Assembly: GCA_035344155.1 (NCBI GenBank) | Contig: DAORAL010000005.1 | Span: forward strand, 38,465 to 102,464 | Length of the DNA stretch: 64,000 nt | Direction: 5' to 3' | From: Phycisphaerae bacterium | Lineage (GTDB): Bacteria > Planctomycetota > Phycisphaerae > UBA1845 | Shown: piece after piece, positions 1 through 64,000 of the stretch | Layout: the number at the start of each line of letters is the position of its first letter | Position numbering within the stretch: position 1 is the stretch's first letter | Made by a program: the position numbers and the translations under genes | Notes under the pieces: model-generated | Told to the model about the DNA's origin: nothing | The model's input: the letters and a program-made list of their open reading frames with translations, nothing else | The model's database searches: none

Positions 1-797
1 TCGCATACGAGCAGGAACATGTTCACGGTCATCGCGACGGTGACGATGTTGCGCAGCAGGCGAAGCGCCTCGTTGCTGACATTATACCCCGCGTATCGAC
101 GAATCATCTGCAGCGTCAGGATGATAAACGCAGGACCCGCCGCAAATGCCGAAGCCAGAAACCGTGGGGCGATAATCGCAGTGTTCCAGAAGGGACGTCC
201 GCCAAGTCCGACGAATAGAAACGCCGTCACGGTGTGAATGCTGATCGCCCAACCAATCGCGACAAATACAAATGGCACATAGAAGCGCGGGCTGGGCTTG
301 CGATTGCGGTACGCGGCGTAAACCAGATAGCCACAGATGTGCAGATTCAAGAGCAGGTATCCGCCCAGCGCGATGACGTCCCACGTCAACATCGACACGG
401 GGAAGTTAAACCGCCAGAAGATGTGCATGAAGCGGTCGGGACGACCAAGGTCGACCTGCACAAACAGCAGGCACATGACGATCGCGGCCACCGCGAACAA
501 CTCGCCAAAGATCACCAGATCGTGAAGTTCGTGCTTGCGATAGATGTAAACCGGTATGACCAGCATGACAGCCGCGGCGGCCATCCCGACCAGGTAGGTG
601 AAGTTGGCGATGTACAATCCCCACGAAACTTGATCGGTCATCCCGGTGACGACGAGCCCAAAGACGAGTTGCTTGGCGTACGCGTTTAGACCCAGAAGCA
701 CAACGATCGTGAGCCCCAGCATCCAACCGTAATAGCGCCAATCGCCCACAAAGCTCAACCGAAAGCAGCGCCATAGAAAGTTCAGATAGGTTCTCAT
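1..797 (-). CDS. NrfD/PsrC-family polytopic membrane (quinone-interacting) subunit; 3' end runs off the window
   Basis: Absent from the ORF track because it is open to the window edge. My minus-strand translation from ATG 797 reads MRTYLNFLWRCFRLSFVGDWRYYGWMLGLTIVVLLGLNAYAKQLVFGLVVTGMTDQVSWGLYIANFTYLVGMAAAAVMLVIPVY..., with several hydrophobic helices. The ATG overlaps the stop of the upstream Fe-S gene (ATGA, 797-794). Position after cytochrome c + 4Fe-4S genes fits NrfCD/PsrBC-type modules. Confidence 0.7.
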   Translation of the reverse strand, partial: MRTYLNFLWRCFRLSFVGDWRYYGWMLGLTIVVLLGLNAYAKQLVFGLVVTGMTDQVSWGLYIANFTYLVGMAAAAVMLVIPVYIYRKHELHDLVIFGELFAVAAIVMCLLFVQVDLGRPDRFMHIFWRFNFPVSMLTWDVIALGGYLLLNLHICGYLVYAAYRNRKPSPRFYVPFVFVAIGWAISIHTVTAFLFVGLGGRPFWNTAIIAPRFLASAFAAGPAFIILTLQMIRRYAGYNVSNEALRLLRNIVTVAMTVNMFLLVC

Positions 798-1807
798 CCG
801 TGAGCCCCTCCGGGAAGTACGGGCAGCGGTTTGTTGAACGTGTTGCGGGGATAATCCTCGTCGAAGTAGTAGAAGAAACGTGGGAGCGTTCCGACTTCCT
901 GCTTCAGCACAAAGACATGTTTGTTCTTGAGGATCTGCGAAACTTCGCTTTCGGGATCGAGAATATTGCCGAACTTTCGCGCGCCGACAGGGCACACTTC
1001 CAGACATGCGGGCATCCGCCCCGCGCGGGTGCGCTGAAGGCAAAAGTGACATTTTTCCATCACGCCTTGTTTTCGCGGACGGTTGGAAAGATACGCCATG
1101 TTGGGGTTCAGTTCTTCACGGGCAATCTTTGGCTCGGTGAAGTTGAATCGCCTCGCCCAATAGGGACACGCGGCTTCGCAATAGCGGCACCCGATGCACC
1201 AGTCGTAATCGATGACGACGATCCCATCGTCCTCCTGCCACGTGGCTTCGATGGGACAGACTTTCACGCAGGGTGGGTTCGCGCACTGGTGACACTGAAC
1301 CGGCATGTAATAGTGATCGGGGTCGGGAACCGTCGGATGGTCGTAGTCGTGCTTTCCCTGCTCGACATCGATGCTGCCTTTGGGCATTTCCAGCACGCGA
1401 ATGTATTGGATTTCAGGGGACCGGCTTTGATTGTTTTCCTTCACACAAGCATGCACGCATCGTCGGCAGCCGATACACCGACCCAGGTGCAATGCGTAGA
1501 CAAATTCGACGCCATCCTGGGCCTTGATGTCGCGCAGCTCGGGACGAATCGCATACCGTTCTTCAACCTCTCCGCGGATTCGATCGAGGACGGAGGCCAT
1601 CTCTCCCGGCGTCATCTCTTTGTAGTGCTTCTGCAAGAACTTCTCGACCGTGTAGTCTTCGGTGTCGAGCATCCGCAAAGGACTAAGAGCCGCTGCCAAC
1701 GCAGCCGCGCCGCCTGCTGCCCCCAGACTCCCGCGCAGAAAGCTTCGTCTCGACAATCGGTCTCGACTTTCGGCACCCGATTTGGATTGATCAGCAACGG
1801 ACTTCAT
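794..1807 (-). CDS. Tat-exported 4Fe-4S ferredoxin-type subunit (NrfC/HybA/PsrB-like)
   Basis: Twin-arginine signal SRRSFLRGSLGAAGG. Multiple ferredoxin Cys clusters: CIGCRRCVHAC, CHQCANPPCVKVCP, CIGCRYCEAACP, CHFC...CLEVCP. Confidence 0.85.
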   Translation of the reverse strand: MKSVADQSKSGAESRDRLSRRSFLRGSLGAAGGAAALAAALSPLRMLDTEDYTVEKFLQKHYKEMTPGEMASVLDRIRGEVEERYAIRPELRDIKAQDGVEFVYALHLGRCIGCRRCVHACVKENNQSRSPEIQYIRVLEMPKGSIDVEQGKHDYDHPTVPDPDHYYMPVQCHQCANPPCVKVCPIEATWQEDDGIVVIDYDWCIGCRYCEAACPYWARRFNFTEPKIAREELNPNMAYLSNRPRKQGVMEKCHFCLQRTRAGRMPACLEVCPVGARKFGNILDPESEVSQILKNKHVFVLKQEVGTLPRFFYYFDEDYPRNTFNKPLPVLPGGAHG

Positions 1808-2595
1808 GGAGAATCCTCGCCTTCGTAGTACTCGACTTCTTCAGACTTTGCAGGAACCGATTCGGCGCGTTTGCGCTCATCCGCGATGTATTTGTGGATG
1901 GCCCGGCGCAGCGGATCACGATGTTCTGCATGTGGCGATCCGGATTCGTCATCTGCATGACTTTCTCCCATCCTCAGTGTGTGTGGTCCGGGCAGGGGCG
2001 CAAGCGGGTCCATCGCCGGCACGCGCGGATTGTGTGGATCGTGACATTCGGTACAGCGCAACCGTCGGACGGTTCCTCGCGATGCATCCCAATACCCGTT
2101 GGTGCGTCCGTGGGCGCCGTTCTCCCAATCCCGATACGTAGGCCCGTGGCACTTGGCGCAAAGGGTTTCGACCAGGTCATAGGTGATGGTCTCGCCGCCG
2201 CGTAGTACGAGGAGATTGCGGTCCTTCGGGTTGTGGCAATTGCGACACTGCTTGTTGATGCCGTGGTTAAGCACGATGTGCTTGTGTTGTGCCAATGCGA
2301 CAGGCGGGTCGTCGCGCGGCGGGAACATCTGATGGCAATCCATGCACGTGCGCTTGAATCCACCGATTTCGATCATCGGTGGATTGCCAAGAATGTCGCG
2401 ACGCGGGGCGGTCGTAAGCTGGGCCGCATTAACCTTCGGCGTCGATTCGATGGGCAGCTCCACGATCGCAGGGCCCCAAAGGAACCATGCCGCCAAGGCG
2501 AAGAAAACAGGTCCGATGCCATATGCTGCCCACGCCCGTTGTGCTGGAACCGAGCGCTGGTCGTGTCCGTCGCGATGCTTGGGAGTTTCGCCCAT
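1804..2595 (-). CDS. membrane-anchored tetrahaem cytochrome c
   Basis: Four CxxCH motifs (CMDCH, CRNCH, CAKCH, CTECH). N-terminal hydrophobic anchor GIGPVFFALAAWFLWGPAIV. 4-nt overlap with the downstream Fe-S gene. Confidence 0.8.
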   Translation of the reverse strand: MGETPKHRDGHDQRSVPAQRAWAAYGIGPVFFALAAWFLWGPAIVELPIESTPKVNAAQLTTAPRRDILGNPPMIEIGGFKRTCMDCHQMFPPRDDPPVALAQHKHIVLNHGINKQCRNCHNPKDRNLLVLRGGETITYDLVETLCAKCHGPTYRDWENGAHGRTNGYWDASRGTVRRLRCTECHDPHNPRVPAMDPLAPLPGPHTLRMGESHADDESGSPHAEHRDPLRRAIHKYIADERKRAESVPAKSEEVEYYEGEDSP

Positions 2596-2816
2596 GGTTC
2601 ACTTCCAATGTTCGAGTTTCGGGCGGGGAAACGATTCAAAAACTCGCCCTTGACAGCCGTCGCTGTAATGACTATATCGACATGGAAATATAGCCCATTA
2701 ATTGGCGTTCGTAAAGTCAGAATTTTGAGCCTGAAAAATCCGGCCAATTCACACCGCATCGTGTGGCGGTGTTCGCCGGGAGATTCGCCAAACCAAATGC
2801 TACACAGGAGGTCGCC

Positions 2817-4319
2817 ATGCATCGCAACATCCTTGTAGGTCCTTTCGCCATCGCATTCGCTTGCCAAGTGACGTTTGCCCAGACAGAAACGACCCCGCCG
2901 TCAACGAACGACGAACCTGGGACGACCACCGCCGTCAAAGCGGACGACAAGGGGGTGGTCGACGAATCACCGCCGCCTTCACCGCCGCTCCCGGGGCCGA
3001 AGTATTTCGACCTGCGCTATGACGAAGACTTCAGCTACCTCGACGGCGACTCGGGAACATATCGCGAAGATTTCTTTGATCCGATCAAGAACATTCGATT
3101 CGGAGACGACTGGCGTCTGTCGATCGGAGGAGAGTTTCGCTTTCGCATGGAAGCTGAGACAAACTTCGCGTTCGATGCCGCTCAGCCCACGCAGGATACG
3201 TTTCAGCTTTACCGCTACTTGACGCATTTCGACTTGAAATATCGAAAATCGGCTCGCGTATTCCTGCAACTGGCGTCCATGCACGACGAAGACCGTGACC
3301 GCGCCCTTAGACCACTCGATGAAAATGAATTCGCCATTCAGCAGTTGTTTTTCGATGTGCGTCCGCTCGGCGACGATACACCGCTCGTGTTGCGCGTGGG
3401 CCGTCAAGACCTGTCGTACGGTGCGCAGCGTTTTATCTCACCATTGACCTGGGCCAACACGCGTCGCCGCTTTGATGCGGTGAAAATGTTCTGGACCGGT
3501 GAAGATTGGCAATTCGATGTGTTCTTCGCGAAGCCCGTGCTGCCCATCCGGCGATCGCAACTCGACCGCTACAACGAAGAATTCGACCTCTACGGGGCGT
3601 ACTTCACGTACAAGGGAATTCCGAATCATGGGGTCGATGTATTCTTCTTCGCCCAGGACGACACGCAGCATCGGAGGAACCCCAACGGCAATGCCGGTGA
3701 CATGTCACGCTTCACGCTCGGAGGTCGATTCTATGGAAAGAGCAATGGATTCGACTATGACGCATTTGTTGCGGGGCAATGGGGCACGTGAGCTGGCGAC
3801 CACATCGAAGCATGGGCGTGGGGGATTGACGGCGGATATACCTTTGCAGAATGCGGATGGAAGCCGCGCATCGGCGCCGGTTTCGACTGGGCCAGCGGTG
3901 ACCGAGACCCCACCGACGGCACCGTCGAAACGTTTGATCAACTGTTTCCCCTGGGGCACAAGTATCTGGGATTCATGGATTTCTTTGGTCGTCAGAATAT
4001 CCAAGCCGCGAACGTGAATGTCTCAGCTTGGCCGATTCCGAAGAAGGTCAACGCAAGACTCGCCTGGCTGGCCTTCTGGCTTGAGTCGGACGACGACGCC
4101 ATCTACAACGTTGGTGGTGCACCGGGTCGGCGCGATCCAACCGGTCGCAGTGGAAATGAAATTGGGCAAGAAATCGATTTCACCGTTCTGTGGAAGATCG
4201 ATCCGCATCAAGCAATGTTGCTCGGCTACTCACACTTTTTCGACAACGAATTCATCACCAACACGGGACCAAGCGAGGACGCTGACCTGTTCTACGCGCA
4301 GTACACTTACACGTTCTAG
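2817..4319 (+). pseudogene. alginate-export-family outer-membrane beta-barrel interrupted by a single in-frame TGA (3789-3791)
   Basis: SD AGGAGG sits 5 nt before ATG 2817, followed by signal peptide MHRNILVGPFAIAFACQVTFAQ. ORFs 2763-3791 and 3975-4319 are in the same frame. Reading through the TGA gives ...GQWGT*AGDHIEAWAWGIDGGYTFAECGWKPRIGAGFDWASGDRDPTDGTVETFDQLFPLGHKYLGFMDFFGRQN...YAQYTYTF, which has the family signature and a C-terminal aromatic residue. Confidence 0.65.
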
Positions 4320-4343
4320 CATGTTACCCAAAGGAGCACTGCA

Positions 4344-4535
4344 ATGCACAAACACAATCGAGCCTTGAAACGTTTCGCCGCCGTGGTCTTGTCCAGTGGA
4401 TTGCTACTTCAGATTGGTCCATGCACCGGCGACAGCATTCGCAACGCGTTGGGATCAGGAGCTCGGTCGACCTTGAATGGATTGTTTGGAGTGATCACCA
4501 ATTCACTCGTTACCGATGTCTTTAATCTCCCGTAA
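4344..4535 (+). CDS. small secreted/hypothetical protein (63 aa)
   Basis: AGGAG lies 7 nt upstream of the ATG. N-terminal hydrophobic segment FAAVVLSSGLLLQIGPC. Immediately follows the porin gene. No recognisable family. Confidence 0.4.
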   Translation: MHKHNRALKRFAAVVLSSGLLLQIGPCTGDSIRNALGSGARSTLNGLFGVITNSLVTDVFNLP

Positions 4536-4608
4536 AATGGAGTTTCCACATCGATGACGTGAGACTCGGATGAATGGGTGCCGATTTTAATGTGCGGCTT
4601 CTTGCCCA

Positions 4609-5427
4609 TCACTCGACGCTTTGGCGTTTTTCGGAAACAAGTGTGATGGCGGCCAAGTGATTTTCGTACTTGCGGAAGACGCCACGCATTCTCATTACGC
4701 GTTCACGGCTTTTTGTGTCTCGAAGGAGATTCCACGCAAACCGCATTGCTCCGCCGAATCCCTCGTCCGCCAGCAGTCGACTCGGTTCGAGCAGGTGCAT
4801 TGGGGCTGTCCGTTCGACGCGGACGTGAAATCCGTGTTGTGACAGCGTGTCGCGCCATCCAGTCAGCGTCAGCGGCGCGACCGAGTGATGAATCGCGTCC
4901 GAGAGTTCGCTACAAATCTGTGCGGTGGTTTTGGTATCGATCTCATCGGGAACCAACGCAATTTCGTGGATTCCGTAGCGCCCGCCTGGCACAAGCAATC
5001 GAGCCGCTTCGGAGATGATACGGGACTTCGCCGCTTGCGATTGCATGGTTAGCATCGCTTCTCCGTAAACGACTGTGGCGCATTGGTCACTGAGTCCCGT
5101 TTGTTCCGCCCGGCCGAGTATGCAGCGATGTCGAGGCTCAGTGAGCAATTGACGAACGGTCGTTGCCGCGCGCTCATCGCGTTCAATGGCGACATAGCTT
5201 CGCGGTGACTTACGGAGAGTGATCCGCGCCGTAGCCCCCAGGCCCGGTGCGAACTCCACAACGTCATCTCGTTCGTTTACCGCGAGCGATTCCAGCATCC
5301 GGCGGGTGAGTTCCATTCCGCCGGGCCGCAATACTTTTTTCCCCAGCCTGGCGAGTACCCAGTGCCCCGGAGCCTTGGTTGTGTTGCAAGCGTGCCCCAT
5401 GACCGCGTCTTGGACAGGATTCGTCAT
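4609..5427 (-). CDS. class I SAM-dependent methyltransferase
   Basis: Motif I-like VVEFAPGLGATA. Preferred start is the internal ATG at 5427, preceded by GGGAGA 6 nt upstream; the ORF track start is 5472. Confidence 0.6.
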   Translation of the reverse strand: MTNPVQDAVMGHACNTTKAPGHWVLARLGKKVLRPGGMELTRRMLESLAVNERDDVVEFAPGLGATARITLRKSPRSYVAIERDERAATTVRQLLTEPRHRCILGRAEQTGLSDQCATVVYGEAMLTMQSQAAKSRIISEAARLLVPGGRYGIHEIALVPDEIDTKTTAQICSELSDAIHHSVAPLTLTGWRDTLSQHGFHVRVERTAPMHLLEPSRLLADEGFGGAMRFAWNLLRDTKSRERVMRMRGVFRKYENHLAAITLVSEKRQSVE

Positions 5428-5478
5428 ATCTGATTCTCCCGCGAATACCTTCGATCTTCTTTCACAAATCACGCCTGA

Positions 5479-5832
5479 TTAGTCACGGTCGGCTTTAAAC
5501 ATCGTGAGGAGCATCTTGAATTCCTGTCGTGCATTGACCGCGTGTGGCACATTGGCCGGCATCAAGACAACCTGGCCCGCCGAGACTTTGAGCGGATTTC
5601 CACCGATGACGATTTCAGCCGCGCCTTCGATCACGTAGGCCGTTGCATCATACGGGCAGGTGTGTTCGCTGAGGTGTTGCCCAGTGTCGAAGGCAAACAG
5701 TGTTAACGATCCGGATGGCGACTTCACCAGAGTTCGACTCACGATGGAGTCGTTGTTGTGTACCGCGAGGTCTGCCAGATTGCATACAGTTGCCGGTTCC
5801 AAACCGGTAGTCTTTGTCGATTCATTGGACAT
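5479..5832 (-). CDS. cupin-domain protein
   Basis: Cupin motifs GQHLSEHTCPYDATAYVIEG and VVLMPANVPHAV. Start at ATG 5832 with GGAGA 6 nt upstream. Confidence 0.65.
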   Translation of the reverse strand: MSNESTKTTGLEPATVCNLADLAVHNNDSIVSRTLVKSPSGSLTLFAFDTGQHLSEHTCPYDATAYVIEGAAEIVIGGNPLKVSAGQVVLMPANVPHAVNARQEFKMLLTMFKADRD

Positions 5833-5872
5833 GTTTTTTCTCCATGTTCGAGAATTCTCAAGTCGCCATTCG

Positions 5873-8155
5873 TTACACGGGTGATGCGGCACCGCCGAAG
5901 GTTTCTTCCTGTTCCACTTTCAACGACCAGCCCGTCTTGAGGCCCAGCACAAACCACCCCAACGCAATAACGCCCGTGGCAAAGATCGTGTCACCCACGA
6001 CGCGCAACCATCGCAGCACTTCCATCGTTGGTGTTTGCAGAAATTCCGCAGACCGTGCGTACCACAAGCCATGCTCCACGCTCGCCCAGGTCTGCATGAG
6101 ACCCACAGGCAACAGACTGATGAGGACCATCAGCGCGAGCCCCACATTGATCGACCAGAATGCGTATGCCAGAACGCCGGTACGCCAGACCTTTCGCGTG
6201 GCCAAGCCTTTCAGACAAAACAGCATCAACCCGATGCCGAGCATTCCATAAACGCCGAACAGCGCTGTGTGCCCGTGAACCGGCGTCGTGTTGAGTCCCT
6301 GCATGTAATAGAGCGCAATCGGAGGATTGATGAGGAACCCGAATAGTCCAGCTCCAACAAGATTCCAAAATGCGACCGCAACAAAGAAGTAGATGGGCCA
6401 TTTGTACGCCGACACCCACTGCCGCGCGCGGCTGAGCGTAAGATTCTCGTACGCCTCGAAGCCGATCAGCACAAGCGGTACGACTTCCAGTGCGCTGAAC
6501 GTTGCGCCCAACGCCAGAATCGCCGTCGGCGTTCCGGTGAAATAGAGGTGATGAAATGTCCCGATGATTCCGCCGCTTAGGAAAATCGTGCTGGAGAAAA
6601 GAACGGCGGAAGTTGCAGTCTTGATATGCAACAGCCCCATCCGCGTGAACAGGAATGCAATGGCCACGGTTGCGAATACCTCAAAGAATCCCTCGACCCA
6701 AAGGTGCACGACCCACCAGCGCCAATACTCGATCACGGCCAGATTGGTTTGACGCCCCCACATCAAGCCTGCGCCGTAGAACAGGGCAATCGCGGTCGAT
6801 GCAATAAAGAACATACCGAGCATGCTGCGGTTTTCAGCAGGGTTCTTCAATGCGGGCCACATCGCCCGGCCCATGAGGAACAACCAGAGAAACAAACCGA
6901 TGAACAAGAATATCTGCCAGAAACGACCGAGGTCGACATATTCGAGTCCCTGGTGTCCGAACCAGTAATTCGCTTCCAACCCCAATCGCTGCTGTACGCC
7001 CAGCCACTGTCCAAACAATGATCCGACGACGATGATCAACAGGCAGACAAATAGCACATTCACGCCCAGTCGCTGGAACTTCGGTTCGTATCCGGAGACT
7101 GCCGGCGCGATGAACAATCCCGTTGCCAGCCAGGCTGTTGCGATCCAGAAAATGCCCAATTGTGTGTGCCAAGTGCGGGTCACTGCATATGGCAGGTATT
7201 TGGCCAAAGGAAAACCGTAAAATCCTGAACCTTCGACCCCGTAGTGCGCAGTAACTGCTCCCAATCCGACTTGAGTTACGATCAAAGCCGCCACGACCCA
7301 GAAATACTTCAACGTGGCCCGCATGGATGGCGTGGGGTTCAATGCCAGCAACGGGTCTCGCGCCGGGACGTTGAGTTCATGCTCTTCGTTCGATCGTTGA
7401 ACGGCGAAATACCATGACAGCGCACCAATGCCGGCTAGCAATAGAACAAAACTGATCACCGACCAAACGACAATGGAGCCGGTGGGGCGGTTGTCGATCA
7501 GGGTCTCCGGCGGCCAATTGTTGGTGTAGGTGATGTCCAGATTCGGACGGTTCGTTGCGCAGGCCCACGCTGTCCAGAAAAAGAAACCGTTCATTTGGTG
7601 CTGACGGTCCGGCGACTTGATGACGCCGGAAGGAATGGCATACGCTTCGCGCAGATTGTCCAACTCCGCGTCCGTTCCGAACAGTTGCGTGTAGTGTTCT
7701 GCGACTGCCCTGATCGCTGCGGCGCGCGTCGGTGACACGACGAGGTCGCCCGATTCTTTGTCAAACGTGTTGGTGCGCAATTCTGACTTCAGCCGTTGTT
7801 TGAGCGCGGCTTGTTGTTCGGCTGGGACATCAGAGAACGAATCACGGCCTTCAACTCGCGCCCAGTGCTCCAGCATCCACTCGGCTTCGCGGTGCAGCCA
7901 ATCCGCGGACCAGTCCGGAGCGACGTAGGCTCCATGTCCCCAGATGCTGCCGACTTCCTGGCCACCCATGGATTGCCAAACATTCTGCCCGTCTCGGATC
8001 TCGTCACCGGTGAAAAGCACGTCTCCGCCGGTGGTGACAACGCGTGTCGGGATGGGAGGGGCTTGGCGATAGAGCTCGATGCCGTAATACCCAAGGACGG
8101 CGAAGGAGCCGAAAATGACAAATGCCAGTGCCAGCCAAAGCCGTTTCGTATGCAT
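5873..8155 (-). CDS. norB: quinol-dependent nitric oxide reductase (qNOR, single-subunit NorB/NorZ type), ~760 aa
   Basis: Long N-terminal periplasmic extension followed by a haem-copper oxidase-type polytopic core. Core motifs include GTFHHLYFTG, PVHGHTALFGVYG and WWVVHLWVEGFFE. Start chosen at MHTKRLWLALAFVIFG (ATG 8155). Confidence 0.85.
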   Translation of the reverse strand: MHTKRLWLALAFVIFGSFAVLGYYGIELYRQAPPIPTRVVTTGGDVLFTGDEIRDGQNVWQSMGGQEVGSIWGHGAYVAPDWSADWLHREAEWMLEHWARVEGRDSFSDVPAEQQAALKQRLKSELRTNTFDKESGDLVVSPTRAAAIRAVAEHYTQLFGTDAELDNLREAYAIPSGVIKSPDRQHQMNGFFFWTAWACATNRPNLDITYTNNWPPETLIDNRPTGSIVVWSVISFVLLLAGIGALSWYFAVQRSNEEHELNVPARDPLLALNPTPSMRATLKYFWVVAALIVTQVGLGAVTAHYGVEGSGFYGFPLAKYLPYAVTRTWHTQLGIFWIATAWLATGLFIAPAVSGYEPKFQRLGVNVLFVCLLIIVVGSLFGQWLGVQQRLGLEANYWFGHQGLEYVDLGRFWQIFLFIGLFLWLFLMGRAMWPALKNPAENRSMLGMFFIASTAIALFYGAGLMWGRQTNLAVIEYWRWWVVHLWVEGFFEVFATVAIAFLFTRMGLLHIKTATSAVLFSSTIFLSGGIIGTFHHLYFTGTPTAILALGATFSALEVVPLVLIGFEAYENLTLSRARQWVSAYKWPIYFFVAVAFWNLVGAGLFGFLINPPIALYYMQGLNTTPVHGHTALFGVYGMLGIGLMLFCLKGLATRKVWRTGVLAYAFWSINVGLALMVLISLLPVGLMQTWASVEHGLWYARSAEFLQTPTMEVLRWLRVVGDTIFATGVIALGWFVLGLKTGWSLKVEQEETFGGAASPV

Positions 8156-8266
8156 TTCAGAAGCCTCGCATATAAATAAGATAAATGGGTCCAAATAGCC
8201 GATTGACTTAAGAAAGCATACAAGGCATAATTTGGATGTCAAGGCCCGAATATCCAAATATGGCGG

Positions 8267-8752
8267 ATGCTTAGAAAGGGGGGACTCGTGATCTCACCGA
8301 CTGCCGAATACGCGCTCCGCGCCGTGGTGGCAATCGCCCAAGCGGGAGGGGATGCCATCGTCACTCCCAATATTGCCGAAGTAACCAAAGTGCCCGCGGG
8401 GTACCTCGCAAAGGTGCTGCAGACTTTACGAAAAGCTGGTTTGGTCGACTCGAAACGTGGGCTCGGTGGGGGCTTCACATTGGCCAAGCCCGCCAAAGAG
8501 ATCTGCGTCCTTGATGTCGTCAAGGCGGTGGAACCGATCAAGCGCATTGAGCGATGCCCGTTGGATATTGAGACGCATGGAACAAATCTTTGCCCATTGC
8601 ATAAGCGGCTCGACGAAGCTTACGAACTTGTTGAGCAGACCTTCGCTTCGGTGACCATCGCAGAACTGCTCGATGTTCCCGGGCGAAGCACGCCGCTATG
8701 TCAAAAGGGGCAAATGATCGCGCTGAACCCGCCAGCATTGAAGACACGATGA
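8267..8752 (+). CDS. nsrR: Rrf2-family transcriptional regulator, NsrR-like (divergent from qNOR)
   Basis: N-terminal wHTH SPTAEYALRAVVAIA...IAEVTKVPAGYLAKVLQTLRKAGLV. C-terminal Cys cluster CPLDIETHGTNLCPLH. Divergent arrangement with norB. An alternative GTG start is at 8288. Confidence 0.7.
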   Translation: MLRKGGLVISPTAEYALRAVVAIAQAGGDAIVTPNIAEVTKVPAGYLAKVLQTLRKAGLVDSKRGLGGGFTLAKPAKEICVLDVVKAVEPIKRIERCPLDIETHGTNLCPLHKRLDEAYELVEQTFASVTIAELLDVPGRSTPLCQKGQMIALNPPALKTR

Positions 8753-8865
8753 TGCGAATAAACACCGATCCCAAGATTGGGGGACCATTCGTCTTGCCAG
8801 CGCATCGACTCGTTTCTCTCAGGCCCATGCGTTGAATCCCGAACAGGTGTGCAAGCAAGCGGCGT

Positions 8866-10113
8866 TTGATTGGCGAGGGTGGGGTCAAGCTGCGAGTGCA
8901 CGGCGCCATCGAAGTTCCGCACGTATTGCGTATGATACAGTGTGAAATGGATCCGACGGCCAATCCAAACCCAGAAGAGATCAATCCGACGGAGTGGGCG
9001 CTTCGCGAACGCGTCAAGGAACTCGCGTGCCTGTACGAGATTGCCCGGATTCTTGGCGATCCGGCTTCAACGCTGGATTCACAGCTTAGTGGTGCCGTAT
9101 CCATCTTGCCTGGTGCATGGCAGTTTCCGGAAAGTTGTGTCGCCCGCATTTGCTTTGACGACGCCGAATATGAAGCGGGTTCCTTCGCGCGATCAATCCA
9201 TCAACAACGTGCGCCCATTGTGGTTTACAACGAGGCGCGGGGATCCGTCGAGGTTGGGTATACGACAAAGGATCTGCCTCAGGCTTACGAGGGACCGTTC
9301 CTTGAAGAAGAGCGGAAGCTGATTGAGAACATTGCTCGACAGATTGCCATCCATGTGGAGCGATGGGAAGTTGAGTTGCATCGCCAAGGCCTCGAAGAGC
9401 AGCTTCGACACGCAGATCGTCTTGCGACGATCGGTCAATTCGCAGCGGGCGTGGCCCACGAAATCAATGAGCCGCTGGGCAGCATATTGGGTTTTGCGCA
9501 ATTGGCGCTCAAATCCCCGAATCTTGGCGAACAACTGAATGCTGATCTGGCGCAGATTGTCGATGCCGCGCTTCGTGCCCGTGAGATCGTCAGAAAGATG
9601 CTGTTATTCGCGAGGCAAACGCCACCACAGATGGCGCCCTGCAACCTGAATCGCATTGTCGATGAGGCGATATTCTTGTTGGAGGCGAGTGGCGAACGTC
9701 GCGGCGTCGAATTCATTCAGCAGCTTGCTCGCGATTTGCCTGATGTCCATGCCGATCCGGTTCAAATGCGGCAGGTTCTTGTCAACCTGCTTGTCAACGC
9801 GGTTCAAGCGATCGCGGGTGAAGGGACGATCACCGTGCAAACGCGAAGTGCTGAAGATTGCGTGGAACTGACCGTTGCGGATACCGGGTGTGGTATTCCA
9901 GAAAAGATAATTCGCAAGATCTTCGATCCATTCTTTACAACCAAGGAGATCGGGGAAGGCACAGGTTTGGGCCTTGCTGTTGTTCACGGTATTGTGATTG
10001 CGCATCGGGGCACGATTCAAGTGAGCAGCGAACCGGGGAAGGGGGCGCAGTTCTTGGTGCGTTTCCCGAGGTCGCCGGGCGTAACCGCCCGCACGCGGGG
10101 TGAGAATCGGTGA
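8866..10113 (+). CDS. cytoplasmic sensor histidine kinase with an unassigned GAF-like N-terminal sensor domain
   Basis: H-box [15 protein letters not shown] and ATPase G-boxes [35 protein letters not shown]. Sensor region is [20 protein letters not shown]...[19 protein letters not shown]. The true start may be an internal Met. Confidence 0.85.
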
Positions 10114-11450
10114 GCGAGATGCATCGCATTTTGGTGGTTGATGATTCGGCGTCGACCCTTGAAGTGATTCGACGGAATCTCGAATCGCAGGCCTATCACG
10201 TGGTCACTGCCGGTGGTGTTCACGAAGCGGTCGAGCATCTGAAAGTGGCCGACGTCGATGTTGTTATCACTGACCTGCGCATGCCCAAGGTTGGCGGATT
10301 GGATCTCATTCGCCATATCCGAGCGCGCTATCCGCGCTGCGGCGTCATCATGATCACCGGATATGCCTCGGTTGATACAGCCGTCTCGGCGATGCGGGAA
10401 GGTGCTGAAGATTATCTCGCAAAACCGTTCACCGACAACGAACTCTTGGCATCTGTCGCGCGAACGATTGAGAAGGTTCGCGCCCGCAAGATTCTCGACG
10501 CTGAATCAAACTCCGAATCAAGGGAACCGCCCCCGGGAATCGTTGGAGCATCCGCGGTTATGGGCGAGGTTTATCGTTCAATTGCCCGAGCCGCAGCCAA
10601 CGCCGCAACCGTGCTCATTACCGGCGAAAGCGGTACGGGCAAGGAACTCGTCGCGCGGGCGATCCACTATCAGGGTGAACGTGCGTCGGCTCCTTTCGTG
10701 GCGGTCAATTGCGCGGGCATTCCCGAGGGACTGGTTGAAAGCGAACTATTCGGTCACACAAAAGGGGCCTTTACGGGCGCGTCCAAAACACGTGCGGGTT
10801 TCTTTCTGACCGCGCATCATGGGACGATCTTTCTGGACGAGATTGCTGAGTTGGCGTCGTTGACTCAAGCCAAGCTGTTGCGTGTACTCGAGGATAAGGA
10901 AGTGCAACTTGTCGGATCTGAGCGCACGCGACGGGTTGATGTTCGCATTATTGCCGCAACCAACAAAGACCTTGCCGCCTTGGTCCGCAAGTCTGAGTTT
11001 CGGGAAGACCTGTTCTTTCGACTCAACGTTCTCACAATTGAACTTCCACCGCTGCGCGACCGCGGGGACGATGTGCTTCTACTCGTGCGGCATTTTCTTG
11101 AGAAGTACGGCTCGCTTTCCGTTGGCCAATTGCCGCAGCTGACCGATCGCGCCCTCGCCGCCCTGCGACAGTACCATTGGCCGGGCAATGTTCGCGAACT
11201 TGAAAACGTTCTGCAGCGGGCCATCGTGATGTCCGATGATGGCGTCATCGACGTTGCCAACCTCCCCTCTGTGATGCAATTCGCGATCCCTGGCGACGGT
11301 GACGTCAACAGCACGTTGGCCCAGATCGAGCAGAATCACATTCGAAGGGTGCTCGCTGGTGTCGAGGGCAACAAGACCCGGGCGGCTGAAATTCTCGGTA
11401 TCGACCGCAAGACGCTTCGCGAAAAACTAAAGCAAATGGACAATGCCTAG
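10110..11450 (+). CDS. sigma-54-dependent response regulator (NtrC family: REC-AAA+-Fis HTH)
   Basis: REC domain (ILVVDDS...VVITDLRMPKVGG). Walker A GESGTGKE, sigma-54 contact loop GAFTGA, C-terminal HTH GNKTRAAEILGIDRKTLREKL. 4-nt overlap with the kinase gene. Confidence 0.9.
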   Translation: MSEMHRILVVDDSASTLEVIRRNLESQAYHVVTAGGVHEAVEHLKVADVDVVITDLRMPKVGGLDLIRHIRARYPRCGVIMITGYASVDTAVSAMREGAEDYLAKPFTDNELLASVARTIEKVRARKILDAESNSESREPPPGIVGASAVMGEVYRSIARAAANAATVLITGESGTGKELVARAIHYQGERASAPFVAVNCAGIPEGLVESELFGHTKGAFTGASKTRAGFFLTAHHGTIFLDEIAELASLTQAKLLRVLEDKEVQLVGSERTRRVDVRIIAATNKDLAALVRKSEFREDLFFRLNVLTIELPPLRDRGDDVLLLVRHFLEKYGSLSVGQLPQLTDRALAALRQYHWPGNVRELENVLQRAIVMSDDGVIDVANLPSVMQFAIPGDGDVNSTLAQIEQNHIRRVLAGVEGNKTRAAEILGIDRKTLREKLKQMDNA

Positions 11451-11651
11451 CCGCCCGAATGGCCTCCCGCCATCCCGGCTGACAGTGGGGCGGAATTCCC
11501 CGGTGGGACATTTTGTACCGCTGGCGTGCTGTGGCCTACTGTGTGGTTCGGTTGCCGCACCATCTCTGCCATCGACTTCAAATCGCTGAAATCCCTTATC
11601 CAAAACAGGTTGCGCATACGCACCACGCCTTAATACCGCAGCGGGTCTTGC

Positions 11652-11667
11652 TGGTACGCGCCGTGCC
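11652..11667 (+). promoter_or_regulatory. candidate sigma-54 (-24/-12) promoter upstream of the rnk-like/gdh genes
   Basis: TGGTACGcgccGTGCC has GG and GC with canonical GG-N10-GC spacing. It has 3 mismatches to TGGCACG-N4-TTGCW. It lies ~65 nt upstream of ATG 11732 and directly downstream of the NtrC-type activator gene. Confidence 0.3.
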
Positions 11668-11731
11668 ATAAGTCCCCACGCAACCGCGTCTGACATTCGC
11701 ATGTCAAGCGAGAGCGCGGTGGAGCGAACCC

Positions 11732-12136
11732 ATGGAGCAAGGTCCCATCAACATTTCAGTCACCGACCTGCCGCGGCTTCGGGAATTGTTGTGCGCGTTG
11801 AACTCGCGATACCTGAACGCGCGTCCCGACTTGCAGGTGCTGAAGTCCAGGCTCGCCAAAGCCGTGGTCGTTGCGAACGAAAAAGTTCCCGACGATGTCG
11901 TCACCGTGGACTCGGAGGTGTGTCTAAGTGACAGCCGCACCGGCGCCCAGATTCGCTGCAGCATCGTTTACCCGGAATCCGCGGAAGCAGCGGCGGGCCG
12001 TATCTCTGTGCTTGCACCGTTGGGCGTTGCTTTGCTGGGGCGTCGCGCGGGCGAACAAGTATCGTTTGACGCCCCGGAAGGCCCGCGAACGTGCAGGATC
12101 TTAAACGTGCAGCATGGCCCGCATTTGGATTCTTAA
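11732..12136 (+). CDS. GreA/GreB-family protein, Rnk (nucleoside diphosphate kinase regulator)-like
   Basis: C-terminal GreA/B-type domain: VTVDSEV...ISVLAPLGVALLGRRAGEQVSFDAPEG. Size is 134 aa. Confidence 0.6.
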   Translation: MEQGPINISVTDLPRLRELLCALNSRYLNARPDLQVLKSRLAKAVVVANEKVPDDVVTVDSEVCLSDSRTGAQIRCSIVYPESAEAAAGRISVLAPLGVALLGRRAGEQVSFDAPEGPRTCRILNVQHGPHLDS

Positions 12137-12224
12137 TCGTCGTGTATATCCGCGGCATTTTGCGGAGAGAAAGTACCGCAGTAACTCATGGCAACACAGT
12201 ATGTTTTGATGCTCAATTAAGGGT

Positions 12225-13517
12225 ATGAAAATGACAAACCGACCTTTCAACGCGTTCGCGATGGCGCAGGCGCAATTCGACAAGATCGCCGACAGTCTCG
12301 GCTTGGATCAAGCCACAAAGGATCTCCTGCGAAATCCCATACGCGAATATCACTTTGCCTTACCGGTGCGGATGGACGACGGAAGCTACAAAGTCTTCCA
12401 AGGGTATCGCGTGCAACACAACGATGCCCGCGGACCCGCGAAGGGTGGCATACGATTTCACCCGCAAGAGACCGTCGACACCGTCCGCGCGCTGTCGATG
12501 TGGATGACCTGGAAGTGCGCCGTAGCCGACCTGCCACTCGGGGGCGGTAAAGGTGGTGTCATCTGCGACCCGCACAACCTGAGTCTAAATGAGCAGCAGA
12601 ACATCTGTCGCGCATATGTGCGGCAGATCGTGCGCGACATCGGACCGATTCGCGACGTGCCGGCGCCCGATGTCATGACCACCGGACAACACATGCTCTG
12701 GATGGTCGACGAGTACGAGAAAATCAATGGTGGGCACTACCCTGGTGCGATCACCGGGAAGCCGGTGGGGATGGGCGGGTCGCTAGGGCGGACCGAAGCG
12801 ACGGGGTTTGGCTTGGTATTTGCGCTGCGTGAAGCGTTGAAGGAACTCGACATTCGTCCACAAGATACCACTGCATGTGTGCAGGGTTTTGGAAACGTGG
12901 CCCAGTATGCCGTGGAACTTTATGAGCAAATCGGCGGAACGGTGATCGCCGTATCCTGCTGGGACCAGGAAGCACAGAAGCCCCACACATTCCGCAAACA
13001 AGACGGCATCAACATCACGGAGCTGCGCGGCATCACCGACCGATTCGGCGGAATCAGCAAATCCAAAGCCGTGGAGCTTGGCTACGAGGTTCTGCCGGGT
13101 GAAGCCTGGATTGAGCAGGACGTTGACATCCTGATGCCGTGCGCGCTGGAAAACTCGGTTACCGAAGAGAATGTCGTCAACGTTTCGAAACGGGTGAAGA
13201 TCATCGCCGAGGGAGCCAATGGTCCGACGACGCCGGAAGCCGACCACGTGCTGCGCGAACGCGGCGTGTTTGTGATTCCAGATTTTCTGGCAAACGCGGG
13301 CGGGGTCACGTGCAGCTACCTCGAACAGGTGCAGAGCAACATGAATTACTTCTGGGAGAAGGACGAGGTTCTCGGCAAGCTCGACGTGATGATGACATCG
13401 GCTTTCGTCGCGGTCAGCGAAATGGCGCGAAAGCGGAACCTGTACATGCGCGATGCTGCATACACCATTGCCATCGCCCGCGTCGCGCAGGCGTGCAAAG
13501 ATCGTGGATGGGTGTAA
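12225..13517 (+). CDS. gdh: glutamate dehydrogenase (Glu/Leu/Phe/Val dehydrogenase family)
   Basis: Motifs RGPAKGGIRFHP, LPLGGGKGGV and the dinucleotide fold VQGFGNVAQ. Size is 430 aa. Confidence 0.9.
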   Translation: MKMTNRPFNAFAMAQAQFDKIADSLGLDQATKDLLRNPIREYHFALPVRMDDGSYKVFQGYRVQHNDARGPAKGGIRFHPQETVDTVRALSMWMTWKCAVADLPLGGGKGGVICDPHNLSLNEQQNICRAYVRQIVRDIGPIRDVPAPDVMTTGQHMLWMVDEYEKINGGHYPGAITGKPVGMGGSLGRTEATGFGLVFALREALKELDIRPQDTTACVQGFGNVAQYAVELYEQIGGTVIAVSCWDQEAQKPHTFRKQDGINITELRGITDRFGGISKSKAVELGYEVLPGEAWIEQDVDILMPCALENSVTEENVVNVSKRVKIIAEGANGPTTPEADHVLRERGVFVIPDFLANAGGVTCSYLEQVQSNMNYFWEKDEVLGKLDVMMTSAFVAVSEMARKRNLYMRDAAYTIAIARVAQACKDRGWV

Positions 13518-13543
13518 GTCAGTTGAATGTCGCCTGTGTTTGA

Positions 13544-15319
13544 ATGTCGCCCGCGATGAGGAATGGAGCTTCGATGGACGCCGAAAACGGTACAACCATG
13601 TTTCCCGCGTTTGACCGGAAGTTCTTCGACTCCGATGAGGACTTCACCGTCATCGGCGGTGGCGAACTTGGCGGCAAGGCGCTGGGATTGGCCGCCGCAA
13701 AGCGCATCATCGCCGAGTCCGGACTGGCGAACGAATTCGCCGGATTGGATGTCAGCATTCCGCGGCTTACTGTTGTTGGCACCGATGTCTTTGAGCAGTT
13801 CATGACGCAGAACGGCCTGTACGAAATCGCCAGCGCCGACTCAACGGACGAGCGCATCGCGCATGCATTTCTTCAAGGCGAGCTACCTCCGTTGATCGTC
13901 GGCGACCTCCGCGCCCTGATCGCGCGTATCACGACACCGCTGGCAGTGCGCTCATCCAGTTTGTTGGAGGATGCGCTGAAGCACCCGTTCGCCGGCGTTT
14001 ACGCTACCAAGATGGTTCCGAACAACCAGGCTGCAATCAACGATCGATTCAAGAAGCTTGCCGAAGCAATCAAGTTTGTCTGGGCGTCCACTTTCTTTAA
14101 CGATGCCAGGTGCTACATGCGCACGATCGGGCATGATATCCGTGACGAACGCATGGCCGTCGTCATTCAGGAAGTCGTCGGCGAGCGCTTCAACGACCGG
14201 TTCTATCCGATTGTCTCTGGCGTCGTCCGCACGCACAATTTCTATCCGACCGGACCCGCCGGGCATGAGGACGGCGTAGCCAATCTGGCGCTTGGCCTGG
14301 GCAAGACAATTGTGGACGGCGGGGTGACCTGGACATACAGCCCAAGTTATCCGCGTCATGCCCCGCCGTACGCTTCGCCCCGTGATCTGCTGCAGAATAC
14401 TCAGACGCAGTTGTGGGCGGTGAACATGCAGCCCGCCCGCTATGATCCAATCAGTGAATCGGAATACTTGGTGCAGGTCGGACTCGACGATGCGGAGCGT
14501 GACGATGTGCTGCGCTATACCGCGTCGACCTATGATTCTCAGGCGGATCGCTTGGTGCTGGGGATCGGGCGCAAGGGACCGCGGGCGCTGACGTTTGGCC
14601 CGTTGCTCGAATTGGACGATGTGCCGCTGAACCCGTTGATTGAGCGAATGGCAAAGACGTGCAAGGACACGCTAGGGTGCGACGTTGAAATCGAATTCGC
14701 GATGACGCTGGACCGGCGTTCGGGTCTGCCTGCAAGGCTGGGTTTCTTGCAGGTCCGCCCAATGATGGTCGCAGACGAACAAATTGAAGTTAAGGAAACG
14801 GATTTGCACGACGAGCGGGCGCTCTTGGCCAGCGACCTTGTGTTGGGCAATGGCGAAAGCACATCCATTGTCGACCTGGTCTATGTCAAGCCGGTAGCGT
14901 TTGATCCGAAGTACACGAGGGTGATCGCCGCAGAGATTGAGAAGTTCAATACAACCCTGCTTGCGGAGCAACGCGACTATGCTCTGATTGGATTTGGTCG
15001 CTGGGGCAGCAGCGATCCGTGGCTTGGCATTCCGGTAACTTGGCCGCAGATTTCCGGCGCCCGCGTGATCGTCGAGGCAACCTTGCCCGATATGAACGTG
15101 GATGCGAGCCAGGGCTCGCACTTTTTCCACAACATGATCAGTTTTGGCGTGCAGTACTTTACCGTGCGGCACAGCAGTGGGTTCGCGATCAACTGGGACT
15201 GGCTTGATCGGCAACCGTCGACGGCGGAAACTGAATTGGTTCGACACGTGCGCCTGGACGCGCCGCTCACGGTTCGCGTGGATGGACGTCGCGGGCGGGG
15301 CGTCATTCTGCACGGATGA
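13544..15319 (+). CDS. PEP/pyruvate-binding (PPDK_N-type ATP-grasp) domain protein with an uncharacterised C-terminal domain
   Basis: GGGELGGKALGLA, LAVRSSSLLEDAL and EIEFAMTL...LGFLQVRPM are typical of the nucleotide-binding domain of PEP synthase/PPDK. No phosphohistidine swivel motif (TSHAA-type) is seen. The C-terminal domain carries GFGRWGSSDPWLG...SQGSHFFHN. Confidence 0.75.
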   Translation: MSPAMRNGASMDAENGTTMFPAFDRKFFDSDEDFTVIGGGELGGKALGLAAAKRIIAESGLANEFAGLDVSIPRLTVVGTDVFEQFMTQNGLYEIASADSTDERIAHAFLQGELPPLIVGDLRALIARITTPLAVRSSSLLEDALKHPFAGVYATKMVPNNQAAINDRFKKLAEAIKFVWASTFFNDARCYMRTIGHDIRDERMAVVIQEVVGERFNDRFYPIVSGVVRTHNFYPTGPAGHEDGVANLALGLGKTIVDGGVTWTYSPSYPRHAPPYASPRDLLQNTQTQLWAVNMQPARYDPISESEYLVQVGLDDAERDDVLRYTASTYDSQADRLVLGIGRKGPRALTFGPLLELDDVPLNPLIERMAKTCKDTLGCDVEIEFAMTLDRRSGLPARLGFLQVRPMMVADEQIEVKETDLHDERALLASDLVLGNGESTSIVDLVYVKPVAFDPKYTRVIAAEIEKFNTTLLAEQRDYALIGFGRWGSSDPWLGIPVTWPQISGARVIVEATLPDMNVDASQGSHFFHNMISFGVQYFTVRHSSGFAINWDWLDRQPSTAETELVRHVRLDAPLTVRVDGRRGRGVILHG

Positions 15320-18300
15320 TCGAAAGGGACCGGAGGCATTCCATGGCGGAACAAGACCAACGTGTCGCAGACATTCTTCGATCACTGCAAGAGCGTGCGA
15401 AAGAGTTAAACTGCCTCTACCGGGTCGAAGAAATTACGAACAATGAAAAAGCCTCGATGGACGAGGTGCTGCGCGGCGTCATCGAGGTGATTCCACCCGG
15501 TTGGCAGTATCCCAACATCTGCGCAGCCCGCATTCGCATCAACGCTACCGTTTACGTCTCAAGAAATTTCGGCGAATCGAATTGGTCGCAGATTGCGAAG
15601 ATCAAAGTCTATGGTGAACCGATTGGAACCATCGAGGTTGTCTATACGGACCAGATGCCCCAGGCGGATGAGGGTCCGTTTCTTAAGGAAGAGCGCAAAC
15701 TTCTAGAGACCATCGCCGATCGTATTGGGAGCTGCATCACGCATCGCCGCTTGGTCGAGACGATGCAGAGCATGCATGGTCTTGAGCAAGCGACTCCGCG
15801 CCGAGATCGTGAGTGGGGGGCAATTCTGGACCTGCTCAGACGAACCGATCAGAGCCTGCTCATGCGCGTCGCCCGCAAGATGATCAACCACCTCTGCTGG
15901 AGCGGTGTGCGTGATGCCGAACGCTTGTTGCAACGGTTTGGGCCGCAGCAGAGGTTCGACGAGCCGGACGTGTTCATCGAGTCCAACCAACCAAGACAGA
16001 AGAACGCAGCACCGCCGGCTACGGCGCTGGCGGATGAAGTTTTTGATCTTGCAGCCGCCAGTCTCAGCGACGACGAGATCATTTCCTGCGTTCACAAGTG
16101 GATCAAGCAAGACCGTGCCAGCTTTTTGGTCAACACGCTGGAGAATTACCACACAGCGATTTCAGAAGTTGCGGACGCCATTCAACGCTACCAGCATGCC
16201 GGGCATGGCGAAGTGGAACTTTCACACTCGACGCGGAAGGGGCTGCTCGTTGCATTGGTACGGCGATTTCTTTCCGACCAACTTGAGTACATCAACGTCG
16301 CCAAGAACTACGTCGAGATCAAGGATTTTCACCAATTGATTCGTCGGCTGATTTATCCAGCACGCGGTCACGGCAAAACCGGCGGTAAAGGGGCGGGTCT
16401 CTTCCTGGCGTACCAGATCGTTCAAACGCACAAGGATGAAGACAAGTTTCTCGCGGAGATCAAGACGCCAAAGACCTGGTATCTCACGTCGGACGGTATG
16501 CACGATTTTGTCTACTGCAATCATCTCGAAGACGTTTTCTCGCAGAAATACAAGGAGATCGACGAAGTACGCCAGGAATACCCTGACATCGTGCAGGTCT
16601 TTAAGAACTCGCAGTTCTCGGCGACGATCGTCAAAGGGTTGTCGCTCGCGCTCGATGATCTCGGTGACAAGCCGCTGATCGTGCGGAGTTCGAGTCTGCT
16701 TGAGGACCGCTTCGGCGCTGCTTTCTCCGGCAAGTACAAGAGTCTCTTTCTCGCCAATCGCGGTAGCAAGCAGGAACGTCTCGATGCCTTAATGGATGCA
16801 ATCGCAGAGGTTTACGCATCCACCTTTGGACCGGATCCAATTCAATATCGCGCCGAACGCAATCTCCTTGATTTCCAGGAAGGCATGGGGGTTCTCATCC
16901 AGGAAGTCGTGGGCGCGCGGGTGGGCGACTACTATTTGCCCGCCTTCGCCGGCGTCGCCTTCAGCCACAACGAATTTCGCTGGTCGCCGCGCATCAAACG
17001 CGAGGACGGACTTTTGCGACTCGTGCCCGGTTTGGGCACGCGCGCTGTGGATCGACTTGGAGACGACTACCCCGTGCTGGTGTCACCGGGCCAACCCGGT
17101 CTACGCGCCAACGCCACGCCGGAAGAAGTCATGCGCTACGCTCCGCGTTACCTCGATGTGATCAATCTCAACACCAACAAATTTGAAACGATAGGCGTGC
17201 GAGAGTTTCTGCAATCGGCAGGCGACGAACTGCCGGCCGCCGAAATGCTTGTCTCGATCTACGAAGAGAATCACCTGCGCCCGCCGCTGGTGGGCAGCAT
17301 CAATTTCGAGCGCGATGATTTGGTGGTGACGTTTGAAGGATTGCTCAACCGGACGCCGTTCATCAAGCAAATGCACGCGCTCCTTAGTCTATTGAAAAGA
17401 GAAGTCAAACACCCAGTTGATATCGAGTTCGCCTCTGATGGGAAGGACTTGTATCTTCTGCAGTGTCGTGCCCAAGCCCCTGCGAAATCCACGCGACCGG
17501 CGCCGATTCCTCGCGATATTTCTCATCAGCGACTGATATTCTCCGCCAATCGCTACGTCTCCAACGGGATCGTGCCCAACATCACCCACATCGTCTACGT
17601 CGACCCCGAGCGATATGGCCAACTTGCGACGAGAGAGGAAATGCTCGCGGTCGGCCGGGCTGTGGGCAGGCTCAATAAGCTGTTGCCAAAGCGGCAATTT
17701 GTTTTGATGGGACCCGGTAGGTGGGGGAGTCGCGGTGACGTCCGACTTGGCGTGTCGGTAACGTATTCGGACATCAACAACACCGCGATGCTCGTCGAGA
17801 TCGCGCGTCGAAGGGGCGATTATACGCCGGACGTATCGTTCGGAACACACTTCTTCCAGGATTTGGTGGAGTCTGAGATTCGCTATCTGCCTTTGTATCC
17901 GGATGATGACGACACGGAATTCAACGAGATCTTCCTGACGCGAAGTCCGAATCTTCTTGCAGAAATCGCTCCTGAGTTTGCAGGGCTTGCAGACACCGTC
18001 AAAGTGATCGACGTGCCGCAGACAGCCGATGGAAACGTGTTGTATGTATTGATGAATTCCGAGCTCGACGAAGCCGTCGGTGTGCTTAGCGAACCGACTT
18101 CTCCAGACAATTATTCGATGGACGTTGAGAAATCCTATATTACCCACGAGGGCGCCGATTGGCGTTGGCGAACGCGCATGGCCGAGAGTATCGCCGCCAA
18201 GCTCGACCCTGCGCGCTTCGGAATCAAGGGGCTCTATCTGATTGGAAGTACCAAGAACGCAACCGCCGGGCCAGCGAGCGACATTGACCTGATCGCACAC

Positions 18301-18531
18301 TTTGACGGAACCGACGAGCAACGTCGCGATCTGGAAAAGTGGTTCGAGGGTTGGAGTTTATCGCTGGCCGAAAGCAACTTTTTCAAAACGGGATACCGAA
18401 CCGAAGGCTTGCTTGATGTCCATTTCATCACGGACGAGGACATCGCCCGCGGTTCGAGCTACGCGATCAAGATAGGGGCGGTGACAGACGCGGCTCGCCC
18501 ACTCAAATTGTTAAACTCGGAGTCAACGTAG
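15316..18531 (+). CDS. multidomain protein: GAF-like sensor + PPDK_N-type ATP-grasp + shared C-domain + Pol-beta-type nucleotidyltransferase
   Basis: N-terminus LQERAKELNCLYRVEEI...EGPFLKEERKLLETIADRI is homologous to the kinase sensor. Also GGKGAGLFLA, LIVRSSSLLEDRFGAAFSGKYKS, DIEFASDGKDLYLLQCR and GPGRWGSRGDVRLG...SFGTHFFQD. C-terminal NTase motif is LIGSTKNATAGPASDIDLIAHF. ATGA overlap with the upstream paralog. Confidence 0.75.
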   Translation: MIERDRRHSMAEQDQRVADILRSLQERAKELNCLYRVEEITNNEKASMDEVLRGVIEVIPPGWQYPNICAARIRINATVYVSRNFGESNWSQIAKIKVYGEPIGTIEVVYTDQMPQADEGPFLKEERKLLETIADRIGSCITHRRLVETMQSMHGLEQATPRRDREWGAILDLLRRTDQSLLMRVARKMINHLCWSGVRDAERLLQRFGPQQRFDEPDVFIESNQPRQKNAAPPATALADEVFDLAAASLSDDEIISCVHKWIKQDRASFLVNTLENYHTAISEVADAIQRYQHAGHGEVELSHSTRKGLLVALVRRFLSDQLEYINVAKNYVEIKDFHQLIRRLIYPARGHGKTGGKGAGLFLAYQIVQTHKDEDKFLAEIKTPKTWYLTSDGMHDFVYCNHLEDVFSQKYKEIDEVRQEYPDIVQVFKNSQFSATIVKGLSLALDDLGDKPLIVRSSSLLEDRFGAAFSGKYKSLFLANRGSKQERLDALMDAIAEVYASTFGPDPIQYRAERNLLDFQEGMGVLIQEVVGARVGDYYLPAFAGVAFSHNEFRWSPRIKREDGLLRLVPGLGTRAVDRLGDDYPVLVSPGQPGLRANATPEEVMRYAPRYLDVINLNTNKFETIGVREFLQSAGDELPAAEMLVSIYEENHLRPPLVGSINFERDDLVVTFEGLLNRTPFIKQMHALLSLLKREVKHPVDIEFASDGKDLYLLQCRAQAPAKSTRPAPIPRDISHQRLIFSANRYVSNGIVPNITHIVYVDPERYGQLATREEMLAVGRAVGRLNKLLPKRQFVLMGPGRWGSRGDVRLGVSVTYSDINNTAMLVEIARRRGDYTPDVSFGTHFFQDLVESEIRYLPLYPDDDDTEFNEIFLTRSPNLLAEIAPEFAGLADTVKVIDVPQTADGNVLYVLMNSELDEAVGVLSEPTSPDNYSMDVEKSYITHEGADWRWRTRMAESIAAKLDPARFGIKGLYLIGSTKNATAGPASDIDLIAHFDGTDEQRRDLEKWFEGWSLSLAESNFFKTGYRTEGLLDVHFITDEDIARGSSYAIKIGAVTDAARPLKLLNSEST

Positions 18532-18541
18532 ATCGTTCAAA

Positions 18542-19417
18542 TCAGAGCAGGTCGCGCTTGGCTTCGCTGGGATTTGAAGGGTCGAACCGTACGAGCGCAA
18601 GTTCGGGCCCGTCATGGGCGGCTGAAAGGCACACCGTGTTTCCGATCCGGTCCTGCCATGCGCCGGTGAGTCGCGCCGATTCATGAATGTGGCCGTGGAG
18701 CGTCAGCAGCGGTTGTCGAGATTCGATGAAGCGACGAATCGCGATGCTTCCGACGTGAACATCGACGGGCACGTGATCGATCATTCGTCCGTCGAGTGCC
18801 GCGCGATCGAGTTTGGATTGATAAGGCGGCGCGTGAAAGAGCATGATTGCGCGGTCCATTTCGGCGTTGCCGGCAAGTTGCTCCAGATCGGCTTGAATGG
18901 TCGCGGCGCGTTCCGCACGCATGTCAACAGTCACCGTTCGCTGCCCCTGTTCTGGCGACAGGCAACCCGGATCGACGTATCGGGAAACATCATATCGCTC
19001 CCAGTCTTTGAGCAAAAAGGGCGTGGGTGATACATACGCATAGCCGTAAACAACATACGCCCCAAATTCGACGCGCCCTCCATGCACATATTCCCAAATA
19101 CCCTCTGACCCCGCATCGACAATCGCAGCCTCTTCTGACCGTGGATCGTCATTTCCCAGGATCACGAACACGCGAGGATAATCATCAGCAAGTTCCTGTC
19201 GCAGATCGCAGAGACGCTTGAACAGGTAATCGGTAAGAAAGTCATCGATCGGTCCCTGCTCGGTTGTGATGACGCTGAATTCGGATGGAAACAGGTCTCC
19301 GCCGAGAAACACCGCATGGGGACGCTCACAATCGATTGCGTCAAAGAGCTTCTCATAACGATCGACGCGACCATGAAGATCGGAAGCAAAAAAACAAAGA
19401 GCCGATTGAGATTCCAT
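18542..19417 (-). CDS. calcineurin-like metallophosphoesterase
   Basis: Motifs FFASDLHGR, LGGDLF, ILGNDD, FHAPP, GHIHE. Confidence 0.8.
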   Translation of the reverse strand: MESQSALCFFASDLHGRVDRYEKLFDAIDCERPHAVFLGGDLFPSEFSVITTEQGPIDDFLTDYLFKRLCDLRQELADDYPRVFVILGNDDPRSEEAAIVDAGSEGIWEYVHGGRVEFGAYVVYGYAYVSPTPFLLKDWERYDVSRYVDPGCLSPEQGQRTVTVDMRAERAATIQADLEQLAGNAEMDRAIMLFHAPPYQSKLDRAALDGRMIDHVPVDVHVGSIAIRRFIESRQPLLTLHGHIHESARLTGAWQDRIGNTVCLSAAHDGPELALVRFDPSNPSEAKRDLL

Positions 19418-19835
19418 TGCGATTCACCCACAAATTTGTGGTCATTGGGTGTTGAGCAAAGTGACGATTATATGGCATCTTTCAAATTCGAGCTTTCATC
19501 ATATCGGATCGAAGGCGGTTCGTCATGATCAGTTGCCGGGCCAACAAGGCTCGCCACTCAAACCCATTTTCCGATCCTGTCAATCGAGTTCGCGTGTGGT
19601 CGATTCGCCAGATAGACCCGTTGGACCTCGATCAATAACCTGTTAGGTCCAATCGCGTAAGACCTAAAAAACTCGCGGTTCAGCGCGTTCGGAAAATCAA
19701 TCCGGTATCGAACGCGGGGCGACGCACCGTCCGCGCTGCGCGACAGATAATCCAGCGCACGAAAGCCGCACCCTTCCGCGAACCCAAAACGCTCGCAGAC
19801 TTCGACTTTACCTTCAACGCATCCGTGAAGAAGAA

Positions 19836-20257
19836 ATGAATCTTCGATCTGGCGACGTGACGATCACTGGTGAAATCAGCGTGAACTCCGACGCGCGTCT
19901 CAAAAAGGGCATCGCCAGTATCGACGACGCCCGCGCACTGATTATCCGACTCGATGGAAGAACCTATCACTGGAAGGATAGAACTGGTCGCGATGACAAT
20001 CGACACGTCGGTCTGATCGCGCAAGAAGTGGAATCCGTCCTGCCCGATCTGGTCAGCGAATCAGCCGCCGGCATCAAGTCGGTGAACTACCAGGGGTTGG
20101 TGCCCGTTCTGATCAATGCCGTGAAAGAGCAGGACCAGACCATTCAAATCAAAGTCAGGACGATCAAATCGACGCACTCTGTGCCGCGAACAACGAACTT
20201 GCGAACCGGCTGGCCCGCATCGAGTCCATGCCGAACGCAAACGGAGGTGCAAAGTGA
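19836..20257 (+). pseudogene. remnant of a tail-fiber-type intramolecular chaperone (peptidase S74-like) domain; N-terminally orphaned and frameshifted
   Basis: SDARLKKGI...HVGLIAQEVESVLPDLV...VNYQGLVPVLINAVKEQ matches the S74 autoprocessing/chaperone pattern. Near 20140-20155 the expected coiled-coil tail (QSQDDQIDALCAANNELANRLARIESM..GAK*) continues in a different frame. No body of a fibre protein lies upstream. Confidence 0.55.
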
Positions 20258-20676
20258 AGACCCGAACGAAGTCGACGGTTCTCGCAGTGGCTGGCTTGCT
20301 GGTTTCTGGAGCGTTCGTCTCTGCCGGCGAATTGGACCTGCGTTGGCGCACGGTTGACAGCGGTGGCGGATACAGCGCCGGTGGCGAATTCGAAATCGAA
20401 GGCACAGCCGGACAGCCCGATGCAGGTGCGATGACCGGCGGAAGCTTTGCGCTTGCAGGTGGGTTCTGGTCCGCCGCGACGCAAAATGTGGCGATCCCCG
20501 GAGATTGCGATGGCGACGGTGAAGTGGACCTGGATGACCATGCCGACGTCATTGCATGCCTTTCAGGTCCGAGCGCGGGCGTGAATGCCGGTTGCGCCTG
20601 TTTCGACTTTGATCTGGAAGGTGACACCGACCTGCGCGACTTCGCCAATTTGCAAATGGTGTTCACTGGGAACTGA
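20254..20676 (+). CDS. small secreted protein (140 aa) with a GGFW-type N-domain and dockerin-like C-terminal tail
   Basis: GTG start overlaps the TGA of the upstream remnant (GTGA). Signal peptide KTRTKSTVLAVAGLLVSGAFVSA. Tail: DCDGDGEVDLDDHADVIACLSGP...CACFDFDLEGDTDLRDFANLQMVF. Confidence 0.6.
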   Translation: MKTRTKSTVLAVAGLLVSGAFVSAGELDLRWRTVDSGGGYSAGGEFEIEGTAGQPDAGAMTGGSFALAGGFWSAATQNVAIPGDCDGDGEVDLDDHADVIACLSGPSAGVNAGCACFDFDLEGDTDLRDFANLQMVFTGN

Positions 20677-20928
20677 CCCGTCGCACGAAAGATGAGCGCT
20701 TGACGCCGTTGTCTCTTGATCGATCAAGCCGCTTGAGGGTCGCTATCTTGCAGTCTGTCAATGTTTGATTGCAACATGGGGGGGGCAGATCGCCGCGCGA
20801 GCATTTGGAATTGCCACCGAGAATCCCGAAGAATGACTACCGGGAGCATTAACACGCGATTTATCTTAGCCACGCTCGCGCAAAAGAGTGCAGCAGCTAT
20901 TCTTGAGCGATCGGGGACCGCACGACAG

Positions 20929-21885
20929 TCAGCTAGTCGTTATCGACTTGTTCGCTCCGCCGATAGCGTGCAGTCTATCGGCGAACGAGATGATCATGTC
21001 GTGATGGCACAGCTTCTCATGCCATGTCTTAGGAATCGCGTCAATGCCGTAATACGCACCGGCCAGTTGTCCGAATACTGCGCCGGTCGTGTCGGCATCG
21101 TCACCGAGATTAACCGCCTTCAAGCAACCCTCTTCAAAACTGGTGCTGCTCCGAAATGCCCACAAAGCCGCTTCCAGTGATTGAACAACATAGCCCGTCC
21201 CGCGAATCTCCGGTGGTTCGCGATCCCAGAACGAACCGTTGGCGATCGTCTGGATTTCTTCGCAAAGCGGGTCGTCACTCCACGACGTGTCGAGAGCGAC
21301 GAAAGACGGTGAAAGCAGAATCTCCTTGGCGAGACCGGACAAAGCAGCACTTATCAGAAGCGCAAAATATCGGCAAGCATCGACAGCGGCAGTCGCGCCA
21401 TGTGTTGTACGTGAACTTGCCGCAGCCAATTCACATGCGTGGGCCGGCGTATCTGCAAACATCGGTATTGGGGCGAGCCGCATGATTGAACCGTTGCCCG
21501 CAGATCGCACGTCGGTCGGGCCGGAATACGGATCGCCTGATCGTTCAAAGGCAGCCAACGCTTTGCTGGTTGTGCCACCAATGTCGAAACATTCTCCGGT
21601 GCTGCTCATGTGGCCCTTTCGCCACCAACGCACGTATCGATTCATCTGGTCTGCGGGATCGAACTTCTTGCACTCGATAAGGCTTTCGGCGAGACACAGC
21701 GCCATCGATGTGTCGTCGGTCCATTGCCCGGGTTTGAGGTAGAAGGGGCCACCGCCAACCATGTCGATGATGGGTTTGAATGTGCCGGGCGGCATGAATT
21801 CCAGCGTCGTGCCAAGGGCGTCGCCAGCGGCGAGACCCAGAAGGCACCCGCGATATCGTTCCAGACTTGTGACCTGATGGGACAC
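20929..21885 (-). CDS. ADP-ribosylglycohydrolase family protein
   Basis: ERYRGCLLGLAAGDALGTTLEF, WTDDTSMALCLAES, GNGSIMR and GDDADTTGAVFGQLAGAYYG. Start reassigned to GTG 21885, preceded by AAGGAGA 6 nt upstream; the track start 21978 would overlap the upstream gene. Confidence 0.85.
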   Translation of the reverse strand: MSHQVTSLERYRGCLLGLAAGDALGTTLEFMPPGTFKPIIDMVGGGPFYLKPGQWTDDTSMALCLAESLIECKKFDPADQMNRYVRWWRKGHMSSTGECFDIGGTTSKALAAFERSGDPYSGPTDVRSAGNGSIMRLAPIPMFADTPAHACELAAASSRTTHGATAAVDACRYFALLISAALSGLAKEILLSPSFVALDTSWSDDPLCEEIQTIANGSFWDREPPEIRGTGYVVQSLEAALWAFRSSTSFEEGCLKAVNLGDDADTTGAVFGQLAGAYYGIDAIPKTWHEKLCHHDMIISFADRLHAIGGANKSITTS

Positions 21886-21908
21886 AGCAGTTCTCCTTGA
21901 GCTGGGGA

Positions 21909-22253
21909 TTATTTGTTTCGAAAGACGAAACGAATAAATCCTGACAGGAATGCCCCAGCCACGGCCAAGAGTCCCCACCAGAAAAAGCTTGGGGACTGTT
22001 TGGATAAATTGTCTGATGGCACGTCAACAGTGCGATTGTGCGCATGGTTGACGTTTACCAAGGTGGCGTTACCGACCGACTTGAGCCAGCGCCTTCCCGT
22101 CAAAGGGCTATAGAGGTGCCGTCCCTTCTTCAACTCGAAAATATTGGTGCATACGGCGCAGTCTCCCAGTAGCGCCCCCCAGGGAGGGCGCCCACACAAA
22201 CGACAATAGTTATTCTGCTGCCGTTCCTGGGGGGATTCCAGCATGGCTTCCAT
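21909..22253 (-). CDS. zinc-ribbon protein with C-terminal transmembrane helix (114 aa)
   Basis: CRLC-x12-CAVC zinc-ribbon motif and C-terminal TM helix FFWWGLLAVAGAFLSGFIRFVF. GAGGAG lies 7 nt upstream of the ATG. The gene sits between the exonuclease and ARH genes with 21-23 nt spacers. Confidence 0.5.
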   Translation of the reverse strand: MEAMLESPQERQQNNYCRLCGRPPWGALLGDCAVCTNIFELKKGRHLYSPLTGRRWLKSVGNATLVNVNHAHNRTVDVPSDNLSKQSPSFFWWGLLAVAGAFLSGFIRFVFRNK

Positions 22254-22274
22254 GTGATGGGTCTCCTCTGCGTT

Positions 22275-23174
22275 TCATGCGGCGGCTGGATCTGCAATCT
22301 CGACGATGCGGTCGAGGCGAAACGTTCTCATTTCTGCCGATTTTGTACAAAAGGCTTTGACGTAAACGTGACGGCCCGCGCTGAAGCACGTGAGCGGTCG
22401 AATCATGCGAAACGAAGATCGACCATCGCCATTCTCGTAGCGAATCGAAATCAACTGTCCGCTGGTAACGGCATCGTACAGCGGTCCCGGCAACGTCGTT
22501 TGGGGATGCGTGGGCCACTGCGGCTGGTAACGGTGCATGGATTGCAGGTCCGCTACGATTAAGCCCGCTTCACCCAACTCGCCAACCAACATTTTGAAGA
22601 CCTCTCGCGTGGCGACAGCATCGTCCAGCGCCCGATGCTTCGCGGGATGCATGATGCCCAACTCCGATGTGATCGTATCGAGCTTGTAATCGGGCAACTC
22701 CCAAGTCGCGGCGGCCAGCTGGCACGTATCGAGACAACCGGCTGGCTCCACACGAAATCCGGCGATCGCGAATTCCATCGAGAGAAAGCCAATGTCAAAC
22801 CGGATGTTGTGACCCACAAGCCAAGCGTTACCAAACAGTCCGCCAACGGTTTGGGCAACCGCTTCAAAGCGGGGAGCATTGGCAACATCGGCATCTGTGA
22901 TCCCATGGACGCTTCGAGCATCCCCTGGAATGGGCCGATCGGGGTTGATGAATTGGGACGCCTGGCGGGGCCTTTGGCCCGGTTCGCAGACGACCAGTCC
23001 CATTTCGACGATCCGATCTCCCATCGCAGGGGAGAGTCCGGTTGTTTCAACATCAACAAATACCAACTTGGCGTCTTTCAGTTGCATCAGCGCGCTCACA
23101 TCACACGAATTCACATGGTTTCGCCATACAGCATAAGGCCGCGGTATGACAGGATGGGTCGGACCAGTCCACAT
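22275..23174 (-). CDS. DEDDh (DnaQ/epsilon-like) 3'-5' exonuclease fused to a C-terminal WYL-like domain
   Basis: Exo I FVDVETTGL, Exo II LVGHNIRFDIGFL, Exo III HRALDDAVAT. C-terminus ISIRYENGDGRSSFRMIRPLTCFSAGRHVYVKAFCTKSAEMRTFRLDRIVEI. Alternative start at ATG 23087 (MQLKDAKLVFVDVE). Confidence 0.75.
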   Translation of the reverse strand: MWTGPTHPVIPRPYAVWRNHVNSCDVSALMQLKDAKLVFVDVETTGLSPAMGDRIVEMGLVVCEPGQRPRQASQFINPDRPIPGDARSVHGITDADVANAPRFEAVAQTVGGLFGNAWLVGHNIRFDIGFLSMEFAIAGFRVEPAGCLDTCQLAAATWELPDYKLDTITSELGIMHPAKHRALDDAVATREVFKMLVGELGEAGLIVADLQSMHRYQPQWPTHPQTTLPGPLYDAVTSGQLISIRYENGDGRSSFRMIRPLTCFSAGRHVYVKAFCTKSAEMRTFRLDRIVEIADPAAA

Positions 23175-23235
23175 GATGCAAAAATCTTGCTAGAATCGGT
23201 TCAATCAATTGTTTTCAACTTACGGAAAACCCATC

Positions 23236-24261
23236 ATGGCTCGCGGCGAACTCATTCTTCGGCAATGGAACCTGCTAAAAATGCTGCAAACGCGCGGTGA
23301 GGGCATCGCCTTGCGCGACATTGCCGTCGAACTGGACGTCAGCGAACGTACCGTGCAGCGTGATTTCGAAGTGTTGCAGGAGTTGGGGTTCCCGATCGAT
23401 TTCGAGGAGGATGAATACGGCAAGCGTTTCTGGCGATTGCCGGCGGACTTTTTCCGCAGTGGTCCGCTCGTACTCGGGATCACCGAGTCTGTTTCGCTGC
23501 ACCTGGCTGAGAGAATGCTTGATCCACTTGGAGGCACGATTTTCGCCGAGGGATTGCAATCGGTCTTGGACAAGATTCGAAGCCTCGTTCCCGCCAAAGC
23601 GCTCGATTATTTTGCGGATCTGGACAGCACCGTGCACGTGCGACGCATGGGCAAAGTCGATTACTCCAGACATGCTGACACGATCCGGCTTGTGTTGGAC
23701 GCAGCCCGCAAAGAGTTGACTGTCGAGATCACCTATCGATCGCTTTGGCGCAAGGAAGCCTACGAAACACGATTCGATCCGTATGGATTGGTATTGTTTG
23801 ATGGCGATCTCTTCATTCTGGGGCGGTCGCATCGGGCGGATGGAATGCGTATCTTAAAGATCGCCCGCATCGCATCCGTCATCCCAACGGCAGAGGCATT
23901 CGAGAAACCGGCGGATTTTGTGTTGGCCGATCACTTCCGAGCCAGTTTTGGAATCGTGCACACCGGTGATGAACCGGTCGAGGTCGTGGCCAAGTTCACG
24001 GGTTCAACGGCGGTCCTGGTCAGTGAACGTGAGTGGCACGAGAGTCAGCAACTGGCTTGGTTGGATGCCGAAGCCACGCTCTTCGACGAGGTGCCCGACG
24101 AACCGGATGCGGTACTGGCGACGTTTCAGTTGGGCAACACGGTCGAGTTCAAACGCTGGATCAAGGGGCTTGGTGCAGAGGCGGAAGTGGTTCGTCCCGA
24201 TTGGCTCCGCCGAGAAGTCCGAGACGAGCTACTGAAAGCCGTCCGCCGTCACGAAGATTGA
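23236..24261 (+). CDS. HTH-WYL-WCX transcriptional regulator (YafY/PafBC/BrxR/CapW architecture)
   Basis: N-terminal HTH LRQWNLLKMLQTRGEGIALRDIAVELDVSERTVQRDFEVLQELGFPI. WYL core VEITYRSLWRKEAYETRFDPYGLVLFDGDLFILG. C-terminal extension domain. Divergent from the exonuclease gene. Confidence 0.8.
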   Translation: MARGELILRQWNLLKMLQTRGEGIALRDIAVELDVSERTVQRDFEVLQELGFPIDFEEDEYGKRFWRLPADFFRSGPLVLGITESVSLHLAERMLDPLGGTIFAEGLQSVLDKIRSLVPAKALDYFADLDSTVHVRRMGKVDYSRHADTIRLVLDAARKELTVEITYRSLWRKEAYETRFDPYGLVLFDGDLFILGRSHRADGMRILKIARIASVIPTAEAFEKPADFVLADHFRASFGIVHTGDEPVEVVAKFTGSTAVLVSEREWHESQQLAWLDAEATLFDEVPDEPDAVLATFQLGNTVEFKRWIKGLGAEAEVVRPDWLRREVRDELLKAVRRHED

Positions 24262-24536
24262 CCACTGCCCGACACCGCCACACCTGCAACCCTAACAAAC
24301 CCACCAAATTCAAAAAACTTTCGTTGAATCAAGCCGTTCTGCAAGTGGCAATTCTCGCTCAACCGGTGATTTACGGAACCCCCGACACGATCTGTCGGAC
24401 CCCGTGCATGTTAGGTACGACCTGACGTGACAGTCTTCTCCGTCAGATTTCTTGCGTAGCAACGTGCAGGTTGGGGATGGGTGGCATCACCGCCACTTTC
24501 GTGTTCAGTTTGAAGAAGCAATGCCTGGAGGTGACG

Positions 24537-25181
24537 ATGTCTGCAGATGGTTCCCGAGTGTTTGTTGTCGACGAAGATGCAACGGCGCGAGATTCGCTCG
24601 TTCGCCTGTTGGAGTCAGCCGGATTCAAGACTGAATCATACGCCCATGTTTGCGGGTTTCTTAAATGTGCCAAGATGTCGGGTGGTGCGTGTGCGTTGAT
24701 TGCACTGCGCGTGCCGGAATGCAATGGTCATGGAATGCTAAACCAAATCATCGAACAGTCGCCGCAATTGCCGGTGATCGTGGTGAGCGAACATGGTGAC
24801 GTGCGCACTGCCGTCAAGGCGATTAAGAGTGGTGCCTGGGATTTCATTGAAAAACCGATCGATAAAAATGCGGTTCTCGAGAGCGTACGCAGTGCGATCA
24901 CCGATTCCGCGGGTGGTCGTCGCCGCGTGCGTGCGCTTGAAGAATTCAAGGGGGCGATCAAGACGCTAACTCGGCGAGAATTGGAGGTCTATGAACTGGT
25001 CATCGCCGGAAAAACGAGTCTGGAAATTGCAAAACGGCTTTATATTTCAACTCGGACCGTCTCAGCCCATCGCGCCAGCATCAAGGCAAAGACCGGCATC
25101 GCGAGCGCGGCTCAGCTCATTCGACTTGGCCTCCAGACACGGGACAGCGCTTTGAACCAACACGATCTCCGCGTGCCTTAG
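24537..25181 (+). CDS. FixJ/LuxR-family response regulator (REC + LuxR HTH)
   Basis: GGAGG lies 5 nt before ATG 24537. REC domain RVFVVDEDATARDSL...; HTH LTRRELEVYELVIAGKTSLEIAKRLYISTRTVSAHRASIKAKTG. Confidence 0.85.
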   Translation: MSADGSRVFVVDEDATARDSLVRLLESAGFKTESYAHVCGFLKCAKMSGGACALIALRVPECNGHGMLNQIIEQSPQLPVIVVSEHGDVRTAVKAIKSGAWDFIEKPIDKNAVLESVRSAITDSAGGRRRVRALEEFKGAIKTLTRRELEVYELVIAGKTSLEIAKRLYISTRTVSAHRASIKAKTGIASAAQLIRLGLQTRDSALNQHDLRVP

Positions 25182-25364
25182 AAGGAATCTGGCGCGGCGG
25201 AATGGATGGTTTCAGACAGGCTCGGAACTTGTCGCGAAAGCGACATCTTGGAATCAAGTACACGTCGATCGTGTATCGACACAATGGCTGTCGACGCGGG
25301 CGCAGTAGTTTTTGGACAGGAATGATTGCCCGGTTGGGCGATTGGATTGCGGTAGTATCGACGG

Positions 25365-25988
25365 CTAATTGTTTATTTGCACACTCAAGCGAATGAGTTG
25401 CGCCACACTTGTGATGCCGGTCTTTGCCTTGATGCTGGCGCGATGTGCTGAGACGGTCCGGGTCGAGATGCACAGATGCTTTGCGATTTCCGGACTGGTC
25501 ATGCCGGCGACGACGAGTTGGTACACTTCGTACTCGCGACGGGTCAGTCCACTGATCGACGACTTGAATTTTTGAATCGCGGACGTGGAATGACGGCCGT
25601 CTACAAACTCTGCGATCGCGCTTCGCACCGCCTTGATGATGACCCGGTCGTCAAAGGGTTTTTCGATAAAGTCCCAAGCGCCGTGCTTGATTGACTTGAC
25701 CGCTGTTTGAATGTCGCCATGACCACTGATCATGATAACTGGTAATTGCGGGTGCCGCTTTACCGTTTTGCGCAAGAGTTCAAGTCCGCCTGTTTCGGGC
25801 ATGCGGACATCAAACAGCGCGCATTCGCCAGATCGTACCTCTGCATTTTTCAAAAAGTCTTTGGCGCATGCGAAGGGCTGTGTGTTAAAACCTTCCGCGC
25901 CCAAGAGCCAGACCAGTGAATCGCGAACGGCAGCATCGTCATCGACAATATATACTCGGGGTTTGGTTGCCGACATTAGGGCCTCCAT
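25365..25988 (-). CDS. FixJ/LuxR-family response regulator (paralog of 24537-25181)
   Basis: REC domain RVYIVDDDAAVRDSL...DVRMPETGG; HTH LTRREYEVYQLVVAGMTSPEIAKHLCISTRTVSAHRASIKAKTG. Lies 3 nt downstream of the PAS kinase gene. Confidence 0.85.
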   Translation of the reverse strand: MEALMSATKPRVYIVDDDAAVRDSLVWLLGAEGFNTQPFACAKDFLKNAEVRSGECALFDVRMPETGGLELLRKTVKRHPQLPVIMISGHGDIQTAVKSIKHGAWDFIEKPFDDRVIIKAVRSAIAEFVDGRHSTSAIQKFKSSISGLTRREYEVYQLVVAGMTSPEIAKHLCISTRTVSAHRASIKAKTGITSVAQLIRLSVQINN

Positions 25989-25990
25989 GG

Positions 25991-28747
25991 TTATTGCTTA
26001 TACAATCGGAACGAAAAGATGGACCCCGACCCATTCTCTTCTATCCAAATTGCTCCACCATGTTCTTCAATCGTTGTTTTGCAAATCGCCAGCCCCAGAC
26101 CGAGCCCCGCGTCCTTGGTCGTGAAAAAAGAGTCAAACACCTTGGCTCGCAGGTTTTCGCCAACGCCAATGCCGGTATCGCAGACGGAAACCGTGACGTG
26201 TTCGGCTTCGTTTTTCTGATGGACCGTTAAGATGCGCGGCTGATCGACGAGTCTGGTCATGGATTCGATCGCATTGATCATCAAATTGATGATAACGTGT
26301 TCGATCTCAAGTGCGTTACCGATAACGACATCATCTGAATTGCTCGTGTCCAGCACAATCTGAACGTCGTTTTGTCGTGCGTTGGAAAGTACCATTTCGC
26401 TTGCATTGGCAATGACGCGCGAAACAGCGAAGGGTTCTCGCTTGGGGGTATCCTGACGGACAAATCGGTGAATTCGCCTGGTCAGTTCCTTCGCATTCAT
26501 GCACTGGGTTATGATCCTGTCGATGGCCTTGCCAATATCGCTTGCGTGTTCAGTTCCGGAAATTCGTGGTCGAATCCCGCTCGCGAAGTTGGCAATCACG
26601 GTAAGCGGTTGATTGAGTTCGTGTGCGACTTCGCTGGCGATCTGACCAACCGTGCTCACACGCGAAAGATGTGCCAACGCGACTCCGCGCGCGTGCAACT
26701 CCGATTCAAACTGCTTGAATTGCGTCACATCCTGGGCGATGCCGACGACTTCCTGGGTTGCGTCGCCCGAAGGTGCAAGGGATGAGCCCCGATCACGAAT
26801 CCATCGGATCGAACCATCGGGGCGCATGATGCGATATTCCTGGTCATAGCTCTTGCCTTCCCGGAGTCTCGCAAAGCTTTCAATGACGCGCTGTCGATCC
26901 TCTTTGATGATGGCGTCGGTCCAGGCACGGGGGTCGCTGTAGAGGTCGTCGACTTGCCGGCCCCAGATTTCTTCGTAGGAATTACTGACGAAGAGTACCC
27001 GCTGATTGGAAATATCGGTAATACGGCAAACGTCTTCGATCGTGTGTGCGATGACCTTGAGCAAACGCTCGCTCTTTCGCAAAGACGACTCGACTCCCTG
27101 TCGGACCGCAATCTCATTGCGCAACGATTCGTTGCTTCTGGTCAGGTCGGCTGTCCGCACAGCAATCTTGGCTTCGAGGGAGTCGTAAGATTCCTGAAGC
27201 GTTTGCTCGCTCATCTTGCGGTGCGTGATGTCCTCGCCGACGGCATGGTAAGCGGTCAACACCTGCTTCTTGTCGAAAACTGCCCGGTTGGTCCAACGAT
27301 GCCAACGTCGTGTACCATCAGGCAAGATGACTTCATTTTCATTAATTTGAACCGGCGATTCAGGGGTAAGTCCGCGCAAGCTTGCGACAACATCGTCTCG
27401 CTGATCATCGGCAATCAAATGCAAGAATGTCTTGCCGACGAGGTCGTTGGGTTTGATGTCAAACGCCTTGCAGAAGGCGTCGTTTACGAATTCGACTTCA
27501 AATGACGCGGTAAAGCGAGCAATGAAAATGGCCGTATCCTGGACGAGCGCCCTGTAATTGGACTCGCTGCGCCGCAATTGATCACTGATCTTTTCCAGTT
27601 CAGTGACATCGCGACTCAAGCCAAGTACGCCGACAATCTGTCCGTCGGAATCAGCCAGCGGGAGTTTGTGTGTGCGAAAAATCCGCTTTACACCATCGAT
27701 GTGCACGACATCGCGCCGATCAAACGTGGGCTGACCGGCCAAGGCATCGCGATCGTCGTCCAGGTATCCGCGCACGCCTTGGGACGGGTCGCCGTGGATC
27801 TCCGTAGGATCCCAACCATTTTCCAAGTCGGTTCGGCCGTACATATCTTCAGGTTTCTTACCGACCGCACGGGCAAACGCTTGATTGCATAGCAACGTCC
27901 TTGACTGACGATCCTTCACAAAGATGAGATCGGGAGTGGCATTGAAGAGTGTTTGCAGCAAATCAGACTTCAATGCCATTCGGTTTTGGGTCTGCCGCGG
28001 TAACGACTGGGTCCGCATTTGCTCTGTGAGGTCCGTGCTGGTCCCGATGACGCCCGTGGGCACACCGTTTGAGTTTCGCCGTACAATCCTACCGTGATCC
28101 CGCGTCCATCGATATTCCCCTGTTTGGGTGCGTAGCCGATACACGCATTCATACGCGTCGCTTTCACCCGAAATGTGGGACTCCAGCCGCAATTGCGCGA
28201 GCTTTATGTCATCTGGATGAACCAAACTCCGCCAAAACTCGATCGTCGGTACGACGGCCTTGTTTCGGTAGCCCAATGACTCCATCCACCGGTCGCTGAA
28301 TTCTGCCGCACCGGTTTCAAGATCCCACTCCCAGAATCCTTCGGCGGCGCATTCCAGCGCCATGGTCGCTCGTTCACGCCTCTCACTGAGATGTTCGCGG
28401 GCTTGCTTGAGGTCCGTGATATCGATGGCGGTCATGAGCATCGCACTTGAGTTTTCATGGGTAATCGCGCAATGCGTTGTATGCAGCCATCGATTTTCGC
28501 CCTGGGCTGTGGTGATTTGAATCTCGTCGCTGAACGGCTTGGAAGCGCCCTCATGCAGTTGCGTATCAATGCTCTCCGCCAAAGTCTTCTTGTTCGGGCT
28601 TATCAATTCAGCCGGATCTAGCTGCAGCAATTGCTCTAACGTGTAGCCGGTTAGCTGGGCAGCAGCTTGGTTGGCATAGCAGATTCGACTATCGACACAG
28701 ATGAAGGCCGCTGTCGGTGATTGATCAACCCATTGTCGAAACTCCAT
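25991..28747 (-). CDS. multi-PAS sensor histidine kinase (FixL-like hybrid of several PAS/PAC modules + HisKA + HATPase)
   Basis: Several PAS/PAC-like repeats (e.g. WEWDLETGAAEFSDRW, YRLRTQTGEYRWTRDHG, EYRIMRPDGSIRWIRDRG). H-box SEVAHELNQPLT and ATPase DTGIGVGENLRAKVFDSFFTTKDAGLGLGLAICK. Confidence 0.85.
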   Translation of the reverse strand: MEFRQWVDQSPTAAFICVDSRICYANQAAAQLTGYTLEQLLQLDPAELISPNKKTLAESIDTQLHEGASKPFSDEIQITTAQGENRWLHTTHCAITHENSSAMLMTAIDITDLKQAREHLSERRERATMALECAAEGFWEWDLETGAAEFSDRWMESLGYRNKAVVPTIEFWRSLVHPDDIKLAQLRLESHISGESDAYECVYRLRTQTGEYRWTRDHGRIVRRNSNGVPTGVIGTSTDLTEQMRTQSLPRQTQNRMALKSDLLQTLFNATPDLIFVKDRQSRTLLCNQAFARAVGKKPEDMYGRTDLENGWDPTEIHGDPSQGVRGYLDDDRDALAGQPTFDRRDVVHIDGVKRIFRTHKLPLADSDGQIVGVLGLSRDVTELEKISDQLRRSESNYRALVQDTAIFIARFTASFEVEFVNDAFCKAFDIKPNDLVGKTFLHLIADDQRDDVVASLRGLTPESPVQINENEVILPDGTRRWHRWTNRAVFDKKQVLTAYHAVGEDITHRKMSEQTLQESYDSLEAKIAVRTADLTRSNESLRNEIAVRQGVESSLRKSERLLKVIAHTIEDVCRITDISNQRVLFVSNSYEEIWGRQVDDLYSDPRAWTDAIIKEDRQRVIESFARLREGKSYDQEYRIMRPDGSIRWIRDRGSSLAPSGDATQEVVGIAQDVTQFKQFESELHARGVALAHLSRVSTVGQIASEVAHELNQPLTVIANFASGIRPRISGTEHASDIGKAIDRIITQCMNAKELTRRIHRFVRQDTPKREPFAVSRVIANASEMVLSNARQNDVQIVLDTSNSDDVVIGNALEIEHVIINLMINAIESMTRLVDQPRILTVHQKNEAEHVTVSVCDTGIGVGENLRAKVFDSFFTTKDAGLGLGLAICKTTIEEHGGAIWIEENGSGSIFSFRLYKQ

Positions 28748-30000
28748 GGCATCACTCTCTGATCACCCTCGGGACTCGTTCACGCCCTCCAAGGAATCTT
28801 GGACGAAGGAAATGCTGACCACTTGGCAGACGACCTTTCCCAATTCAGAAAACTGGGCGTTCGGAAAGGCCACGTGGCAAGTATCGTCACGGCAGCATGT
28901 GCATTCTCCCGGCTTCAAGTCGCGCAAGTGAAGCCTGCGCCCAACAATACATCATGCGTAATCTGTGCGTGCCCACCGCAAACATAAAAAGGGAAAAAGT
29001 TAAAGCGGACAACATTGCCGCCACAGCGCATTTCACGAGGGTGGACATCATGATGTGACAACTGCATAACGGTTTATGATCCCACTATGGCACCGGCCAT
29101 GCAAACCTTATTGAATACCTCGAAACTATTCTGCGGGCATATCCCCGCAATTGCGTCATGAGTATCGCACTGGGCGCCATTGGTCTGGAGGTCGTGTTGT
29201 CAGACACCTCATGCATCCGCGGCTCGAATCTCCACACAACAACTAGCCAGGCAGGATACACTTTGAAAGCCTGGCCGCGAATTGAAAGATCGTGTGATTG
29301 CAGGTCGACGCCTTCGTGCCGCAGGATGTCCATATGGCACACTCGCTTTGATATCAAGTGCTCAGAATCTGCGCTTGTTATTAAATAGCAAAGTCGGGCC
29401 AACGCAACCGGCATGGCGGATTCGAAAATCTCGCATGGTGGATTCTCATACAAGCAAAATTAGGTAATTGTACCAATAGGCGCATTCGGTTGGCTTCCGT
29501 TAGAATTCGCCGTACTGTGGCGGTCTACCGCTTGTCCGCTGCAGCGCTCAATGCTCAATACTGAGTTCTTGAGTCATATCACCCAGCTGGTCGGCAGGGA
29601 ATCGCATTCAGGGCATCAATTGATGCCGTCGCATTGTGTGGAACCTGGGGTTTATTGAACGCGGCTCTCAAGGCGTTCGGATTCGACAATTGCGCTCGTG
29701 CTGTATGGGCCACGCATAATACTGCTGAAGGCAGAAAAAGAAATAGGCAGGGCGTCGCAAATTCGCGTAGGCCGCCGTAAGTGCAGATGGGCTGAGGCAA
29801 TGTCAGTATGCAACAGCCATTAACGCTTGCTTGAACTGGGCTGCGAGTGTGACGTGGGCACGTCGAAAGTATGAGACACGTGTTTCGCGGTACGCGATGC
29901 TCGTTGGATTTCGGCATTTCTACCGGAGTCGTGCAAGTCTACTCTCTCCTCACGGGATGGAGGTGGGGAGTTTCCGGGCGCGTGCTTTACGCCCAATTTC

Positions 30001-30035
30001 GGCCAGGCCACTGGGTCCTCCTACTTGGCCTGGCC
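30001..30035. other. perfect 10-bp inverted repeat (hairpin) in a long non-coding region
   Basis: GGCCAGGCCA, a 15-nt loop, then TGGCCTGGCC. No flanking T-tract. Confidence 0.5.
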
Positions 30036-30291
30036 GTCTAAACGAAACTCGGGAGCGGTTGTGATGGTTCCTGAGATTGGCAGCAACAATAGATGTGCTT
30101 GCGTTAGATGGGCTTGTGTCTAAGGCCTAGGTTTTGATCGAGCTTTTCCAAGGAGGGTCGCTCGTTGTCTTTATTCAGCGACTTCAATCGCATGGCTCCG
30201 ATCGATCGGCCTCGATGAGGCTCACTTGACGAGGTCTTGCGGGGCTATGGACGCCTTGGCTGATGGTTAAGCCAAAGGTTCAGCCGGTGAA

Positions 30292-30371
30292 AGCAACAGC
30301 AGGATTGAGCAGCAGGCCAGAATAGCAGCAGGCCAGAGTAACAGCAGGAGTAATTAACAGTAAGAGCACGC
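30292..30371. repeat. five tandem, progressively degenerate 16-nt units (core AGCAGCAGG)
   Basis: Units: AGCAACAGCAGGATTG / AGCAGCAGGCCAGAAT / AGCAGCAGGCCAGAGT / AACAGCAGGAGTAATT / AACAGTAAGAGCACGC. Located ~480 nt upstream of the first island gene. Confidence 0.7.
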
Positions 30372-30848
30372 GACGGGAAAAATGCAGACCGGTCAGTCCG
30401 CATTGGATAGGTACGAGGCTGACCAGTCTGCGGGATTCGGGGTGTTATACCCCGTCAGTATTCTAGATTCTACGAATTCGTCGGCAGAATCGTCAAGGCC
30501 CAATGCCGATCGGACGGGGAATGTTTGCGCTGATTTCGGCGCCGCTCCTCGGCTGTGGCTGGTGCCTCCCCCGAATCCTTATCTTGATTGGTTCCACGAA
30601 GGTTTGTGTCTCGACCTATGTGCAGGTTTGTCGGCAGGCAAGCATGAGAATCGCTTGCGCGTTAAGCGTAAGGCAGTGTTCTCTAATTTTGTATGTCTGC
30701 TTGTGTGACAGGTCGTTGTCGTCGGATTTTCTCTCGGTAGTTGGCTCCGGCGATCGCTAAGCAAACCGCACGTTAAACGATGGGCAGACCACACTTTGGG
30801 CCATGGGTTCCAGAAAATGCACGACCGATAACAAACGCGAGGTACAAA

Positions 30849-33800
30849 ATGACATTCATCAGGGGCGGAAAAAGCACAATTACTGCACTCACTCTCTGCG
30901 CAGCGTTTCTTATGACGGTGCAATGGTCGGTGGTCTTGGGGCAGTCCAATTCGGACTCATCAGTTGTCGGTTCGGAGGGTGGGGCGGGGCAGCCGGCTGG
31001 ATCTGCGAACAACGGATTCCTGGTTGGCCAGCACAACGCTGATTCAACGATAGTGACGGCTGGCGCTGTCAATGTTTTGGAATTCAAGTTGGCATCGGGT
31101 TCCGATTGCGTCAAGCCAGGCGAAACGGTCACGGTCGAACTTCATCAGCGAAACCTCAGTGAGCCTGCCCGAGGGTATCAGTCGTTTGCTTCGTATGACA
31201 GTGCGATGATGACAAATCTCTCGCAGACATTAGCGCCATCGCCATACATGCGATCCCTGCTGAATTCCGTTGTGGGAGATGATATTGATGCAGCGGCTGG
31301 TATTGATGAGGCGTCACAATCACCGACGGACGCCGATGCACTGCTGGCGACATTGACGTTTACTGCCGGCGGGACTGACGGGGTGACGTCGGTTGAGTTC
31401 CGTACTCACTCGCCGCCGACTCGGTTTTCTGATGTCGATGGTATGGAACTGACGCCCTACCTGATCGCCTCACCTCCGATCGTCATTGACGGGACTGATC
31501 CCGTCATCACATTCTGTCCTCCCGACGTTACCATTGAATGCGACGAATCGACCGACCCTTCCAACACGGGCGAGGCGACCGCAACCGACAATCTCGATCC
31601 GAATCCTTCTGTGACTTATTCCGATAGTGCGGTCGCGGGGATTTGTGCGCAGGAATCTGTTATTACCCGAACATGGACCGTCTCGGATTGCGCCGGAAAC
31701 GAAACAACCTGTGAGCAGGTGATTACCGTTGACGATTCCAGCGCACCGACCGGGACGCAGGGGACGATCGACAGCTGCTATGCGACAGCCCTCGATGCGG
31801 AGGCGGCTGCCATCGCGGCGACGACCGACCTTGCCGACAACTGTACAGCCACCGGTTCGCTGTTGGTCAGTGCAGTGACGGCTGGGACTTGCGATACAAC
31901 GGTCACCGTGACGGTGGCTGACCTCTGCGGTAATTCAACCGATTTCGTCTACAACACACGAATTGATTCGACGCCACCAGCAATTACCTGTCCGGCGCCT
32001 CCGCCGCAGGGCTTGATCATTAGCGAGATCATGGACGGAACCTGGCCAGCAGGCTTACCCAAGTTTGTCGAGCTGACCAATTGCAGTTCCGCCCCAGTCG
32101 ATCTGTCCAGCTACAGCCTGGGCAACATCAACAACGGGTTCTCCACATTGGGATTTGACGCATTGGTACTTTCGGGAATCGTTGCGTCGGGTGATTCGTT
32201 TGTCGTGTCGTACGAAGCCGGCGACTCTCCGGGGCATGGAACCTTTTACGACGTCTACGGATTCGATCCGGATGATTTCTCGCAAGGCGCCTTCATCAAT
32301 GGAAACGATGCGCTGGCACTCTTTTCCGGCGCGGCGTTATCGGGCGACCCGGTTGACGGTAGCGGTGCACCTGTTGTTGATCTTTACGGTGTTGTGGGTG
32401 TTGATGGCGTTGGAGAGGTGTGGGACTACACCGATGGCTTCTCGTTCCGCAGGTCTTATGTGGTCGGTGGGAACGGTGGAAGTTTTAGCCCGTTGGAGTG
32501 GCAGTTTGGCGGTGCTGAATCGCTGGTCGGCAGCAATGACCTCGACGAACTGGCGTTGATGCTCGCCAACACGACCCCGGGTGTGCATGCATGTAGCGGT
32601 GGTGAAGTTGTGGTGTCCACCGATCCCGGAACCTGCGAAGCCGAAGTGACCTTGACGGTTTCGGCGACGGATGATTGTGACGGCGTTCTGCCGGTGGCGT
32701 ACGAAGCCGACTTTGGAAGCGGCTATGTTTCAATAAGCAATCCGTACTCCTTCCCTGTGGGAACTTGGCCGGTCAAAGCGTCGGCCATTGACACCTGCAA
32801 TAACGTGGGTTCCTGCGAATTTTCGGTGACGGTCTTGGATGACGAACCACCGACGGCTACGCAGGGCACCATCAACGATTGTTACGAGACATTCGCTGAA
32901 GCCGAGAGTGCTGCAATCTCCGCGACGACCGACTTGGCCGACAATTGCACGACATCTGGGTTCACGGTGACGGCATCAACGGTTGGAGATTGCAATGCAA
33001 CAGTGACGGTCAGTGTGGCCGACGAAGCCGGAAACGTCACGACGTTCGACTACTTCACGACGGTGGATGGAACGCCTCCGGACATCGCTTGCCCAGCATT
33101 CTCTGTTGGTGGATTCATCATCAGTGAAGTGATTGACGGCACACTCTCAGGCGGGATACCCAAGTTCGTGGAGTTAACGAACTGCACACCGAACACGATC
33201 GATTTGTCTGAATACCGAGTCGCGCTCTATTCCAATGGCGGCCTTACTGAAAGTTCGTCGAGTCTCGCTTACGGTGAGTTGACCGGACTGCTGCCTTCGG
33301 GGGCGTCTTTCGTGATCGCCAATTCCAATAGCGGACCCGGCACTGATTTCCTGGGAATCTACGGCTTTGAAGCAGATTTCTATGACGCAGTTCCCAACAG
33401 CAACGGAGACGACCTTTATCAGCTCTTGAAAGACAATGGGGTGGGCGGTGACATCGTTATCGATGCCCATGGTGTCCTTGGGGTAGATGGTACTGGGGAA
33501 GCTTGGGAGTATCTCGACAGCTACGCATATTCGCTCCCGGGTCGAACGGCGAATGGTGGTGCGTTCAATCCAGCCAACTGGTTCCATGCCGGCGTTGACG
33601 CGCTGGACGGGGCTGGTGCGGCTGGCATTTCTGCGGTGACTACTCCTGGAACGCACACCTGTGCGAGTTCGCTGATCACAAATGCTGATCCGGGGAATTG
33701 CGACGCATTGGTTACTTTTGCCACACCAACTGCGACTGACAATTGTGATCCGGCGCCGACGGTGGACTGCGATCATCTCAGTGGCGAGGTTTTCCCGGTT

Positions 33801-34697
33801 GGTACGACGACCGTCACATGCATGGCCACCGACGAATGTGGCAACACATCCACATGCGAGTTCGACATTGTGGTCAATCCGCTCAACGACTTGGCCGTCA
33901 CGGTCGAACTGCAGCCGAACATCGACACCGGACTTTCTCTGCCCGATACGCTGACGCGGTGCATCACATTCGAGTTGTGGGAATGCGGTGGTCCAAGCTC
34001 GGTGACGGTGAGTGAAGAGATTGAATTCACCATCACGAACAGTGGATTGCCCGGCGATCCCAATATGGCGGTTGGCTCGGCGTTGATCGAGGTTCCGTGT
34101 GGGGCATACTCCTGCATCACTGCCCGCGACCCGCTTCACACGCTTCGTCGCACCGATGAGTCCTTCGGCATCATCGGCAGTCAATATGTCGCTGACTTCA
34201 CCGGTGACGCGAGTGCCGGTGGCGACTGGTTGGTTGGAGGAAATCTCAACGACGACTTCTTTATCGATATTCTCGACTTTGGTGCCTATTCGTTCGAGTT
34301 TGGAAGCATCTACGGAAGTCCCTTCACGGGCGACACCGATTGTCTGACGCCGGCGCCCCATGCTGATATCAGCGGCGACGGTATCGTCGACAACTTCGAC
34401 TTCTCGTTCATCCAAGGAAACTTCCTCGATACGCATGAAGCGAATTGTTGCGGCGATCCAGGTCGACAAGCATCAGGTGACGACGGTCCAGTAACAGAGA
34501 TCACCATTCGCGAATTGCGCCGACGTGGTCTCGGTCACTACGCCATCGCCGACCTCAACAATGACGGCAGCCTCAACTATGAAGACATCGAGGCCTTCGC
34601 CAATGGCGCCCGACCCAAGCCGAAGAAAAGTTTGTCGCCGGACCACAAGGATGAACTGAGGCCGCAAAGCCAAGATCAATCTAGTCCCGAACGCTAA
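30849..34697 (+). CDS. giant secreted protein P1 (~1282 aa): cohesin-like module, HYR-like Ig repeats, two lamin-tail (LTD) domains, C-terminal Ca-loop/dockerin-like module
   Basis: GAGG lies 6 nt before ATG 30849; signal peptide MTFIRGGKSTITALTLCAAFLMTVQWSVVLG. Cohesin-like LEFKLASGSDCVKPGETVTVELHQ. HYR-like [29 protein letters not shown]...ITRTWTVSDCAGNETTCEQVITV. LTD LIISEIMDGTWPAGLPKFVELTNCSSAPVDLSSY and FIISEVIDGTLSGGIPKFVELTNCTPNTIDLSEY. Tail [22 protein letters not shown]...DLNNDGSLNYEDIEAFANG. Confidence 0.8.
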   Translation: MTFIRGGKSTITALTLCAAFLMTVQWSVVLGQSNSDSSVVGSEGGAGQPAGSANNGFLVGQHNADSTIVTAGAVNVLEFKLASGSDCVKPGETVTVELHQRNLSEPARGYQSFASYDSAMMTNLSQTLAPSPYMRSLLNSVVGDDIDAAAGIDEASQSPTDADALLATLTFTAGGTDGVTSVEFRTHSPPTRFSDVDGMELTPYLIASPPIVIDGTDPVITFCPPDVTIECDESTDPSNTGEATATDNLDPNPSVTYSDSAVAGICAQESVITRTWTVSDCAGNETTCEQVITVDDSSAPTGTQGTIDSCYATALDAEAAAIAATTDLADNCTATGSLLVSAVTAGTCDTTVTVTVADLCGNSTDFVYNTRIDSTPPAITCPAPPPQGLIISEIMDGTWPAGLPKFVELTNCSSAPVDLSSYSLGNINNGFSTLGFDALVLSGIVASGDSFVVSYEAGDSPGHGTFYDVYGFDPDDFSQGAFINGNDALALFSGAALSGDPVDGSGAPVVDLYGVVGVDGVGEVWDYTDGFSFRRSYVVGGNGGSFSPLEWQFGGAESLVGSNDLDELALMLANTTPGVHACSGGEVVVSTDPGTCEAEVTLTVSATDDCDGVLPVAYEADFGSGYVSISNPYSFPVGTWPVKASAIDTCNNVGSCEFSVTVLDDEPPTATQGTINDCYETFAEAESAAISATTDLADNCTTSGFTVTASTVGDCNATVTVSVADEAGNVTTFDYFTTVDGTPPDIACPAFSVGGFIISEVIDGTLSGGIPKFVELTNCTPNTIDLSEYRVALYSNGGLTESSSSLAYGELTGLLPSGASFVIANSNSGPGTDFLGIYGFEADFYDAVPNSNGDDLYQLLKDNGVGGDIVIDAHGVLGVDGTGEAWEYLDSYAYSLPGRTANGGAFNPANWFHAGVDALDGAGAAGISAVTTPGTHTCASSLITNADPGNCDALVTFATPTATDNCDPAPTVDCDHLSGEVFPVGTTTVTCMATDECGNTSTCEFDIVVNPLNDLAVTVELQPNIDTGLSLPDTLTRCITFELWECGGPSSVTVSEEIEFTITNSGLPGDPNMAVGSALIEVPCGAYSCITARDPLHTLRRTDESFGIIGSQYVADFTGDASAGGDWLVGGNLNDDFFIDILDFGAYSFEFGSIYGSPFTGDTDCLTPAPHADISGDGIVDNFDFSFIQGNFLDTHEANCCGDPGRQASGDDGPVTEITIRELRRRGLGHYAIADLNNDGSLNYEDIEAFANGARPKPKKSLSPDHKDELRPQSQDQSSPER

Positions 34698-34802
34698 GCA
34701 CGAATATCAGTCTTGAATCCTCAAGATCGAGAATTGGCTTGAGGATAGGAAAACAAAGTTGGCCAGATGCTTGATGCTTTGGCCGAAGAACGGAGGAAGC
34801 AA

Positions 34803-37800
34803 ATGCTTTTCAGAATAAACAACGTCGTATTTGCCAGTGTATTGGCGACTTTTCTTGTCGGCGATACTGCATTGGCAGGGAATAGACCGGCGGGCGTCAT
34901 TCCATTTGAAGGGCGTCCCGATGTCATCGACACGTCTCATGCCTCAATTGCATCAGGGCTGCGGGGTGTCGGGCCAGGAATCCAGGCGGGCGCCGACCAT
35001 ATCGCATCGCAACAGTGCCCCGTCGGGGGGTTCTGCTGGCCACACGGGAACGCGTGCTGTCCCACCGCACCGACCAACATCACCGGCCCCATTGGGCTGG
35101 CATTGTTGCACGCACACACATATACCTCGGACCCGGCGCACCTTGCGGCCGCAGCGATAGGTGGCGACTACGATCTCACGGTACAGTATCCGAATACGGA
35201 GTTTCGTTTGGGCGCGTTCACTGCGTATTTCCTTTGGCAGCTTTCGATCTCGACAGGCGACACCCAGTATCAAGATCATGCTGCAACGGCTTTTTATGAT
35301 GAACTTGCGGCCGGTACATACGGGCCGAGCGACTATGATACGCTCGGTTGGATTGGTGCGGTCGAAGCTTCTCGGACTGGCACGTGGGTCAATCTTCGCC
35401 CTTGGGAATTCCACAATCAGATTCCTGCTGCGGCTGCCTTGGGCAATCCCGGACAAAGCGCGGCTTTTGAAGCCGCCTGCCTGGCTGGACTGAACACGCT
35501 GGATAACACTGACCCGTCATCCGTCTACTCCGACCTAATTGGTGTAGCAGGAGGGGTTCGTGGCCTCGCCTTCGCTGGCACCACCAGCTTCGCTGCAATC
35601 TCTGCCCCAAACCACGCGGGAGTGAATGGTCTTTCTTCGTTGCAGGCACTGGCCGACTATTTGGCGAGTCAACAAAATGCAGATGGATCGTGGAACTGGC
35701 ATTCGGATCTTTCAACCCTCGGCGGTGCGACTGAAACCGACAAAGACACGCAAACGACGGCATATGCCGTTTTGGCGTTGCTGGAGGCAGACGCACTCGT
35801 GGCCTCGGATTACTCGGCGAACATCGAAAACGGTCGAAACTGGCTGCGCACGATGCAATTGCTTGACGGTGGGTTCATGAGCTACCCAGGTGGAGCAGAA
35901 AATACAGAAGTCGAAGCCGAGGCATTGAATGCACTTGCTCCAGATTCATGCACACAAGACAGACTGGAATTCCAATTGGCAAGTGGATCCGAATGCGTGC
36001 AGCCCACCGAAACGGTTGAAGTCGAACTCCACCAGCTCAATTTGTCCGGTCCTGTTCGTGGATACCAGGCATTCGCTCAGTTTGATAGTTCGGTAATGAC
36101 GCATGTTTCCAATGTGTTCACGAGCTCGCCATACTTTTTCATCCTGGAAGATTCTGTGAGCGGAGATGAACTGAATCTTGCAGGCGGAATCGACGACAGC
36201 TTTCAATCGACGACATCTGCAGACGCACTGCTTGCTACCATTTCATTTAGTGCTGGAGCGATTGAAGGGCCGACGACCGTCAGTTTTCGAGCGACTTCAA
36301 TCCCTACTCCCCCATCAAGATTTTCAGATCCGTTTGGTGCGGAAGTTACGCCGTGCCTCGTTCAGTCGCCCACGATCGTGGTTGATGGAACGGCTCCGGT
36401 TATCACTTGCCCAGGTGATTTGACGATCGAGTGCGACGAATCGACCGATCCATCGAACACGGGGTCGGCGACAGCGACCGACAATCTCGATCCCAGCCCA
36501 TTCGTCGACTACAGCGACGTCGTTACGCCAACTGGTTGCGACGAAGAATGGACGATCACGCGCACCTGGACCGCAATCGACTGTGCTGGAAATGAGTCGA
36601 TGTGTGTGCAGACAATTACCGTCGAGGATTCGACGCCACCGGCCGTATACTGCCCGGCAGACACGACGATTGAGTGTGATGAATCAACCGACCCATCCAA
36701 CACTGGGGTGCCAATTGGCTACTTCCAGGGCTTCGAAGATCCTGGCTTCGTCAGCAACACAGAAGCCGACTGGAACGATTACGACAGCGTGGTTTCGCGC
36801 GTCGCTTCCGGGACGGATGGAATCACCTCGAAATCGGGCGGATTCCATGCGGTCGTCGATTCAACTTTGCCGCCCGCGACCACCGGTGCGTTTACGAGAA
36901 TCGGCGGTTACGATTCGACATACGGCACCGGGTTCACCGTTTCGCTTGATCTCTACATGGATTTGTCCGATCCGGCTGTTGTAGCGGATACGTATGGATG
37001 GGATCTTTCGACTGCCGCAAACAATCAGTCAGGCACGCATCTCCAGGATTTCATCTTCCACACTGCATCCGATGCATCCGGAAACATTCTGGTTGGTGGG
37101 AGCAACAACTCCAATTTCACTCGCCGCAACGATATTGCGTCGCTCAACCATCACACAATATCGTCAACGGGCTGGTATACTTTTGAGTGGGTATTCCGTG
37201 ACTTTGGTGACGGAACGTTGGCAGTCGACCTTAATCTCCGCGATGCAGGTGGAAGTTTGCTGTGGACCGAAACGCGCCACGATGCGGGCAACATAATTGC
37301 CACAGTGGTTGGCGGCCATCGTTACATGTGGTTCACATTCCTGGAGGTCGATACGTTGGCAATCGACAACACCACCGTTCTAAATGGGGACCAGGCGACT
37401 GACAACTGTGATACGACTCCAGTTGTTACGCATAGCGACTCTACCGCTCTCGGTAGTTGTCCCCAGAACTCGGTAATCACTCGTACTTGGACAGCGACCG
37501 ATTGTGCCGGCAACATGAGCAGTTGCGATCAGACCATTAATCTGGTCGATACGACCGCACCCGTCATTGGCGCTTGTCCGGCTGACATTACCGTCAACGC
37601 AGATGCGGGAGACTGCGATGCGGTCGTGACATTCACGCCGCCAACGGCGACCGACAACTGCGATGGCGCACCGACGGTGGTTTGTGACTGGCCCAGCGGG
37701 TCGACGTTCCCATCGGGAACCACGTTGGTCACATGCACGGCCACGGATGGTTGCAGCAACTCGTCGGCTTGCGACTTCAACGTAACGGTTAATTCGTCCA

Positions 37801-38555
37801 ACGACTTGACGGTGGCAGTTGAACTCGATCCGGCTGGGTCGATGCCAGCTTCCATGACGCGGTGCATCACATTTGAATTGTGGGAATGCCCGGGTGGAGC
37901 GCCGGCAGCGACAGTAACCGCTGATATGGTGTTCTTGAACGGTCTTGCTTCCGACACGATCGATATTCCGTGCGGAAATTACACCTGCATCACTGCCCGC
38001 GATGAATTGCACACGCTGCGGCGGACCGACCTGGATGACTTTGGCATCTCAGGGACCGAGTACGTGGCCGACTTTACCGCGAACGGCGCAACCGATGACG
38101 ACTCGCTCATTGGCGGAAACCTGAACGACGATTTCTTCATCGACATTCTGGACTTCGGCACGTTCTCGGCTCAGTGGTCGACAACACCGTCACCTGACAC
38201 GCCATGTCCGGTTGGCGGTGCCCATGCCGACATCAACGGTGATGCGATTGTCGACAACTTCGACTTCTCGTTCATCCAAAACAACTTCCTTGAGACTCAC
38301 GAAGCAAACTGCTGCGGCGCGCTTAATCGTGAGGCGGGTGAATTCGATGGTCCTGTGACCGATATTTCGATCGCGGAACTTCGACGTCGCGGATTGGGTC
38401 ATCTCGCAGTGAGCGATTTGAACCACGACGGTCGGTTGAACATGGACGATGTGGTCGAGTTTGCAAATGGAGCACGGCCCCAGAAGCTACAACCGGATCA
38501 TGTTGATCTTAAAGACGCCCAGCCGCAAAGCGTTATCCGGCGTCCGGATCGGTAG
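34803..38555 (+). CDS. giant secreted protein P2 (~1250 aa): prenyltransferase/terpene-cyclase-like alpha/alpha repeats, cohesin-like module, HYR-like repeats, unassigned middle domain, C-terminal module paralogous to P1
   Basis: GGAGGA lies 5 nt before ATG 34803; signal peptide [25 protein letters not shown]. Repeats [40 protein letters not shown]. Cohesin-like [27 protein letters not shown]-like [29 protein letters not shown]. Tail [22 protein letters not shown]...[19 protein letters not shown]. Confidence 0.8.
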
Positions 38556-38610
38556 CATCTGGAATCAAAGGGCGAGTTAGCTCTTCGTTCCCTTACCACG
38601 AGCTAGGGGT

Positions 38611-38644
38611 GGCGTGCGACCTGATTGACGCAGCGTCGCACGCC
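38611..38644 (+). terminator. stem-loop downstream of P2 (possible intrinsic terminator/attenuator; no U-tract)
   Basis: GGCGTGCGAC, a 14-nt loop, then GTCGCACGCC, 56 nt after the P2 stop. Confidence 0.3.
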
Positions 38645-38781
38645 GCCCTGTAGCCATTGCGGAGAGTTCAGGCATTTTGAAACTGGAAGTTGAATTGTCG
38701 GATTTGACCTGTGGATTCATGAAACAATAAAGCACAAACAATTGACTGAGGGAGAGTGGGAGACTCGAAAGGAGCCATCAT

Positions 38782-39396
38782 ATGGTGAGCAATAAACCTC
38801 AGTTAACGATTGTTGTCATTGCAGGCTTGTTTGGTTTGTCGGTCGCAAGTGCGAGCGGTGGTCCGATCAGCCTGGAGTGGCGGCCGGCGTCTCAGTCTGT
38901 TGTTGTTGGCGATACGATCAACATCGGACTCTACGCGGTCTCTGACGATAGCGTGGACGATGAAATCTCGGTGATGGATGTCATTCTTGAGTGGGACCCA
39001 TCGTTCATGAGCCTTCAAGGGCTCGACAACAATGGCCCATACAACTGGCTTTCGTCATCGTTTCCAGCCACAGCGATCGGTGGGTTGAACCCGGATTATT
39101 CCGATGGCGACGCGACTTATACTGCTCGGAGCCAGTTCATACCCCCGTCGGCTATTGCGACGCCCGGTGGATTGCTGGTGACGACGGTTCAGTTTCTCGC
39201 GCTTGCCGAAACGCCAGGGACGATGCTCACTATTCCCGAGTCAAAGGGCTTGGCTGAGACTTCAGTGATTGGCGACATCCCAGGATTCGACGTCCATAGT
39301 TCGCTGGGAAGCGCCATGGTGACGATTACTCCCGAACCGGCATCGTTCATGTTGTTGCTTGCAGGTGCAACAATGGTGATTCGTCGCAGGGCTTAG
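38782..39396 (+). CDS. P3: secreted cohesin-like single-domain protein with PEP-CTERM sorting signal (204 aa)
   Basis: AGGAG lies 7 nt upstream; signal peptide LTIVVIAGLFGLSVASA. Cohesin-like ISLEWRPASQSVVVGDTINIGLYAVS...VMDVILEWDPSFMSLQG. C-terminus TPEPASFMLLLAGATMVIRRRA. Confidence 0.8.
   Translation: MVSNKPQLTIVVIAGLFGLSVASASGGPISLEWRPASQSVVVGDTINIGLYAVSDDSVDDEISVMDVILEWDPSFMSLQGLDNNGPYNWLSSSFPATAIGGLNPDYSDGDATYTARSQFIPPSAIATPGGLLVTTVQFLALAETPGTMLTIPESKGLAETSVIGDIPGFDVHSSLGSAMVTITPEPASFMLLLAGATMVIRRRA
39328..39393 (+). other. PEP-CTERM motif (PEP + TM helix + Arg cluster) at the C-terminus of P3
   Basis: T-PEP-ASFMLLLAGATMVI-RRRA is the last 22 codons of the ORF. Confidence 0.75.
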
Positions 39397-39567
39397 CCGG
39401 ACCAGTGCCCGCACGTGCGCGGGGCCAATATCTTGATAGGTGATCTTGCCAAATGCCCTCGGCTGACAAAGCCTTGTGGCACGCGGGCGTGTGTTACCAG
39501 ATTGCAAGCGACTGGATATATCGCTTTCTGATCCTGAAATCAGAGTTATGGAGTGGGGCGGGATAGA

Positions 39568-40308
39568 ATGAATGGGCACAAGTTTGTAATTGGTGTTGTT
39601 TTGGCATCGACGTCGTTGTTGGGCGGCAAGTGCTTCGCGGGCATTATCGATCTTGAATTTCGGCCTTCTCTTCAAGTCGTGGCCCCCGGCGAAACTGTAA
39701 GTGTCGGTCTGTATGCCGTCTCTGTAGACGAAACCGATGATGTAATCTCGGTCATGGACGTTGTCCTGACTTGGGATCCCGCAATCCTCAGTCTCCAGGG
39801 CGTGGTCAACAATGGCCCCTATAACTGGTTGTCTTCGGGCTTTCCTTTCAATGCGATCGGCGGGCTGAACGTTGATCTAACGGATGGGGATGCCACATAC
39901 ACCGCTCGCAGCAGGTTTGCACCTCAGCCGTCGGCAATAGCGACGTCCAATGGGCTTCTCGTAACCACAATTCAATTTGTCGCAGTTGCAGAGTCTTCGA
40001 CAACGACTTTAAGCATCGTCGAATCAATCGGGATCGCGACAACAAAAGTTGTCGGGGACATTCCGGGGTTTGATGTTCATGGACAATTGAATGGCGCGAC
40101 GTTCGTTGTGCAATCCTGTACCGATTCCGACCCGGATGACGACGGTGACGTCGATCTTGTGGATTTTGCCGCATTTCAACAATGCTTCGGTGTGAGTTCG
40201 ATAGATCAATTTGCCATCGATTGTTTGTGCTCGTTCGATTCGGATAACGACGGCGACATCGACCTTACCGATTTTGATTCGTTTGCCGCGGGGATCACTG
40301 GCCCTTGA
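39568..40308 (+). CDS. P4: secreted cohesin-like protein, paralog of P3, ending in a dockerin-like tail instead of PEP-CTERM (~246 aa)
   Basis: Signal peptide MNGHKFVIGVVLASTSLLGGKCFAG. Cohesin-like IDLEFRPSLQVVAPGETVSVGLYAVS...VMDVVLTWDPAILSLQG. Tail DDDGDVDLVDFAAFQQCFG...CLCSFDSDNDGDIDLTDFDSFAAGI. Confidence 0.8.
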   Translation: MNGHKFVIGVVLASTSLLGGKCFAGIIDLEFRPSLQVVAPGETVSVGLYAVSVDETDDVISVMDVVLTWDPAILSLQGVVNNGPYNWLSSGFPFNAIGGLNVDLTDGDATYTARSRFAPQPSAIATSNGLLVTTIQFVAVAESSTTTLSIVESIGIATTKVVGDIPGFDVHGQLNGATFVVQSCTDSDPDDDGDVDLVDFAAFQQCFGVSSIDQFAIDCLCSFDSDNDGDIDLTDFDSFAAGITGP

Positions 40309-40403
40309 CCGGATCCGCGACCAGTCCGCCCCGCGCGAATCGTAAGCATTCGCAACGCAAGCATCTTGCAAGCTTGAGTCGGCCCGTGAATAGGGCACGC
40401 GGT

Positions 40404-42821
40404 ATGCGTCGTTCAAACACGATTGCACGGAGACCAATGCTCGTGAAAAACCACGCACACCATTTAGGGCTGCTGGCGTGTTTTGCCTTCGGTGCCTTTG
40501 TTTTTGCGAACGTCGCCCGTGCGAACGTCCGGTACTCGTTTGTCTTTCGCAGCGATCAGGTCGTTCCGCCAACGGCAAGCATCTCAGCCGGTCAAGGGGC
40601 GGCTACACTGAACACTGCTGAAACGGAGTTGGTTTTCGCTGTGCTGCATGGTGTTTCTGGCGCGACGTCTGCGACGGTTCACTCGGGCGAGCTCGGAACC
40701 AATGGTCCCGTCGAGTTTACGCTGACCATGGTCAACGCAACAACTTTCGCTGGCACGTGGGCCATCGATTCGAGTGGAATCGCCGACCTCCAAGCCGGGC
40801 GACTGTACGTGCAGATTGAATCCGACCTTTACCCGGACGGGGAAGTCCGCGGGCAGATCGATCTGAACCCCAATCCAGTGCCGGGCGATGTGATCATCAC
40901 GGAGATCATGTACGACCCGCTTTCGCCCGAAGGGAATTACCCTGATCCACCATTCGCAGCCAACTCTGAGTGGATCGAATTGTTCAATACCACCTTCACC
41001 GACATCGAAATTGGCGGATGGTTTTTCCAGGATGAGGACGTCGACGAATCGGCTCCCTGTACATTGCTGCGCAGCGGTACATTTCCACCATTCGTATTGC
41101 GATCATTCCAAACGGTTGTTGTTATTCCGGATGGCGCAGAACTCAATGGCGAGTCGCCAAGCGTCGCCGACTTCAAGACATCCTGGAACCTCGGCGCCAA
41201 TATCAATGTGATTCAACTCAACGCGGATGGAACAACGGGTGGTGCGATCGTCGGGCACAACCTTTCGAACAATCCGTTCAGCGACAACTTCGACAACGAT
41301 TTGCCGCTGATTCCAGACCCACCGCTGTGGTCACCGTGTGGCACATTCAATCGAAGCGACAACGAAATCCTCACGCTCAACGATGGCGACCAGATTATCG
41401 ACGTCGTTAATTTCGGCGACGAGTTTGCAATCGAGGTCGGCGCGATGGATTGGCCCAATCCCGTTCCCGGTGCCAGCATCCAACTTGTGCCAGCCGACTA
41501 TCCTGCGCTTCCCCCGATCGATGTCAGCAGTTTCAGCGCATTGGGCAATGACGATCCACACAACTGGATCGGGCATGAATCAGGCGACCTAGCCGGTGGG
41601 ACTCAACAGTCGGTTCAGGCGGGTGTTTACAAAGGTGATGACATCGGGTCTCCCGGGTTCTTGTACGGTGCATCAACGGGGAATCAGCCGCCAGTTGCGG
41701 TGGGCGAACAAGTGGTCATGACTCCCGGGCAGTCCAGACTGGTTACGATGGACGGAACAGACAATACCCGGCCCTTCTTCGGTCTGCTGTTGTTCTTGAT
41801 CAAGTCACTCCCGCAGAACGGTCATCTGATCGACATTGCAGGCGGTAACCATGTGATCACGGCTGGTGATATCAGCGGGAATGGTTACCTGATGCCGATG
41901 ATTCCGTTTGACCTGGTTCGCTATACAAACAATGGAACTTGCGGGTTGGATTCGTTTTCATTCGCGACATTCGATGGAGTCGTCGAGTCGGCTCCGGTGG
42001 ATGTCGAATTCTTCGTTCAGTGCGGTGAGGTTGTCATCACTGAAATCATGTACAACCCCGATTCGACCGAAAACAGTCCGTCAGAAGCTGAATGGATCGA
42101 GCTGTACAACAACACAGATTATCCAATCGACTTGGGCGGTTGGTATTTTGCCGACGACGTTACGCGTAGCGGCGACTTTCCTTCGTTTATCCTTGGCGCC
42201 AAATCGGCGGTGGTGGCGATACCGGCTGTCGCGGACCCGAATGAGTACCTAAGCGGCTGGGGTTCGCAATTTGTGCACATCACCACCAATGGCGACACTG
42301 GTAACGGTGGCATAACCGGATCGAATCTTTCAAATGGTGGTGAGTCACTTCGCCTGGTCAAGCCCGGTGGAAGCACGCCGCTTGTCTCGGATGCAGTCTT
42401 TTACAAGAGCGGCTTTGTTGATCCCATGTGGCCGCAGATGGGGATTGACGGTCCAAGCATCTACGTTCGACCGTCGGTTTCGTACAACGCGCTCGCGAAC
42501 GATAACCCGTTGATATGGGAGAGGTCGATTAACGGAATCGACGGTGCGGCATTGGTTGAGTTGACGGCGGTCTATGATGGCGACGATATCGGGTCACCTG
42601 GATTCCTTCAGGGATTGATTCAGGGACCATGCCTGTCGTTCGGATTCAGTCATGACGGCAACCGGGATTTGAGCGTTGATGAAAAGGACTACGCGCACTA
42701 CGACCTCTGCTCGTTTGGCCCCGGTACGGACATCCCGCTGAACTGCGACTGCTTTGATACGGACGGCGACGGGGACCTTGACCTCGTTGACTTCGCCGGT
42801 TTTCAGGCGGCGTTTGATTGA
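40404..42821 (+). CDS. P5: secreted CHRD + 2x lamin-tail-domain protein with dockerin-like tail (~805 aa)
   Basis: Signal peptide HHLGLLACFAFGAFVFANVARA. CHRD: FRSDQVVPPTASISAGQGAATL...ATVHSGELGTNGPV...GRLYVQIESDLYPDGEVRGQI. LTD: VIITEIMYDPLSPEG...SEWIELFNTTFTDIEIGGWFF and VVITEIMYNPDSTENSPSEAEWIELYNNTDYPIDLGGWYF. Tail CDCFDTDGDGDLDLVDFAGFQAAFD. The track start (TTG 40305) was replaced by ATG 40404; ATG 40437 is also possible. Confidence 0.75.
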   Translation: MRRSNTIARRPMLVKNHAHHLGLLACFAFGAFVFANVARANVRYSFVFRSDQVVPPTASISAGQGAATLNTAETELVFAVLHGVSGATSATVHSGELGTNGPVEFTLTMVNATTFAGTWAIDSSGIADLQAGRLYVQIESDLYPDGEVRGQIDLNPNPVPGDVIITEIMYDPLSPEGNYPDPPFAANSEWIELFNTTFTDIEIGGWFFQDEDVDESAPCTLLRSGTFPPFVLRSFQTVVVIPDGAELNGESPSVADFKTSWNLGANINVIQLNADGTTGGAIVGHNLSNNPFSDNFDNDLPLIPDPPLWSPCGTFNRSDNEILTLNDGDQIIDVVNFGDEFAIEVGAMDWPNPVPGASIQLVPADYPALPPIDVSSFSALGNDDPHNWIGHESGDLAGGTQQSVQAGVYKGDDIGSPGFLYGASTGNQPPVAVGEQVVMTPGQSRLVTMDGTDNTRPFFGLLLFLIKSLPQNGHLIDIAGGNHVITAGDISGNGYLMPMIPFDLVRYTNNGTCGLDSFSFATFDGVVESAPVDVEFFVQCGEVVITEIMYNPDSTENSPSEAEWIELYNNTDYPIDLGGWYFADDVTRSGDFPSFILGAKSAVVAIPAVADPNEYLSGWGSQFVHITTNGDTGNGGITGSNLSNGGESLRLVKPGGSTPLVSDAVFYKSGFVDPMWPQMGIDGPSIYVRPSVSYNALANDNPLIWERSINGIDGAALVELTAVYDGDDIGSPGFLQGLIQGPCLSFGFSHDGNRDLSVDEKDYAHYDLCSFGPGTDIPLNCDCFDTDGDGDLDLVDFAGFQAAFD

Positions 42822-43667
42822 CCTGAAACGACTCTTCTTTCCTGAAGCGTTCTTCCAAACGGCAGTGGGATCGCGTTGCCCACAACGCATTGATTGTTTG
42901 CAGGTTAGGCCCTGCCAATTCAATCCGCTCCCAGTACCAGGCATTGATCGACTTTCCATTTGGTTTGGGAAATTCTCTACAGGACTTCGGCCCCCCCCCG
43001 AATTCCATGCATGGCTTTTTAACGATACCGGTTGCCCTCGATAGCGGTACATGTTCGCTTTACACTTGGGCGGTTGCTTCGACGTACGGTGTGTCTACGA
43101 CGCCAGTCATCTTCTGGCGATGATGAGGCTATGGCAGCCGAGCATGCTGGTATGGCATCCAGCTTGCTTTTCAGGCATTGGTGTCTTCGCGTCGCAATAT
43201 CGCATCCAACAACACATCAGTATTCGACAAGTCGGACGGATGTCGCCAAGTATTTCGTAGACGTTGGCACCGTACTTCCGTCAAAACTTCGAGACATCGA
43301 TCGAATCACACGCGATCTGGTTCTGGCGAACTTTCTGAACCCCAAAGGAGCCCATGCAAAAGTAGCCTTGGTTTTGAGCGTGCCGATTCAGCTTCCGAAT
43401 TTCAATAGCGATGTGCCATTTGACACCTCGTCATCGCCAAATAACGCCATCGGTTGAGCTGCATTCGGCAGATGCTGTGGTTTGCATTGGCGAATTTGCA
43501 CGGCATAAGTCCGGTGCGGACCGTCGCTCTTGACGGTGTTTTGCGGCTTCGATCTTGCTAGAATGTGAACGGTCGGAATCTGCGGTCGCATTCTCATGAT
43601 TCGAGCATGCCCGCCCATTTTGATGAGAATCGATCATCGATACTGTCACTAAAGGAGAAGCGTTTCC

Positions 43668-46600
43668 ATGCATCATCCAACCGATCGCCGATTTCGCCCA
43701 GATTCAGTCTTGATTGCAGTAGCGGTAGTTGCGGCGGCTCTGGTGTTTGGTGCGGCAACAGGTCGAGCGTGTGCCGCCGATTGCAATTCAAACGGAATTG
43801 AAGACGCCGTGGAGTTATCTCCAGGGGAGCAGATTGCCAAGCTTGTGGCGAATGATGCGTCGCTGGACGCCAATTTTGGCAACAGTGTCGCGATGGACGG
43901 AGATACTGCCATCATCGGTGCGTGGCGCGATGACGAAAATGGAAGCTTTAGCGGCGCTGCATACGTTTTCCGGGATAACGGCGGCAGTTGGCAGCAGGTA
44001 GCGAAGCTAACAGCCGACGACGCGGTGGAAAACAACTTCTTTGGGGTCAGCGTTGCGATCAGCGGGAATACCGTTGTCGTCGGGGCATATGGGAGCGCTG
44101 ACCCACTGTCGCTGGTGGGCTCCGCGTATGTGTTTCGTGAGCAAAACAATAGCTGGCAACAAATTGCCAAGCTCACGGCTGATGACGGCGCGGACCACGA
44201 TTACTTTGGCATTGGTTCAACGGGCGGTATTGCCATCACTGGCGACATGATCGTGATCGGCGCCGTTGGCGACCAGGACAATGGGTTGTGGAGCGGCTCG
44301 GCGTACGTTTTTCGTGAAATCCAAGGGGTTTGGCAGCAAACCACAAAACTCACGTCCAACGATGCGTTGGCAAATGACTTTTTCGGCGCAACGGTCGCGC
44401 TAAGTGGCGGTACGGTGATCATCGGGGCCTATGGAAGCGGTGGAACAAACAATGGTGCGTCTTACGTGTTCAGGGAAATCAACGGCGATTGGCAACAGAT
44501 CGGCAAGCTCAGCGATGCAAACCCGGCGGCTGAAGGCCGTTTTGGCTGGAGTGTCGCGATCAGCGAAGACACCGCCATCGTAGGCTCGCCCGAAAGCAAC
44601 GAAAATGCAAACGGAAGTGGCGTGACTTACGTGTTTCGGGAAATCGAAGGCGCCTGGCAGCGGATTGCCAAACTTGTTGCCGACGACGGAGAGGCTTTCG
44701 ATTGGTTCGGCGCCAGTGTCGCGATCAACGGTAATATCGCCATCATCGGCGCACCTGGGCGTGACAACGGAGACCTTGATTTCGGTGCGGCATACGTTTT
44801 CCGTGAAGATGGCGGGGTCTGGCGGCAGATCGCGACGTTCACTGCTGCCGACGGTACCTCAGATGATGACTTCGGCAACAACGTCGCGATGGCTGGCAAC
44901 ATTGCCGTCTTTGGCGTGCCGAGCCACGGTGACGGGCTCTTGAACAGAAGCGGTGCAGCCTATGTCTTCAAAATTCCGAGAACGGACTGCAATGCCAATG
45001 GCGTGCTCGATGAGTGCGATATTGCCAGCGCGACGAGTCCGGATTGCAACAGCAACGGCGTGCCCGACGAGTGCGAAGCGGACTGCAATTCAAATGGTAT
45101 TCCCGATGAATGCGATTTTGCAGAACTGACAAGCACCGATTGCAACTTAAATGGCCTGCCAGACGAATGTGAATTAATTGGAAACGACTGCAATTCCAAT
45201 GACTACCCCGATGAATGCGATATCGCCGGATTGACGAGCAGCGACTGCAACAGAAACAACGTGCCCGACGAGTGTGAGCCGCCGACTGCAGACTGCAATG
45301 TGAATGGAGTACCGGACGTATGCGAATACCAGTTGACCTTTTCAGGCCAAAAGATCATCTCGATCGACGCTGATGGCGCGAATGCTGTCTACACGGCGGA
45401 TCTGGACGGCGACGGGGATCTCGATGTGCTCTCGGCATCGAATGCGGATGACAAGATTGCCTGGTACGAAAACATTGACGGCGCGGGTACGTTCGGGCCG
45501 CAGCGTATTATCAGCAGCACCGCAGCCGGCGCGAATTCCGTCTTTGCCGCCGACTTGGACGGCGATGGAGATGCGGATGTCATCTCCTCGTCATCCAGTG
45601 ATCGAAAGATTGCGTGGTACGAAAACATCGATGGTCTCGGAGCCTTTGGATTACCAACGGTTTTCGAGATCGGATTGGACACGCCGATCTCGGTGATCGC
45701 CGCAGATTTGGATGGCGATCTCGACCTGGACATTCTCTTTGCGACGAGAGGATTTGCCAACGTCGCATGGTTTGAAAACACTGATGGCTTGGGAGCGTTC
45801 GGGCCCATCGAGATCATTGATGACTTTTCAGGTTTGGTGAGCTCGGCGATACCGGCAGACTTGGACGGCGACGGTGATCTCGATGTCCTCGCAACATTGG
45901 ATTTCGATGATACGGTTTTGTGGTACGAAAACACGGACGGGTTGGGAACCTTCGACTATTGGCAAGTGATCACGACGGTCGCCAACGGCGCGTTGTCTGC
46001 ATTTGCCGCCGACCTGGACGGTGATGGCGACCTTGATGTCCTTTCTGCGTCGAAGTTGGATAGTAAAATTGCGTTCTACGAAAACACCGACGGTTTGGGC
46101 AGTTTCGGCCCACAACAGATCATTTCCACCGATATGGATCGTCCGGCTTCCGTTTCTGCAAGGGACTTGGATGGTGACGGCGACCTTGATGTACTGTCTG
46201 CGTCGTCAGGTGACGACAAGATTGCCTGGTATGAAAACACCGGCGGACTAGGGCAGTTCGGAGCCCAGCAGGTCATCACTGTCGCTGCGGACGGTGCGAA
46301 ATCGGTCATCACTGCGGACCTCGACGGCGACGGTGACTTCGATGTGCTATCTGTATCGCCAGATGACGACAAGATTGCCTGGTACGAAGTTGAGACCGTC
46401 AACGATTGCAACAACAATGACGTGCACGATGAATGCGACATCGCCGGCGCCACGAGCCTCGATTGCAACAACAACGCCGTGCCTGACGAATGTGAACTGG
46501 TCTTGAATGATTGCAACATGAATGGCGTGCCCGATGACTGCGACGTTGAACAGGCGGCCAGCCTCGACTGCGATGGCAACGGTGTGCCGGACGAATGCCA

Positions 46601-49550
46601 ACCCGACTGCAATTTGAACGGGGTAGCCGACGCCTGCGACATCGCAGGCATGAACAGCGATGACTGTAATACAAATCATGTTCCCGATGAGTGCGAACCG
46701 GATTGCAACGGCAACGGGGTTGCGGACGGTTGTGATATCGCAGCGGGTTCGGCCAGCGATTGCGACAACAACGGTACGCTGGACGAGTGTGACATTGCGG
46801 AGGGGACTGCTATTGATTGCAACGGAAACGGGACGCCGGATCAATGCGAATTGAACATGGTGTCTTCGGATCAGAACGTCTTGAGCACGACTGCTGATGC
46901 CGCAACCTCAGTTTATGCGGCAGACATTGATGGTGACGGAGATGCCGATGTTCTTGCGGCTGCGTACGGCGATGACGAGATCACCTGGTATGAAAACATC
47001 GACGGTCTGGGCACGCTCGGAGCTCAACAAATTCTCGCTGACGATGCTGATCATGTAAGGGCAGTTTTGACCGCCGATATGGATGGGGACGGCGACGCCG
47101 ATGTTTTGTCCGCGTCGAGGCCACTCGCCTGGTACGAAAATCTGGACGGATTGGGGACCTTTGGCCCAGAGCGTCCCATTGCAACGATGACATCTTATAC
47201 GACGGCCAATTCAATCTTTGCAGTCGACATGGACGGTGATGGAGATACCGACGTGTTGGCCGGGATGGATGTCGACTGTAGGTTGGTATGGTACGAAAAC
47301 AGTGACGGACTCGGTAACTTTGGACTTCCGCATTACATTGACGCGGACCTCTGTGCTCTCTCTGTCTTTGCGGCGGATCTTGATGGCGATGGGGATGCCG
47401 ATGTGCTGGCTGGACCATCGGGCTACAACGTGGTTTCATGGTATGAGAACTCGGACGGGGCCGGAAGTTTTGGACCTCCTCAGCCGCTTCACTCATCCGG
47501 CTATGGTGCAAGGTCAGTTTTTGCCGTCGATGTGGACGGGGACGACGACTTCGATGTGCTGTCGATATTAATTGGAAACGACAGCATCACCTGGCACGAA
47601 AACCTCGACGGGCAAGCAAACTTCGGAGCCGAACAGGTCATCACGAACGCCGCCGGTTCTGCGACTTCGCTCTTTGCCATCGATCTGGATTCAGACGGTG
47701 ATGCTGATGTGCTCTCCGCATCCGGCTTACATGACGAAATCGTCTGGTATCAAAACAATGATGGAATGGGCGAATTCGGCGCCGCGCAATTGGTCGCATC
47801 GAATGTCCTTCTGCCAAGCTCGGTGTTCGCTGCAGACCTGGACGGGGACGGCGATCTTGATGCGCTATCAGCATCGCAAAATGACGACAAGATTGCCTGG
47901 TACAAGAACAGCACGATCAACGACTGCAACAACAACAAGGTTCCGGACGACTGCGACATTGCGAGCGGGACAAGCACGGACTTCAACCAGAACAGCGTGC
48001 CAGACGAGTGTGAAGACTGCAACATGAATCACATCCTCGACTACCTTGAATTGGTGAACAACGACTGCAATTCCAATGGCATTCCCGACGAGTGTGACGA
48101 GGCCGTCAGCGAGAGCAAAGACTGCAATAACAACGGAATCTTCGATGGATGCGAAATTGCAGGCGGAAGTGCGGATGATTGCAATGCAAACCTCGTGCCA
48201 GATGAATGCGAATTGCAGGGGGTTTTCTCAGCCGATGAGGTGATCACGGCTGCCGCGAACGGTGCTTTCGCTGTTATCGCTACAGACATCGACGGCGACG
48301 GCGATGCTGACGTCCTTTCGGCGTCGGCCAACAATCCTAACATCGCGTGGTACAAAAACACGGATGGGTTAGGCATATTCGATAGTCAGCACCCAATCAG
48401 TGACTCTGGCACCGGTGTCAGCTCGATCGATTCGGCCGATCTGGATGGCGATGGCGATGTGGATGTGTTGTTGGCCACGGGGTCCATCTTCAGCAGTTTC
48501 GTTTCGTGGTATGAGAATACCGACGGGCTCGGCGAATTTGGGCCGCGAAATGTAATCTCCAGTGGAGTTCATAGAGAACATTCGGCGTCTGCTGCGGACT
48601 TGGACGGAGACGGAGACGCCGATGTCTTATCCGGGTCTTGGAATGACCTTGCGTGGCGCGAAAACACGGATGGTCTCGGGACTTTCGGTCCAAGGACTGT
48701 GATCTCGGATCTTGTTACAAATGTCGTCTCGGTGGTCTCTGCTGATCTGGATGGGGACGGGGACCTCGACGTCATTTCTGTGTCCTCAAACGACGGAAAG
48801 GTCGCGTGGTATCAAAACATCGATGGACTGGGGAGTTTCGGACCGCAGCAGCTCATCGCCGGACCCGTTACTGTTCGATCGATCCGTACTGCAGATCTGG
48901 ACGGTGATGGTGATGCCGATGTGTTGTACGCAAGGAGCTCCAGTGTGGCTTGGCACGAGAATACGGATGGGTTGGGAACCTTCGGACCGTCGCAACTAGT
49001 CGGCGAGGGCGCTCAGACGGCGCGGTCTGTCTTTGCGATTGACCTGGATGGTGATGGCGACATCGATGTACTTTCTGCCTCGTCTGGCGATGACAAGATC
49101 GCATGGTATGAAAACACGGACGGGCTGGCCAACTTTGGTCCGCAGCAGATCATCTCGACGTCAGCCGATGGCGCGCGATCGGTTTTTGCAGCCGACCTGG
49201 ATGGCGATGGAGATGCCGACGTGCTATCCGCGTCCTACGACGATGACACCATCGCCTGGTATGCGAATATCGGCTACGACTGCAACCGCAACCGCGTTCC
49301 GGATGATTGCGAAATCGATACCGATGGCGACGGTCTGATCGACGGCTGCGATCGCTGCGCAGGTGGAATGGCGAGCGGAGACCGGGACGGAAACGGCATC
49401 ATTGATCTTGCCGATTTCACAGGATTGGAGCCGTGCCTGGTCGGACCTGAGAGCGATCTCAATGAAGGTTGTGAATGTTTCGATTTCGATCTTGACGGTG
49501 ACAATGACTTGAATGACTTCGCGGTGTTTCAGGCGATCTTTGTGCCATAG
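43668..49550 (+). CDS. P6: 1960-aa secreted protein with four 7-repeat FG-GAP/VCBS beta-propeller units separated by Cys-rich DCNxNGxPDECE repeat arrays; dockerin-like tail
   Basis: Signal peptide SVLIAVAVVAAALVFGAATGRACA. Seven FGxSVAxxGxxxxxGA...YVF repeats (~43850-44965). Three sets of seven ADLDGDGDxDVLSAS..DDKIAWYENxDGLGxFG repeats (~45340-46390, ~46860-47905, ~48220-49265). Cys-rich arrays at ~44985-45330, ~46400-46853 and ~47919-48215. Tail GDRDGNGIIDLADFTGLEPCLVGP...CECFDFDLDGDNDLNDFAVFQAIF. Confidence 0.85.
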   Translation: MHHPTDRRFRPDSVLIAVAVVAAALVFGAATGRACAADCNSNGIEDAVELSPGEQIAKLVANDASLDANFGNSVAMDGDTAIIGAWRDDENGSFSGAAYVFRDNGGSWQQVAKLTADDAVENNFFGVSVAISGNTVVVGAYGSADPLSLVGSAYVFREQNNSWQQIAKLTADDGADHDYFGIGSTGGIAITGDMIVIGAVGDQDNGLWSGSAYVFREIQGVWQQTTKLTSNDALANDFFGATVALSGGTVIIGAYGSGGTNNGASYVFREINGDWQQIGKLSDANPAAEGRFGWSVAISEDTAIVGSPESNENANGSGVTYVFREIEGAWQRIAKLVADDGEAFDWFGASVAINGNIAIIGAPGRDNGDLDFGAAYVFREDGGVWRQIATFTAADGTSDDDFGNNVAMAGNIAVFGVPSHGDGLLNRSGAAYVFKIPRTDCNANGVLDECDIASATSPDCNSNGVPDECEADCNSNGIPDECDFAELTSTDCNLNGLPDECELIGNDCNSNDYPDECDIAGLTSSDCNRNNVPDECEPPTADCNVNGVPDVCEYQLTFSGQKIISIDADGANAVYTADLDGDGDLDVLSASNADDKIAWYENIDGAGTFGPQRIISSTAAGANSVFAADLDGDGDADVISSSSSDRKIAWYENIDGLGAFGLPTVFEIGLDTPISVIAADLDGDLDLDILFATRGFANVAWFENTDGLGAFGPIEIIDDFSGLVSSAIPADLDGDGDLDVLATLDFDDTVLWYENTDGLGTFDYWQVITTVANGALSAFAADLDGDGDLDVLSASKLDSKIAFYENTDGLGSFGPQQIISTDMDRPASVSARDLDGDGDLDVLSASSGDDKIAWYENTGGLGQFGAQQVITVAADGAKSVITADLDGDGDFDVLSVSPDDDKIAWYEVETVNDCNNNDVHDECDIAGATSLDCNNNAVPDECELVLNDCNMNGVPDDCDVEQAASLDCDGNGVPDECQPDCNLNGVADACDIAGMNSDDCNTNHVPDECEPDCNGNGVADGCDIAAGSASDCDNNGTLDECDIAEGTAIDCNGNGTPDQCELNMVSSDQNVLSTTADAATSVYAADIDGDGDADVLAAAYGDDEITWYENIDGLGTLGAQQILADDADHVRAVLTADMDGDGDADVLSASRPLAWYENLDGLGTFGPERPIATMTSYTTANSIFAVDMDGDGDTDVLAGMDVDCRLVWYENSDGLGNFGLPHYIDADLCALSVFAADLDGDGDADVLAGPSGYNVVSWYENSDGAGSFGPPQPLHSSGYGARSVFAVDVDGDDDFDVLSILIGNDSITWHENLDGQANFGAEQVITNAAGSATSLFAIDLDSDGDADVLSASGLHDEIVWYQNNDGMGEFGAAQLVASNVLLPSSVFAADLDGDGDLDALSASQNDDKIAWYKNSTINDCNNNKVPDDCDIASGTSTDFNQNSVPDECEDCNMNHILDYLELVNNDCNSNGIPDECDEAVSESKDCNNNGIFDGCEIAGGSADDCNANLVPDECELQGVFSADEVITAAANGAFAVIATDIDGDGDADVLSASANNPNIAWYKNTDGLGIFDSQHPISDSGTGVSSIDSADLDGDGDVDVLLATGSIFSSFVSWYENTDGLGEFGPRNVISSGVHREHSASAADLDGDGDADVLSGSWNDLAWRENTDGLGTFGPRTVISDLVTNVVSVVSADLDGDGDLDVISVSSNDGKVAWYQNIDGLGSFGPQQLIAGPVTVRSIRTADLDGDGDADVLYARSSSVAWHENTDGLGTFGPSQLVGEGAQTARSVFAIDLDGDGDIDVLSASSGDDKIAWYENTDGLANFGPQQIISTSADGARSVFAADLDGDGDADVLSASYDDDTIAWYANIGYDCNRNRVPDDCEIDTDGDGLIDGCDRCAGGMASGDRDGNGIIDLADFTGLEPCLVGPESDLNEGCECFDFDLDGDNDLNDFAVFQAIFVP

Positions 49551-49882
49551 CGATTGGTACAAACAGTCTGTTGCCCGGTATCCAGCTTACGCTGCGGTGT
49601 GAAAGCCGTATGAACGCCACTGAGAGTAATCGTGCGTACGAGACAGCAATCAAATAATGCCTGCATAATGGATCAAAACCATCAGCGATAGAATTTCGAA
49701 TGCTCTGATCCTCGGCCAGGGGCATCCGATTCGTAACTGCGATTGGCAACTGAATCTCTCAAGTTTTCGTTAGGGCACTTTGAGTCCAAACGAAGCGGCG
49801 CGACAGCGTCGTCATTGCCGCGCAGGCGGGAATCCTTGGGCAGAACCAAGTCACTCAAGGTACGTACCGGCGCCCGTGCTGT

Positions 49883-49932
49883 GAAGAATGGACGAGCAAA
49901 ACGCTACGAAGAATGGACGAGCAAAACGCTAC
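49883..49932. repeat. perfect 25-bp tandem duplication in a convergent intergenic region
   Basis: GAAGAATGGACGAGCAAAACGCTAC occurs twice, head to tail. Confidence 0.9.
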
Positions 49933-50095
49933 GCTTGGCTTGAGATCGCTATGGAGCAAATAGCGCATCCCTCTGGCACATCCTCGCAGTTTGTGTCGAA
50001 CACACCATCAAAGCCTCTTTGTAAGGATCGGCGCTGCAGAAAACGTCATCGCTGGCACGATCGCTGCACATCACTTGCGCCAAAAACGTTGGCGG

Positions 50096-52687
50096 TTACA
50101 TTCCCAGCAGGGCGTCGCCCACCGCCTGCCAGACCGCGCGACGAAACGCCCCGACCTTGCCGGTATCGTCCGGATGGACACGGTTCGTCAGCGCGATGAC
50201 ATAAACGCCGGCTTGCGGATAGATGCGCATTGCTGTTCCGGTGTACCCCGTGTGACCATAACCGTATATCGAGTCGATCCCGGTATTGCCCGGGTCCGAT
50301 GGAAAACTATCCCACAAAAGACCTCGGCGATTTGGCTTGCCATCTTTCCCCACGGCTTTGGGATCTTGAACGCGGCTCATGAGTTCGATTGTCTCGGGTT
50401 TGAGAATCCGCACGCCATCCAACTCGCCGCCGTTGAGCAGCATCTGTGCAAACCGTTCCAAGTCAGCGGCTGTGCTGAACAGACCCGCGTTGCCCGAAAC
50501 GCCGTCCTGCATGGCGGCCAACGGGTCGTGGACTTCGCCGCGCAGAAAACCGTCCGCGTGGGGGCTACGCTTGGCTTGGGTGGTTGGCGCGATTCGATTC
50601 GCGAGTGTTGCGGGCGGACGGTAGCCGGTGTCGCGCATACCAAGCGGTGCAAACACATGCTCCTTGGCATAGACGTCGATCGGTTGACCACTGACACTTT
50701 CGACAATATTCGCGCAGAGGATTGCGTTGAGGCAACTGTAGACCACAGGCCCGCCGGCTTCGGTTGAGAGCTTCAACGTGCGCACGCGCTGCCGCAATGC
50801 CTGCGGACAGGGATACCCCGAAGCCGCGTGAATCTTCTCCTGCTCGCCGGCGCCGATGTACGGTTTCATTCCAGAACGATGCGTCATCAGATCGCGCACT
50901 GTCACGGCGTCCTTTTGAGGACCTCCAAAGTCAGGCAGATAGGTCTTGACCGGCTCGTCGAGCTTCACCTTTCCCTGCTCAATGAGTTGCATCAGACTCG
51001 TGCCGGTCGCGAGTGGTTTCGTCAGCGAGGCCATATCGAACACGGCGTCGACCGGCATCGGGATGGGTGTCGGCTGCGTTTGCAAGAAACCATACGACCC
51101 GCGCCACGTCTCGAAACCGCCTGGCGTCTTCCGTCCGACGGCGATCACGGCTCCGGGAATGTCGCCAGCCGCCAGCAGATCGGGCACGATCGTGTCGAGC
51201 GTTTCCGCGAACGCATCCACACCGTGATCAAGCGGTTCCGTGGTGAAATCGAATGACCACGACCATTCGTCGAAGTAGAGGTTATGCCCATCGATCTCTA
51301 CTTCGCCGCGCTGAAAGTCGTTCGGTTCGCTTCGAAAACTCGTCTTGGGGGGAATCAGTTCCTGCCCATAATCGAGATTCACGATCATGCGATAGGGATC
51401 AAGATTACCGCAATAAAAGTCCCGCACGCGCACGTTGGGATGATCCTGCAACCCGTAAGACGCATCTGCCGGCAACCAACCCCAGGGCTCGACGTAGAAT
51501 TCCGACCAGTCGTGCATGTTCCAGTTGATCGGCTTTGTTTCCCAGCCCGATTGCCACCGTGCGGGAATGCCAGCCGCCCGGCAGAGTGTGATGAACGACA
51601 TGCCCTGCACGCCGCAATCGCCGCGACCGGCGGTCAGCCCCTTGTCGCTCAGGTTGAAGATCGTGCTGTATTCCATCTCCGCGCACCACGGCACGTTGGC
51701 ATCGATCCAGCGGAAGATTTTGCGCGCCGCCTGCAACGGATTCGTCTCGTCACCGACCACTTCCTTTACAATCTGTCGCACTTTGGGCGTGAAGACGATG
51801 TGCGGGGCGCGCTCCGCGGTGTAGGTGCGATAAAGTTCGCTCGTTTTGTCGTACGGTTTTGCTTGTGCGGGATCAGGCAGGGGGCAGTATGCCGACGTGG
51901 TGAACTCAAACGTCGCGGAGAACGTAAGCGGAGCGTTTACGTCTTCAATTTTGCGTTCAAAGTAGATCGTGCGCTGTGGGGCGTCCTTCGGCGCGATTTC
52001 GGACGCTTCCGGATCGCTGCGAATCAGTCGCACATCACGCTGCTGCCGGTATTCCTGCGGAAATGGCAACCAACAGCGCACCGTCGCCCCCGATTTGACG
52101 CGAGCGTTGCCTGGCTTGATTGTGATTGTGTAGGTTCCCGTGTGCTTGACGGGAAAGACTTCGGGTCCTTTGCCGGCTTCGGCGCGTTTGACCAGTCGCT
52201 CGAGGTGACGGGGCAGGTCGAATTGCGAACCAGCGGCCTCGACCGTGCGCTTGCGACGTGCTTGTGCTTCCGGGCAGAAGCGCAGCAACGTGCCCGCAGC
52301 GCGCGAGAAGTACCATGTCTTCCCGTCGATGACGCGATGCTGCAAATCCCCGGAGTCGCGCCAACGTTCGACGTCGGTCATCGTGGCGTCGGGAATCGAG
52401 AGTTTGAGTTGCGCCAACATCGACTCGGGCGTCAGGCGATAGTCCCGACGAATTCGCCGCATTTGTTCGCGCAGTATCGCGAATGCATCCGTTACGGGCG
52501 CATCTGGATTTGCAATGTGCGGCGCGATCAGCGTCTCGGCTTCGGCAAACCGACCGGCTTGAACCGCCGCCCGCGCCTCGCTCAAGACCGCGTCCGCACT
52601 TGCCCGCGCCGTGTCCGTCAGGCACGTCACGCACAGAACCGCCGCCAACAAACTTCCCGCCCGCCTCAAGACATTCCGCTCGTTCAT
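50096..52687 (-). CDS. secreted fusion protein: transglutaminase-like cysteine protease domain + serine beta-lactamase/PBP-like hydrolase domain (~863 aa)
   Basis: GGAGG before ATG 52687; signal peptide LLAAVLCVTCLTDTARASA. Transglutaminase core GRGDCGVQGMSFITLCRAAGIPARW. Beta-lactamase SxxK motif FDMASLTKPL and later YGYGHTGYTGT. Confidence 0.75.
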   Translation of the reverse strand: MNERNVLRRAGSLLAAVLCVTCLTDTARASADAVLSEARAAVQAGRFAEAETLIAPHIANPDAPVTDAFAILREQMRRIRRDYRLTPESMLAQLKLSIPDATMTDVERWRDSGDLQHRVIDGKTWYFSRAAGTLLRFCPEAQARRKRTVEAAGSQFDLPRHLERLVKRAEAGKGPEVFPVKHTGTYTITIKPGNARVKSGATVRCWLPFPQEYRQQRDVRLIRSDPEASEIAPKDAPQRTIYFERKIEDVNAPLTFSATFEFTTSAYCPLPDPAQAKPYDKTSELYRTYTAERAPHIVFTPKVRQIVKEVVGDETNPLQAARKIFRWIDANVPWCAEMEYSTIFNLSDKGLTAGRGDCGVQGMSFITLCRAAGIPARWQSGWETKPINWNMHDWSEFYVEPWGWLPADASYGLQDHPNVRVRDFYCGNLDPYRMIVNLDYGQELIPPKTSFRSEPNDFQRGEVEIDGHNLYFDEWSWSFDFTTEPLDHGVDAFAETLDTIVPDLLAAGDIPGAVIAVGRKTPGGFETWRGSYGFLQTQPTPIPMPVDAVFDMASLTKPLATGTSLMQLIEQGKVKLDEPVKTYLPDFGGPQKDAVTVRDLMTHRSGMKPYIGAGEQEKIHAASGYPCPQALRQRVRTLKLSTEAGGPVVYSCLNAILCANIVESVSGQPIDVYAKEHVFAPLGMRDTGYRPPATLANRIAPTTQAKRSPHADGFLRGEVHDPLAAMQDGVSGNAGLFSTAADLERFAQMLLNGGELDGVRILKPETIELMSRVQDPKAVGKDGKPNRRGLLWDSFPSDPGNTGIDSIYGYGHTGYTGTAMRIYPQAGVYVIALTNRVHPDDTGKVGAFRRAVWQAVGDALLGM

Positions 52688-53417
52688 GATCCTCCACCTT
52701 CCGAGACATTGCGCCAAGTCATTACCAGATGACGTACGATAGCCCAAGGCTGCGGCTGCGTCGAACACCCGCAGATGACTTGGGTCGACGTGACCGGGGC
52801 GTCGATTCCGTCACCGTCGTACCCGTCAAGGTCGGCACCGTAAGTGGACTTGGTAGCGTCGCCCATTGACCTTTTCCGGCTCAGATTTCCGGTGCGAGTC
52901 ACATTGTCGGCTGGCGTCTGGCCATTCGTGGGACGTTGTAGCCAGCGGCGGTCAATTCACGCTGTTGTTTGATGGCACTGTTGTTTGATCGCGGCACGTA
53001 ACGTGAACCCTTCACGAATCAACACGATGCATTTTACACAACACAATCATGATTGATGTCGCCAAACGGTGATCGTTGGCTGCCCGCTGGTTTGCATGGA
53101 TGGATTCAATTGTTATGCGATTCAGACGTTGAATTATCGTGCCTATCAGACATGGGCGAGAATTCCTTTGAAGGTGACCGTTCAACTCTTGAGACGCATT
53201 TTTGAAGTATTATTTGCGTGTTTCGCTGTTGCGCACTATATTTTGAATTGATTATCGGTGAGCGCGAACGGCTTTTTTGTTCTTCATGGCCAATGGTTCT
53301 TCTTCCGCGCTCGTCTTCAAGAATTGTGTTGTTCTACCGTCGATCCATTGCGCTGCAGATCAAATCGAGCGCTGTGGTTCAAGACTCGCCCGGCTGATCA
53401 AAAGGAGGATTGGTTTT

Positions 53418-54980
53418 ATGTGCGGAATCGTCGGCGTCATTGGTGATGCCGAGCAAACGGCCGCGGAAACGATGCTTGATTCTATCGGGCACCGGGGCAC
53501 AGACAGCCGGCGCTGGCGGCATTTCGATCGCTTCGGATCCTTGGGGATCAATCGTCTTTCAATCATCGATGTGGATCGTGGCGATCAGCCGCTGTTTAAC
53601 GAAAACGGCAGCTTGGCGCTCGTTTGCAATGGTGAAGTCTACAATCACGAACCCATTCGGCGCGACCTTGCGGGAACACACACCTTCGCAACCGGTTCAG
53701 ACGCCGAAGTCATCGTTCACCTCTACGAAGAATACGGCGATGACGCCATCAAGTTTCTCGATGGCATGTTCGCATTCATTCTCTTCGATTTCAAAAAAGG
53801 TCGCGTGCTGATCGGTCGCGATTCGCTGGGAATCAAACCCCTGTGGTATCGCAGTGATGGTGAGACCACCTACGTCGCCAGCGAAATCAAAGCCTTGATC
53901 GATTATGGTGAACACGGAATTCGCGAACTTCCGCCCGGGCACATCTGGACAAGCGATGGCGGGGTCGAACGATACTGGGAGCCATGCCTCGCCACCTCCA
54001 AACCCGATTTTGGACTTTGCCGATCACTGCTGACGCACTCCGTCCGCAAGCGAATGATGAGCGATGTCGGCGTCGGAACATTTCTGTCCGGTGGGATCGA
54101 CAGCAGTTTGATCACCGCGTTGGCCGCGAAGGAAAATCCAAACATTCGCGCGTACACCGTGGGGATGGAAGGCGCACCGGATGTCGAGATGGCCCGTCGC
54201 GTCGCGAGTTTTCTGGGCATTCAACACATCGTCAAAACATTTACCATCGACGACATGTTGGCGCTCTTGCCGGAAGCGATCTACTACATCGAAAGCTATA
54301 ACCCCTCGATGGTCACCGGCGCGATTGTGACTTACATGTGTTCAAAGCTGGCGGCTGAGGATGGCTCGAAGGTCGTGCTATGTGGTGAAGGCGCAGATGA
54401 ACTGTTCGGCGGATACTCGGCAGTCCGGTCGCTGACGTTCCTCGAATTGCGACGCAAGCTTGCCGACCTGCTTCGCAACCTGCACAAGACCGAGTTGAAG
54501 CGACTCGATCGACTGAGCATGGCCACAACGCTGGAGGCCCGCGTTCCGTTTCTCGATCGGCAGTTTGTTGAGTACGCGTTCAATCTTCCATCGGAAGACA
54601 AGATCAAGAACATCGACGGCAAGCGCATTGAAAAATGGCATTTGCGAAAGGCGTTTGAAGGGTATTTGCCGGATGAATTGATCTGGCGCGAAAAATGCCC
54701 GTTCGATCAAGGCAGTGGTGGACGCTCACTCATTCCGGTCATCGAAGACACAATCGATGATCAAACATACGCCCGCAAGTGCGAGGAGTATGCGCCGTGG
54801 AACATTCAGAGCAAGGAGATGCTGTACTACTTCGAGATCTGGAAGAGCCATTTCGGCGAGTTGCTCGAACCGGGGCACACGTTTGAAATGTTCGGCGACT
54901 ATCCCGTGCTGATGGATCAGATCGCTGACCGTGGAATCGCGGCTGCGAAAGAGGCAGCGATCGAGTCCGTCAACTCATGA
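53418..54980 (+). CDS. asnB: asparagine synthase (glutamine-hydrolysing) family amidotransferase
   Basis: AAAGGAGGA precedes ATG 53418. N-terminal nucleophile MCGIVGV. Also HRGTDS and the PP-loop FLSGGIDSS. Confidence 0.85.
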   Translation: MCGIVGVIGDAEQTAAETMLDSIGHRGTDSRRWRHFDRFGSLGINRLSIIDVDRGDQPLFNENGSLALVCNGEVYNHEPIRRDLAGTHTFATGSDAEVIVHLYEEYGDDAIKFLDGMFAFILFDFKKGRVLIGRDSLGIKPLWYRSDGETTYVASEIKALIDYGEHGIRELPPGHIWTSDGGVERYWEPCLATSKPDFGLCRSLLTHSVRKRMMSDVGVGTFLSGGIDSSLITALAAKENPNIRAYTVGMEGAPDVEMARRVASFLGIQHIVKTFTIDDMLALLPEAIYYIESYNPSMVTGAIVTYMCSKLAAEDGSKVVLCGEGADELFGGYSAVRSLTFLELRRKLADLLRNLHKTELKRLDRLSMATTLEARVPFLDRQFVEYAFNLPSEDKIKNIDGKRIEKWHLRKAFEGYLPDELIWREKCPFDQGSGGRSLIPVIEDTIDDQTYARKCEEYAPWNIQSKEMLYYFEIWKSHFGELLEPGHTFEMFGDYPVLMDQIADRGIAAAKEAAIESVNS

Positions 54981-55435
54981 TGGTTTCGTTGGCGGTCACA
55001 GCAATATTTTTGGGCGTCGGCGCGCTGCCGGAGGGGGGCGCGCCCACGCTTACAAGCAATCCACCTGTCGCGGATGGTGGCGCGGCAGTCAGTGAGAACG
55101 GCTACTTTCAAATCAGTTGGACACTCGCCGACGCTGGCGACGACACTGTTTTCGTTCTCGAAGAATCGTCGTCTGCAGATTTCGCAAACCCGATTGAGGT
55201 GTACCACGGAGTCGATCGATCCACGACGTTCAGCGGACGCCAGGACGGCGTCTCATTCTTTCGCGTCAAGTCCGAAGGAGGATCGTGGGGTGAACCGCTC
55301 AAGGTTGTCGTCCAACACCACAGCCTCGGCGAAGCGTTGATCTATCTCGCTGCCGGGGCGGCGGTGTTTCTGTCGACAGCCGCACTTGTCATTTTCGGTC
55401 ACATCCAGCACCGCAGGGAAGGGCTGCACCAGTGA
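54977..55435 (+). CDS. membrane-flanked FN3-like hypothetical protein (152 aa)
   Basis: ATGA overlap with asnB. N- and C-terminal hydrophobic helices. Central beta-rich segment YFQISWTL...VFVLEESSSADFANPIEVYHG...FFRVKSE. Confidence 0.45.
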   Translation: MMVSLAVTAIFLGVGALPEGGAPTLTSNPPVADGGAAVSENGYFQISWTLADAGDDTVFVLEESSSADFANPIEVYHGVDRSTTFSGRQDGVSFFRVKSEGGSWGEPLKVVVQHHSLGEALIYLAAGAAVFLSTAALVIFGHIQHRREGLHQ

Positions 55436-56397
55436 ATACCCAACCGACTGGCGGATGCATCTCCGATGTACCCGGTGTTCATATCGGTCATGCGCATAGC
55501 GAATCGGGGCATACCGGTGTCACCGTGCTCTTGTTTGAGTCGGGGGCCATCGCCGGAATCGACATCGGTGGTTCGGCACCGGCGACGCGCGAAACGGAGT
55601 TGCTGAATCCCACCAACATGATCATGCGGATTCACGCAATTCTGTTGACGGGCGGCAGCACATTCGGTCTCGGTGCAGCCGCCGGTGTACAGCGTTTCTT
55701 GCAGGAGAAGGATATCGGTTTTCGCGCATCGACCGGGGTGGTGGTTCCGATCGTTCCGACGGCTGCGATTTTCGATCTGGATGTTGGCAAGCCGCGGATC
55801 TATCCCGACGCGCAAATGGGCTACGACGCGTGCCGGAATGCAAAGGCGAAGCCAACGCGGCAGGGCAGTATCGGCGCAGGTTCAGGCGCGCTGTGCGGAA
55901 AGGTGCTTGGAACACCAACAGCAATGCGCGGTGGCGTTGGGACAGCCTCTATCGCGTTTCCCGATGGCCTGACGATCGGCGCGATCGCTGTGTGCAACGC
56001 GTGGGGCGATGTTCTCGATCCGGATACTGGCAGCATTGTCGCGGGGGCGCGCGACCCCGACGCACCGGAGCAATTTCTCAATACCGACGATTACCTCATC
56101 AAACGGCGCGAGATCGATCCGCGCTTCTTCGGAAGAGACACAACGCTTTGTGTCGTCGCCACCAACGCCAAATTTAGTCGCGAGCAAATCACAAAGTTGG
56201 CAATGATGGCTCAGGATGGGATAGCTCGTGCGGTTCGACCGTCGCACACAATGTTCGACGGCGACGTCGTTTTCGCCGTGTCGCTTGGTGACAAGGAAGT
56301 TGACGTTAATGTCGCGGGCAGCATTGCCGCACGAATGATTGTCGAGGCGATCAACCGCGGCGTGCGGGAAGCAAACAAAGTGGAACCCACCAAATGA
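55432..56397 (+). CDS. peptidase S58 (DmpA/BapA, P1-family aminopeptidase)
   Basis: VPGVHIGHA, AILLTGGSTFGL, and a self-processing-site-like GRDTTLCVVATNAKF. GTGA overlap with the upstream gene. Confidence 0.75.
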   Translation: MNTQPTGGCISDVPGVHIGHAHSESGHTGVTVLLFESGAIAGIDIGGSAPATRETELLNPTNMIMRIHAILLTGGSTFGLGAAAGVQRFLQEKDIGFRASTGVVVPIVPTAAIFDLDVGKPRIYPDAQMGYDACRNAKAKPTRQGSIGAGSGALCGKVLGTPTAMRGGVGTASIAFPDGLTIGAIAVCNAWGDVLDPDTGSIVAGARDPDAPEQFLNTDDYLIKRREIDPRFFGRDTTLCVVATNAKFSREQITKLAMMAQDGIARAVRPSHTMFDGDVVFAVSLGDKEVDVNVAGSIAARMIVEAINRGVREANKVEPTK

Positions 56398-57827
56398 ACA
56401 ATGCCGTGCTGACACCTTCGACGGGCTGGTTGTTGATGGCGCTCTTCAGCGTCGCATGGATTTTGCTTGGCTGGCGCTTGGGACGAAAAGCCAAAACGCT
56501 CGATGGTTACATGCTCGCCGGGCGCAACGTTGGCCTTGCACTCGGGACCGCCACCGCGATGGCCACCTGGGTCACCAGCAACACCACGATGGCCGCACCG
56601 CAACTCGCTTACCAAATGGGCATCTGGGGTATGGTTGGCTACTCGCTTGGCGCGATGGGTTTGATCTTCTTCGCGCCGATGGCCGAGCGGATTCGTGCGT
56701 TGATGCCCGAAGGCTACACCAGCGGCGACTTCGTCCGACTTCGCTACGGCAAGACCGCGTGGCGCGTGTTTCTGGGGATTTCGATTTTCTACGGCATCGG
56801 CTGGCTTATCAGCATGGGGATGGCCGGCGGGATTCTTCTGCACGCACTGACCGGCATCGAGTACAAGGTGGGCATGACGGTGATTTTGTTCGTCTGCATG
56901 TTGTACACGATGCTCGGCGGGTTATATGCCGTGATTGGAACCGATTATATCCAGAGCATTCTCATTCTGGTTGGCATCGTGGCGTTGGCGATCATCGCGT
57001 TTGCGCGCCACGGTTTTGAACCCGTCCACGCGACGTTGGCAGCCGAACGCCCGGCGCTCTTGAATCTGTTGATGCCTGCCGCACTGATGTTCTTATTCAA
57101 CAATTTGCTCTTTGGTCTCGGCGAAATCTTCCATAGCAACGTCTGGTGGTCGCGCGCGTTTGCGTTTCGCAAGGGCATCGGACTCAAGGCGTATTTGATC
57201 GCGGGTGTCTTCTGGCTGCCTGTTCCGATTACGGCCGGTGCACTGGCGCTACTTGCGCCGCACCTTGGAATGAACGTGCCAGCCGTCGATATGGTCGGTC
57301 CGATGGTGGCGGCGCGGCTGCTGGGGACCGGTGGGGCGATTGTCATTTTCATTGTTGTGTTTTCGTCGCTCGCCTCAAGTCTCGACTCGTTGCTGGCGGC
57401 TACGTCTGACTTGCTGGTCGAAGACATCTATCGCAAGCATTTCAATCCGGCAGCGAGTGAAGACAAGCTTCGCAGGGCGTCGGTATTCATCATAATTGGG
57501 TTGTCGTTGGCCGCATGGTTAATCTGTCTGCCGCGTTTGACGCACTTGGCTGGCATGATCGCATTCACCGGTGCATTCGTCGGCAGCACGATTTGGCCGA
57601 TCGCGGCAGGACTTTATTGGCGGCGAACGAATCCGATCGGTTCGACCCTGGGTATGGTGGCTGGGAGTGCGATCGGACTGACGGCTTACTACGTGGTCGG
57701 GTGGTATGTTGCTGCGCTCGTGGGCAGTGCAGTCTCGATGCTTGTGGTGCTGACAACCACGCTGCTCGCCCCACGCGACTTTGATTGGTCGGATCTGCAA
57801 GAGTCGCCTCAGGAGGCCGCACTATGA
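56394..57827 (+). CDS. sodium:solute symporter (SSF) family transporter
   Basis: About 13 predicted TM helices. Motifs LAGRNVGLALGTATAMATWVTSNT and GGLYAVIGTDYIQ. ATGA overlap with the upstream gene. Confidence 0.8.
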   Translation: MNNAVLTPSTGWLLMALFSVAWILLGWRLGRKAKTLDGYMLAGRNVGLALGTATAMATWVTSNTTMAAPQLAYQMGIWGMVGYSLGAMGLIFFAPMAERIRALMPEGYTSGDFVRLRYGKTAWRVFLGISIFYGIGWLISMGMAGGILLHALTGIEYKVGMTVILFVCMLYTMLGGLYAVIGTDYIQSILILVGIVALAIIAFARHGFEPVHATLAAERPALLNLLMPAALMFLFNNLLFGLGEIFHSNVWWSRAFAFRKGIGLKAYLIAGVFWLPVPITAGALALLAPHLGMNVPAVDMVGPMVAARLLGTGGAIVIFIVVFSSLASSLDSLLAATSDLLVEDIYRKHFNPAASEDKLRRASVFIIIGLSLAAWLICLPRLTHLAGMIAFTGAFVGSTIWPIAAGLYWRRTNPIGSTLGMVAGSAIGLTAYYVVGWYVAALVGSAVSMLVVLTTTLLAPRDFDWSDLQESPQEAAL

Positions 57828-57952
57828 CCGCGAGCGCATCCCCAACTCTTTTCAGTGTGCTGATCATTGCGGCCATCATCGGCGCTGCGATCGCCGCCCT
57901 CGTGCTGATCGGATTGATCATCAGCGATTGGCGTGGCCAGCGCCTGTGGTAA
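57824..57952 (+). CDS. 42-aa single-pass membrane peptide translationally coupled to the symporter (below the ORF-track cutoff)
   Basis: ATG 57824 overlaps the symporter TGA (ATGA). My translation: MTASASPTLFSVLIIAAIIGAAIAALVLIGLIISDWRGQRLW*. Confidence 0.45.
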   Translation: MTASASPTLFSVLIIAAIIGAAIAALVLIGLIISDWRGQRLW

Positions 57953-58149
57953 TTGAGCGAACCGCGATTTCTTCAATTATAGACCTTGTCACGTCTCATT
58001 TTGGCGTCGGTGACGTTGGCGGACCGCCAATCGGGCTTTGGTACTGGCGTGAGCCACGAAGTTTGACAATTGTAACGTTTCAGAAGTGGGCGCGGGCGTT
58101 CTCGATTTGCTAGAATGTTGCCCTGACCATTTTGCACGGAGGGCAAAAC

Positions 58150-60486
58150 ATGCCTGGACGGTTTTTTTCCGCACCGACGACTTTGATTGTCGCGACTTTG
58201 GTTATCGGCGTATTCGTTACACCCGGTTTGGCCCAGGTTGTTACCGTTGACAACGTTGACTCGGGGTTTTCTGTTCTTGCGGGCACATGGGAAACCGGCA
58301 CGTTTCCGACGCCGCATGGTTCCAACTATCGATGGGCGCTGACGGTGGATGAGCCGTTTGCCGAAGTCGAATGGCGCCCCAATCTTCCGACATCCGGTTT
58401 ATATCAAATCGAAGTCTGGTACGTGCAGGGAACGAACCGCGCATCCGATGCGGTCTACAATGTGCACCATGCCGGCGGTTCGACGCCCGTCTCCGTCAAC
58501 CAGCAGGCCAACGGCAGCCAATGGAATATCATCGGCACGTTCAGCTTCAACGCGGGCAGTGGCGGCTACATCACGATGAACAACGACGCGAATCCGTTGG
58601 TCGTCATTGCCGACGCGGTGCGGTTCACGTCGCTTTCCGGTGCGACAGCCGACCTGACACTTGCGGTGTCGCCTCCTGGCTCGGGCACAACGACACCGAC
58701 AGCTGGAATTGTGAATTCGTATTTCGTCGGAGAGACGGTCAGCATCTCAGCCGCACCAACAAGTGGAAACGTGTTCGACCATTGGGAGACGTCGGCAGGT
58801 TCGCTTCCGGCATCGCCGACCTCTGCATCAACGACAGTGACAGTTGACCAAAACAAGACAGTGACAGCCGTCTTCGTGCCGGGCGACACGACGCCTTCGT
58901 TTCGCGGATTCTGGATTGATGCATTCGGGTTCGGCTTCAAGAATGCGGCGCAGATCGATGAGATGGTGGCGATGGCCGTTGCCGGTGGATACAACGCAAT
59001 CGTCCCCGAGGTGCTCGCATATCAAGACAACATCGGCAGCGGACACGGCGCGTATTGGAACTCGACGATCATTCCCAAAGCCACCGACATCAGCAGTTCG
59101 TTCGATCCGCTGGCCTACATGGTCGACCGGGCCCAGGCGAACGGACTCGAAGTCCACTGTTGGCTGGTGTCATTTCGCGTGAGCGAATCCTGGCCACCCA
59201 GCGGCAACAGCATCATGTCCGCCCATCCCGAATGGTTGATGGTTCCGCAGGCGGGCATCGACGGCGGGCCTGCAACGGTGGACGGCAAATTCACGCTCGA
59301 TCCGGGGTCAGCCGGTGCGCAGGAATACCTGATGAGCATCGTTCGCGAACTGGTTACCAACTACGACATCGACGGGATTCACTGGGACTACATTCGCTAC
59401 ACGACCACGAACGCAGGCTATCCGGCTGACATGAACTACGACAAGTCGACCCTCGCCCGCTTCCACGATATCACCGGTCGCAGCGATATTCCGTCGACAG
59501 GCGACAGTCAATGGAATGAATTCCGCCGACGCACGATCACCGAGTTTGCCCGTCGCGCGATGACCGAAGTGGCGACGTTGGACAATCCCAATCAGCCGCT
59601 GCGTCACACGGCTGCTCTGATCACGTGGGGTGACGCACCCGCAAATTTCTCGTCGAGCAGCGCATACGGCATTTTTCAGAATTGGCGTCACTGGATGGAG
59701 ATGGGCTACCTCGATGCGGGTATTCCAATGACGTATTACAGCGAGTCGGCACACGCCTCGTGGTATCGAAACTGGGTCGATGCGTCGGTCGGATGGCGCT
59801 ACGATCGCCACATTTACACGGGACCGGCCGTCTATCTCAATTCATTCGCCGAGAGCATTGCGCAGATGCAGTACGCCCAGAATGCAGGCGCCAACGGATT
59901 GAACACGTATTCGTACCGCAGCACCAATGACACGGGCGCGAACTGGTACGACTGGTATCCGTACGTGAAAGCCAACCTGTTTGCGGGAGCGGTTGACGTT
60001 CCGTCGATGCCGTGGCGCGATCCTGATTCCTCGACCGAGGGCAACGTGTGGGGAAGAGTGACAGATGGTGGCACTGGTGAGCCGATCGATGACGCGACCA
60101 TCCTGCTCGATGGATTTGACACCGGCATCCGTACCGACGGAAACGGTTACTATTTGCTGACGCATGTAGCAGCCGGGGTGGGTGGTTCGCCGAAGGACGT
60201 TACCGCAAGATTCACCGGTTATTCGGATGTGTCGCGGCCGGCGGTTCTGGTTGAACGCGCGGGTTACACCGAGGCCAACTTCGGCATGGGTTCGTGGTTG
60301 CCCGGCGACTACGACGCGGATGGTGACGTAGATGCGGATGACTACGCGGAGTTGAACGGGTGCCTGACCGGACCGATCCCGGGTCAAATGATCGCCGGGT
60401 GCGACGTCATGGACCTTGACCTTGACGACGACGTGGACCTCGAAGACTTCGCCGAATTCGAAGCCGCGTTCACCACAGGTTCCTGA
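58150..60486 (+). CDS. secreted GHL10 (YngK/DUF187-type glycoside-hydrolase-like) protein with N-terminal golvesin-C-like domain, carboxypeptidase-regulatory-like domain and dockerin-like tail (~778 aa)
   Basis: GGAGG lies 7 nt before ATG 58150; signal peptide PTTLIVATLVIGVFVTPGLAQ. N-domain VDNVDSGFSVLAGTWETG...YQIEVWYVQGTNRASDAVYNVHHAGG...ADAVRF. GHL10 core FRGFWIDAFGFGF...YNAIVPEV...DGIHWDYIRY. CarbopepD-like VWGRVTDGGTGEPIDDATILLDG. Tail GDYDADGDVDADDYAELNGCLTGP...CDVMDLDLDDDVDLEDFAEFEAAF. Confidence 0.75.
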   Translation: MPGRFFSAPTTLIVATLVIGVFVTPGLAQVVTVDNVDSGFSVLAGTWETGTFPTPHGSNYRWALTVDEPFAEVEWRPNLPTSGLYQIEVWYVQGTNRASDAVYNVHHAGGSTPVSVNQQANGSQWNIIGTFSFNAGSGGYITMNNDANPLVVIADAVRFTSLSGATADLTLAVSPPGSGTTTPTAGIVNSYFVGETVSISAAPTSGNVFDHWETSAGSLPASPTSASTTVTVDQNKTVTAVFVPGDTTPSFRGFWIDAFGFGFKNAAQIDEMVAMAVAGGYNAIVPEVLAYQDNIGSGHGAYWNSTIIPKATDISSSFDPLAYMVDRAQANGLEVHCWLVSFRVSESWPPSGNSIMSAHPEWLMVPQAGIDGGPATVDGKFTLDPGSAGAQEYLMSIVRELVTNYDIDGIHWDYIRYTTTNAGYPADMNYDKSTLARFHDITGRSDIPSTGDSQWNEFRRRTITEFARRAMTEVATLDNPNQPLRHTAALITWGDAPANFSSSSAYGIFQNWRHWMEMGYLDAGIPMTYYSESAHASWYRNWVDASVGWRYDRHIYTGPAVYLNSFAESIAQMQYAQNAGANGLNTYSYRSTNDTGANWYDWYPYVKANLFAGAVDVPSMPWRDPDSSTEGNVWGRVTDGGTGEPIDDATILLDGFDTGIRTDGNGYYLLTHVAAGVGGSPKDVTARFTGYSDVSRPAVLVERAGYTEANFGMGSWLPGDYDADGDVDADDYAELNGCLTGPIPGQMIAGCDVMDLDLDDDVDLEDFAEFEAAFTTGS

Positions 60487-60515
60487 CAAAATTGAAAATG
60501 GCCTGAGAGAAAATA

Positions 60516-60544
60516 GAGCGTGCGCTTCGATCAAGCGCACGCTC
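60516..60544 (+). terminator. perfect 12-bp stem / 5-nt loop hairpin 30 nt after the GHL10 stop (no U-tract)
   Basis: GAGCGTGCGCTT-cgatc-AAGCGCACGCTC. Confidence 0.4.
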
Positions 60545-61089
60545 CTGACTGGCCTGCATCTGCAGCGCCTTGGCTTCAACTCGATGTTCGCGGAATCCAC
60601 CGGTCGATTTTGTTGAGACAAGCCCGAGCCGCCGTCTACTGAGTCTGGTGGGCTGGAGTTTGCATATGCGGGCGATATGTTGCCCGGTCAATTCAGACTT
60701 CCCAGTTTGACGAGATTTTGATGCTTTTGATTTCAATGTTGGCGATTAAACACTGATATTGCGGATGGCGGGCCCGGTTGCTTCGTGAAACTCACACCAA
60801 CGAATCTGGCAAAGTTGAAGCAGAGATTCAACCCTTTGCCCAAAACGTCAGAACCGCTTATGTTTATGACGGGTGGCGACCCACAACGGTGAAAGTCCGC
60901 CGGGTCCCTTGAGCATGCACCATTTTCAGATTCGTGTTGGCATCGCCTTGCGCAAGTCGGGGCGGCTGCGAGCAGGGCTGCGAATTTCGATTGGTTCACT
61001 GGCTTTACCCCTTGGTCGATTTTGCAGCATGTGTTTCTGAAATGTGACGTTTCTAACTGAGTATTCTGAGTTTTTATGGAGAAAGATTC

Positions 61090-61611
61090 ATGAAGCAACG
61101 ATTTGCCCTGGCTTTGATTGCGCTCTTCACGATCGGTTTTGTCGGCTGCGTCGACTTGACCGGAGGCAACGGTAACGACAACGGTAACGGTAACGACAAC
61201 GGCAATGACAACGGCGGCGACGTCAACACCAACGGCATGGACAACGGTAATGACAACGGCGACGACGTCGATACCAACGGCATGGACAACGGGAATGACA
61301 ACGGCGGTGACGACAACGGGAACGACAACGGCGACGACAACGGTAATGATAACGGCGACGACAACAGCAATGACAACGGCGGCGACGATGGCATGACCGG
61401 TGGTGATGCCACGGCTGGCGAAGCCAAGTTCGCGGCCAACTGCTCAGTGTGCCACGGTGCCGATGGTTCCGGTGGTGCGGTCGTGGCTGGCTCGATCCGC
61501 GGTTCGGATACCGACACGGTCAACGGCGCCCTCATGTTGGATGGCCACCCCTCGCCCGATTTGAGCGACGAAGACATCGCCGACATCGTGGCATTCCTGG
61601 CCGACGCATAA
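61090..61611 (+). CDS. lipoprotein mono-haem c-type cytochrome with an ~80-aa Asp/Asn/Gly repeat linker
   Basis: Lipobox LFTIGFVGC, haem motif CSVCH. Linker: GNGNDNGNGNDNGNDNGGDVNTNGMDNGNDNGDDVDTNGMDNGNDNGGDDNGNDNGDDNGNDNGDDNSNDNGGDDG. Confidence 0.8.
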   Translation: MKQRFALALIALFTIGFVGCVDLTGGNGNDNGNGNDNGNDNGGDVNTNGMDNGNDNGDDVDTNGMDNGNDNGGDDNGNDNGDDNGNDNGDDNSNDNGGDDGMTGGDATAGEAKFAANCSVCHGADGSGGAVVAGSIRGSDTDTVNGALMLDGHPSPDLSDEDIADIVAFLADA

Positions 61612-61683
61612 GCCAAAGCTTTGCGCATGCGTGCGACGGTTGTCGCGCGGTGCGTCGACAGATGTACCAAAACGGTTGAATAC

Positions 61684-61721
61684 GGGCGGTGACCTGATGA
61701 GGTCACCGCCCGTTTTTTTTT
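61684..61721 (+). terminator. Rho-independent terminator of the cytochrome c gene
   Basis: GGGCGGTGACC-tgatga-GGTCACCGCCC, followed by G and a T9 run. Confidence 0.9.
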
Positions 61722-61765
61722 ACGGATTGTTTGGGGACGCCAGGTGGTCGTCGCAGTCTTCGTTG

Positions 61766-64000
61766 TTATTGATCAACATCCTCAGTCGTGTCGATCGGCT
61801 GCATCAAATTGCGGGCTTTCTCAACGAGTTCGATGAATCCTTCACGGTCGGTGGATCGATCGGTTCCGGTTGCGTTTTCCGCCAACTCCAGGATCTGATC
61901 GAACGCGACATCGCCGCGATGGTTTGAGTTTCGCAGGATCATGCCGAACGATGCGACGGCGGCTGCGAAGCGGAAATCGTCCGACGCCTCATCAATCGAT
62001 CGCCCCTCGTCCAGCACCGGGTGTTCGAGCTTGGTGCTCGTGTCTTCGTCTGGCAACTTGTAGCGGACCTTCACCGTCATCAACTCGTCGTTGTCGATCA
62101 ACTCAGGTGATGGGTTGGCGAGTTGGTACTTCAGCGGATCGACATCGGGAAGTTCCGACTGCTCACCAGCCGGGACGATTTCGTACAACGCGGTGACGGT
62201 GTGGCCCGCACCGATTTCGCCCGCGTCCTTGGTGTCGTCGTTGAAATCTTCCTTTGCCAGCATTCGATTCTCATAACCAATCAATCGATACGCTGCCGCG
62301 ATCGCCGGGTTGAACTCGACTTGAATCTTCACGTCTTTGGCGATGGTTACGAGCGTTCCGCCCATCTGTTCGACGAGGACTTTCTCGGCTTCGCGAAGCG
62401 TGTCGATGTACGCGTAGTTGCCGTTGCCCTTGTCGGCCAGCAGTTCGAGCGTGGCGTCCTGATAGTTGCCGCCGCCAAACCCGAGCACGCTCAGGAACAC
62501 GCCGGTCTTGGCTTTCTCTTCGATGAGGCGGTGGAGGTCATCTTCGCTGGTGACGCCAACGTTAAAGTCGCCGTCCGTCGCGAGGATCACGCGGTTGGTT
62601 CCGTCTTTGATGAAGTTGTCAGCCGCAATTTGGTACGCCAGTTCGATGCCAGCCGCTCCGTTGGTTCCGCCACCCGGTTGCAGGTTGTCAATCGCGTCGA
62701 GGATGGTGCCACGGTTGTCGCAGGTGATCGAATCGAGGACCAGACCCGACGCACCGGCATAGACGACGATGGCGACGCGGTCGTATTCATCGAGTTGATC
62801 GACCAGCATGGTCATGCTCTGCTTGAGCAGCGGCAGTTTGTTGGGTTGGTCCATCGAACCGGAGACGTCGATCAAGAACACCAGGTTGCTTTCGGGCCGC
62901 TCGTCGTTGGGGATTTCGTAACCCTGCAAACCGATGCGGGCGAGGCGGTGATTTCGATTCCACGGGCAGTCGGCCACATCGACATTGATCGAAAACGGTT
63001 CGTCGATGCTCGGCTGGGGATAGTCGTAGGCGAAGTAGTTGATGAATTCTTCAATGCGAACAGCATAGCGCGGTGGAAGCTGACCCGAATTGAGGAATCG
63101 CCGGGCGTTGGCATAGGAGGCCGTGTCGACGTCGATGGAGAAAGTGGACAAAGGTTCCCGCGCGACGGCTTTGAACGGATTCTCGCGGATGGGTGCATAG
63201 TGCTCGGTCGAGGATTCCCGAGGATAAACCGCATCAGGATTTCCGTCGCCGTCAGCGTCAACAAAATGCCACCAGCCGGATTGAATCGGATTGCCAATTT
63301 GTCCTGAAGGATCGAATCTTAGAAAGAATGCAGCTTGCGGTTCGATCGTATTCGTCAAGCTAATGTTCCCCACAGGGCTTTTGTGAAAACTCGCGTACCC
63401 GTCGCCGAAGAGTACGTTGACTCCGTTTGCTGACGTAGCGTCCCTGTTCGTAGAGGCAACGAGTGCAACACCGCCAGGATTCTTGCCGTCCATGTTGTCA
63501 AAGTAGAGGGCATCAAATGCCACCTCAGAATCGACAGTGAAGTCATCGCTTCCGTCACCTTTGATGACGTGCAGGTCCACAAGGTTCGGGAACTCATTGA
63601 GCGCAAGATCGTCATCAACGTTGTTGTAAGGGATGTCCGTCACGCCTTTGTAGTCAGCAGCGTTGAAGTTATTGCTGTCATCCAACGCACGCACCCAAAG
63701 TCCCCTGACTTTGTTCATGTTGATCGTCGGAGCTCTGTTGTCGGTTACGATGAAGCTGGAAGCATCGAGATCAACTTTCGCCCAATCTGCGCCGACAACC
63801 CCCGTCCCGCCTGAAACGTCGGCGTCTTGCGATGCTTTCCAACCCTGTTGTCCATCAATGAGGCCGTTTGTGATCACAGAATCATCCGCGTCACCATCAC
63901 CCTCTCGACGATCACCCTGCCCTGAGTAGCCGAGAGCAGCCAGCCTGCGTCGCGATTCCTCTTGAGCCGCGGCCACAGCGATGTCTCGTGAATCGTGGAT
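61766..64000 (-). CDS. von Willebrand factor A domain protein (YfbK-like vWA with N-terminal extension); 5' end probably beyond the window
   Basis: PLSTFSIDVDTASYANARRFL, MIDAS motif VFLIDVSGSMDQPNKLPLLK, and ILATDGDFNVG. The reading frame stays open to position 64000. Confidence 0.8.
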   Translation of the reverse strand: MHDSRDIAVAAAQEESRRRLAALGYSGQGDRREGDGDADDSVITNGLIDGQQGWKASQDADVSGGTGVVGADWAKVDLDASSFIVTDNRAPTINMNKVRGLWVRALDDSNNFNAADYKGVTDIPYNNVDDDLALNEFPNLVDLHVIKGDGSDDFTVDSEVAFDALYFDNMDGKNPGGVALVASTNRDATSANGVNVLFGDGYASFHKSPVGNISLTNTIEPQAAFFLRFDPSGQIGNPIQSGWWHFVDADGDGNPDAVYPRESSTEHYAPIRENPFKAVAREPLSTFSIDVDTASYANARRFLNSGQLPPRYAVRIEEFINYFAYDYPQPSIDEPFSINVDVADCPWNRNHRLARIGLQGYEIPNDERPESNLVFLIDVSGSMDQPNKLPLLKQSMTMLVDQLDEYDRVAIVVYAGASGLVLDSITCDNRGTILDAIDNLQPGGGTNGAAGIELAYQIAADNFIKDGTNRVILATDGDFNVGVTSEDDLHRLIEEKAKTGVFLSVLGFGGGNYQDATLELLADKGNGNYAYIDTLREAEKVLVEQMGGTLVTIAKDVKIQVEFNPAIAAAYRLIGYENRMLAKEDFNDDTKDAGEIGAGHTVTALYEIVPAGEQSELPDVDPLKYQLANPSPELIDNDELMTVKVRYKLPDEDTSTKLEHPVLDEGRSIDEASDDFRFAAAVASFGMILRNSNHRGDVAFDQILELAENATGTDRSTDREGFIELVEKARNLMQPIDTTEDVDQ

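Follow-up and report, generated by a model that had tools for sequence, protein, structure and literature searches.

A cysteine-bearing dockerin module on secreted planctomycete proteins and its candidate cohesin partners

About 144 secreted proteins of a Phycisphaerae bacterium, about 3% of its likely proteome, carry a short tail that is a diverged Dockerin_1 (PF00404) module. The only recognisable cohesin-type modules of this genome, candidate partners of the tail, appear to lie in a single gene island, P1–P6. We think it probable, though by no means certain, that the tails act as a disulfide-stapled form of Dockerin_1 that docks cargo with Ca2+ onto surface-anchored cohesins.

A dockerin-type tail and its distribution

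Five tails are present in the window, by which we mean the whole 64,000-nucleotide stretch of DNA that was analysed (Table 1). All five had been quoted as C-terminal sequences in an earlier note on this DNA, and each was confirmed in place on the + strand with an exact sequence match, stopping 1–4 residues short of the stop codon. An HMM built from these tails was run against all six-frame ORFs of the 5.5-Mb genome; each of the five scored between E 1e-22 and 1e-28 (8e-28 for the 20254 protein), and their likeness is far beyond chance. Across the genome, the tail profile finds 149 domains in 144 ORFs, about one per 37 kb. The note's "at least five" tagged proteins therefore exist but are a large underestimate, and the 40-kb spread that it described, although present, is not special to this stretch: outside the P1–P6 island it mostly reflects the genome-wide density, and the genes lying between the tail genes are unrelated regulators and enzymes. 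Nor is the tail always terminal, as had been claimed. Whereas 130 of the 149 copies end within 15 residues of the stop, 19 are internal, N-terminal or in tandem (18 of 132 with an earlier HMM).

Table 1 Features of the window that bear on the tail and its candidate partners
Feature	Position	Strand	Description
Small secreted protein, 140 aa	20254-20676	+	Signal peptide, Gly-rich 'GGSFALAGGFW' segment, Cys-dockerin tail
Tail of small secreted protein	20503-20664	+	Exact location
P1 three-loop dockerin-like region	34239-34604	+	In P1 (30780-34697; LTD x2 + HYR, Pfam); not terminal
P2 cohesin-like module	36000-36326	+	In P2 (34767-38555), about aa 412-520
P2 dockerin-like loop pair and third loop	38112-38465	+	Downstream of HYR_4C/HYR
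P3	38782-39396	+	Predicted cohesin-fold core 38860-39321, then PEP-CTERM signal
P3 PEP-CTERM sorting signal	39331-39393	+	PEPASFMLLLAGATMVIRRRA
P4	39553-40308	+	Predicted cohesin-fold module 39643-40110, then Cys-dockerin tail
Tail of P4	40135-40296	+	Four-Cys form; exact location and tail HMM
P5	40305-42821	+	CHRD + LTD, tail
Tail of P5	42657-42815	+	Four-Cys form; exact location and tail HMM
P6	43668-49550	+	1960-aa FG-GAP propeller giant, tail
Tail of P6	49380-49541	+	Exact location and tail HMM; AF2 query
GHL10 protein	58132-60486	+	Golvesin_C + GHL10 + CarboxypepD_reg, tail
Tail of GHL10 protein	60307-60471	+	Two-Cys form; exact location and tail HMM

Signal-peptide-like N-termini are found in 117 of 127 tail ORFs, compared with 1403 of 2871 controls. 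Among 20 cargos drawn at random are M1, M12B and M14 peptidases, endonuclease I, GHL10, a galactose-oxidase-like protein and FG-GAP/ASPIC propellers. The GHL10 protein of the window has a paralog in the genome with identical architecture and tail; a related-locus search with this protein, its own genome left out, gave one distant match, in Nitrospirales. Strong expansion of the tail is confined to one order: it is seen in every genome sampled from that order, against one of 52 from the remainder of the class. Worldwide, the profile matches 27,408 protein clusters, with many of these matches being tandem doublets or triplets.

The reading of the tail as a dockerin-like duplicated F-hand is supported by Dockerin_1 matches, by profile matches to solved dockerins and by the predicted fold. 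Every tail contains the pattern DxDxDGxVDxxD twice. Each Ca2+-type loop comprises 12 residues and is followed by a helix, forming a segment of ~22 residues that occurs as a tandem pair, and a D-[FY]-A-x-F motif in the helix after both loops gives the module an internal two-fold symmetry. Dockerin_1 is the top Pfam family for 67 of the 100 alignable genomic copies, all 67 matching at E ≤ 0.01; searched across the genome, it finds 67 places at this cut-off, about 44 of them over the gathering threshold of 22.9 bits. Among the five window tails, a match is reported only for those of the 20254 protein (20.1 bits) and P6 (17.6 bits), both below that threshold. The tail profile matches the solved dockerins 8x39, 5nrm, 6kge and 2y3n. 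It also matches calmodulin and troponin C, and EF-hand_7 matches 13 of the 100 copies.

An AF2 model of the 63-residue P6 tail (pLDDT 94.3) contains two helices, at residues 17–26 and 51–60. In a Foldseek search of the PDB with this model, ranks 1–13 are all dockerins or dockerin-bearing chains of cohesin–dockerin complexes, with TM scores of 0.5–0.66, probabilities of up to 0.94 and E values that are weak (0.24–0.4) for a query of 63 residues; the best match is 2y3n_B (TM 0.66, rmsd 1.7 Å). Calmodulin matches, by comparison, stay below TM 0.31. The tail shares DxDxDG-type loops with canonical, calmodulin-like EF-hand pairs but, in the model, appears to lack an entering helix before either loop and to have two long helices only. 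A generic Asp-rich low-complexity segment is ruled out by the fixed length of the module, its invariant Cys positions and its confident fold.

The earlier note had described a C...CxC linker inserted into the dockerin. However, the tails align residue for residue to Dockerin_1 positions 1–52, and on this alignment the cysteines are best read as substitutions in a linker of normal length, with nothing inserted. Across 100 aligned genomic copies C26 is invariant and C38 is conserved in at least 90%; the Cys pair is present in 136 of the 149 copies. CxC occurs with an upstream Cys in 34 of 38 copies, against 52 of 98 (p 5e-5). Because the CxC form goes with the extra upstream Cys, a second putative disulfide, formed by the upstream Cys and CxC, is suggested for the four-Cys subtype; the disulfides themselves are predictions from sequence. 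Solved dockerins in the profile alignment carry no Cys at the aligned positions shown.

Cohesin-type modules of the P1–P6 island

The "cohesin-like modules" that the note had placed in the island turned out to be real. The AF2 model of P4 (pLDDT 87.7) is all-beta over aa 32–186, and Foldseek returns 74 PDB matches at E ≤ 0.001, the best 50 of which are without exception cohesin modules or scaffoldins that contain cohesins. The best fold match is 6kgf_C (probability 1.00, E 1.8e-8), and TM scores on the target are 0.75–0.81 (0.81 for 6kgc_A). On this model, the P4 core is a cohesin beta-sandwich of jelly-roll fold. P3, a paralog with 56% identity to the P4 core, would share the fold modelled for P4. 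In homologs of P3 and P4 elsewhere, the same core is joined to a PEP-CTERM signal or, alternatively, to a Cys-dockerin. A P3/P4 profile search of the whole genome finds P3 and P4 as the sole family members and no further cohesins; neither protein has any Pfam match, and across the entire genome the Pfam Cohesin (PF00963) HMM gives no match at E ≤ 0.01.

The module in P2 aligns to a region of its syntenic ortholog that matches Pfam Cohesin at 26.4 bits (cut-off 24.1), and a two-sequence profile of the module gives PDB matches only to cohesins (2vn5_A and 1g1k_A, E 0.004). A diverged three-loop variant of the tail, also claimed for P1 and P2, was borne out at aa 1154–1215 of P1 (third loop aa 1256–1275) and aa 1116–1174 of P2 (third loop aa 1215–1233), and is terminal in neither. 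The P2 variant matches Dockerin_1 at 23.4 bits over aa 1119–1174, above the gathering threshold. A JGI metagenome contig shares synteny with the P1–P6 island.

From these components we infer a mechanism that comprises Ca2+ binding, binding between tail and cohesin together with its specificity, and surface anchoring. A protein with a Sec signal peptide would be exported and its tail would fold with Ca2+. In this lineage, the conserved Cys pair would close the linker that joins helix 1 to loop 2, and the resulting disulfide or disulfides would render the module robust outside the cell. The tail would then dock non-covalently onto the cohesin-fold modules of the island. P3, a single cohesin, would be tethered to the envelope by way of its PEP-CTERM signal and the exosortase of the genome, and P4 (cohesin and dockerin) and P2 (cohesin, HYR and dockerin) would serve as adaptors that enlarge the assembly. 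The cell surface would thereby hold about 144 peptidases, glycosidases, nucleases, propellers and adhesin-like proteins.

Other ligands, sorting signals and receptors

Stoichiometry counts against docking, with three cohesin-type modules for about 144 dockerins, as does the missing Pfam Cohesin match. Both also favour an orphan dockerin, a Ca2+ module of dockerin fold with a ligand other than the island cohesins, as do the worldwide clusters with their many tandem copies, a pattern that resembles avid binding to a repetitive surface more closely than it does one-to-one docking. Such a ligand might be a cell-envelope glycan, peptidoglycan or an S-layer-like component; alternatively, the tail might be a Ca2+-dependent folding or stability module for large exported proteins. 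Many genomes reportedly contain dockerins without cohesins (a point ascribed to Peer et al. 2009), and dockerins may therefore have other ligands. Nevertheless, we regard an orphan dockerin as unlikely here: cohesin-fold modules do exist, in a conserved island beside dockerin-tailed proteins, and one with its own dockerin and another with an envelope anchor reproduce classical adaptor and anchor logic. We consider it very unlikely that the tail is a C-terminal sorting signal, read by a machinery devoted to export or attachment and then removed or covalently processed. The mostly terminal position, the secreted appearance of nearly all carriers and the expansion within one order would suit such a signal, but the tail does not fit one because it folds as a two-helix module and is found at internal positions as well, and classical dockerins are mostly C-terminal too. 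As the comparison proposed in the earlier note bears out, PEP-CTERM, T9SS CTD and LPXTG domains fit none of the tails. The tail has neither the TM segment and PEP motif of a TIGR02595-type PEP-CTERM signal nor a TM-plus-basic-tail layout, and it is alpha-helical in the model rather than an ~80-residue beta-sandwich like a T9SS CTD. On the eight window proteins, Pfam and NCBIfam give no Por_Secre_tail or sortase-signal match, and no NCBIfam model matches the tail. A separate PEP-CTERM system is, moreover, already present, with a single EpsH exosortase (186.7 bits) and some 55 PEP-CTERM ORFs.

These PEP-CTERM proteins raise a further alternative, in which small, diverse PEP-CTERM neighbours of tail genes, perhaps cohesin-like sandwiches that have diverged very far, would be the actual receptors anchored in the envelope and would form cognate pairs gene by gene with no single hub. 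Consistent with such pairing, 20 of the 55 PEP-CTERM ORFs have a tail ORF no more than 500 bp away, in 19 cases on their own strand, compared with 5.6 such ORFs expected by chance (maximum 13 in 1000 trials). In three cases paralogous PEP-CTERM proteins adjoin tail proteins with no significant similarity to one another, or none beyond the tail, and P3 is itself a cohesin with a PEP-CTERM signal. We give this alternative very little credence, as genes for surface proteins may simply cluster, which would account for the adjacency, and the neighbours are mostly singletons, with no Pfam match in the ten examined. The most cohesin-looking of them, C2_171927, was rejected as a cohesin (hhalign Prob 1.3% against the P3/P4 profile; nothing significant against PDB sequences). 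An arrangement in two tiers, which strikes us as rather improbable, would combine a P3/P4/P2 hub with dozens of private, rapidly diverging exosortase-anchored PEP-CTERM receptors, each adjoining a dockerin-tailed gene. The stapled dockerin would then be the universal plug of a surface-display code that operates without a cellulosome-like scaffold.

Relation to known cohesin–dockerin systems

Docking of the tails onto the island cohesins, the reading that we prefer, invites comparison with cellulosomes. Type I dockerins (PF00404; structures include PDB 1ohz_B, 2vn5_B and 2y3n_B) are built to the same plan, ~60 residues in which a helix comes after each of two 12-residue Ca2+ loops, with the same length and register along the Pfam model and the same internal two-fold symmetry. 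Like the tail, they are mostly C-terminal on secreted multidomain proteins. The tail differs in the conserved cysteines of its linker region, a pair or four in number, and in its cargo, which consists chiefly of peptidases, propellers and adhesin-like proteins and not of cellulases. Its host is not a Firmicute but a planctomycete, in whose genome FtsZ was not found, and the Pfam Cohesin model does not detect its candidate partner cohesins.

Cohesin and dockerin folds also occur outside cellulosomes, as here; examples are the Archaeoglobus fulgidus cohesin 2xdh and Clostridium perfringens 2jh2/2ozn, and P4 matches 2xdh as well as 2jh2 in fold. In such non-cellulosomal sets, reportedly described by Peer et al. 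2009, dockerins often far outnumber cohesins. The present set differs in the scale of expansion (~3% of the likely proteome), the putatively disulfide-stapled subtype and the predicted PEP-CTERM-anchored cohesin. Dockerins in large excess over any detectable cohesin have been on record for more than a decade, in planctomycetes as in other non-cellulolytic microbes, and no partner is known to have been shown. Candidate partners can now be named, namely three Pfam-missed cohesin-type modules in one conserved island, one with a predicted exosortase anchor and two with dockerins of their own, and the ligand question for the ~144 dockerin-tailed proteins therefore becomes a bench experiment with defined constructs. 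If binding is as predicted, the stapled dockerin may also serve as a sturdier docking tag in protein engineering.

A close precedent is the 'planctosome' hypothesis for Nemodlikiaceae (Phycisphaerae), which proposes LTD as a tether (Andrei et al. 2019, ISME J, PMC6461901). Both systems have LTD-bearing proteins and dockerin-bearing M12B reprolysin-like peptidases and M14 carboxypeptidases, neither is linked to cellulose degradation, and the cohesin–HYR–dockerin adaptor is matched here by P2. The Cys staple is not described in the parts of the article that bear on the model, and the cargo here, ~144 proteins, is much broader than peptidases. Both remain proposals, ours drawn from genes and predicted structures. 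The island adds a putative PEP-CTERM-anchored cohesin (P3) and a minimal cohesin–dockerin adaptor (P4), giving the planctosome model a concrete, if predicted, anchor. These parts of the planctosome occur together in one genome: LTD in P1 and P5, the P2 adaptor, and reprolysin-like (M12B) and Peptidase_M14 cargos that carry the tail.

The tail as a variant dockerin

The earlier note described a shared C-terminal tail with two loops and cysteines on five secreted proteins of the window. All five tails were confirmed exactly as quoted, each ending 1-4 residues before the stop codon of its ORF. That the carriers are otherwise unrelated is borne out by their differing Pfam content: besides the tail, P5 has CHRD and LTD domains, P6 has FG-GAP_3 in 21 stretches and the GHL10 protein combines Golvesin_C, GHL10 and CarboxypepD_reg, and the Pfam search found no domain apart from the tail in P4 or in p20254, a small secreted protein of 140 aa. 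The genes separating the carriers are unrelated ones, among them those for an ADP-ribosylglycohydrolase, WYL regulators, two-component systems, an asparagine synthase and a symporter. The three-loop variant attributed to P1 and P2 is present, in a position that is not terminal.

Tails of the window and example pairs of adjoining PEP-CTERM and tail genes
Feature	Position	Strand	Remark
Tail of p20254	20503-20664	+	exact sequence match; ORF 20254-20676
Tail of P4	40135-40296	+	exact sequence match; ORF 39553-40308
Tail of P5	42657-42815	+	exact sequence match; ORF 40305-42821
Tail of P6	49380-49541	+	exact sequence match; ORF 43668-49550
Tail of GHL10 protein	60307-60471	+	exact sequence match; ORF 58132-60486
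PEP-CTERM/tail neighbours	C2:171927-172610 next to C2:165413-171958		example pair
PEP-CTERM/tail neighbours	P3 next to P4, window		example pair

Several lines of evidence support the reading of the tail as a dockerin. Dockerin_1 is the leading Pfam family: at E<=0.01 it matches 67 of 100 copies, many more than any EF-hand family does. In the genome, 67 places match Dockerin_1, and about 44 of these exceed the gathering score; individual window tails score weakly (p20254, 20.1 bits; P6, 17.6 bits; cut-off 22.9). A profile of the 100 copies matches the solved dockerins 8x39, 5nrm, 6kge, 2y3n and 2vn5, as well as EF-hand proteins. An AlphaFold 2 model of the P6 tail, built from a paralog alignment (pLDDT 94.3), contains two helices (17-26 and 51-60), and the 13 PDB entries that Foldseek ranks highest for it are dockerins or, in cohesin-dockerin complexes, chains that include a dockerin. 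Ranked first is 2y3n_B (TM 0.66, rmsd 1.7 A, prob 0.94), and calmodulin-type matches fall below TM 0.31; the E-values are weak, as is to be expected of a 63-residue query.

The matches cover Dockerin_1 positions 1-52 without insertion, so the C...CxC linker, which the earlier note took to be inserted, is a substitution. Across the 100-copy alignment the Cys ending helix 1 is invariant and the Cys four residues ahead of loop 2 is conserved at 90% or more; the solved structures matched by the profile, in the alignments listed, have no Cys at either position. The pair occurs in 136 of 149 genomic copies. The CxC form is real but marks only a subtype (38 copies), in which an additional Cys, located within loop 1 or ahead of it, is enriched (34/38 versus 52/98 copies without CxC; Fisher p 5e-5). 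From these patterns we infer that in every copy one disulfide would close the linker of 11 residues and that, in the four-Cys subtype, a second would join the N-terminal flank to the CxC, a pattern that fits P4, P5, P6 and p20254 and does not fit the GHL10 protein. Our literature search retrieved no publication describing, for Planctomycetota, a bacterial dockerin with a disulfide.

Ahead of its tail, p20254 has a Gly-rich segment (20254-20502, +; GGGYSAGGEFEIEGTAGQPDAGAMTGGSFALAGGFWS) with no match in Pfam or NCBIfam, and a contig-end ORF (C93:3-1127) bears a tail near-identical to that of p20254.

Genomic scale and distribution

We searched all stop-to-stop frames of the 5.49-Mb genome (96 contigs). 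An HMM of the five window tails found 132 domains in 127 ORFs, and a second HMM, built from 100 genomic copies, extended the cargo set to 149 domains in 144 ORFs. With the second HMM, 130 of the 149 copies lie within 15 residues of a stop, and the remaining 19 are internal, N-terminal or tandem (18 with the first HMM); the tail is therefore not always terminal, contrary to what the earlier note stated. At an average of about one tail per 37 kb the tail is a proteome-wide module, and the window is remarkable only for the P1-P6 gene island. Carriers are large (median 790 aa), and 117 of 127 were positive in a crude signal-peptide test against 1403 of 2871 control ORFs, a test so permissive that it is informative only as an enrichment. 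Twenty tail-bearing proteins drawn at random included M1, M12B reprolysin-like and M14 peptidases, endonuclease I, a second GHL10 protein, a galactose-oxidase-like Kelch protein, SBBP, MAM and PATR proteins and five FG-GAP proteins, of which two contain ASPIC/UnbV as well; seven of the 20 had no Pfam domain.

All 30 relatives sampled from the same family or order have the tail, with copy numbers ranging from 2 to 150 or more, and it is rare outside its order: the class's other orders yielded a single positive genome among 52 (E<=1e-12), and at least 4 of 100 genomes across the phylum were positive (E<=1e-8). The profile has matches worldwide in 27,408 clusters formed at 50% identity, of which 9,464 reach E<=1e-10; among the best 150 matches, tandem C-terminal doublets or triplets that carry the Cys pair are frequent. 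FtsZ (TIGR00065) was not found in the assembly, which is 96% complete, and is present in 13 of 14 control genomes; its absence fits planctomycete-type, FtsZ-less division and, taken with the domain repertoire, suggests a member of Planctomycetota, probably of Phycisphaerae.

Candidate cohesins and a proposed docking model

Pfam Cohesin has no match anywhere in the genome. P3 and P4 have in common a 160-residue core found nowhere else in it, and most of the 21 metagenome homologs bearing this core terminate in a PEP-CTERM signal or a Cys-dockerin tail. The AlphaFold 2 model of P4 (pLDDT 87.7) contains an all-beta module with 74 PDB matches at E<=0.001, of which the best 50 are all cohesin modules or cohesin-bearing scaffoldins (best 6kgf_C, E 1.8e-8, and 6kgc_A, TMt 0.81); these matches also include two cohesins of non-cellulosomal origin, 2xdh and 2jh2. 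P3 ends in PEPASFMLLLAGATMVIRRRA, and the genome encodes one exosortase (EpsH, 186.7 bits) and about 55 PEP-CTERM ORFs. The cohesin-like module of P2 (about aa 412-520) aligns with the Pfam Cohesin region of its syntenic ortholog (26.4 bits; cut-off 24.1), and a profile of the two sequences has only two PDB matches, both Clostridium cellulolyticum cohesins (E 0.004). Upstream of this module, P2 aa 290-370 (window about 35630-35880) gives weak matches to the alpha-alpha-toroid families TED_complement, squalene-hopene cyclase and prenyltransferase (16 bits each); this surface protein may thus far upstream carry a domain of thioester or terpenoid-cyclase-like type.

The best reading is that tail-bearing cargo would dock Ca2+-dependently onto envelope-anchored P3, with P4 and P2 predicted to act as adaptors. 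Since the helices following both loops bear an identical D-[FY]-A-x-F motif, a dual binding mode is possible, by analogy with type I dockerins. Chief among the alternatives is that the majority of the 144 dockerins have ligands other than the three island cohesins. Of the 55 genes for small PEP-CTERM proteins, 20 have a tail gene no more than 500 bp away, in 19 cases on the same strand (random expectation 5.6, maximum 13), and for three paralogous PEP-CTERM pairs the adjoining tail proteins have at most the tail in common. This adjacency points to additional receptors; cohesin likeness was sought among these PEP-CTERM neighbours and not demonstrated. That the tail is instead a sorting signal is unlikely, because it is a folded module and internal copies exist.

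The 'planctosome' was proposed for Nemodlikiaceae by bioinformatics alone (Andrei et al. 2019, PMC6461901), and the later papers we found only cite the term. As outlined in sections of the 2019 paper, its parts are a cohesin protein tethered by LTD, an adaptor that combines dockerin, HYR and cohesin, and peptidases of families M12B and M14 that bear dockerins. The locus analysed here plainly belongs to the same type of system; those sections do not mention two of its putative features, the Cys-stapled dockerin and the PEP-CTERM-anchored cohesin. The island order is preserved on a 370-kb JGI metagenome contig, which encodes LTD/HYR, cohesin-HYR-dockerin, PEP-CTERM cohesin, cohesin-dockerin and CHRD/LTD proteins in this order. 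The tail is a lineage-specific, putatively disulfide-stapled variant of a known domain within a previously hypothesised system, and the value of the finding lies in a concrete, testable pairing of candidate cohesins with a defined cargo set.

Adjoining and intervening genes

The TTG start of the longest P5 ORF overlaps the P4 stop codon (40305-40308) and a later Met precedes the probable signal peptide; translational coupling of P4 and P5 is one possibility, a start of P5 further downstream the other. An ORF at 19836-20357 (+) abuts the small dockerin-tailed gene at 20254 from upstream and overlaps its start. Its translation includes 'SDARLKKGI...GLIAQEVESVLPDLV', which resembles the Peptidase_S74-like domain that serves as an intramolecular chaperone in tail-spike or fibre proteins. 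At 22275-24261 an RNase_T exonuclease-WYL fusion (-) and an HTH-WYL-WCX regulator (+) form a divergent pair, and 50096-52768 (-) encodes an 889-aa protein with a transglutaminase-like core and a beta-lactamase-family (serine hydrolase) domain.

Follow-up and report, generated by a model that had tools for sequence, protein, structure and literature searches.

DriD of Caulobacter crescentus is a wHTH-3HB-WYL-WCX activator of an SOS-independent DNA-damage response. Its operator, with the consensus ATACGAC(N7)GTCGTAT (PMC10853764), lies across the -35 position, and its distance to the -10 element is constant. It lies within a bidirectional promoter of which the divergent operon is activated, and not driD itself. 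Among the genes of the DriD regulon are recJ, for an ssDNA exonuclease, and didA, for a small membrane protein. PafBC of actinobacteria, in which two WYL proteins form a heterodimer or are fused, is an ssDNA-activated activator that works at the -35 position of RecA-NDp promoters; its site is non-palindromic and bound only together with RNAP. CapW and BrxR are WYL repressors that control CBASS, BREX and defence islands, of the wHTH-WYL-WCX homodimer type with palindromic operators, and CapW binds ssDNA and comes off dsDNA (PMC11662680).

WYL regulators have also been linked to ADP-ribose. Iyer, Burroughs, Anantharaman and Aravind (2022; PMC9503650, section 3.8) predicted ARG-centred systems in planctomycetes, in which an ADP-ribosylglycohydrolase is accompanied by a WYL- or Nudix-HTH regulator, without a transferase, and in which ARPP, phosphatases and REases are variable modules. 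They also list pairs of ARPP with WYL regulators, propose an ADP-ribose-derived ligand for the WYL regulators of ARG systems and class such regulators as negative.

Here we analyzed a locus within 64 kb of Phycisphaerae DNA (the window) where a WYL regulator, REG, is divergent from an operon led by an exonuclease with its own WYL domain (Table 1). We interpret it as a Phycisphaerae/Planctomycetota transcription cassette of the DriD type that senses ssDNA, a reading to which we assign a probability of roughly 0.7.

Table 1. Genes and control elements of the locus, in window coordinates.
Feature	Position	Strand	Details
ADP-ribosylglycohydrolase (ARH)	20929..21885	-	318 aa; GTG start; third and last operon gene
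Zinc-ribbon tail-anchored membrane protein	21909..22253	-	114 aa; second operon gene
DEDDh 3'-5' exonuclease with C-terminal WYL domain	22275..23087	-	270 aa; first operon gene
-10-like hexamer, exonuclease promoter	23130..23135	-	TATGCT; exactly 10 nt past the operator half-site
Putative DriD-type operator	23146..23162		minus-strand reading CCGACCCATCCTGTCAT; covers the -35 position of the exonuclease promoter
REG's own sigma-70-like promoter	23168..23196	+	TCCACA / 17-nt spacer / TG-extended TAGAAT; from a promoter scan
REG, HTH-WYL-WCX regulator	23236..24261	+	341 aa; DriD-like
Second DriD-box promoter	24382..24449	+	downstream of REG; two tandem boxes
Box A	24382-24398		CCGACACGATCTGTCGG; perfect match
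Box B	24417-24433		ACGACCTGACGTGACAG
-10-like hexamer, second promoter	24444-24449		CAGATT
RR1, LuxR-type response regulator	24537..25181	+	214 aa; ATG 24537; GGAGG Shine-Dalgarno; cargo of the second promoter

Organization of the locus

The four ORFs of the initial annotation (DEDDh exonuclease-WYL, 114-aa zinc-ribbon protein, ADP-ribosylhydrolase and divergent HTH-WYL-WCX regulator) were verified, and Pfam called RNase_T, WYL, ADP_ribosyl_GH and HTH_11 + WYL + WCX, the domains it had named. The three minus-strand genes form one operon with spacers of 21 nt and 23 nt, as annotated, and one metatranscriptome contig bridges the junction between the small gene and the hydrolase gene. Of the two Shine-Dalgarno sequences proposed, AAGGAGA is indeed 6 nt before GTG 21885, while GAGGAG lies 9 nt, not 7, before ATG 22253. 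The most likely start of the exonuclease is ATG 23087 (MQLKDAK) and not ATG 23174, because homologues of about 265-280 aa begin there and because the conserved operator and -10 element fall within the 5' extension of the longer ORF. With the start moved to 23087, the divergent genes are separated by 148 bp instead of the approximately 60 bp first given. The window has no ADP-ribosyltransferase, as the initial annotation had noted.

The exonuclease carries a WYL domain with DriD contact residues

The first gene of the operon encodes a protein with Pfam matches to RNase_T (2.3e-30) and WYL (2.4e-12), in which the motifs VDVETTG, GHNIRFD, HRALDDA and ISIRYENG...RTFRLDRIVEI noted at first reading are all present. 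We retrieved 1205 exonuclease-WYL homologues, and the DEDDh catalytic residues (D12, E14, D98, H151 and D156) are invariant. The AF2 model (pLDDT 93.7) matches DinG-exo, DnaQ, epsilon, ExoX and TREX when the whole fold is compared. The C-terminus had been proposed to be a WYL fold, and the top 30 Foldseek matches of this domain are all WYL domains, from BrxR, PafBC, CapW and DriD (TM 0.61-0.74); it superposes best on BrxR (TM 0.73). In sequence, the domain is 33% identical to the WYL domain of DriD and keeps the residues that contact ssDNA there (contacts from PMC10853764). The equivalents of DriD Y168, R178, R189, Y192, R204, W206 and R207 are invariant or nearly so in the exonuclease-WYL family.

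The regulator resembles DriD

REG has the HTH_11, WYL and WCX domains of Pfam, an architecture like that of DriD. Its start is ATG 23236 (MARGELILRQWNLL), which is kept in relatives, and not TTG 23209. The best PDB matches were DriD (9pfq/8tp8), aligned over the full length with E 5e-5 and 26 bits, followed by PafBC, and the same search returned no BrxR or CapW chain at E<0.01. Residues R38 and T39, which correspond to the base-reading R37 and T38 of DriD, are invariant in 27 family members. By sequence, then, REG is nearest to DriD rather than to BrxR or CapW, which suggests that the signal is ssDNA and DNA damage. DriD belongs to another phylum and the similarity is weak at this E value, so that it does not establish REG as a DriD ortholog. 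The REG family comprises 236 clusters; those listed are mostly about 341 aa long, and those with a named source come from Phycisphaerae/Planctomycetota. Unlike PafBC, REG is a single protein, and its box is palindromic.

A conserved operator covers the -35 position

The 148-bp region contains a conserved palindrome, CCGAC-N7-GTCGG, whose G.CCGAC and TGTC columns are invariant in an alignment of 8 loci. It shares the CGAC-N7-GTCG core with the DriD consensus. The outer bases differ (CC/GG here, ATA/TAT in DriD), and the spacer is G+C-rich here but A+T-rich in DriD. The box was found 42-74 nt 5' of the exonuclease start in 12/12 clade loci scanned, including loci without an adjacent REG, and it can also be read in the intergenic sequence of L180. 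As with DriD, it lies in a bidirectional promoter with the divergent operon as target. The initial annotation implied that the divergent WYL regulator controls the operon, and the conserved operator backs this prediction.

The spacing of the promoter elements is equally constant. Exactly 10 nt past the half-site, an NAnnnT hexamer occurs in all 12 exonuclease promoters and in all 8 promoters downstream of REG. The RecA-NDp motif of PafBC targets, TGTCGG-N10-TAnnnT, has the half-site and spacing of the right half of the box. The same 10-nt offset is found in the Caulobacter didA (CAAGGT) and CCNA_03891 (CAATCT) promoters (sequences from PMC13004042). Downstream of REG, the layout of box A, box B, 10 nt and NAnnnT is kept in 8/8 loci irrespective of the next gene; this conserved promoter with tandem boxes directly 3' of the regulator gene distinguishes the cassette from DriD. 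The -10 of REG's own promoter corresponds to another motif (ATTCTAGCA, opposite strand) that was read as common to relatives, although the 8-locus alignment does not mark it as conserved. A scan of the whole window for box plus hexamer returned 5 sites, compared to 6.1 in shuffled sequence, and no wider regulon was seen within these 64 kb.

The cargo of the operon is variable

REG is next to the exonuclease gene in 10/14 contexts of the Planctomycetota clade, and its identity to the window protein declines together with that of the exonuclease. The genes behind the exonuclease are less constant. A hydrolase follows it in four contexts (window, L180, L174 and L091), and these hydrolases belong to two lineages that are about 29% identical. 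The same slot in other relatives holds McrBC, a YukD/ThiF/JAB/MotA-ExbD set, or Nmad2 or Nmad3. ARH or ARPP-1 is found in 8/14 contexts, counting an ARPP-1 remnant in L087, and neither in 6/14. The conserved unit in this clade is thus the regulator, the operator and the exonuclease-WYL gene, with variable cargo, often defence genes; such cargo and a conserved target that is an exonuclease with its own WYL domain both set the cassette apart from DriD. The link between box and exonuclease is specific to the clade, since only 2/62 distant exonuclease-WYL genes have a box upstream; distant family members have housekeeping neighbours and lack both the regulator and the hydrolase. Defence genes abound in the flanks of relatives (type I-C cas, McrBC, type I R-M, AIPR/NERD and HipBA), which suggests that the trigger could be phage rather than genotoxic stress. 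Such neighbours recall the settings of CapW and BrxR, while the window itself has no BREX or CBASS genes.

The 114-aa protein gave nothing convincing in Pfam and matched just 17 representative clusters among 1.84 billion proteins. Its cysteines are spaced CxxC-x11-CxxC, one residue less than the x12 initially reported. C17, C20, C32 and C35 are invariant in the 6 members of its family, as is an LYxPxTG motif. The C-terminal hydrophobic helix described before is borne out by a Kyte-Doolittle maximum of 1.76 (19-residue window, residues 93-111). The gene is missing from 9/14 contexts and occurs only in relatives with an exonuclease identity of 63% or more; P0005/L085 carries it as an in-frame fusion to the exonuclease-WYL gene.

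The hydrolase has a Pfam ADP_ribosyl_GH match (4.6e-84), and its best PDB matches are Thermus thermophilus ARH (2cwc, 1e-78) and Tri1, the ADP-ribosylarginine hydrolase of Serratia (6dre, 8e-70), both aligned over the full length. Metal-binding and catalytic motifs are all kept (GDALG, WTDDTS, GNGS, THG and GDDADTTG), and the L180 orthologue is 73% identical. Among NCBIfam models, Tri1 gave 309 bits, below its equivalog cutoff of 490, and DraG 157 bits. The N-terminal extension of Tri1 is missing, and genes for a Tre1-like toxin, T6SS or DraT are absent from the vicinity.

Proposed mechanism and alternative readings

In the model that we favor, REG would be produced from its own sigma-70-like promoter. 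Its WYL domain would bind ssDNA arising from DNA damage or from invading or degraded DNA, and the dimer would then bind the CGAC-N7-GTCG boxes, which stand in for the -35 element at two outward-facing promoters, and activate both. The left promoter would drive the exonuclease-WYL gene as leader and then the variable cargo, which here consists of a Tri1/DraG-like ADP-ribosylhydrolase and the membrane protein with the zinc ribbon. The right promoter would drive an Asp-less LuxR-type regulator, replaced in relatives by cas3 or ARPP-1. The exonuclease, which would be tethered to ssDNA through the DriD contact residues of its WYL domain, most likely trims or destroys 3'-ended ssDNA. Such removal could contribute to repair and, with loss of the inducer, provide negative feedback.

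The direction of control might be the opposite. As for CapW and BrxR, whose wHTH-WYL-WCX architecture REG has in common, REG could block both outward promoters in unstressed cells until a ligand releases it. The behaviour of CapW toward ssDNA and dsDNA offers a precedent, boxes that overlap the core promoter at the -35 position would equally suit such a repressor, BrxR and CapW occur with defence genes like those often carried by relatives, and Iyer et al. (PMC9503650) consider this kind of regulator negative. We nevertheless find repression unlikely, as the PDB search pointed to DriD and PafBC, no -35 element can be recognised in the target promoters, whose box-to-(-10) spacing is that of DriD-activated promoters, and a register of strictly 10 nt in 20/20 promoters is expected if an activator docks RNAP but unneeded for simple occlusion. 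Also doubtful is a planctomycete counter-ADP-ribosylation system with the hydrolase at its center, stripping from host macromolecules the ADP-ribose added by an invader transferase, with the exonuclease as accessory effector and ADP-ribose or a nucleoside-derived molecule as the ligand of REG. The systems of PMC9503650, whose ARPP modules and ARPP-WYL pairs both have counterparts in the clade, agree with it, as do the frequency of ARH or ARPP-1 in the clade, the intact Tri1-like hydrolase and a calcineurin-like phosphoesterase gene (18542-19417) 1.5 kb downstream. That gene, however, belongs to a transcription unit of its own, set apart by intervening plus-strand ORFs, and the hydrolase has no phosphatase fused to it or co-transcribed with it. 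Moreover, the conserved leader is the exonuclease, which goes unmentioned in PMC9503650, six contexts lack both ARH and ARPP-1, and the operator, the promoter geometry and the closest solved relative of REG are those of an ssDNA sensor, which indicates the DriD mode rather than ADP-ribose-type ligands and negative regulation. This proposal is compatible with the DriD-type reading on cargo and differs from it on ligand and core.

The initial annotation saw in the three genes a dedicated stress or anti-phage system, undescribed so far, that couples 3'-5' nucleic-acid trimming to removal of ADP-ribose. The pairing of ARG with a WYL regulator had, however, been predicted by Iyer et al., whose description leaves out the exonuclease-WYL partner. 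The tight operon, the RNA contig over the second junction, the fusion in P0005 and the recurrence of hydrolases from two lineages, which suggests selection for the pairing, speak for such a system. Gene-neighbourhood analysis showed instead that the triad is not co-conserved: it is complete in only 2/14 contexts (the window and L180, where three further genes intervene), the hydrolase is missing from 10/14, and its slot is taken by McrBC, Ub-like/MotAB-like genes, Nmad2 or Nmad3. Given also the housekeeping neighbours of the wider exonuclease family and the lack of any PADLOC system that takes in the hydrolase or the small protein, we regard a dedicated triad as quite improbable. The least credible reading, with hardly any chance of being right, is a CRISPR-associated DEDDh exonuclease that trims prespacers in adaptation alongside a CRISPR-associated WYL regulator. 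PADLOC models for CRISPR-associated DEDDh (2e-36) and WYL proteins do match, fold and sequence matches include Cas2-DEDDh and the S. thermophilus CRISPR DnaQ domain, and in L089 and L180 REG adjoins type I-C cas3-cas5-csd1, with boxes 5' of cas3. Yet these PADLOC models describe generic domains, neither cas1 nor cas2 adjoins the exonuclease or is fused to it, the window ORFs scanned include no cas genes, and in the clade such genes occur in those 2/14 contexts only, on the regulator side and outside the exonuclease operon.

The product of the second promoter

RR1 has the Response_reg and GerE domains of Pfam. In its receiver domain, Ala takes the place of the phospho-acceptor Asp. The L085 orthologue, which is 61% identical and whose gene occupies the same position, has Gly there.

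Organization of the divergent unit

ORF listing and sequence reading confirmed three minus-strand genes and a divergent plus-strand gene within 20929-24261. We place the exonuclease gene at 22275-23087, because its homologues are about 265-280 aa long and begin at the residue equivalent to ATG 23087; its promoter lies inside the 5' extension of the longer ORF, which independently supports this start. The regulator starts at ATG 23236, and the corrected starts therefore leave a divergent intergenic region of 148 bp, not the approximately 60 bp of the initial annotation. The spacers within the operon are 21 and 23 nt, as claimed. The Shine-Dalgarno site AAGGAGA was found 6 nt before GTG 21885, where it had been placed, but GAGGAG is 9 nt, not 7 nt, from ATG 22253. 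Pfam supported the proposed domains: RNase_T (2.3e-30) and WYL (2.4e-12) in the exonuclease, ADP_ribosyl_GH (4.6e-84, covering profile positions 1-286 of 287) in the third gene, and HTH_11 (residues 18-64), HTH_PafC, WYL (158-224) and WCX (255-344) in the regulator. The small second protein does have a hydrophobic tail, at residues 93-111, but its cysteine motif is CxxC-x11-CxxC instead of x12. Among the window ORFs scanned we detected no ADP-ribosyltransferase, in line with the initial annotation. The earlier observation is thus confirmed with small corrections, while its interpretation is partly supported.

The exonuclease joins a DEDDh nuclease to a WYL domain

The DEDDh residues D12, E14, D98, H151 and D156 (Exo I DxE, Exo II D, Exo III Hx4D) are all invariant in the exonuclease family. 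An AlphaFold (AF2) model of the protein (pLDDT 93.7) matched the folds of DinG-exo, Pol III epsilon, ExoX and TREX (TREX1/2) at probability 1.00, and also matched the CRISPR DnaQ domain and ExoI. For the C-terminal part, we took a WYL domain to be an Sm-like beta-barrel preceded by a helix, together with a profile match, and we found both. Pfam WYL scored 47 bits against a cutoff of 21.8, and residues 190-270 modelled alone (AF2, pLDDT 88) retrieved only WYL domains (BrxR, PafBC, CapW, DriD) as the top 30 Foldseek PDB matches, with TM scores of 0.61-0.74. The C-terminus is therefore a WYL fold, as had been proposed.

A BLASTP comparison of this domain with the WYL segment of DriD, a WYL activator of Caulobacter, gave 64 aligned residues with 33% identity (pairwise E 2e-9). 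The ssDNA contacts reported for DriD are Y168, R178, R189, Y192, R204, W206 and R207 (PMC10853764). Their equivalents in the exonuclease are, in order, Y217, R227, R239, Y242, R254, F256 and R257, and these seven positions are invariant or nearly so across the family. The RNase_T+WYL architecture is widespread (1205 matches). Literature searches for an exonuclease-WYL protein turned up nothing specific, the sole mention being a general comment that names exonucleases as possible fusion partners of WYL domains. PADLOC returned no system-level match on the window genes. Its PDC-S48 model was rejected as an identity for the exonuclease, since the match is confined to the nuclease domain (residues 38-227 against profile positions 7-195 of 411).

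The regulator resembles DriD

To our knowledge, the characterised examples of DriD-type regulation all come from Caulobacter and its alphaproteobacterial relatives. The regulator has the order of domains by which we defined a DriD-type protein, namely wHTH, helical bundle, WYL and WCX in about 330 aa. Its best PDB match is DriD (9pfq/8tp8), full length but weak (E 5e-5, 26 bits), followed by PafBC. No BrxR or CapW chain matched at E<0.01 in this sequence search, and by sequence the regulator stands outside both families; PADLOC gave generic WYL models only. BrxR and CapW are encoded at the head of defence systems. In the window, no recognised defence system adjoins the regulator; in relatives, the cassettes adjoin type I-C cas, McrBC, R-M and AIPR genes. 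The family comprises 236 clusters, the best 120 of which are all at least 56% identical and mostly about 341 aa long, and the named members among these 120 come from Phycisphaerae or Planctomycetota. The base-reading Arg37/Thr38 of DriD align with R38/T39, both invariant in 27 homologues. Y167, R205 and K208, equivalent to some of the DriD contact residues, are invariant as well.

A DriD-type box at a fixed distance from the -10 element

DriD recognises the consensus ATACGAC(N7)GTCGTAT, with the core CGAC-N7-GTCG (PMC10853764). [quoted passage not shown] From the promoter sequences in the same paper (PMC13004042) we computed a 10-nt gap between half-site and -10 for both didA (hexamer CAAGGT) and CCNA_03891 (CAATCT).

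Alignment of eight divergent intergenic regions showed invariant G.CCGAC and TGTC columns, which belong to a conserved palindrome, CCGAC-N7-GTCGG; the intergenic region of L180, a related locus, also carries a box. In 12/12 clade loci scanned, also where no regulator adjoins, a box stands 42-74 nt before the exonuclease start, and an NAnnnT hexamer is found exactly 10 nt past it in every one. A second promoter lies about 120 nt beyond the regulator stop codon. Its layout (box A, box B, 10 nt, NAnnnT) is kept in 8/8 loci irrespective of the next gene: the window, L085 and L092 have a LuxR-type regulator there, L180 and L089 type I-C cas3, and L175 and L081 ARPP-1, alone or behind a 64-aa gene. 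The likeness to DriD includes the palindromic CGAC-N7-GTCG core, both upstream of the exonuclease and downstream of the regulator, and a box over the -35 position with a fixed 10-nt gap to the -10 (12/12 and 8/8 promoters) and no -35 consensus. The presence of the operator core and of this register in Planctomycetota suggests that activation with a box in place of the -35 element is old and widespread. The -10 motif of the regulator's own predicted promoter was read as common to the intergenic sequences of relatives and is not marked as conserved in the eight-region alignment.

Upstream of distant exonuclease-WYL members the box is absent (2/62, control 6/62). Across the window, neither box plus hexamer nor the 17-mer with up to two mismatches was enriched over shuffled sequence, and a regulon beyond the two promoters can therefore not be claimed in 64 kb. 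A second perfect CCGAC-N7-GTCGG 17-mer occurs at 17742-17758, inside a 1071-aa PPDK_N/nucleotidyltransferase gene; it is probably a chance match, as it has no -10-like hexamer in register. Within the hydrolase coding sequence, a perfect CGAC-N7-GTCG core is followed after 10 nt by TATTTT (21381-21395, minus strand). About 0.23 sites of this composition are expected by chance per window, and we treated this one as a chance match. A terminator scan performed at chance level and was therefore not used.

Boxes, promoter elements and recurrent genes in the window and in related loci (L numbers)
Feature	Location	Remark
Exonuclease-promoter box (predicted operator)	23146-23162	window
Exonuclease -10-like hexamer TATGCT	23130-23135	10 nt past box
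Regulator's own promoter, TG-extended -10	23168-23196	promoter scan
Box A, perfect 17-mer	24382-24398	downstream of regulator
Box B	24417-24433	downstream of regulator
-10-like hexamer CAGATT	24444-24449	after 10-nt gap from box B
cas3	L180:2472-4736; L089:1846-4110	type I-C
Tandem boxes pointing at cas3	within L180:4740-4900; within L089:4560-4705	
50-aa basic peptide	L081:7185-7337; L085:7185-7337; L090:6823-6975; L087:7225-7371; L180:7348-7497	conserved
~220-aa cargo family	L180:9674-10336; L174:6816-7451; L085:7340-8002; L081:10861-11550	
ARPP-1 remnant	L087:5440-5652	

The regulator and exonuclease are conserved while the cargo varies

Using exact-protein look-up, we gathered 14 distinct Planctomycetota clade contexts, the window counted, in which the exonuclease is at least 50% identical. 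The divergent regulator accompanies the exonuclease in 10 of the 14. The zinc-ribbon gene is present in five, all with an exonuclease of at least 63% identity, the hydrolase in four (window, L180, L174, L091), and ARPP-1 adjoins the regulator in three, plus one remnant. On these counts, the exonuclease, zinc-ribbon and hydrolase genes are not a conserved unit; the regulator and the exonuclease are. Identities of these two to the window proteins drop together (90/74, 87/87, 82/69, 66/54, 61/52 and 55/50 percent). The hydrolases belong to two lineages with a mutual identity of only about 29%. Elsewhere in the clade, one of four cargo sets follows the exonuclease (McrB-McrC; a YukD/MotA-ExbB/ExbD/ThiF/JAB/FHA set; Nmad2; or Nmad3 with Mrr), and unnamed families of about 50, 220 (Rx4H motif), 339 and 103 aa recur in the slot. 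L180 is the closest relative with context (exonuclease 87% and hydrolase 73% identical) and has three unnamed-family genes that separate zinc-ribbon gene and hydrolase; by comparison, the operon in the window resembles a reduced form of this arrangement.

A very basic peptide of about 50 aa (MSIGK..GRRIGRRAAGK..) is encoded in five relatives, immediately behind either the zinc-ribbon or the exonuclease gene. Pfam gave no match for this peptide, and the window lacks it. The family of about 220 aa, also with no match in Pfam, has a conserved R-x4-H motif (LYxMRxQVxHGAST) reminiscent of HEPN, and its gene is directly upstream of the hydrolase in L174 and L180. ARPP-1 (PF20208, 4.5e-84) is repeatedly found on the regulator side (L081-L086, L175/L176). 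In the clade contexts, ARPP-1 and the hydrolase have so far not been seen in one locus.

Distant exonuclease-WYL members, about 30-39% identical, occur in Chloroflexota, Zixibacteria and other phyla. When exonuclease-WYL alignments were scanned against genomes and metagenomes, the matches listed were almost only such relatives (about 35% identity), picked up through the generic DVETTGL motif; they served as the out-group and contributed no clade context. They have no WYL regulator, hydrolase or zinc-ribbon gene as neighbour, and in 80 distant loci compared with the window proteins by tblastn there were zero zinc-ribbon or regulator matches and one unrelated hydrolase. In a Pfam census their immediate neighbours were housekeeping genes (Peptidase_S51, RNase HII, Fpg, TPR), and an association of the whole family with defence was therefore rejected. 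Plasmid and viral collections contained relatives of the exonuclease domain alone, save one 28%-identical full-length viral match (L191), and we saw no sign that phages or plasmids carry the clade cassette.

The zinc-ribbon protein and the hydrolase

The 114-aa protein has no credible Pfam family; RcnB was rejected as a match below the cutoff (E 0.014). Its own family is tiny, with 17 representative clusters among 1.84 billion proteins. All four cysteines and an LYxPxTG motif are unchanged across the six members aligned. In two independent assemblies the exonuclease-WYL and zinc-ribbon proteins are fused in frame (P0005, L085:6001-7182). DNA-damage-induced small membrane proteins inhibit division in several bacteria, DidA of the DriD regulon among them. 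By analogy, division inhibition is no more than a lead for this tail-anchored protein.

The full-length hydrolase aligns with 2cwc, an ARH of T. thermophilus (1e-78), and with Tri1 6dre (8e-70), and its metal-binding (binuclear) and catalytic motifs are intact in comparison with both. It falls short of the Tri1 equivalog NF041672 of NCBIfam (309.5 bits against a cutoff of 490), with only profile positions 63-358 matched. In a wastewater metatranscriptome, one contig runs across the zinc-ribbon/hydrolase junction and another lies within the exonuclease gene, which is consistent with low-level co-transcription of the operon genes.

A possible self-limiting cassette and its alternatives

Throughout, we infer function from sequence, from predicted structures and from what has been published on DriD. 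The regulator is most likely an ssDNA-sensing, DriD-type activator that would drive two outward promoters. In the left operon, the exonuclease-WYL gene is the conserved leader and the hydrolase is cargo. The leader probably encodes a 3'-5' ssDNA nuclease, whose WYL domain would tether the enzyme to its substrate. Such a nuclease would exert negative feedback on induction, because ssDNA would also be the inducer. We tentatively propose, at a probability of about 0.3, that the regulator, two outward DriD-box promoters and the exonuclease-WYL leader form a portable, self-limiting cassette, in which ssDNA induces the flanking cargo and the exonuclease destroys the inducer and resets the switch. 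Cargo here and in relatives comprises type I-C CRISPR-Cas, McrBC, ubiquitin-like/MotAB-like systems, ARH/ARPP modules and secondary regulators.

That the regulator instead represses in the manner of CapW or BrxR seems doubtful, as the absent -35 element and the strict register favour activation. A dedicated system of exonuclease, zinc-ribbon protein and hydrolase, the model of the initial annotation, is weakened by the variable cargo, and we regard it as quite improbable. Involvement in CRISPR adaptation is unlikely: scanning of window ORFs turned up no cas gene, the cas genes of L089 and L180 sit on the regulator side, and the exonuclease shows neither the fusion to nor the adjacency with cas1/cas2 that marks CRISPR-associated DEDDh proteins.

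The unit might also be read as centred on its ADP-ribosylglycohydrolase. ARG-centred systems combine an ARG gene with a WYL- or Nudix-HTH regulator and no cognate transferase (Iyer et al. 2022). The window, with hydrolase and regulator in one divergent unit, fits this description. About 55% of such systems also have a phosphatase coupled to them (rhodanese-type, calcineurin-like, HD or HAD; Iyer et al. 2022); in the window, a Metallophos protein (18542-19417) is encoded on the hydrolase strand about 1.5 kb away, with plus-strand ORFs between. The recurrence of the hydrolase from two lineages, together with ARPP-1 elsewhere in the cassette, ties the cassette to these systems. ARPP has been likened to SRAP, a domain that cross-links to sugars, and found paired with the 3'-end-binding HIRAN domain (Iyer et al. 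2022); these two links are compatible with DNA lesions and with anti-phage activity alike. The ARG-centred reading suits the cargo but is at odds with the operator and the conserved core, and we give it little credence.

The divergent unit combines a DriD-type WYL regulator with an ARG/ARPP-type system, both of kinds already known. As far as we found in the literature, the DriD box and register in Planctomycetota, an exonuclease-WYL gene as conserved target, and a dual outward-promoter cassette with variable cargo are undescribed. The conserved target would be a nuclease bearing the regulator's own type of sensor domain with its ssDNA-contact residues intact, which gives a directly testable model of an ssDNA signal sensed by one WYL protein and consumed by another. 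If true, the cassette would play for ssDNA the part of the ring nucleases, which terminate signalling by cyclic oligoadenylates, and would join DNA-damage regulation by DriD/PafBC to defence regulation by CapW/BrxR. It could explain how one DNA-damage or ssDNA signal reaches cargo as diverse as CRISPR-Cas, McrBC and ADP-ribose-removing enzymes, and touches on the problem of how costly defence systems stay silent until required. For ARG/ARPP systems, hitherto predicted by comparative genomics only, it would offer a concrete regulatory context.

Downstream genes and surroundings

The LuxR-type regulator behind the second DriD-box promoter (24537-25181, plus strand) has Ala in place of the phospho-acceptor Asp. 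Its L085 orthologue (3927-4538, minus strand) has Gly at this position, whereas the paralogue at 25365-25988 keeps Asp. The window protein shares 57% identity with the canonical regulator next to it, the partner of a PAS histidine kinase. The Asp-less protein looks phosphorylation-independent and controlled through its expression level. In L180 and L089, the boxes downstream of the regulator face a type I-C cas3-cas5-csd1(-cas7) operon, which suggests that these interference genes are inducible by ssDNA or damage.

The scanned ORFs elsewhere in the window are ordinary chromosomal genes (NorB, two-component systems, glutamate dehydrogenase, PPDK-like kinases, large surface proteins), and the G+C content shows no anomaly. 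Near-identical sequence is present in activated-sludge and wastewater metagenomes, and the closest named protein is from a Phycisphaerales MAG. No ORF above about 120 aa occurs in some 2 kb at 28750-30780, which are flanked by the PAS histidine kinase and by an LTD/HYR surface protein of 1305 aa. The region 13544-19417 contains two adjacent PPDK_N-type (PEP/pyruvate-binding kinase-like) genes, the second of which (15316-18531) has a nucleotidyltransferase end domain, followed by the convergent calcineurin-like phosphoesterase. Between phosphoesterase and hydrolase, two short overlapping ORFs (19836-20676, plus strand) encode a Peptidase_S74 (endosialidase chaperone, tail-fibre type) and a weak dockerin-like match below the Pfam cutoff; they may be gene remnants.

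Follow-up and report, generated by a model that had tools for sequence, protein, structure and literature searches.

Gene content of the locus

The sequence analysed here, called the window, is a 64,000-nt stretch of a Phycisphaerae bacterium (UBA1845; GCA_035344155.1, contig DAORAL010000005.1, positions 38,465-102,464, forward strand). The ORF calls resulted in six genes, P1 to P6, between positions 30849 and 49550, all on the + strand:

30849..34697, +, P1, 1282 aa (the ORF itself opens at 30780)
34767..38555, +, P2, 1262 aa
38782..39396, +, P3, 204 aa
39553..40308, +, P4, 251 aa
40305..42821, +, P5, at most 838 aa (the start is likely later, at 40404 or 40437)
43668..49550, +, P6, 1960 aa

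An initial annotation of this DNA had described six + strand ORFs with signal peptides. The ORFs were as described, and an N-terminal hydrophobic segment, taken as a predicted signal peptide, was recognized by hydropathy and by eye in all six proteins. The peptide strings it quoted were likewise found in the P1-P4 sequences. P1 and P2 are paralogs, with ~57% identity over their cohesin-fold module and over the last ~350 aa (E 1e-111), and so are P3 and P4 (58% identity, E 6e-70). The promoter and terminator scans performed no better than shuffles and gave no sign of operon structure, and the Rfam search of the entire window returned no matches. The 2.1-kb gap upstream of P1 contained no convincing ORF; its sequence resembles only that of L008, a locus of a close relative.

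Cohesin-fold modules of P1-P4

Each of the proteins P1 to P4 harbors a single cohesin-fold module, and its length of about 145-160 aa replaces the ~120 aa given initially. The modules split into two subfamilies, P1/P2 and P3/P4:

31065..31505, +, P1 cohesin-fold module, aa 73-219 (AF2 and Foldseek)
35958..36401, +, P2 cohesin-fold module, aa 398-545, 56% identical to the P1 module (HMM A3 match 1e-57)
38857-39330, +, P3 cohesin of the P3/P4 type
39637-40116, +, P4 cohesin of the P3/P4 type (AF2 and Foldseek)

The two subfamilies were joined by profile-profile comparison over the first 63 columns (probability 88%, E 3e-6). The cohesin domain (PF00963) spans about 140-170 aa and folds into a jelly-roll beta-sandwich with nine strands. 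For the P1 module, the AF2 model reached a pLDDT of 95.3 and a pTM of 0.90, and its best 50 listed Foldseek matches in the PDB were all cohesins with a probability of 1.00 (TMq 0.74-0.76, TMt up to 0.81). The full-length P4 model (pLDDT 88, pTM 0.82) consists of a beta-sandwich and three C-terminal helices; 49 of its 50 listed PDB matches were cohesins (probability 1.00, TMt up to 0.81), and the sole exception stood at rank 49. The non-cellulosomal cohesins 2jh2, 2vo8, and 2xdh were among the matches of these models, and the identity between window cohesins and solved cohesins was 9-20%. The P2 and P3 modules, which are 56-64% identical to the modelled paralogs, are predicted to share the fold. 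The models and their matches bear out the cohesin-type beta-sandwich of the initial annotation, and at the level of the models it is cohesins in particular that are matched, as opposed to beta-sandwiches at large.

The profile search proposed in the initial annotation gave a different outcome, as no window module exceeded the gathering score of the Pfam Cohesin model: P4 was the best with 13.6 bits against 24.1, and P1, P2, and P3 had no match. Among relatives, 18 of 34 for the P1/P2 module (best 1.6e-10) and 7 of 110 for P3/P4 (best 4.5e-10) matched this model at E <= 0.01. Because the fold is present, the Pfam cut-off is missed, and relatives match, we regard the window modules as divergent members of a cohesin-related superfamily. 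The P3/P4 module profile found no cohesin among PDB sequences, so that this subfamily is tied to cohesins only at the fold level and via its relatives. Proteins with two to three cohesin modules (about 1000-1300 aa) also occur in the P3/P4 family.

Dockerin-like Ca-loop tails

As the initial annotation had stated, five proteins (P1, P2, P4, P5, and P6) end in paired Asp-rich Ca-loop tails. They are of two kinds:

34236..34433, +, P1 dockerin, two Ca loops, the second being DISGDGIVDNFDF; Dockerin_1 20.4 bits (E 6e-4)
34434..34616, +, P1 conserved extension, HEANCCG and a third Ca loop, DLNNDGSLNYEDI
38112..38297, +, P2 dockerin, above the Dockerin_1 cut-off, with Cys-Cys and a third loop after it
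40117-40305, +, P4 tail, Cys-containing, dockerin-like
42624-42818, +, P5 tail, Cys-containing, Ca-loop
49347-49547, +, P6 tail, dockerin-like; Dockerin_1 19.7 bits (E 1e-3)

A type I dockerin spans about 60-70 aa and contains a pair of Ca loops of 12 residues (D/N at positions 1, 3, 5, 9, and 12), with a helix after each loop. A regular expression located the loop pairs in the P1, P2, P4, and P6 tails; in P5 it gave the second loop only, and the first, DGNRDLSVDEKD, fits by eye. The Cys pair of the extension (C91 and C92) is invariant or near-invariant across 23 tails, and the P4, P5, and P6 tails have a loop motif and a Cys pattern in common.

The Dockerin_1 check suggested initially (PF00404, gathering score 22.9 bits) succeeded for P2 alone, with 23.4 bits for the whole protein and 28.2 bits for the tail by itself; P1, P6, and P4 (15.0 bits) remained below the cut-off, and P5 had no match to this model and only weak matches to EF-hands. 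When the tail profiles were compared with the PDB, solved dockerins were among the top matches of the P1/P2 type, whereas the best matches of the P4 type were EF-hand pairs (5e-7); with the whole P4-family profile, these tail EF-hand matches swamp the result. For the P4/P5/P6-type tails, the generic EF-hand pair scores equal or exceed the Dockerin_1 scores, and 17 of 110 P4 relatives matched Dockerin_1 (best 4e-15). Together, the profile matches support the assignment of the tails to the dockerin/EF-hand-pair class.

The P4 tail forms helices 202-211, 219-228, and 238-249 in the AF2 model and lies only a few residues from the cohesin. The full-length protein was modelled as one confident unit, its pTM of 0.82 being reached despite about 30 disordered N-terminal residues, which may indicate that the tail packs on its own cohesin; such packing would favour an intramolecular role. 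Under such a clasp, the tails of P1, P2, and P4 would bind the cohesin of the same chain and yield an autoinhibited or stabilised form. However, cohesin and dockerin are about 900 residues apart in P1 and 570 in P2, and P3, P5, and P6 carry only one of the two parts; we therefore consider the clasp highly improbable.

The PEP-CTERM tail of P3

Instead of Ca loops, P3 carries the following tail:

39331-39393, +, P3 PEP-CTERM tail, PEPASFMLLLAGATMVIRRRA

Its C-terminal end, TITPEPASFMLLLAGATMVIRRRA, presents a P-E-P motif, then a hydrophobic stretch, and then RRR. The PEP-CTERM ending claimed for P3 is thus plain as a pattern, although its model scores are marginal and just below both cut-offs (TIGR02595, 15.7 against 16; PF07589, 15.8 against 20.7). 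PEP-CTERM models were matched at E <= 0.01 by 11 of 110 relatives (best 5.9e-6), one P3 relative is annotated as 'PEP-CTERM sorting domain-containing protein', and the pattern recurs in the P3 orthologs of the related loci L001, L003, L005, L007, and L008. Between P3-like and P4-like proteins, essentially the tail alone differs (PEP-CTERM versus dockerin-like), and this fits two alternative attachment modes. No exosortase was found among the part of the window ORFs that was scanned, nor in the Pfam lists of genes <=10 kb from the cluster in the relatives examined. We propose P3 as a candidate cell-anchored receptor.

Conservation of a four-gene core

The order of a large cohesin protein, a second large cohesin protein, a cohesin with PEP-CTERM, and a cohesin with a dockerin-like tail is the same in four other genomes. 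The full order is present in the window and in L001/L012, L003/L013, L007, and L008, and it is partial in L005, L006, L009, and L010. Across loci, identity is 48-64% among P1 orthologs and about 53% among P4 orthologs; a P1 ortholog from a Phycisphaerales MAG (P0022), named 'lamin tail domain-containing protein', is 98% identical. P5 adjoins the core only in some loci and P6 never does in the loci of relatives examined, so conservation does not extend to all six genes as a unit. The co-conservation that the initial annotation had named as a test therefore applies to the four-gene core, with the same order in four genomes, and leaves P5 and P6 outside.

The full-length P1 search returned 214 relatives. 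The 150-aa P1 module alone had no match in the word-index search, a miss that reflects the index and not a lack of relatives, given those found with the whole protein. The P3/P4 module family comprises about 980 clusters at 50% identity, mainly small secreted proteins with PEP-CTERM-like or Ca-loop tails; its window members are below the Pfam cut-off and without an NCBIfam model. The scan of species-representative genomes with a tight module alignment yielded just four loci, and the taxonomic spread is thus poorly sampled. Three relatives (P0060, P0097, and P0113) combine the cohesin...dockerin frame with right-handed beta-helix/NosD-type cargo (PF13229, PF05048), and one L001 protein carries two P1/P2-type cohesins and a P4-type tail.

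These data bear on a simpler explanation, in which each protein acts by itself as a surface or secreted adhesin, without mutual binding, and the clustering results from gene duplication and shared regulation. The cohesin-fold module would then be a generic beta-sandwich spacer or a ligand/glycan-binding domain, and the Ca-loop tail either a cap that aids folding or stability in a Ca2+-dependent way or a tag for another envelope component. P1/P2 and P3/P4 are recent paralog pairs, so that simple duplication accounts for part of the clustering; furthermore, the tails match both EF-hand pairs and dockerins, the window cohesins are under the Pfam cut-off, and, as Peer et al. 2009 (cited in PMC6461901) reportedly found, non-cellulosomal cohesin and dockerin modules without a known role are widespread. 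However, a PEP-CTERM cohesin and a dockerin-tailed cohesin follow two large cohesin and dockerin proteins in an order kept at only 50-65% protein identity, which exceeds what duplication explains. Cohesin and dockerin-type modules also occur together across both families, and the fold match is cohesin-specific. Independent adhesins are an alternative that we judge rather unlikely.

Cargo domains and neighbouring genes

The remaining domains of P1, P2, P5, and P6 are arranged as follows:

P1: signal peptide, cohesin, HYR-like repeats, LTD, HYR-like, LTD, HYR, beta module, dockerin, Cys-Cys and third Ca loop
32010..32525, +, P1 LTD 1 region (Pfam LTD 1.5e-20, best stretch aa 383-493; bounds from sequence landmarks)
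33111..33605, +, P1 LTD 2 region (second Pfam LTD stretch; paralogous start motif GFIISEVIDG)
P2: signal peptide, ~360-aa N-terminal domain, cohesin, HYR_4C/HYR repeats, middle domain, HYR, beta module, dockerin, Cys-Cys and third loop
P5: signal peptide; CHRD 40524-40865; LTD region 40884-41675; LTD region 42024-42620; Ca-loop tail (all +)
P6: signal peptide, four 7-bladed FG-GAP/VCBS propellers with runs of Cys-bracketed DCNxNGxPDECD loops between them, dockerin-like tail

Pfam confirmed the HYR/HYR_4C domains of P1 and P2, the CHRD (6e-17) and two LTDs (1e-28 each) of P5, and 28 blades in P6 (7 FG-GAP_2 and 21 FG-GAP_3) in four groups of seven. The four LTDs, CHRD, HYR domains, and four propellers of the initial annotation were thereby recovered, whereas its alpha/alpha toroid in P2 returned sub-threshold matches only (E 0.005-0.05; NCBIfam 2.4e-7, 30 bits against a cut-off of 300). 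The search of the P2 N-terminal domain against PDB sequences gave nothing useful, and the matches hint weakly at a toroid there. A thioester (TED) reading of the same domain was rejected due to the absence of a CGEQ-type motif. Because the cargo is HYR, LTD, CHRD, and integrin-like FG-GAP and the island has no hydrolase, these domains point to a role in adhesion or extracellular matrix and not in polymer breakdown.

Outside the island, one further tail bearer and four possible regulators were identified in the window:

58132-60486, +, GHL10-like protein, the seventh tail bearer (Golvesin_C, GHL10 glycosyl-hydrolase-like, CarboxypepD_reg; P4/P5/P6-type tail 60304-60483)
23209-24261, +, WYL/HTH protein, possible regulator
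24471-25181, +, receiver and GerE/LuxR protein, possible regulator
25365-25988, -, receiver and GerE/LuxR protein, possible regulator
25991-28747, -, PAS histidine kinase, possible regulator

The WYL protein shares 66% identity with its counterpart upstream of the L012 cluster, and in L012, L013, and L007 the cluster is flanked by GerE proteins; judged by position only, a link between the adjacent regulators and the cluster is possible. The GHL10-like protein, 8.6 kb downstream of the island, was the only enzyme-like tail bearer found, and none of the other enzymes examined in the window, its peptidase included, had a Ca-loop tail. The initial annotation had called the island self-contained, which we no longer maintain, since the same tail occurs on this outside protein, no exosortase was found among the window ORFs scanned or within 10 kb of the cluster in the relatives examined, and P5 and P6 lie outside the core.

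A degradative machine akin to a cellulosome was also weighed, in which the island would supply a scaffold and adaptors that hold dockerin-tailed peptidases or glycosidases, encoded elsewhere, on a polymer. The tail of the GHL10-like protein and the beta-helix/NosD-type cargo of P0060, P0097, and P0113 are in its favour, as is the published 'planctosome' model with its dockerin-tailed M12B and M14 peptidases (PMC6461901). Nevertheless, the conserved core, the six window genes, and the syntenic loci have no recognisable hydrolase, the window peptidase and enzymes examined are without such a tail, and the cargo domains present are of adhesion type. We consider a degradative machine unlikely.

Proposed assembly

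The combination of cohesin and dockerin-like modules with adhesion-type domains and a PEP-CTERM cohesin makes a non-cellulolytic surface scaffold probable. On balance, we modestly favour the reading of the island as a conserved Phycisphaerae cluster whose products would form a cohesin-dockerin assembly of a non-cellulolytic kind at the cell surface. The surface-assembly reading of the initial annotation stands in part, in its cohesin folds, dockerin-class tails, PEP-CTERM member, and co-conservation, and not in the terms 'self-contained' and 'undescribed'.

In the proposed assembly, Sec would export P3, an exosortase whose gene lies elsewhere would process it, and the protein would become attached to the cell envelope, where it would present one cohesin as a receptor. 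Dockerin tails would then bind cohesins in a Ca2+-dependent manner. P1, P2, and P4, each of which holds both a cohesin and a dockerin, may serve as adaptors or link up in chains to form a network, with P4 as the putative small adaptor of cohesin and dockerin-like tail; P5, P6, and the GHL10-like protein would be dockerin-only cargo. By analogy with cellulosome types I and II, there are probably two distinct binding specificities, each matching one cohesin subfamily to one tail type. Under a rule that modules of the same chain do not bind, the partner of the P3/P4 cohesin would be the P1/P2 tail; however, the two-cohesin protein of L001 fits the opposite pairing better, and neither pairing is preferred here.

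More tentatively, the island may exemplify a Planctomycetota-wide system of non-covalent display, in which small exosortase-fixed single-cohesin proteins (PEP-CTERM/IPTL-CTERM) would serve as universal receptors for many dockerin-tailed secreted proteins and P1, P2, and P4 would build a Ca2+-dependent mesh for adhesion or matrix; we regard this extension as possible but doubtful. If true, it would represent a Gram-negative equivalent of the scaffoldins anchored by sortase, with a four-gene cassette as its core and a receptor family of about 980 clusters missed by every curated model.

Cohesin-dockerin pairs are among the strongest protein-protein links known and assemble cellulosomes. Beyond the cellulolytic Firmicutes, they are present in genomes without, to our knowledge, a known role. 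The locus offers a compact, testable set: its four cohesins represent two subfamilies, its six tails belong to two types, and one of the cohesins bears an anchoring signal. A binding matrix could therefore show whether planctomycetes build surface scaffolds and which modules pair. In addition, a curated P3/P4-type model would re-annotate many 'hypothetical proteins', and new orthogonal cohesin-dockerin pairs would be useful parts for protein engineering.

Comparison with known systems

The cellulosome anchoring and adaptor scaffoldins include SdbA/OlpB of C. thermocellum, ScaA-ScaB-ScaC of A. cellulolyticus, and the sortase-anchored ScaE of R. flavefaciens. The island resembles clostridial and ruminococcal cellulosomes in its cohesin fold (TM 0.7-0.8 to type I cohesins), C-terminal two-loop dockerins, candidate anchored cohesin protein, adaptors with both modules, and more than one class of cohesin and dockerin. 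It differs in belonging to a Gram-negative-type planctomycete with PEP-CTERM as the candidate anchor instead of SLH or LPXTG, in having one cohesin per protein instead of tandem arrays, and in holding both modules in nearly all large subunits; the Pfam scan found no CBM or glycoside hydrolase in the island. A cellulosome is defined by a tandem-cohesin scaffoldin and dockerin-bearing plant-cell-wall hydrolases, and the island falls outside this definition.

A further parallel is provided by the non-cellulosomal cohesin-dockerin complexes that form between secreted glycoside hydrolases of Clostridium perfringens, GH84 and GH33 enzymes (PDB entries 2jh2, 2o4e, 2w1n, and 2vo8). There, as here, single modules are carried by large multi-domain secreted proteins without a dedicated scaffoldin, and the C. 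perfringens subunits bind one another; cohesins of this species appear among the fold matches of the window modules. In contrast, those proteins are enzymes of a Gram-positive pathogen without an anchored receptor, whereas the island has adhesion-type cargo and a PEP-CTERM cohesin.

Outside Bacillota, Limihaloglobus sulfuriphilus (Phycisphaerae) has one Coh-Doc-Coh protein and 13 dockerin fusions (PMC11557425), and Ca. Stygibacter (Cloacimonadota) combines cohesins in tandem with CBMs and with a C-terminal domain of the T9SS type (PMC8542988). Both share with the island modules fused to unusual domains, for which non-cellulolytic roles were inferred; their architectures differ, and no conserved PEP-CTERM-cohesin operon was reported for them (PMC11557425, PMC8542988).

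The nearest precedent is the 'planctosome' hypothesised for Nemodlikiaceae (Phycisphaerae) from the InterPro domains of one MAG (Andrei et al. 2019, ISME J; PMC6461901), a similar model reached independently. In that proposal, LTD tethers a complex with M12B and M14 peptidases that assembles on the cell surface in a Ca2+-dependent manner and degrades peptides (PMC6461901). A system with LTD and HYR proteins had thus already been hypothesised (PMC6461901) and cohesin/dockerin proteins noted in L. sulfuriphilus (PMC11557425), so the initial description of the function as undescribed was too strong. Both cases concern non-cellulolytic cohesin/dockerin proteins of Phycisphaerae, and, compared by domain description, P1 and P2 fit the LTD and cohesin protein and the dockerin, HYR, and cohesin adaptor of the planctosome (PMC6461901). 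In contrast, the planctosome paper mentions neither PEP-CTERM nor exosortase (PMC6461901), whereas the locus described here has a small PEP-CTERM cohesin as candidate anchor, a small cohesin and dockerin adaptor, a conserved four-gene core, and no tailed peptidase in the window. The PEP-CTERM cohesin is a more concrete candidate anchor than the LTD tether of the 2019 model, and this candidate anchor, together with the conserved four-gene core, is what is new here.

Gene layout and secretion signals

The six plus-strand open reading frames (ORFs) of the initial annotation were present as given. They include two paralogous pairs, P1 with P2 and P3 with P4.

P1: 30849-34697, + strand, 1282 aa
P2: 34767-38555, + strand, 1262 aa
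P3: 38782-39396, + strand, 204 aa
P4: 39553-40308, + strand, 251 aa
P5: 40305-42821, + strand, up to 838 aa (true start probably 40404 or 40437)
P6: 43668-49550, + strand, 1960 aa

All six proteins begin with positive charge and continue into a hydrophobic segment no shorter than 12 residues, judged by hydropathy and by eye rather than by a dedicated signal-peptide predictor. The nearest database proteins, with 98-99% identity, came from Phycisphaerae/Phycisphaerales MAGs. The 846 nt between P5 and P6 (42822-43667) contained no convincing ORF, consistent with P6 being transcribed on its own and having joined the cluster locally. Respiratory genes with no relation to the island occupy the window's left end (794-8257); they encode a 4Fe-4S protein, a multihaem cytochrome c, an alginate-export-type porin and the following reductase.

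5873-8257, - strand, NorB-type nitric oxide reductase with fused cytochrome c-like domain

Cohesin modules

The modules of P1-P4 had been described as cohesin-type units of about 120 aa; the fold was upheld, as the listed PDB matches were nearly all cohesins, but the length was about 145-160 aa each. The P3/P4 family alignment comprised 21 homologs. In the AlphaFold model of P4 (pLDDT 88, pTM 0.82), residues 32-186 fold into a beta-sandwich, and three helices come after it. Cohesins made up 49 of its 50 listed PDB matches, including types I, II, III and non-cellulosomal ones, with a probability of 1.00, TM up to 0.81 (target) and 8-16% identity. For the P1/P2-type module (34 proteins, retrieved with full-length P1 as query), the model reached pLDDT 95.3 and pTM 0.90, and all 50 listed matches were cohesins (TM 0.74-0.81).

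Pfam Cohesin matched 18 of these 34 modules (best 1.6e-10), those of P1 and P2 not among them, and within P1-P6 gave only a 13.6-bit hint in P4. No cohesin was found when the P3/P4 module profile was compared by sequence with solved structures. The two module families matched each other over the N-terminal 63 columns (profile-profile probability 88%, E 3e-6). Taking folds and sequence comparisons together, we assigned the four modules to two subfamilies of divergent cohesins.

Conservation within the P3/P4-type cohesin peaks at NNGPYxWLSS ... GLNxDxxDGDAxYTA (P4 aa 86-118, about 39808-39906; same columns in P3), with W92, N106, D111, G112 and A114 invariant. This acidic inter-strand segment looks like a putative metal-binding or ligand site, a feature not known from classical cohesins.

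The PEP-CTERM member and its family

P3 ends in ...TPEPASFMLLLAGATMVIRRRA, so the PEP-CTERM pattern claimed for it is present, with model scores slightly below the cut-offs. In the family alignment, P3-like and P4-like proteins have the whole cohesin in common, and the tail, either PEP-CTERM or dockerin-like, is essentially all that sets them apart. An exhaustive profile search yielded 980 clusters at 50% identity with the P3/P4-type module (803 at E <= 1e-10), most of them 200-450 aa long with the module directly after the signal peptide. Scanning 110 of these relatives detected PEP-CTERM in 11, IPTL-CTERM in 3, Dockerin_1 in 17 (best 4e-15) and Cohesin in 7. By simple pattern matching of 167 proteins, 30 had a PEP-CTERM-like end, 73 had Ca loops in the tail, and 17 contained two or three modules. 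One relative is annotated as 'PEP-CTERM sorting domain-containing protein [Planctomycetota]'. None of the scanned window ORFs encoded an exosortase, nor did genes lying up to 10 kb from the cluster in the relatives examined.

Two kinds of C-terminal tail

P1 and P2 share a conserved C-terminal unit of about 145 aa, consisting of two classical dockerin loops (the second being DISGDGIVDNFDF), HEANCCG and a third Ca loop. Of the 141 proteins fetched, 45 carry it at their extreme C-terminus, with diverse cargo (HYR, beta-helix/NosD, LTD). The unit has vicinal cysteines in HEANCCG, another conserved Cys between the dockerin loops, and a ...GARP end after the third loop. Solved dockerins were among the top PDB matches of its profile, only at E 0.004-0.05. 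The second kind, in P4, P5 and P6, is shorter (about 65 aa) and combines two loops with several conserved cysteines (...C... CxC-FDxDxDGDxDLxDF), and EF-hand pairs score at least equal to Dockerin_1 there. Against the Dockerin_1 cut-off of 22.9 bits, P2 scored above (28.2 for its tail; only slightly above for the whole protein), and P1 (20.4), P6 (19.7), P4 (15.0) and P5 (none) fell under it. Thus, 'dockerin-like' is a fair description of all five tails, although only P2 reaches the curated threshold.

Directly ahead of the dockerin, P1 and P2 carry a module of about 100 aa (NDLxVxVEL ... CITARD) without a Pfam match. The X module of type II/III X-dockerin pairs occupies the same position.

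33882-34205 (P1) and 37797-38081 (P2), + strand, pre-dockerin module
34434-34616 (P1) and 38298-38480 (P2), + strand, HEANCCG and third-Ca-loop part of the tail
60304-60483, + strand, tail of a GHL10 glycosyl-hydrolase-like protein, Cys-containing two loops, GDYDADGDVDADDY ... DLDLDDDVDLEDF

The last belongs to a seventh protein (58132-60486, + strand; Golvesin_C/GHL10/CarboxypepD_reg). The P4-type tail is therefore not restricted to the island and also occurs on an enzyme-like protein.

Cargo domains

Profile search confirmed most of the cargo proposed initially: two LTDs (E 1.5e-20) and HYR in P1, HYR and HYR_4C in P2, CHRD (6e-17) and two LTDs (1e-28) in P5, and FG-GAP_2 (seven) and FG-GAP_3 (21) repeats in P6. 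The Ca motifs of P6 fall into an N-terminal seven and three groups of seven, hence four propellers. The toroid proposed for P2 had sub-threshold matches only (alpha/alpha toroid families, N-terminal ~360 aa). By thresholds alone, only part of the initial module list stands, given the Cohesin hint confined to P4 and the PEP-CTERM score.

A regular expression counted 23 C[ND]xN motifs in P6, mostly short Cys-bracketed loops (DCNxNGxPDECD) between propellers, e.g., aa 441-560, 914-1065 and 1420-1520. In these loops, D and N residues are spaced as in an EF-hand Ca loop (positions 1, 3, 5, 9, 12), with cysteines at 2 and 11; Pfam gave no family for them, only spurious weak matches.

The core cargo of HYR and LTD, with CHRD and integrin-like propellers in the window, suggests adhesion or matrix building over degradation. 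The beta-helix cargo of relatives and the nearby GHL10-like protein speak for a degradative 'planctosome', which is nonetheless improbable. That the proteins serve as independent adhesins is a somewhat less remote reading, albeit an unlikely one.

Conservation and neighborhood

Four genes keep the same order in the window and in another four genomes: a large P1/P2-type cohesin protein, a second such protein, a P3/P4-type cohesin with PEP-CTERM, and a P3/P4-type cohesin with a Ca-loop tail. The co-conservation predicted initially was thereby borne out. Two of them, loci L001/L012 and L003/L013, are represented by JGI metagenome contigs (370 and 158 kb); the others are L007 (244 kb) and L008, from a closely related Phycisphaerae MAG. 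P1 orthologs in these genomes share 48-64% identity. Partial versions occurred at L005, L006, L009 and L010. In L001, the core is followed by a P5-like CHRD/LTD protein that also has two P1/P2-type cohesins. A P5-like protein does not come next in L003 or L007, and a P6-like propeller protein was absent from all these loci. The conserved unit is thus the four-gene core, with P5 and P6 as local additions.

Two tandem small paralogous ORFs directly follow the core at L003 11909-12735 (also L004 3073-3794). Their C-termini are acidic and Cys-rich (...CEDDCGxDxxCFxxCFTCATAIVNYVY), and the ORFs have neither a Pfam match nor a window counterpart. Upstream, the 2.1 kb or so between a divergent PAS histidine kinase and P1 (28748-30848) had no convincing ORF or Rfam match and resembled only L008 (82% over 495 nt); in L012, L013 and L007, too, the P1-like gene has a gap upstream, of 1.0-1.2 kb. 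A WYL/HTH regulator lies beside the cluster (window and L012, 66% identical), and GerE/LuxR-type regulators adjoin it in several loci, small and stand-alone in L012 and L013, receiver-length in the window and L007. Judged by position, these neighbors may reflect shared regulation or a conserved regulatory link.

Window 23209-25988, regulators beside cluster
L012 602-2413, regulators beside cluster
L013 6023-6310, regulators beside cluster
L007 22398-23701, regulators beside cluster

Proposed assembly model and known systems

Secreted proteins, cohesin folds, dockerin-type tails, one PEP-CTERM member and a conserved gene order partly support the initial interpretation. On this base, we favor, with moderate confidence, a non-cellulolytic cohesin-dockerin scaffold on the cell surface. 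P3 would be attached to the envelope through an exosortase whose gene lies elsewhere, and binding of the tails to cohesins is predicted to involve Ca2+. Where one protein has a cohesin as well as a tail, it would act as an adaptor or chain with others. P5, P6 and the GHL10-like protein would be cargo. An intramolecular clasp, closing cohesin and tail within one chain, is very improbable.

The presence of two subfamilies of cohesin alongside two types of tail points to two specificities, comparable to type I/II systems. Under the rule that same-chain modules do not bind each other, the P3/P4 cohesin would pair with the P1/P2 tail; the reverse pairing fits better the L001 protein that combines P1/P2-type cohesins with a P4-type tail.

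The function of such a scaffold had been called undescribed, but the general idea is already in print. Andrei et al. 2019 put forward a 'planctosome' for Nemodlikiaceae, a family of Phycisphaerae. Its parts are a cohesin-bearing LTD protein, an adaptor that combines dockerin, HYR and cohesin, and peptidases with dockerin tails; the proposal drew on the domain annotation of one MAG and mentions neither PEP-CTERM nor exosortase (PMC6461901). In Limihaloglobus sulfuriphilus, a Phycisphaerae isolate, a 2024 survey listed one Coh-Doc-Coh protein along with 13 fusions of dockerin to unusual domains (PMC11557425), and a cellulosome-like complex was inferred for Cloacimonadota (PMC8542988). Our literature search found no publication joining cohesin, dockerin and PEP-CTERM. 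Relative to these systems, the new elements are model-based, fold-level proof that modules under curated thresholds are cohesins, a PEP-CTERM cohesin as likely anchor, the conserved four-gene core and the size of the small-cohesin family.
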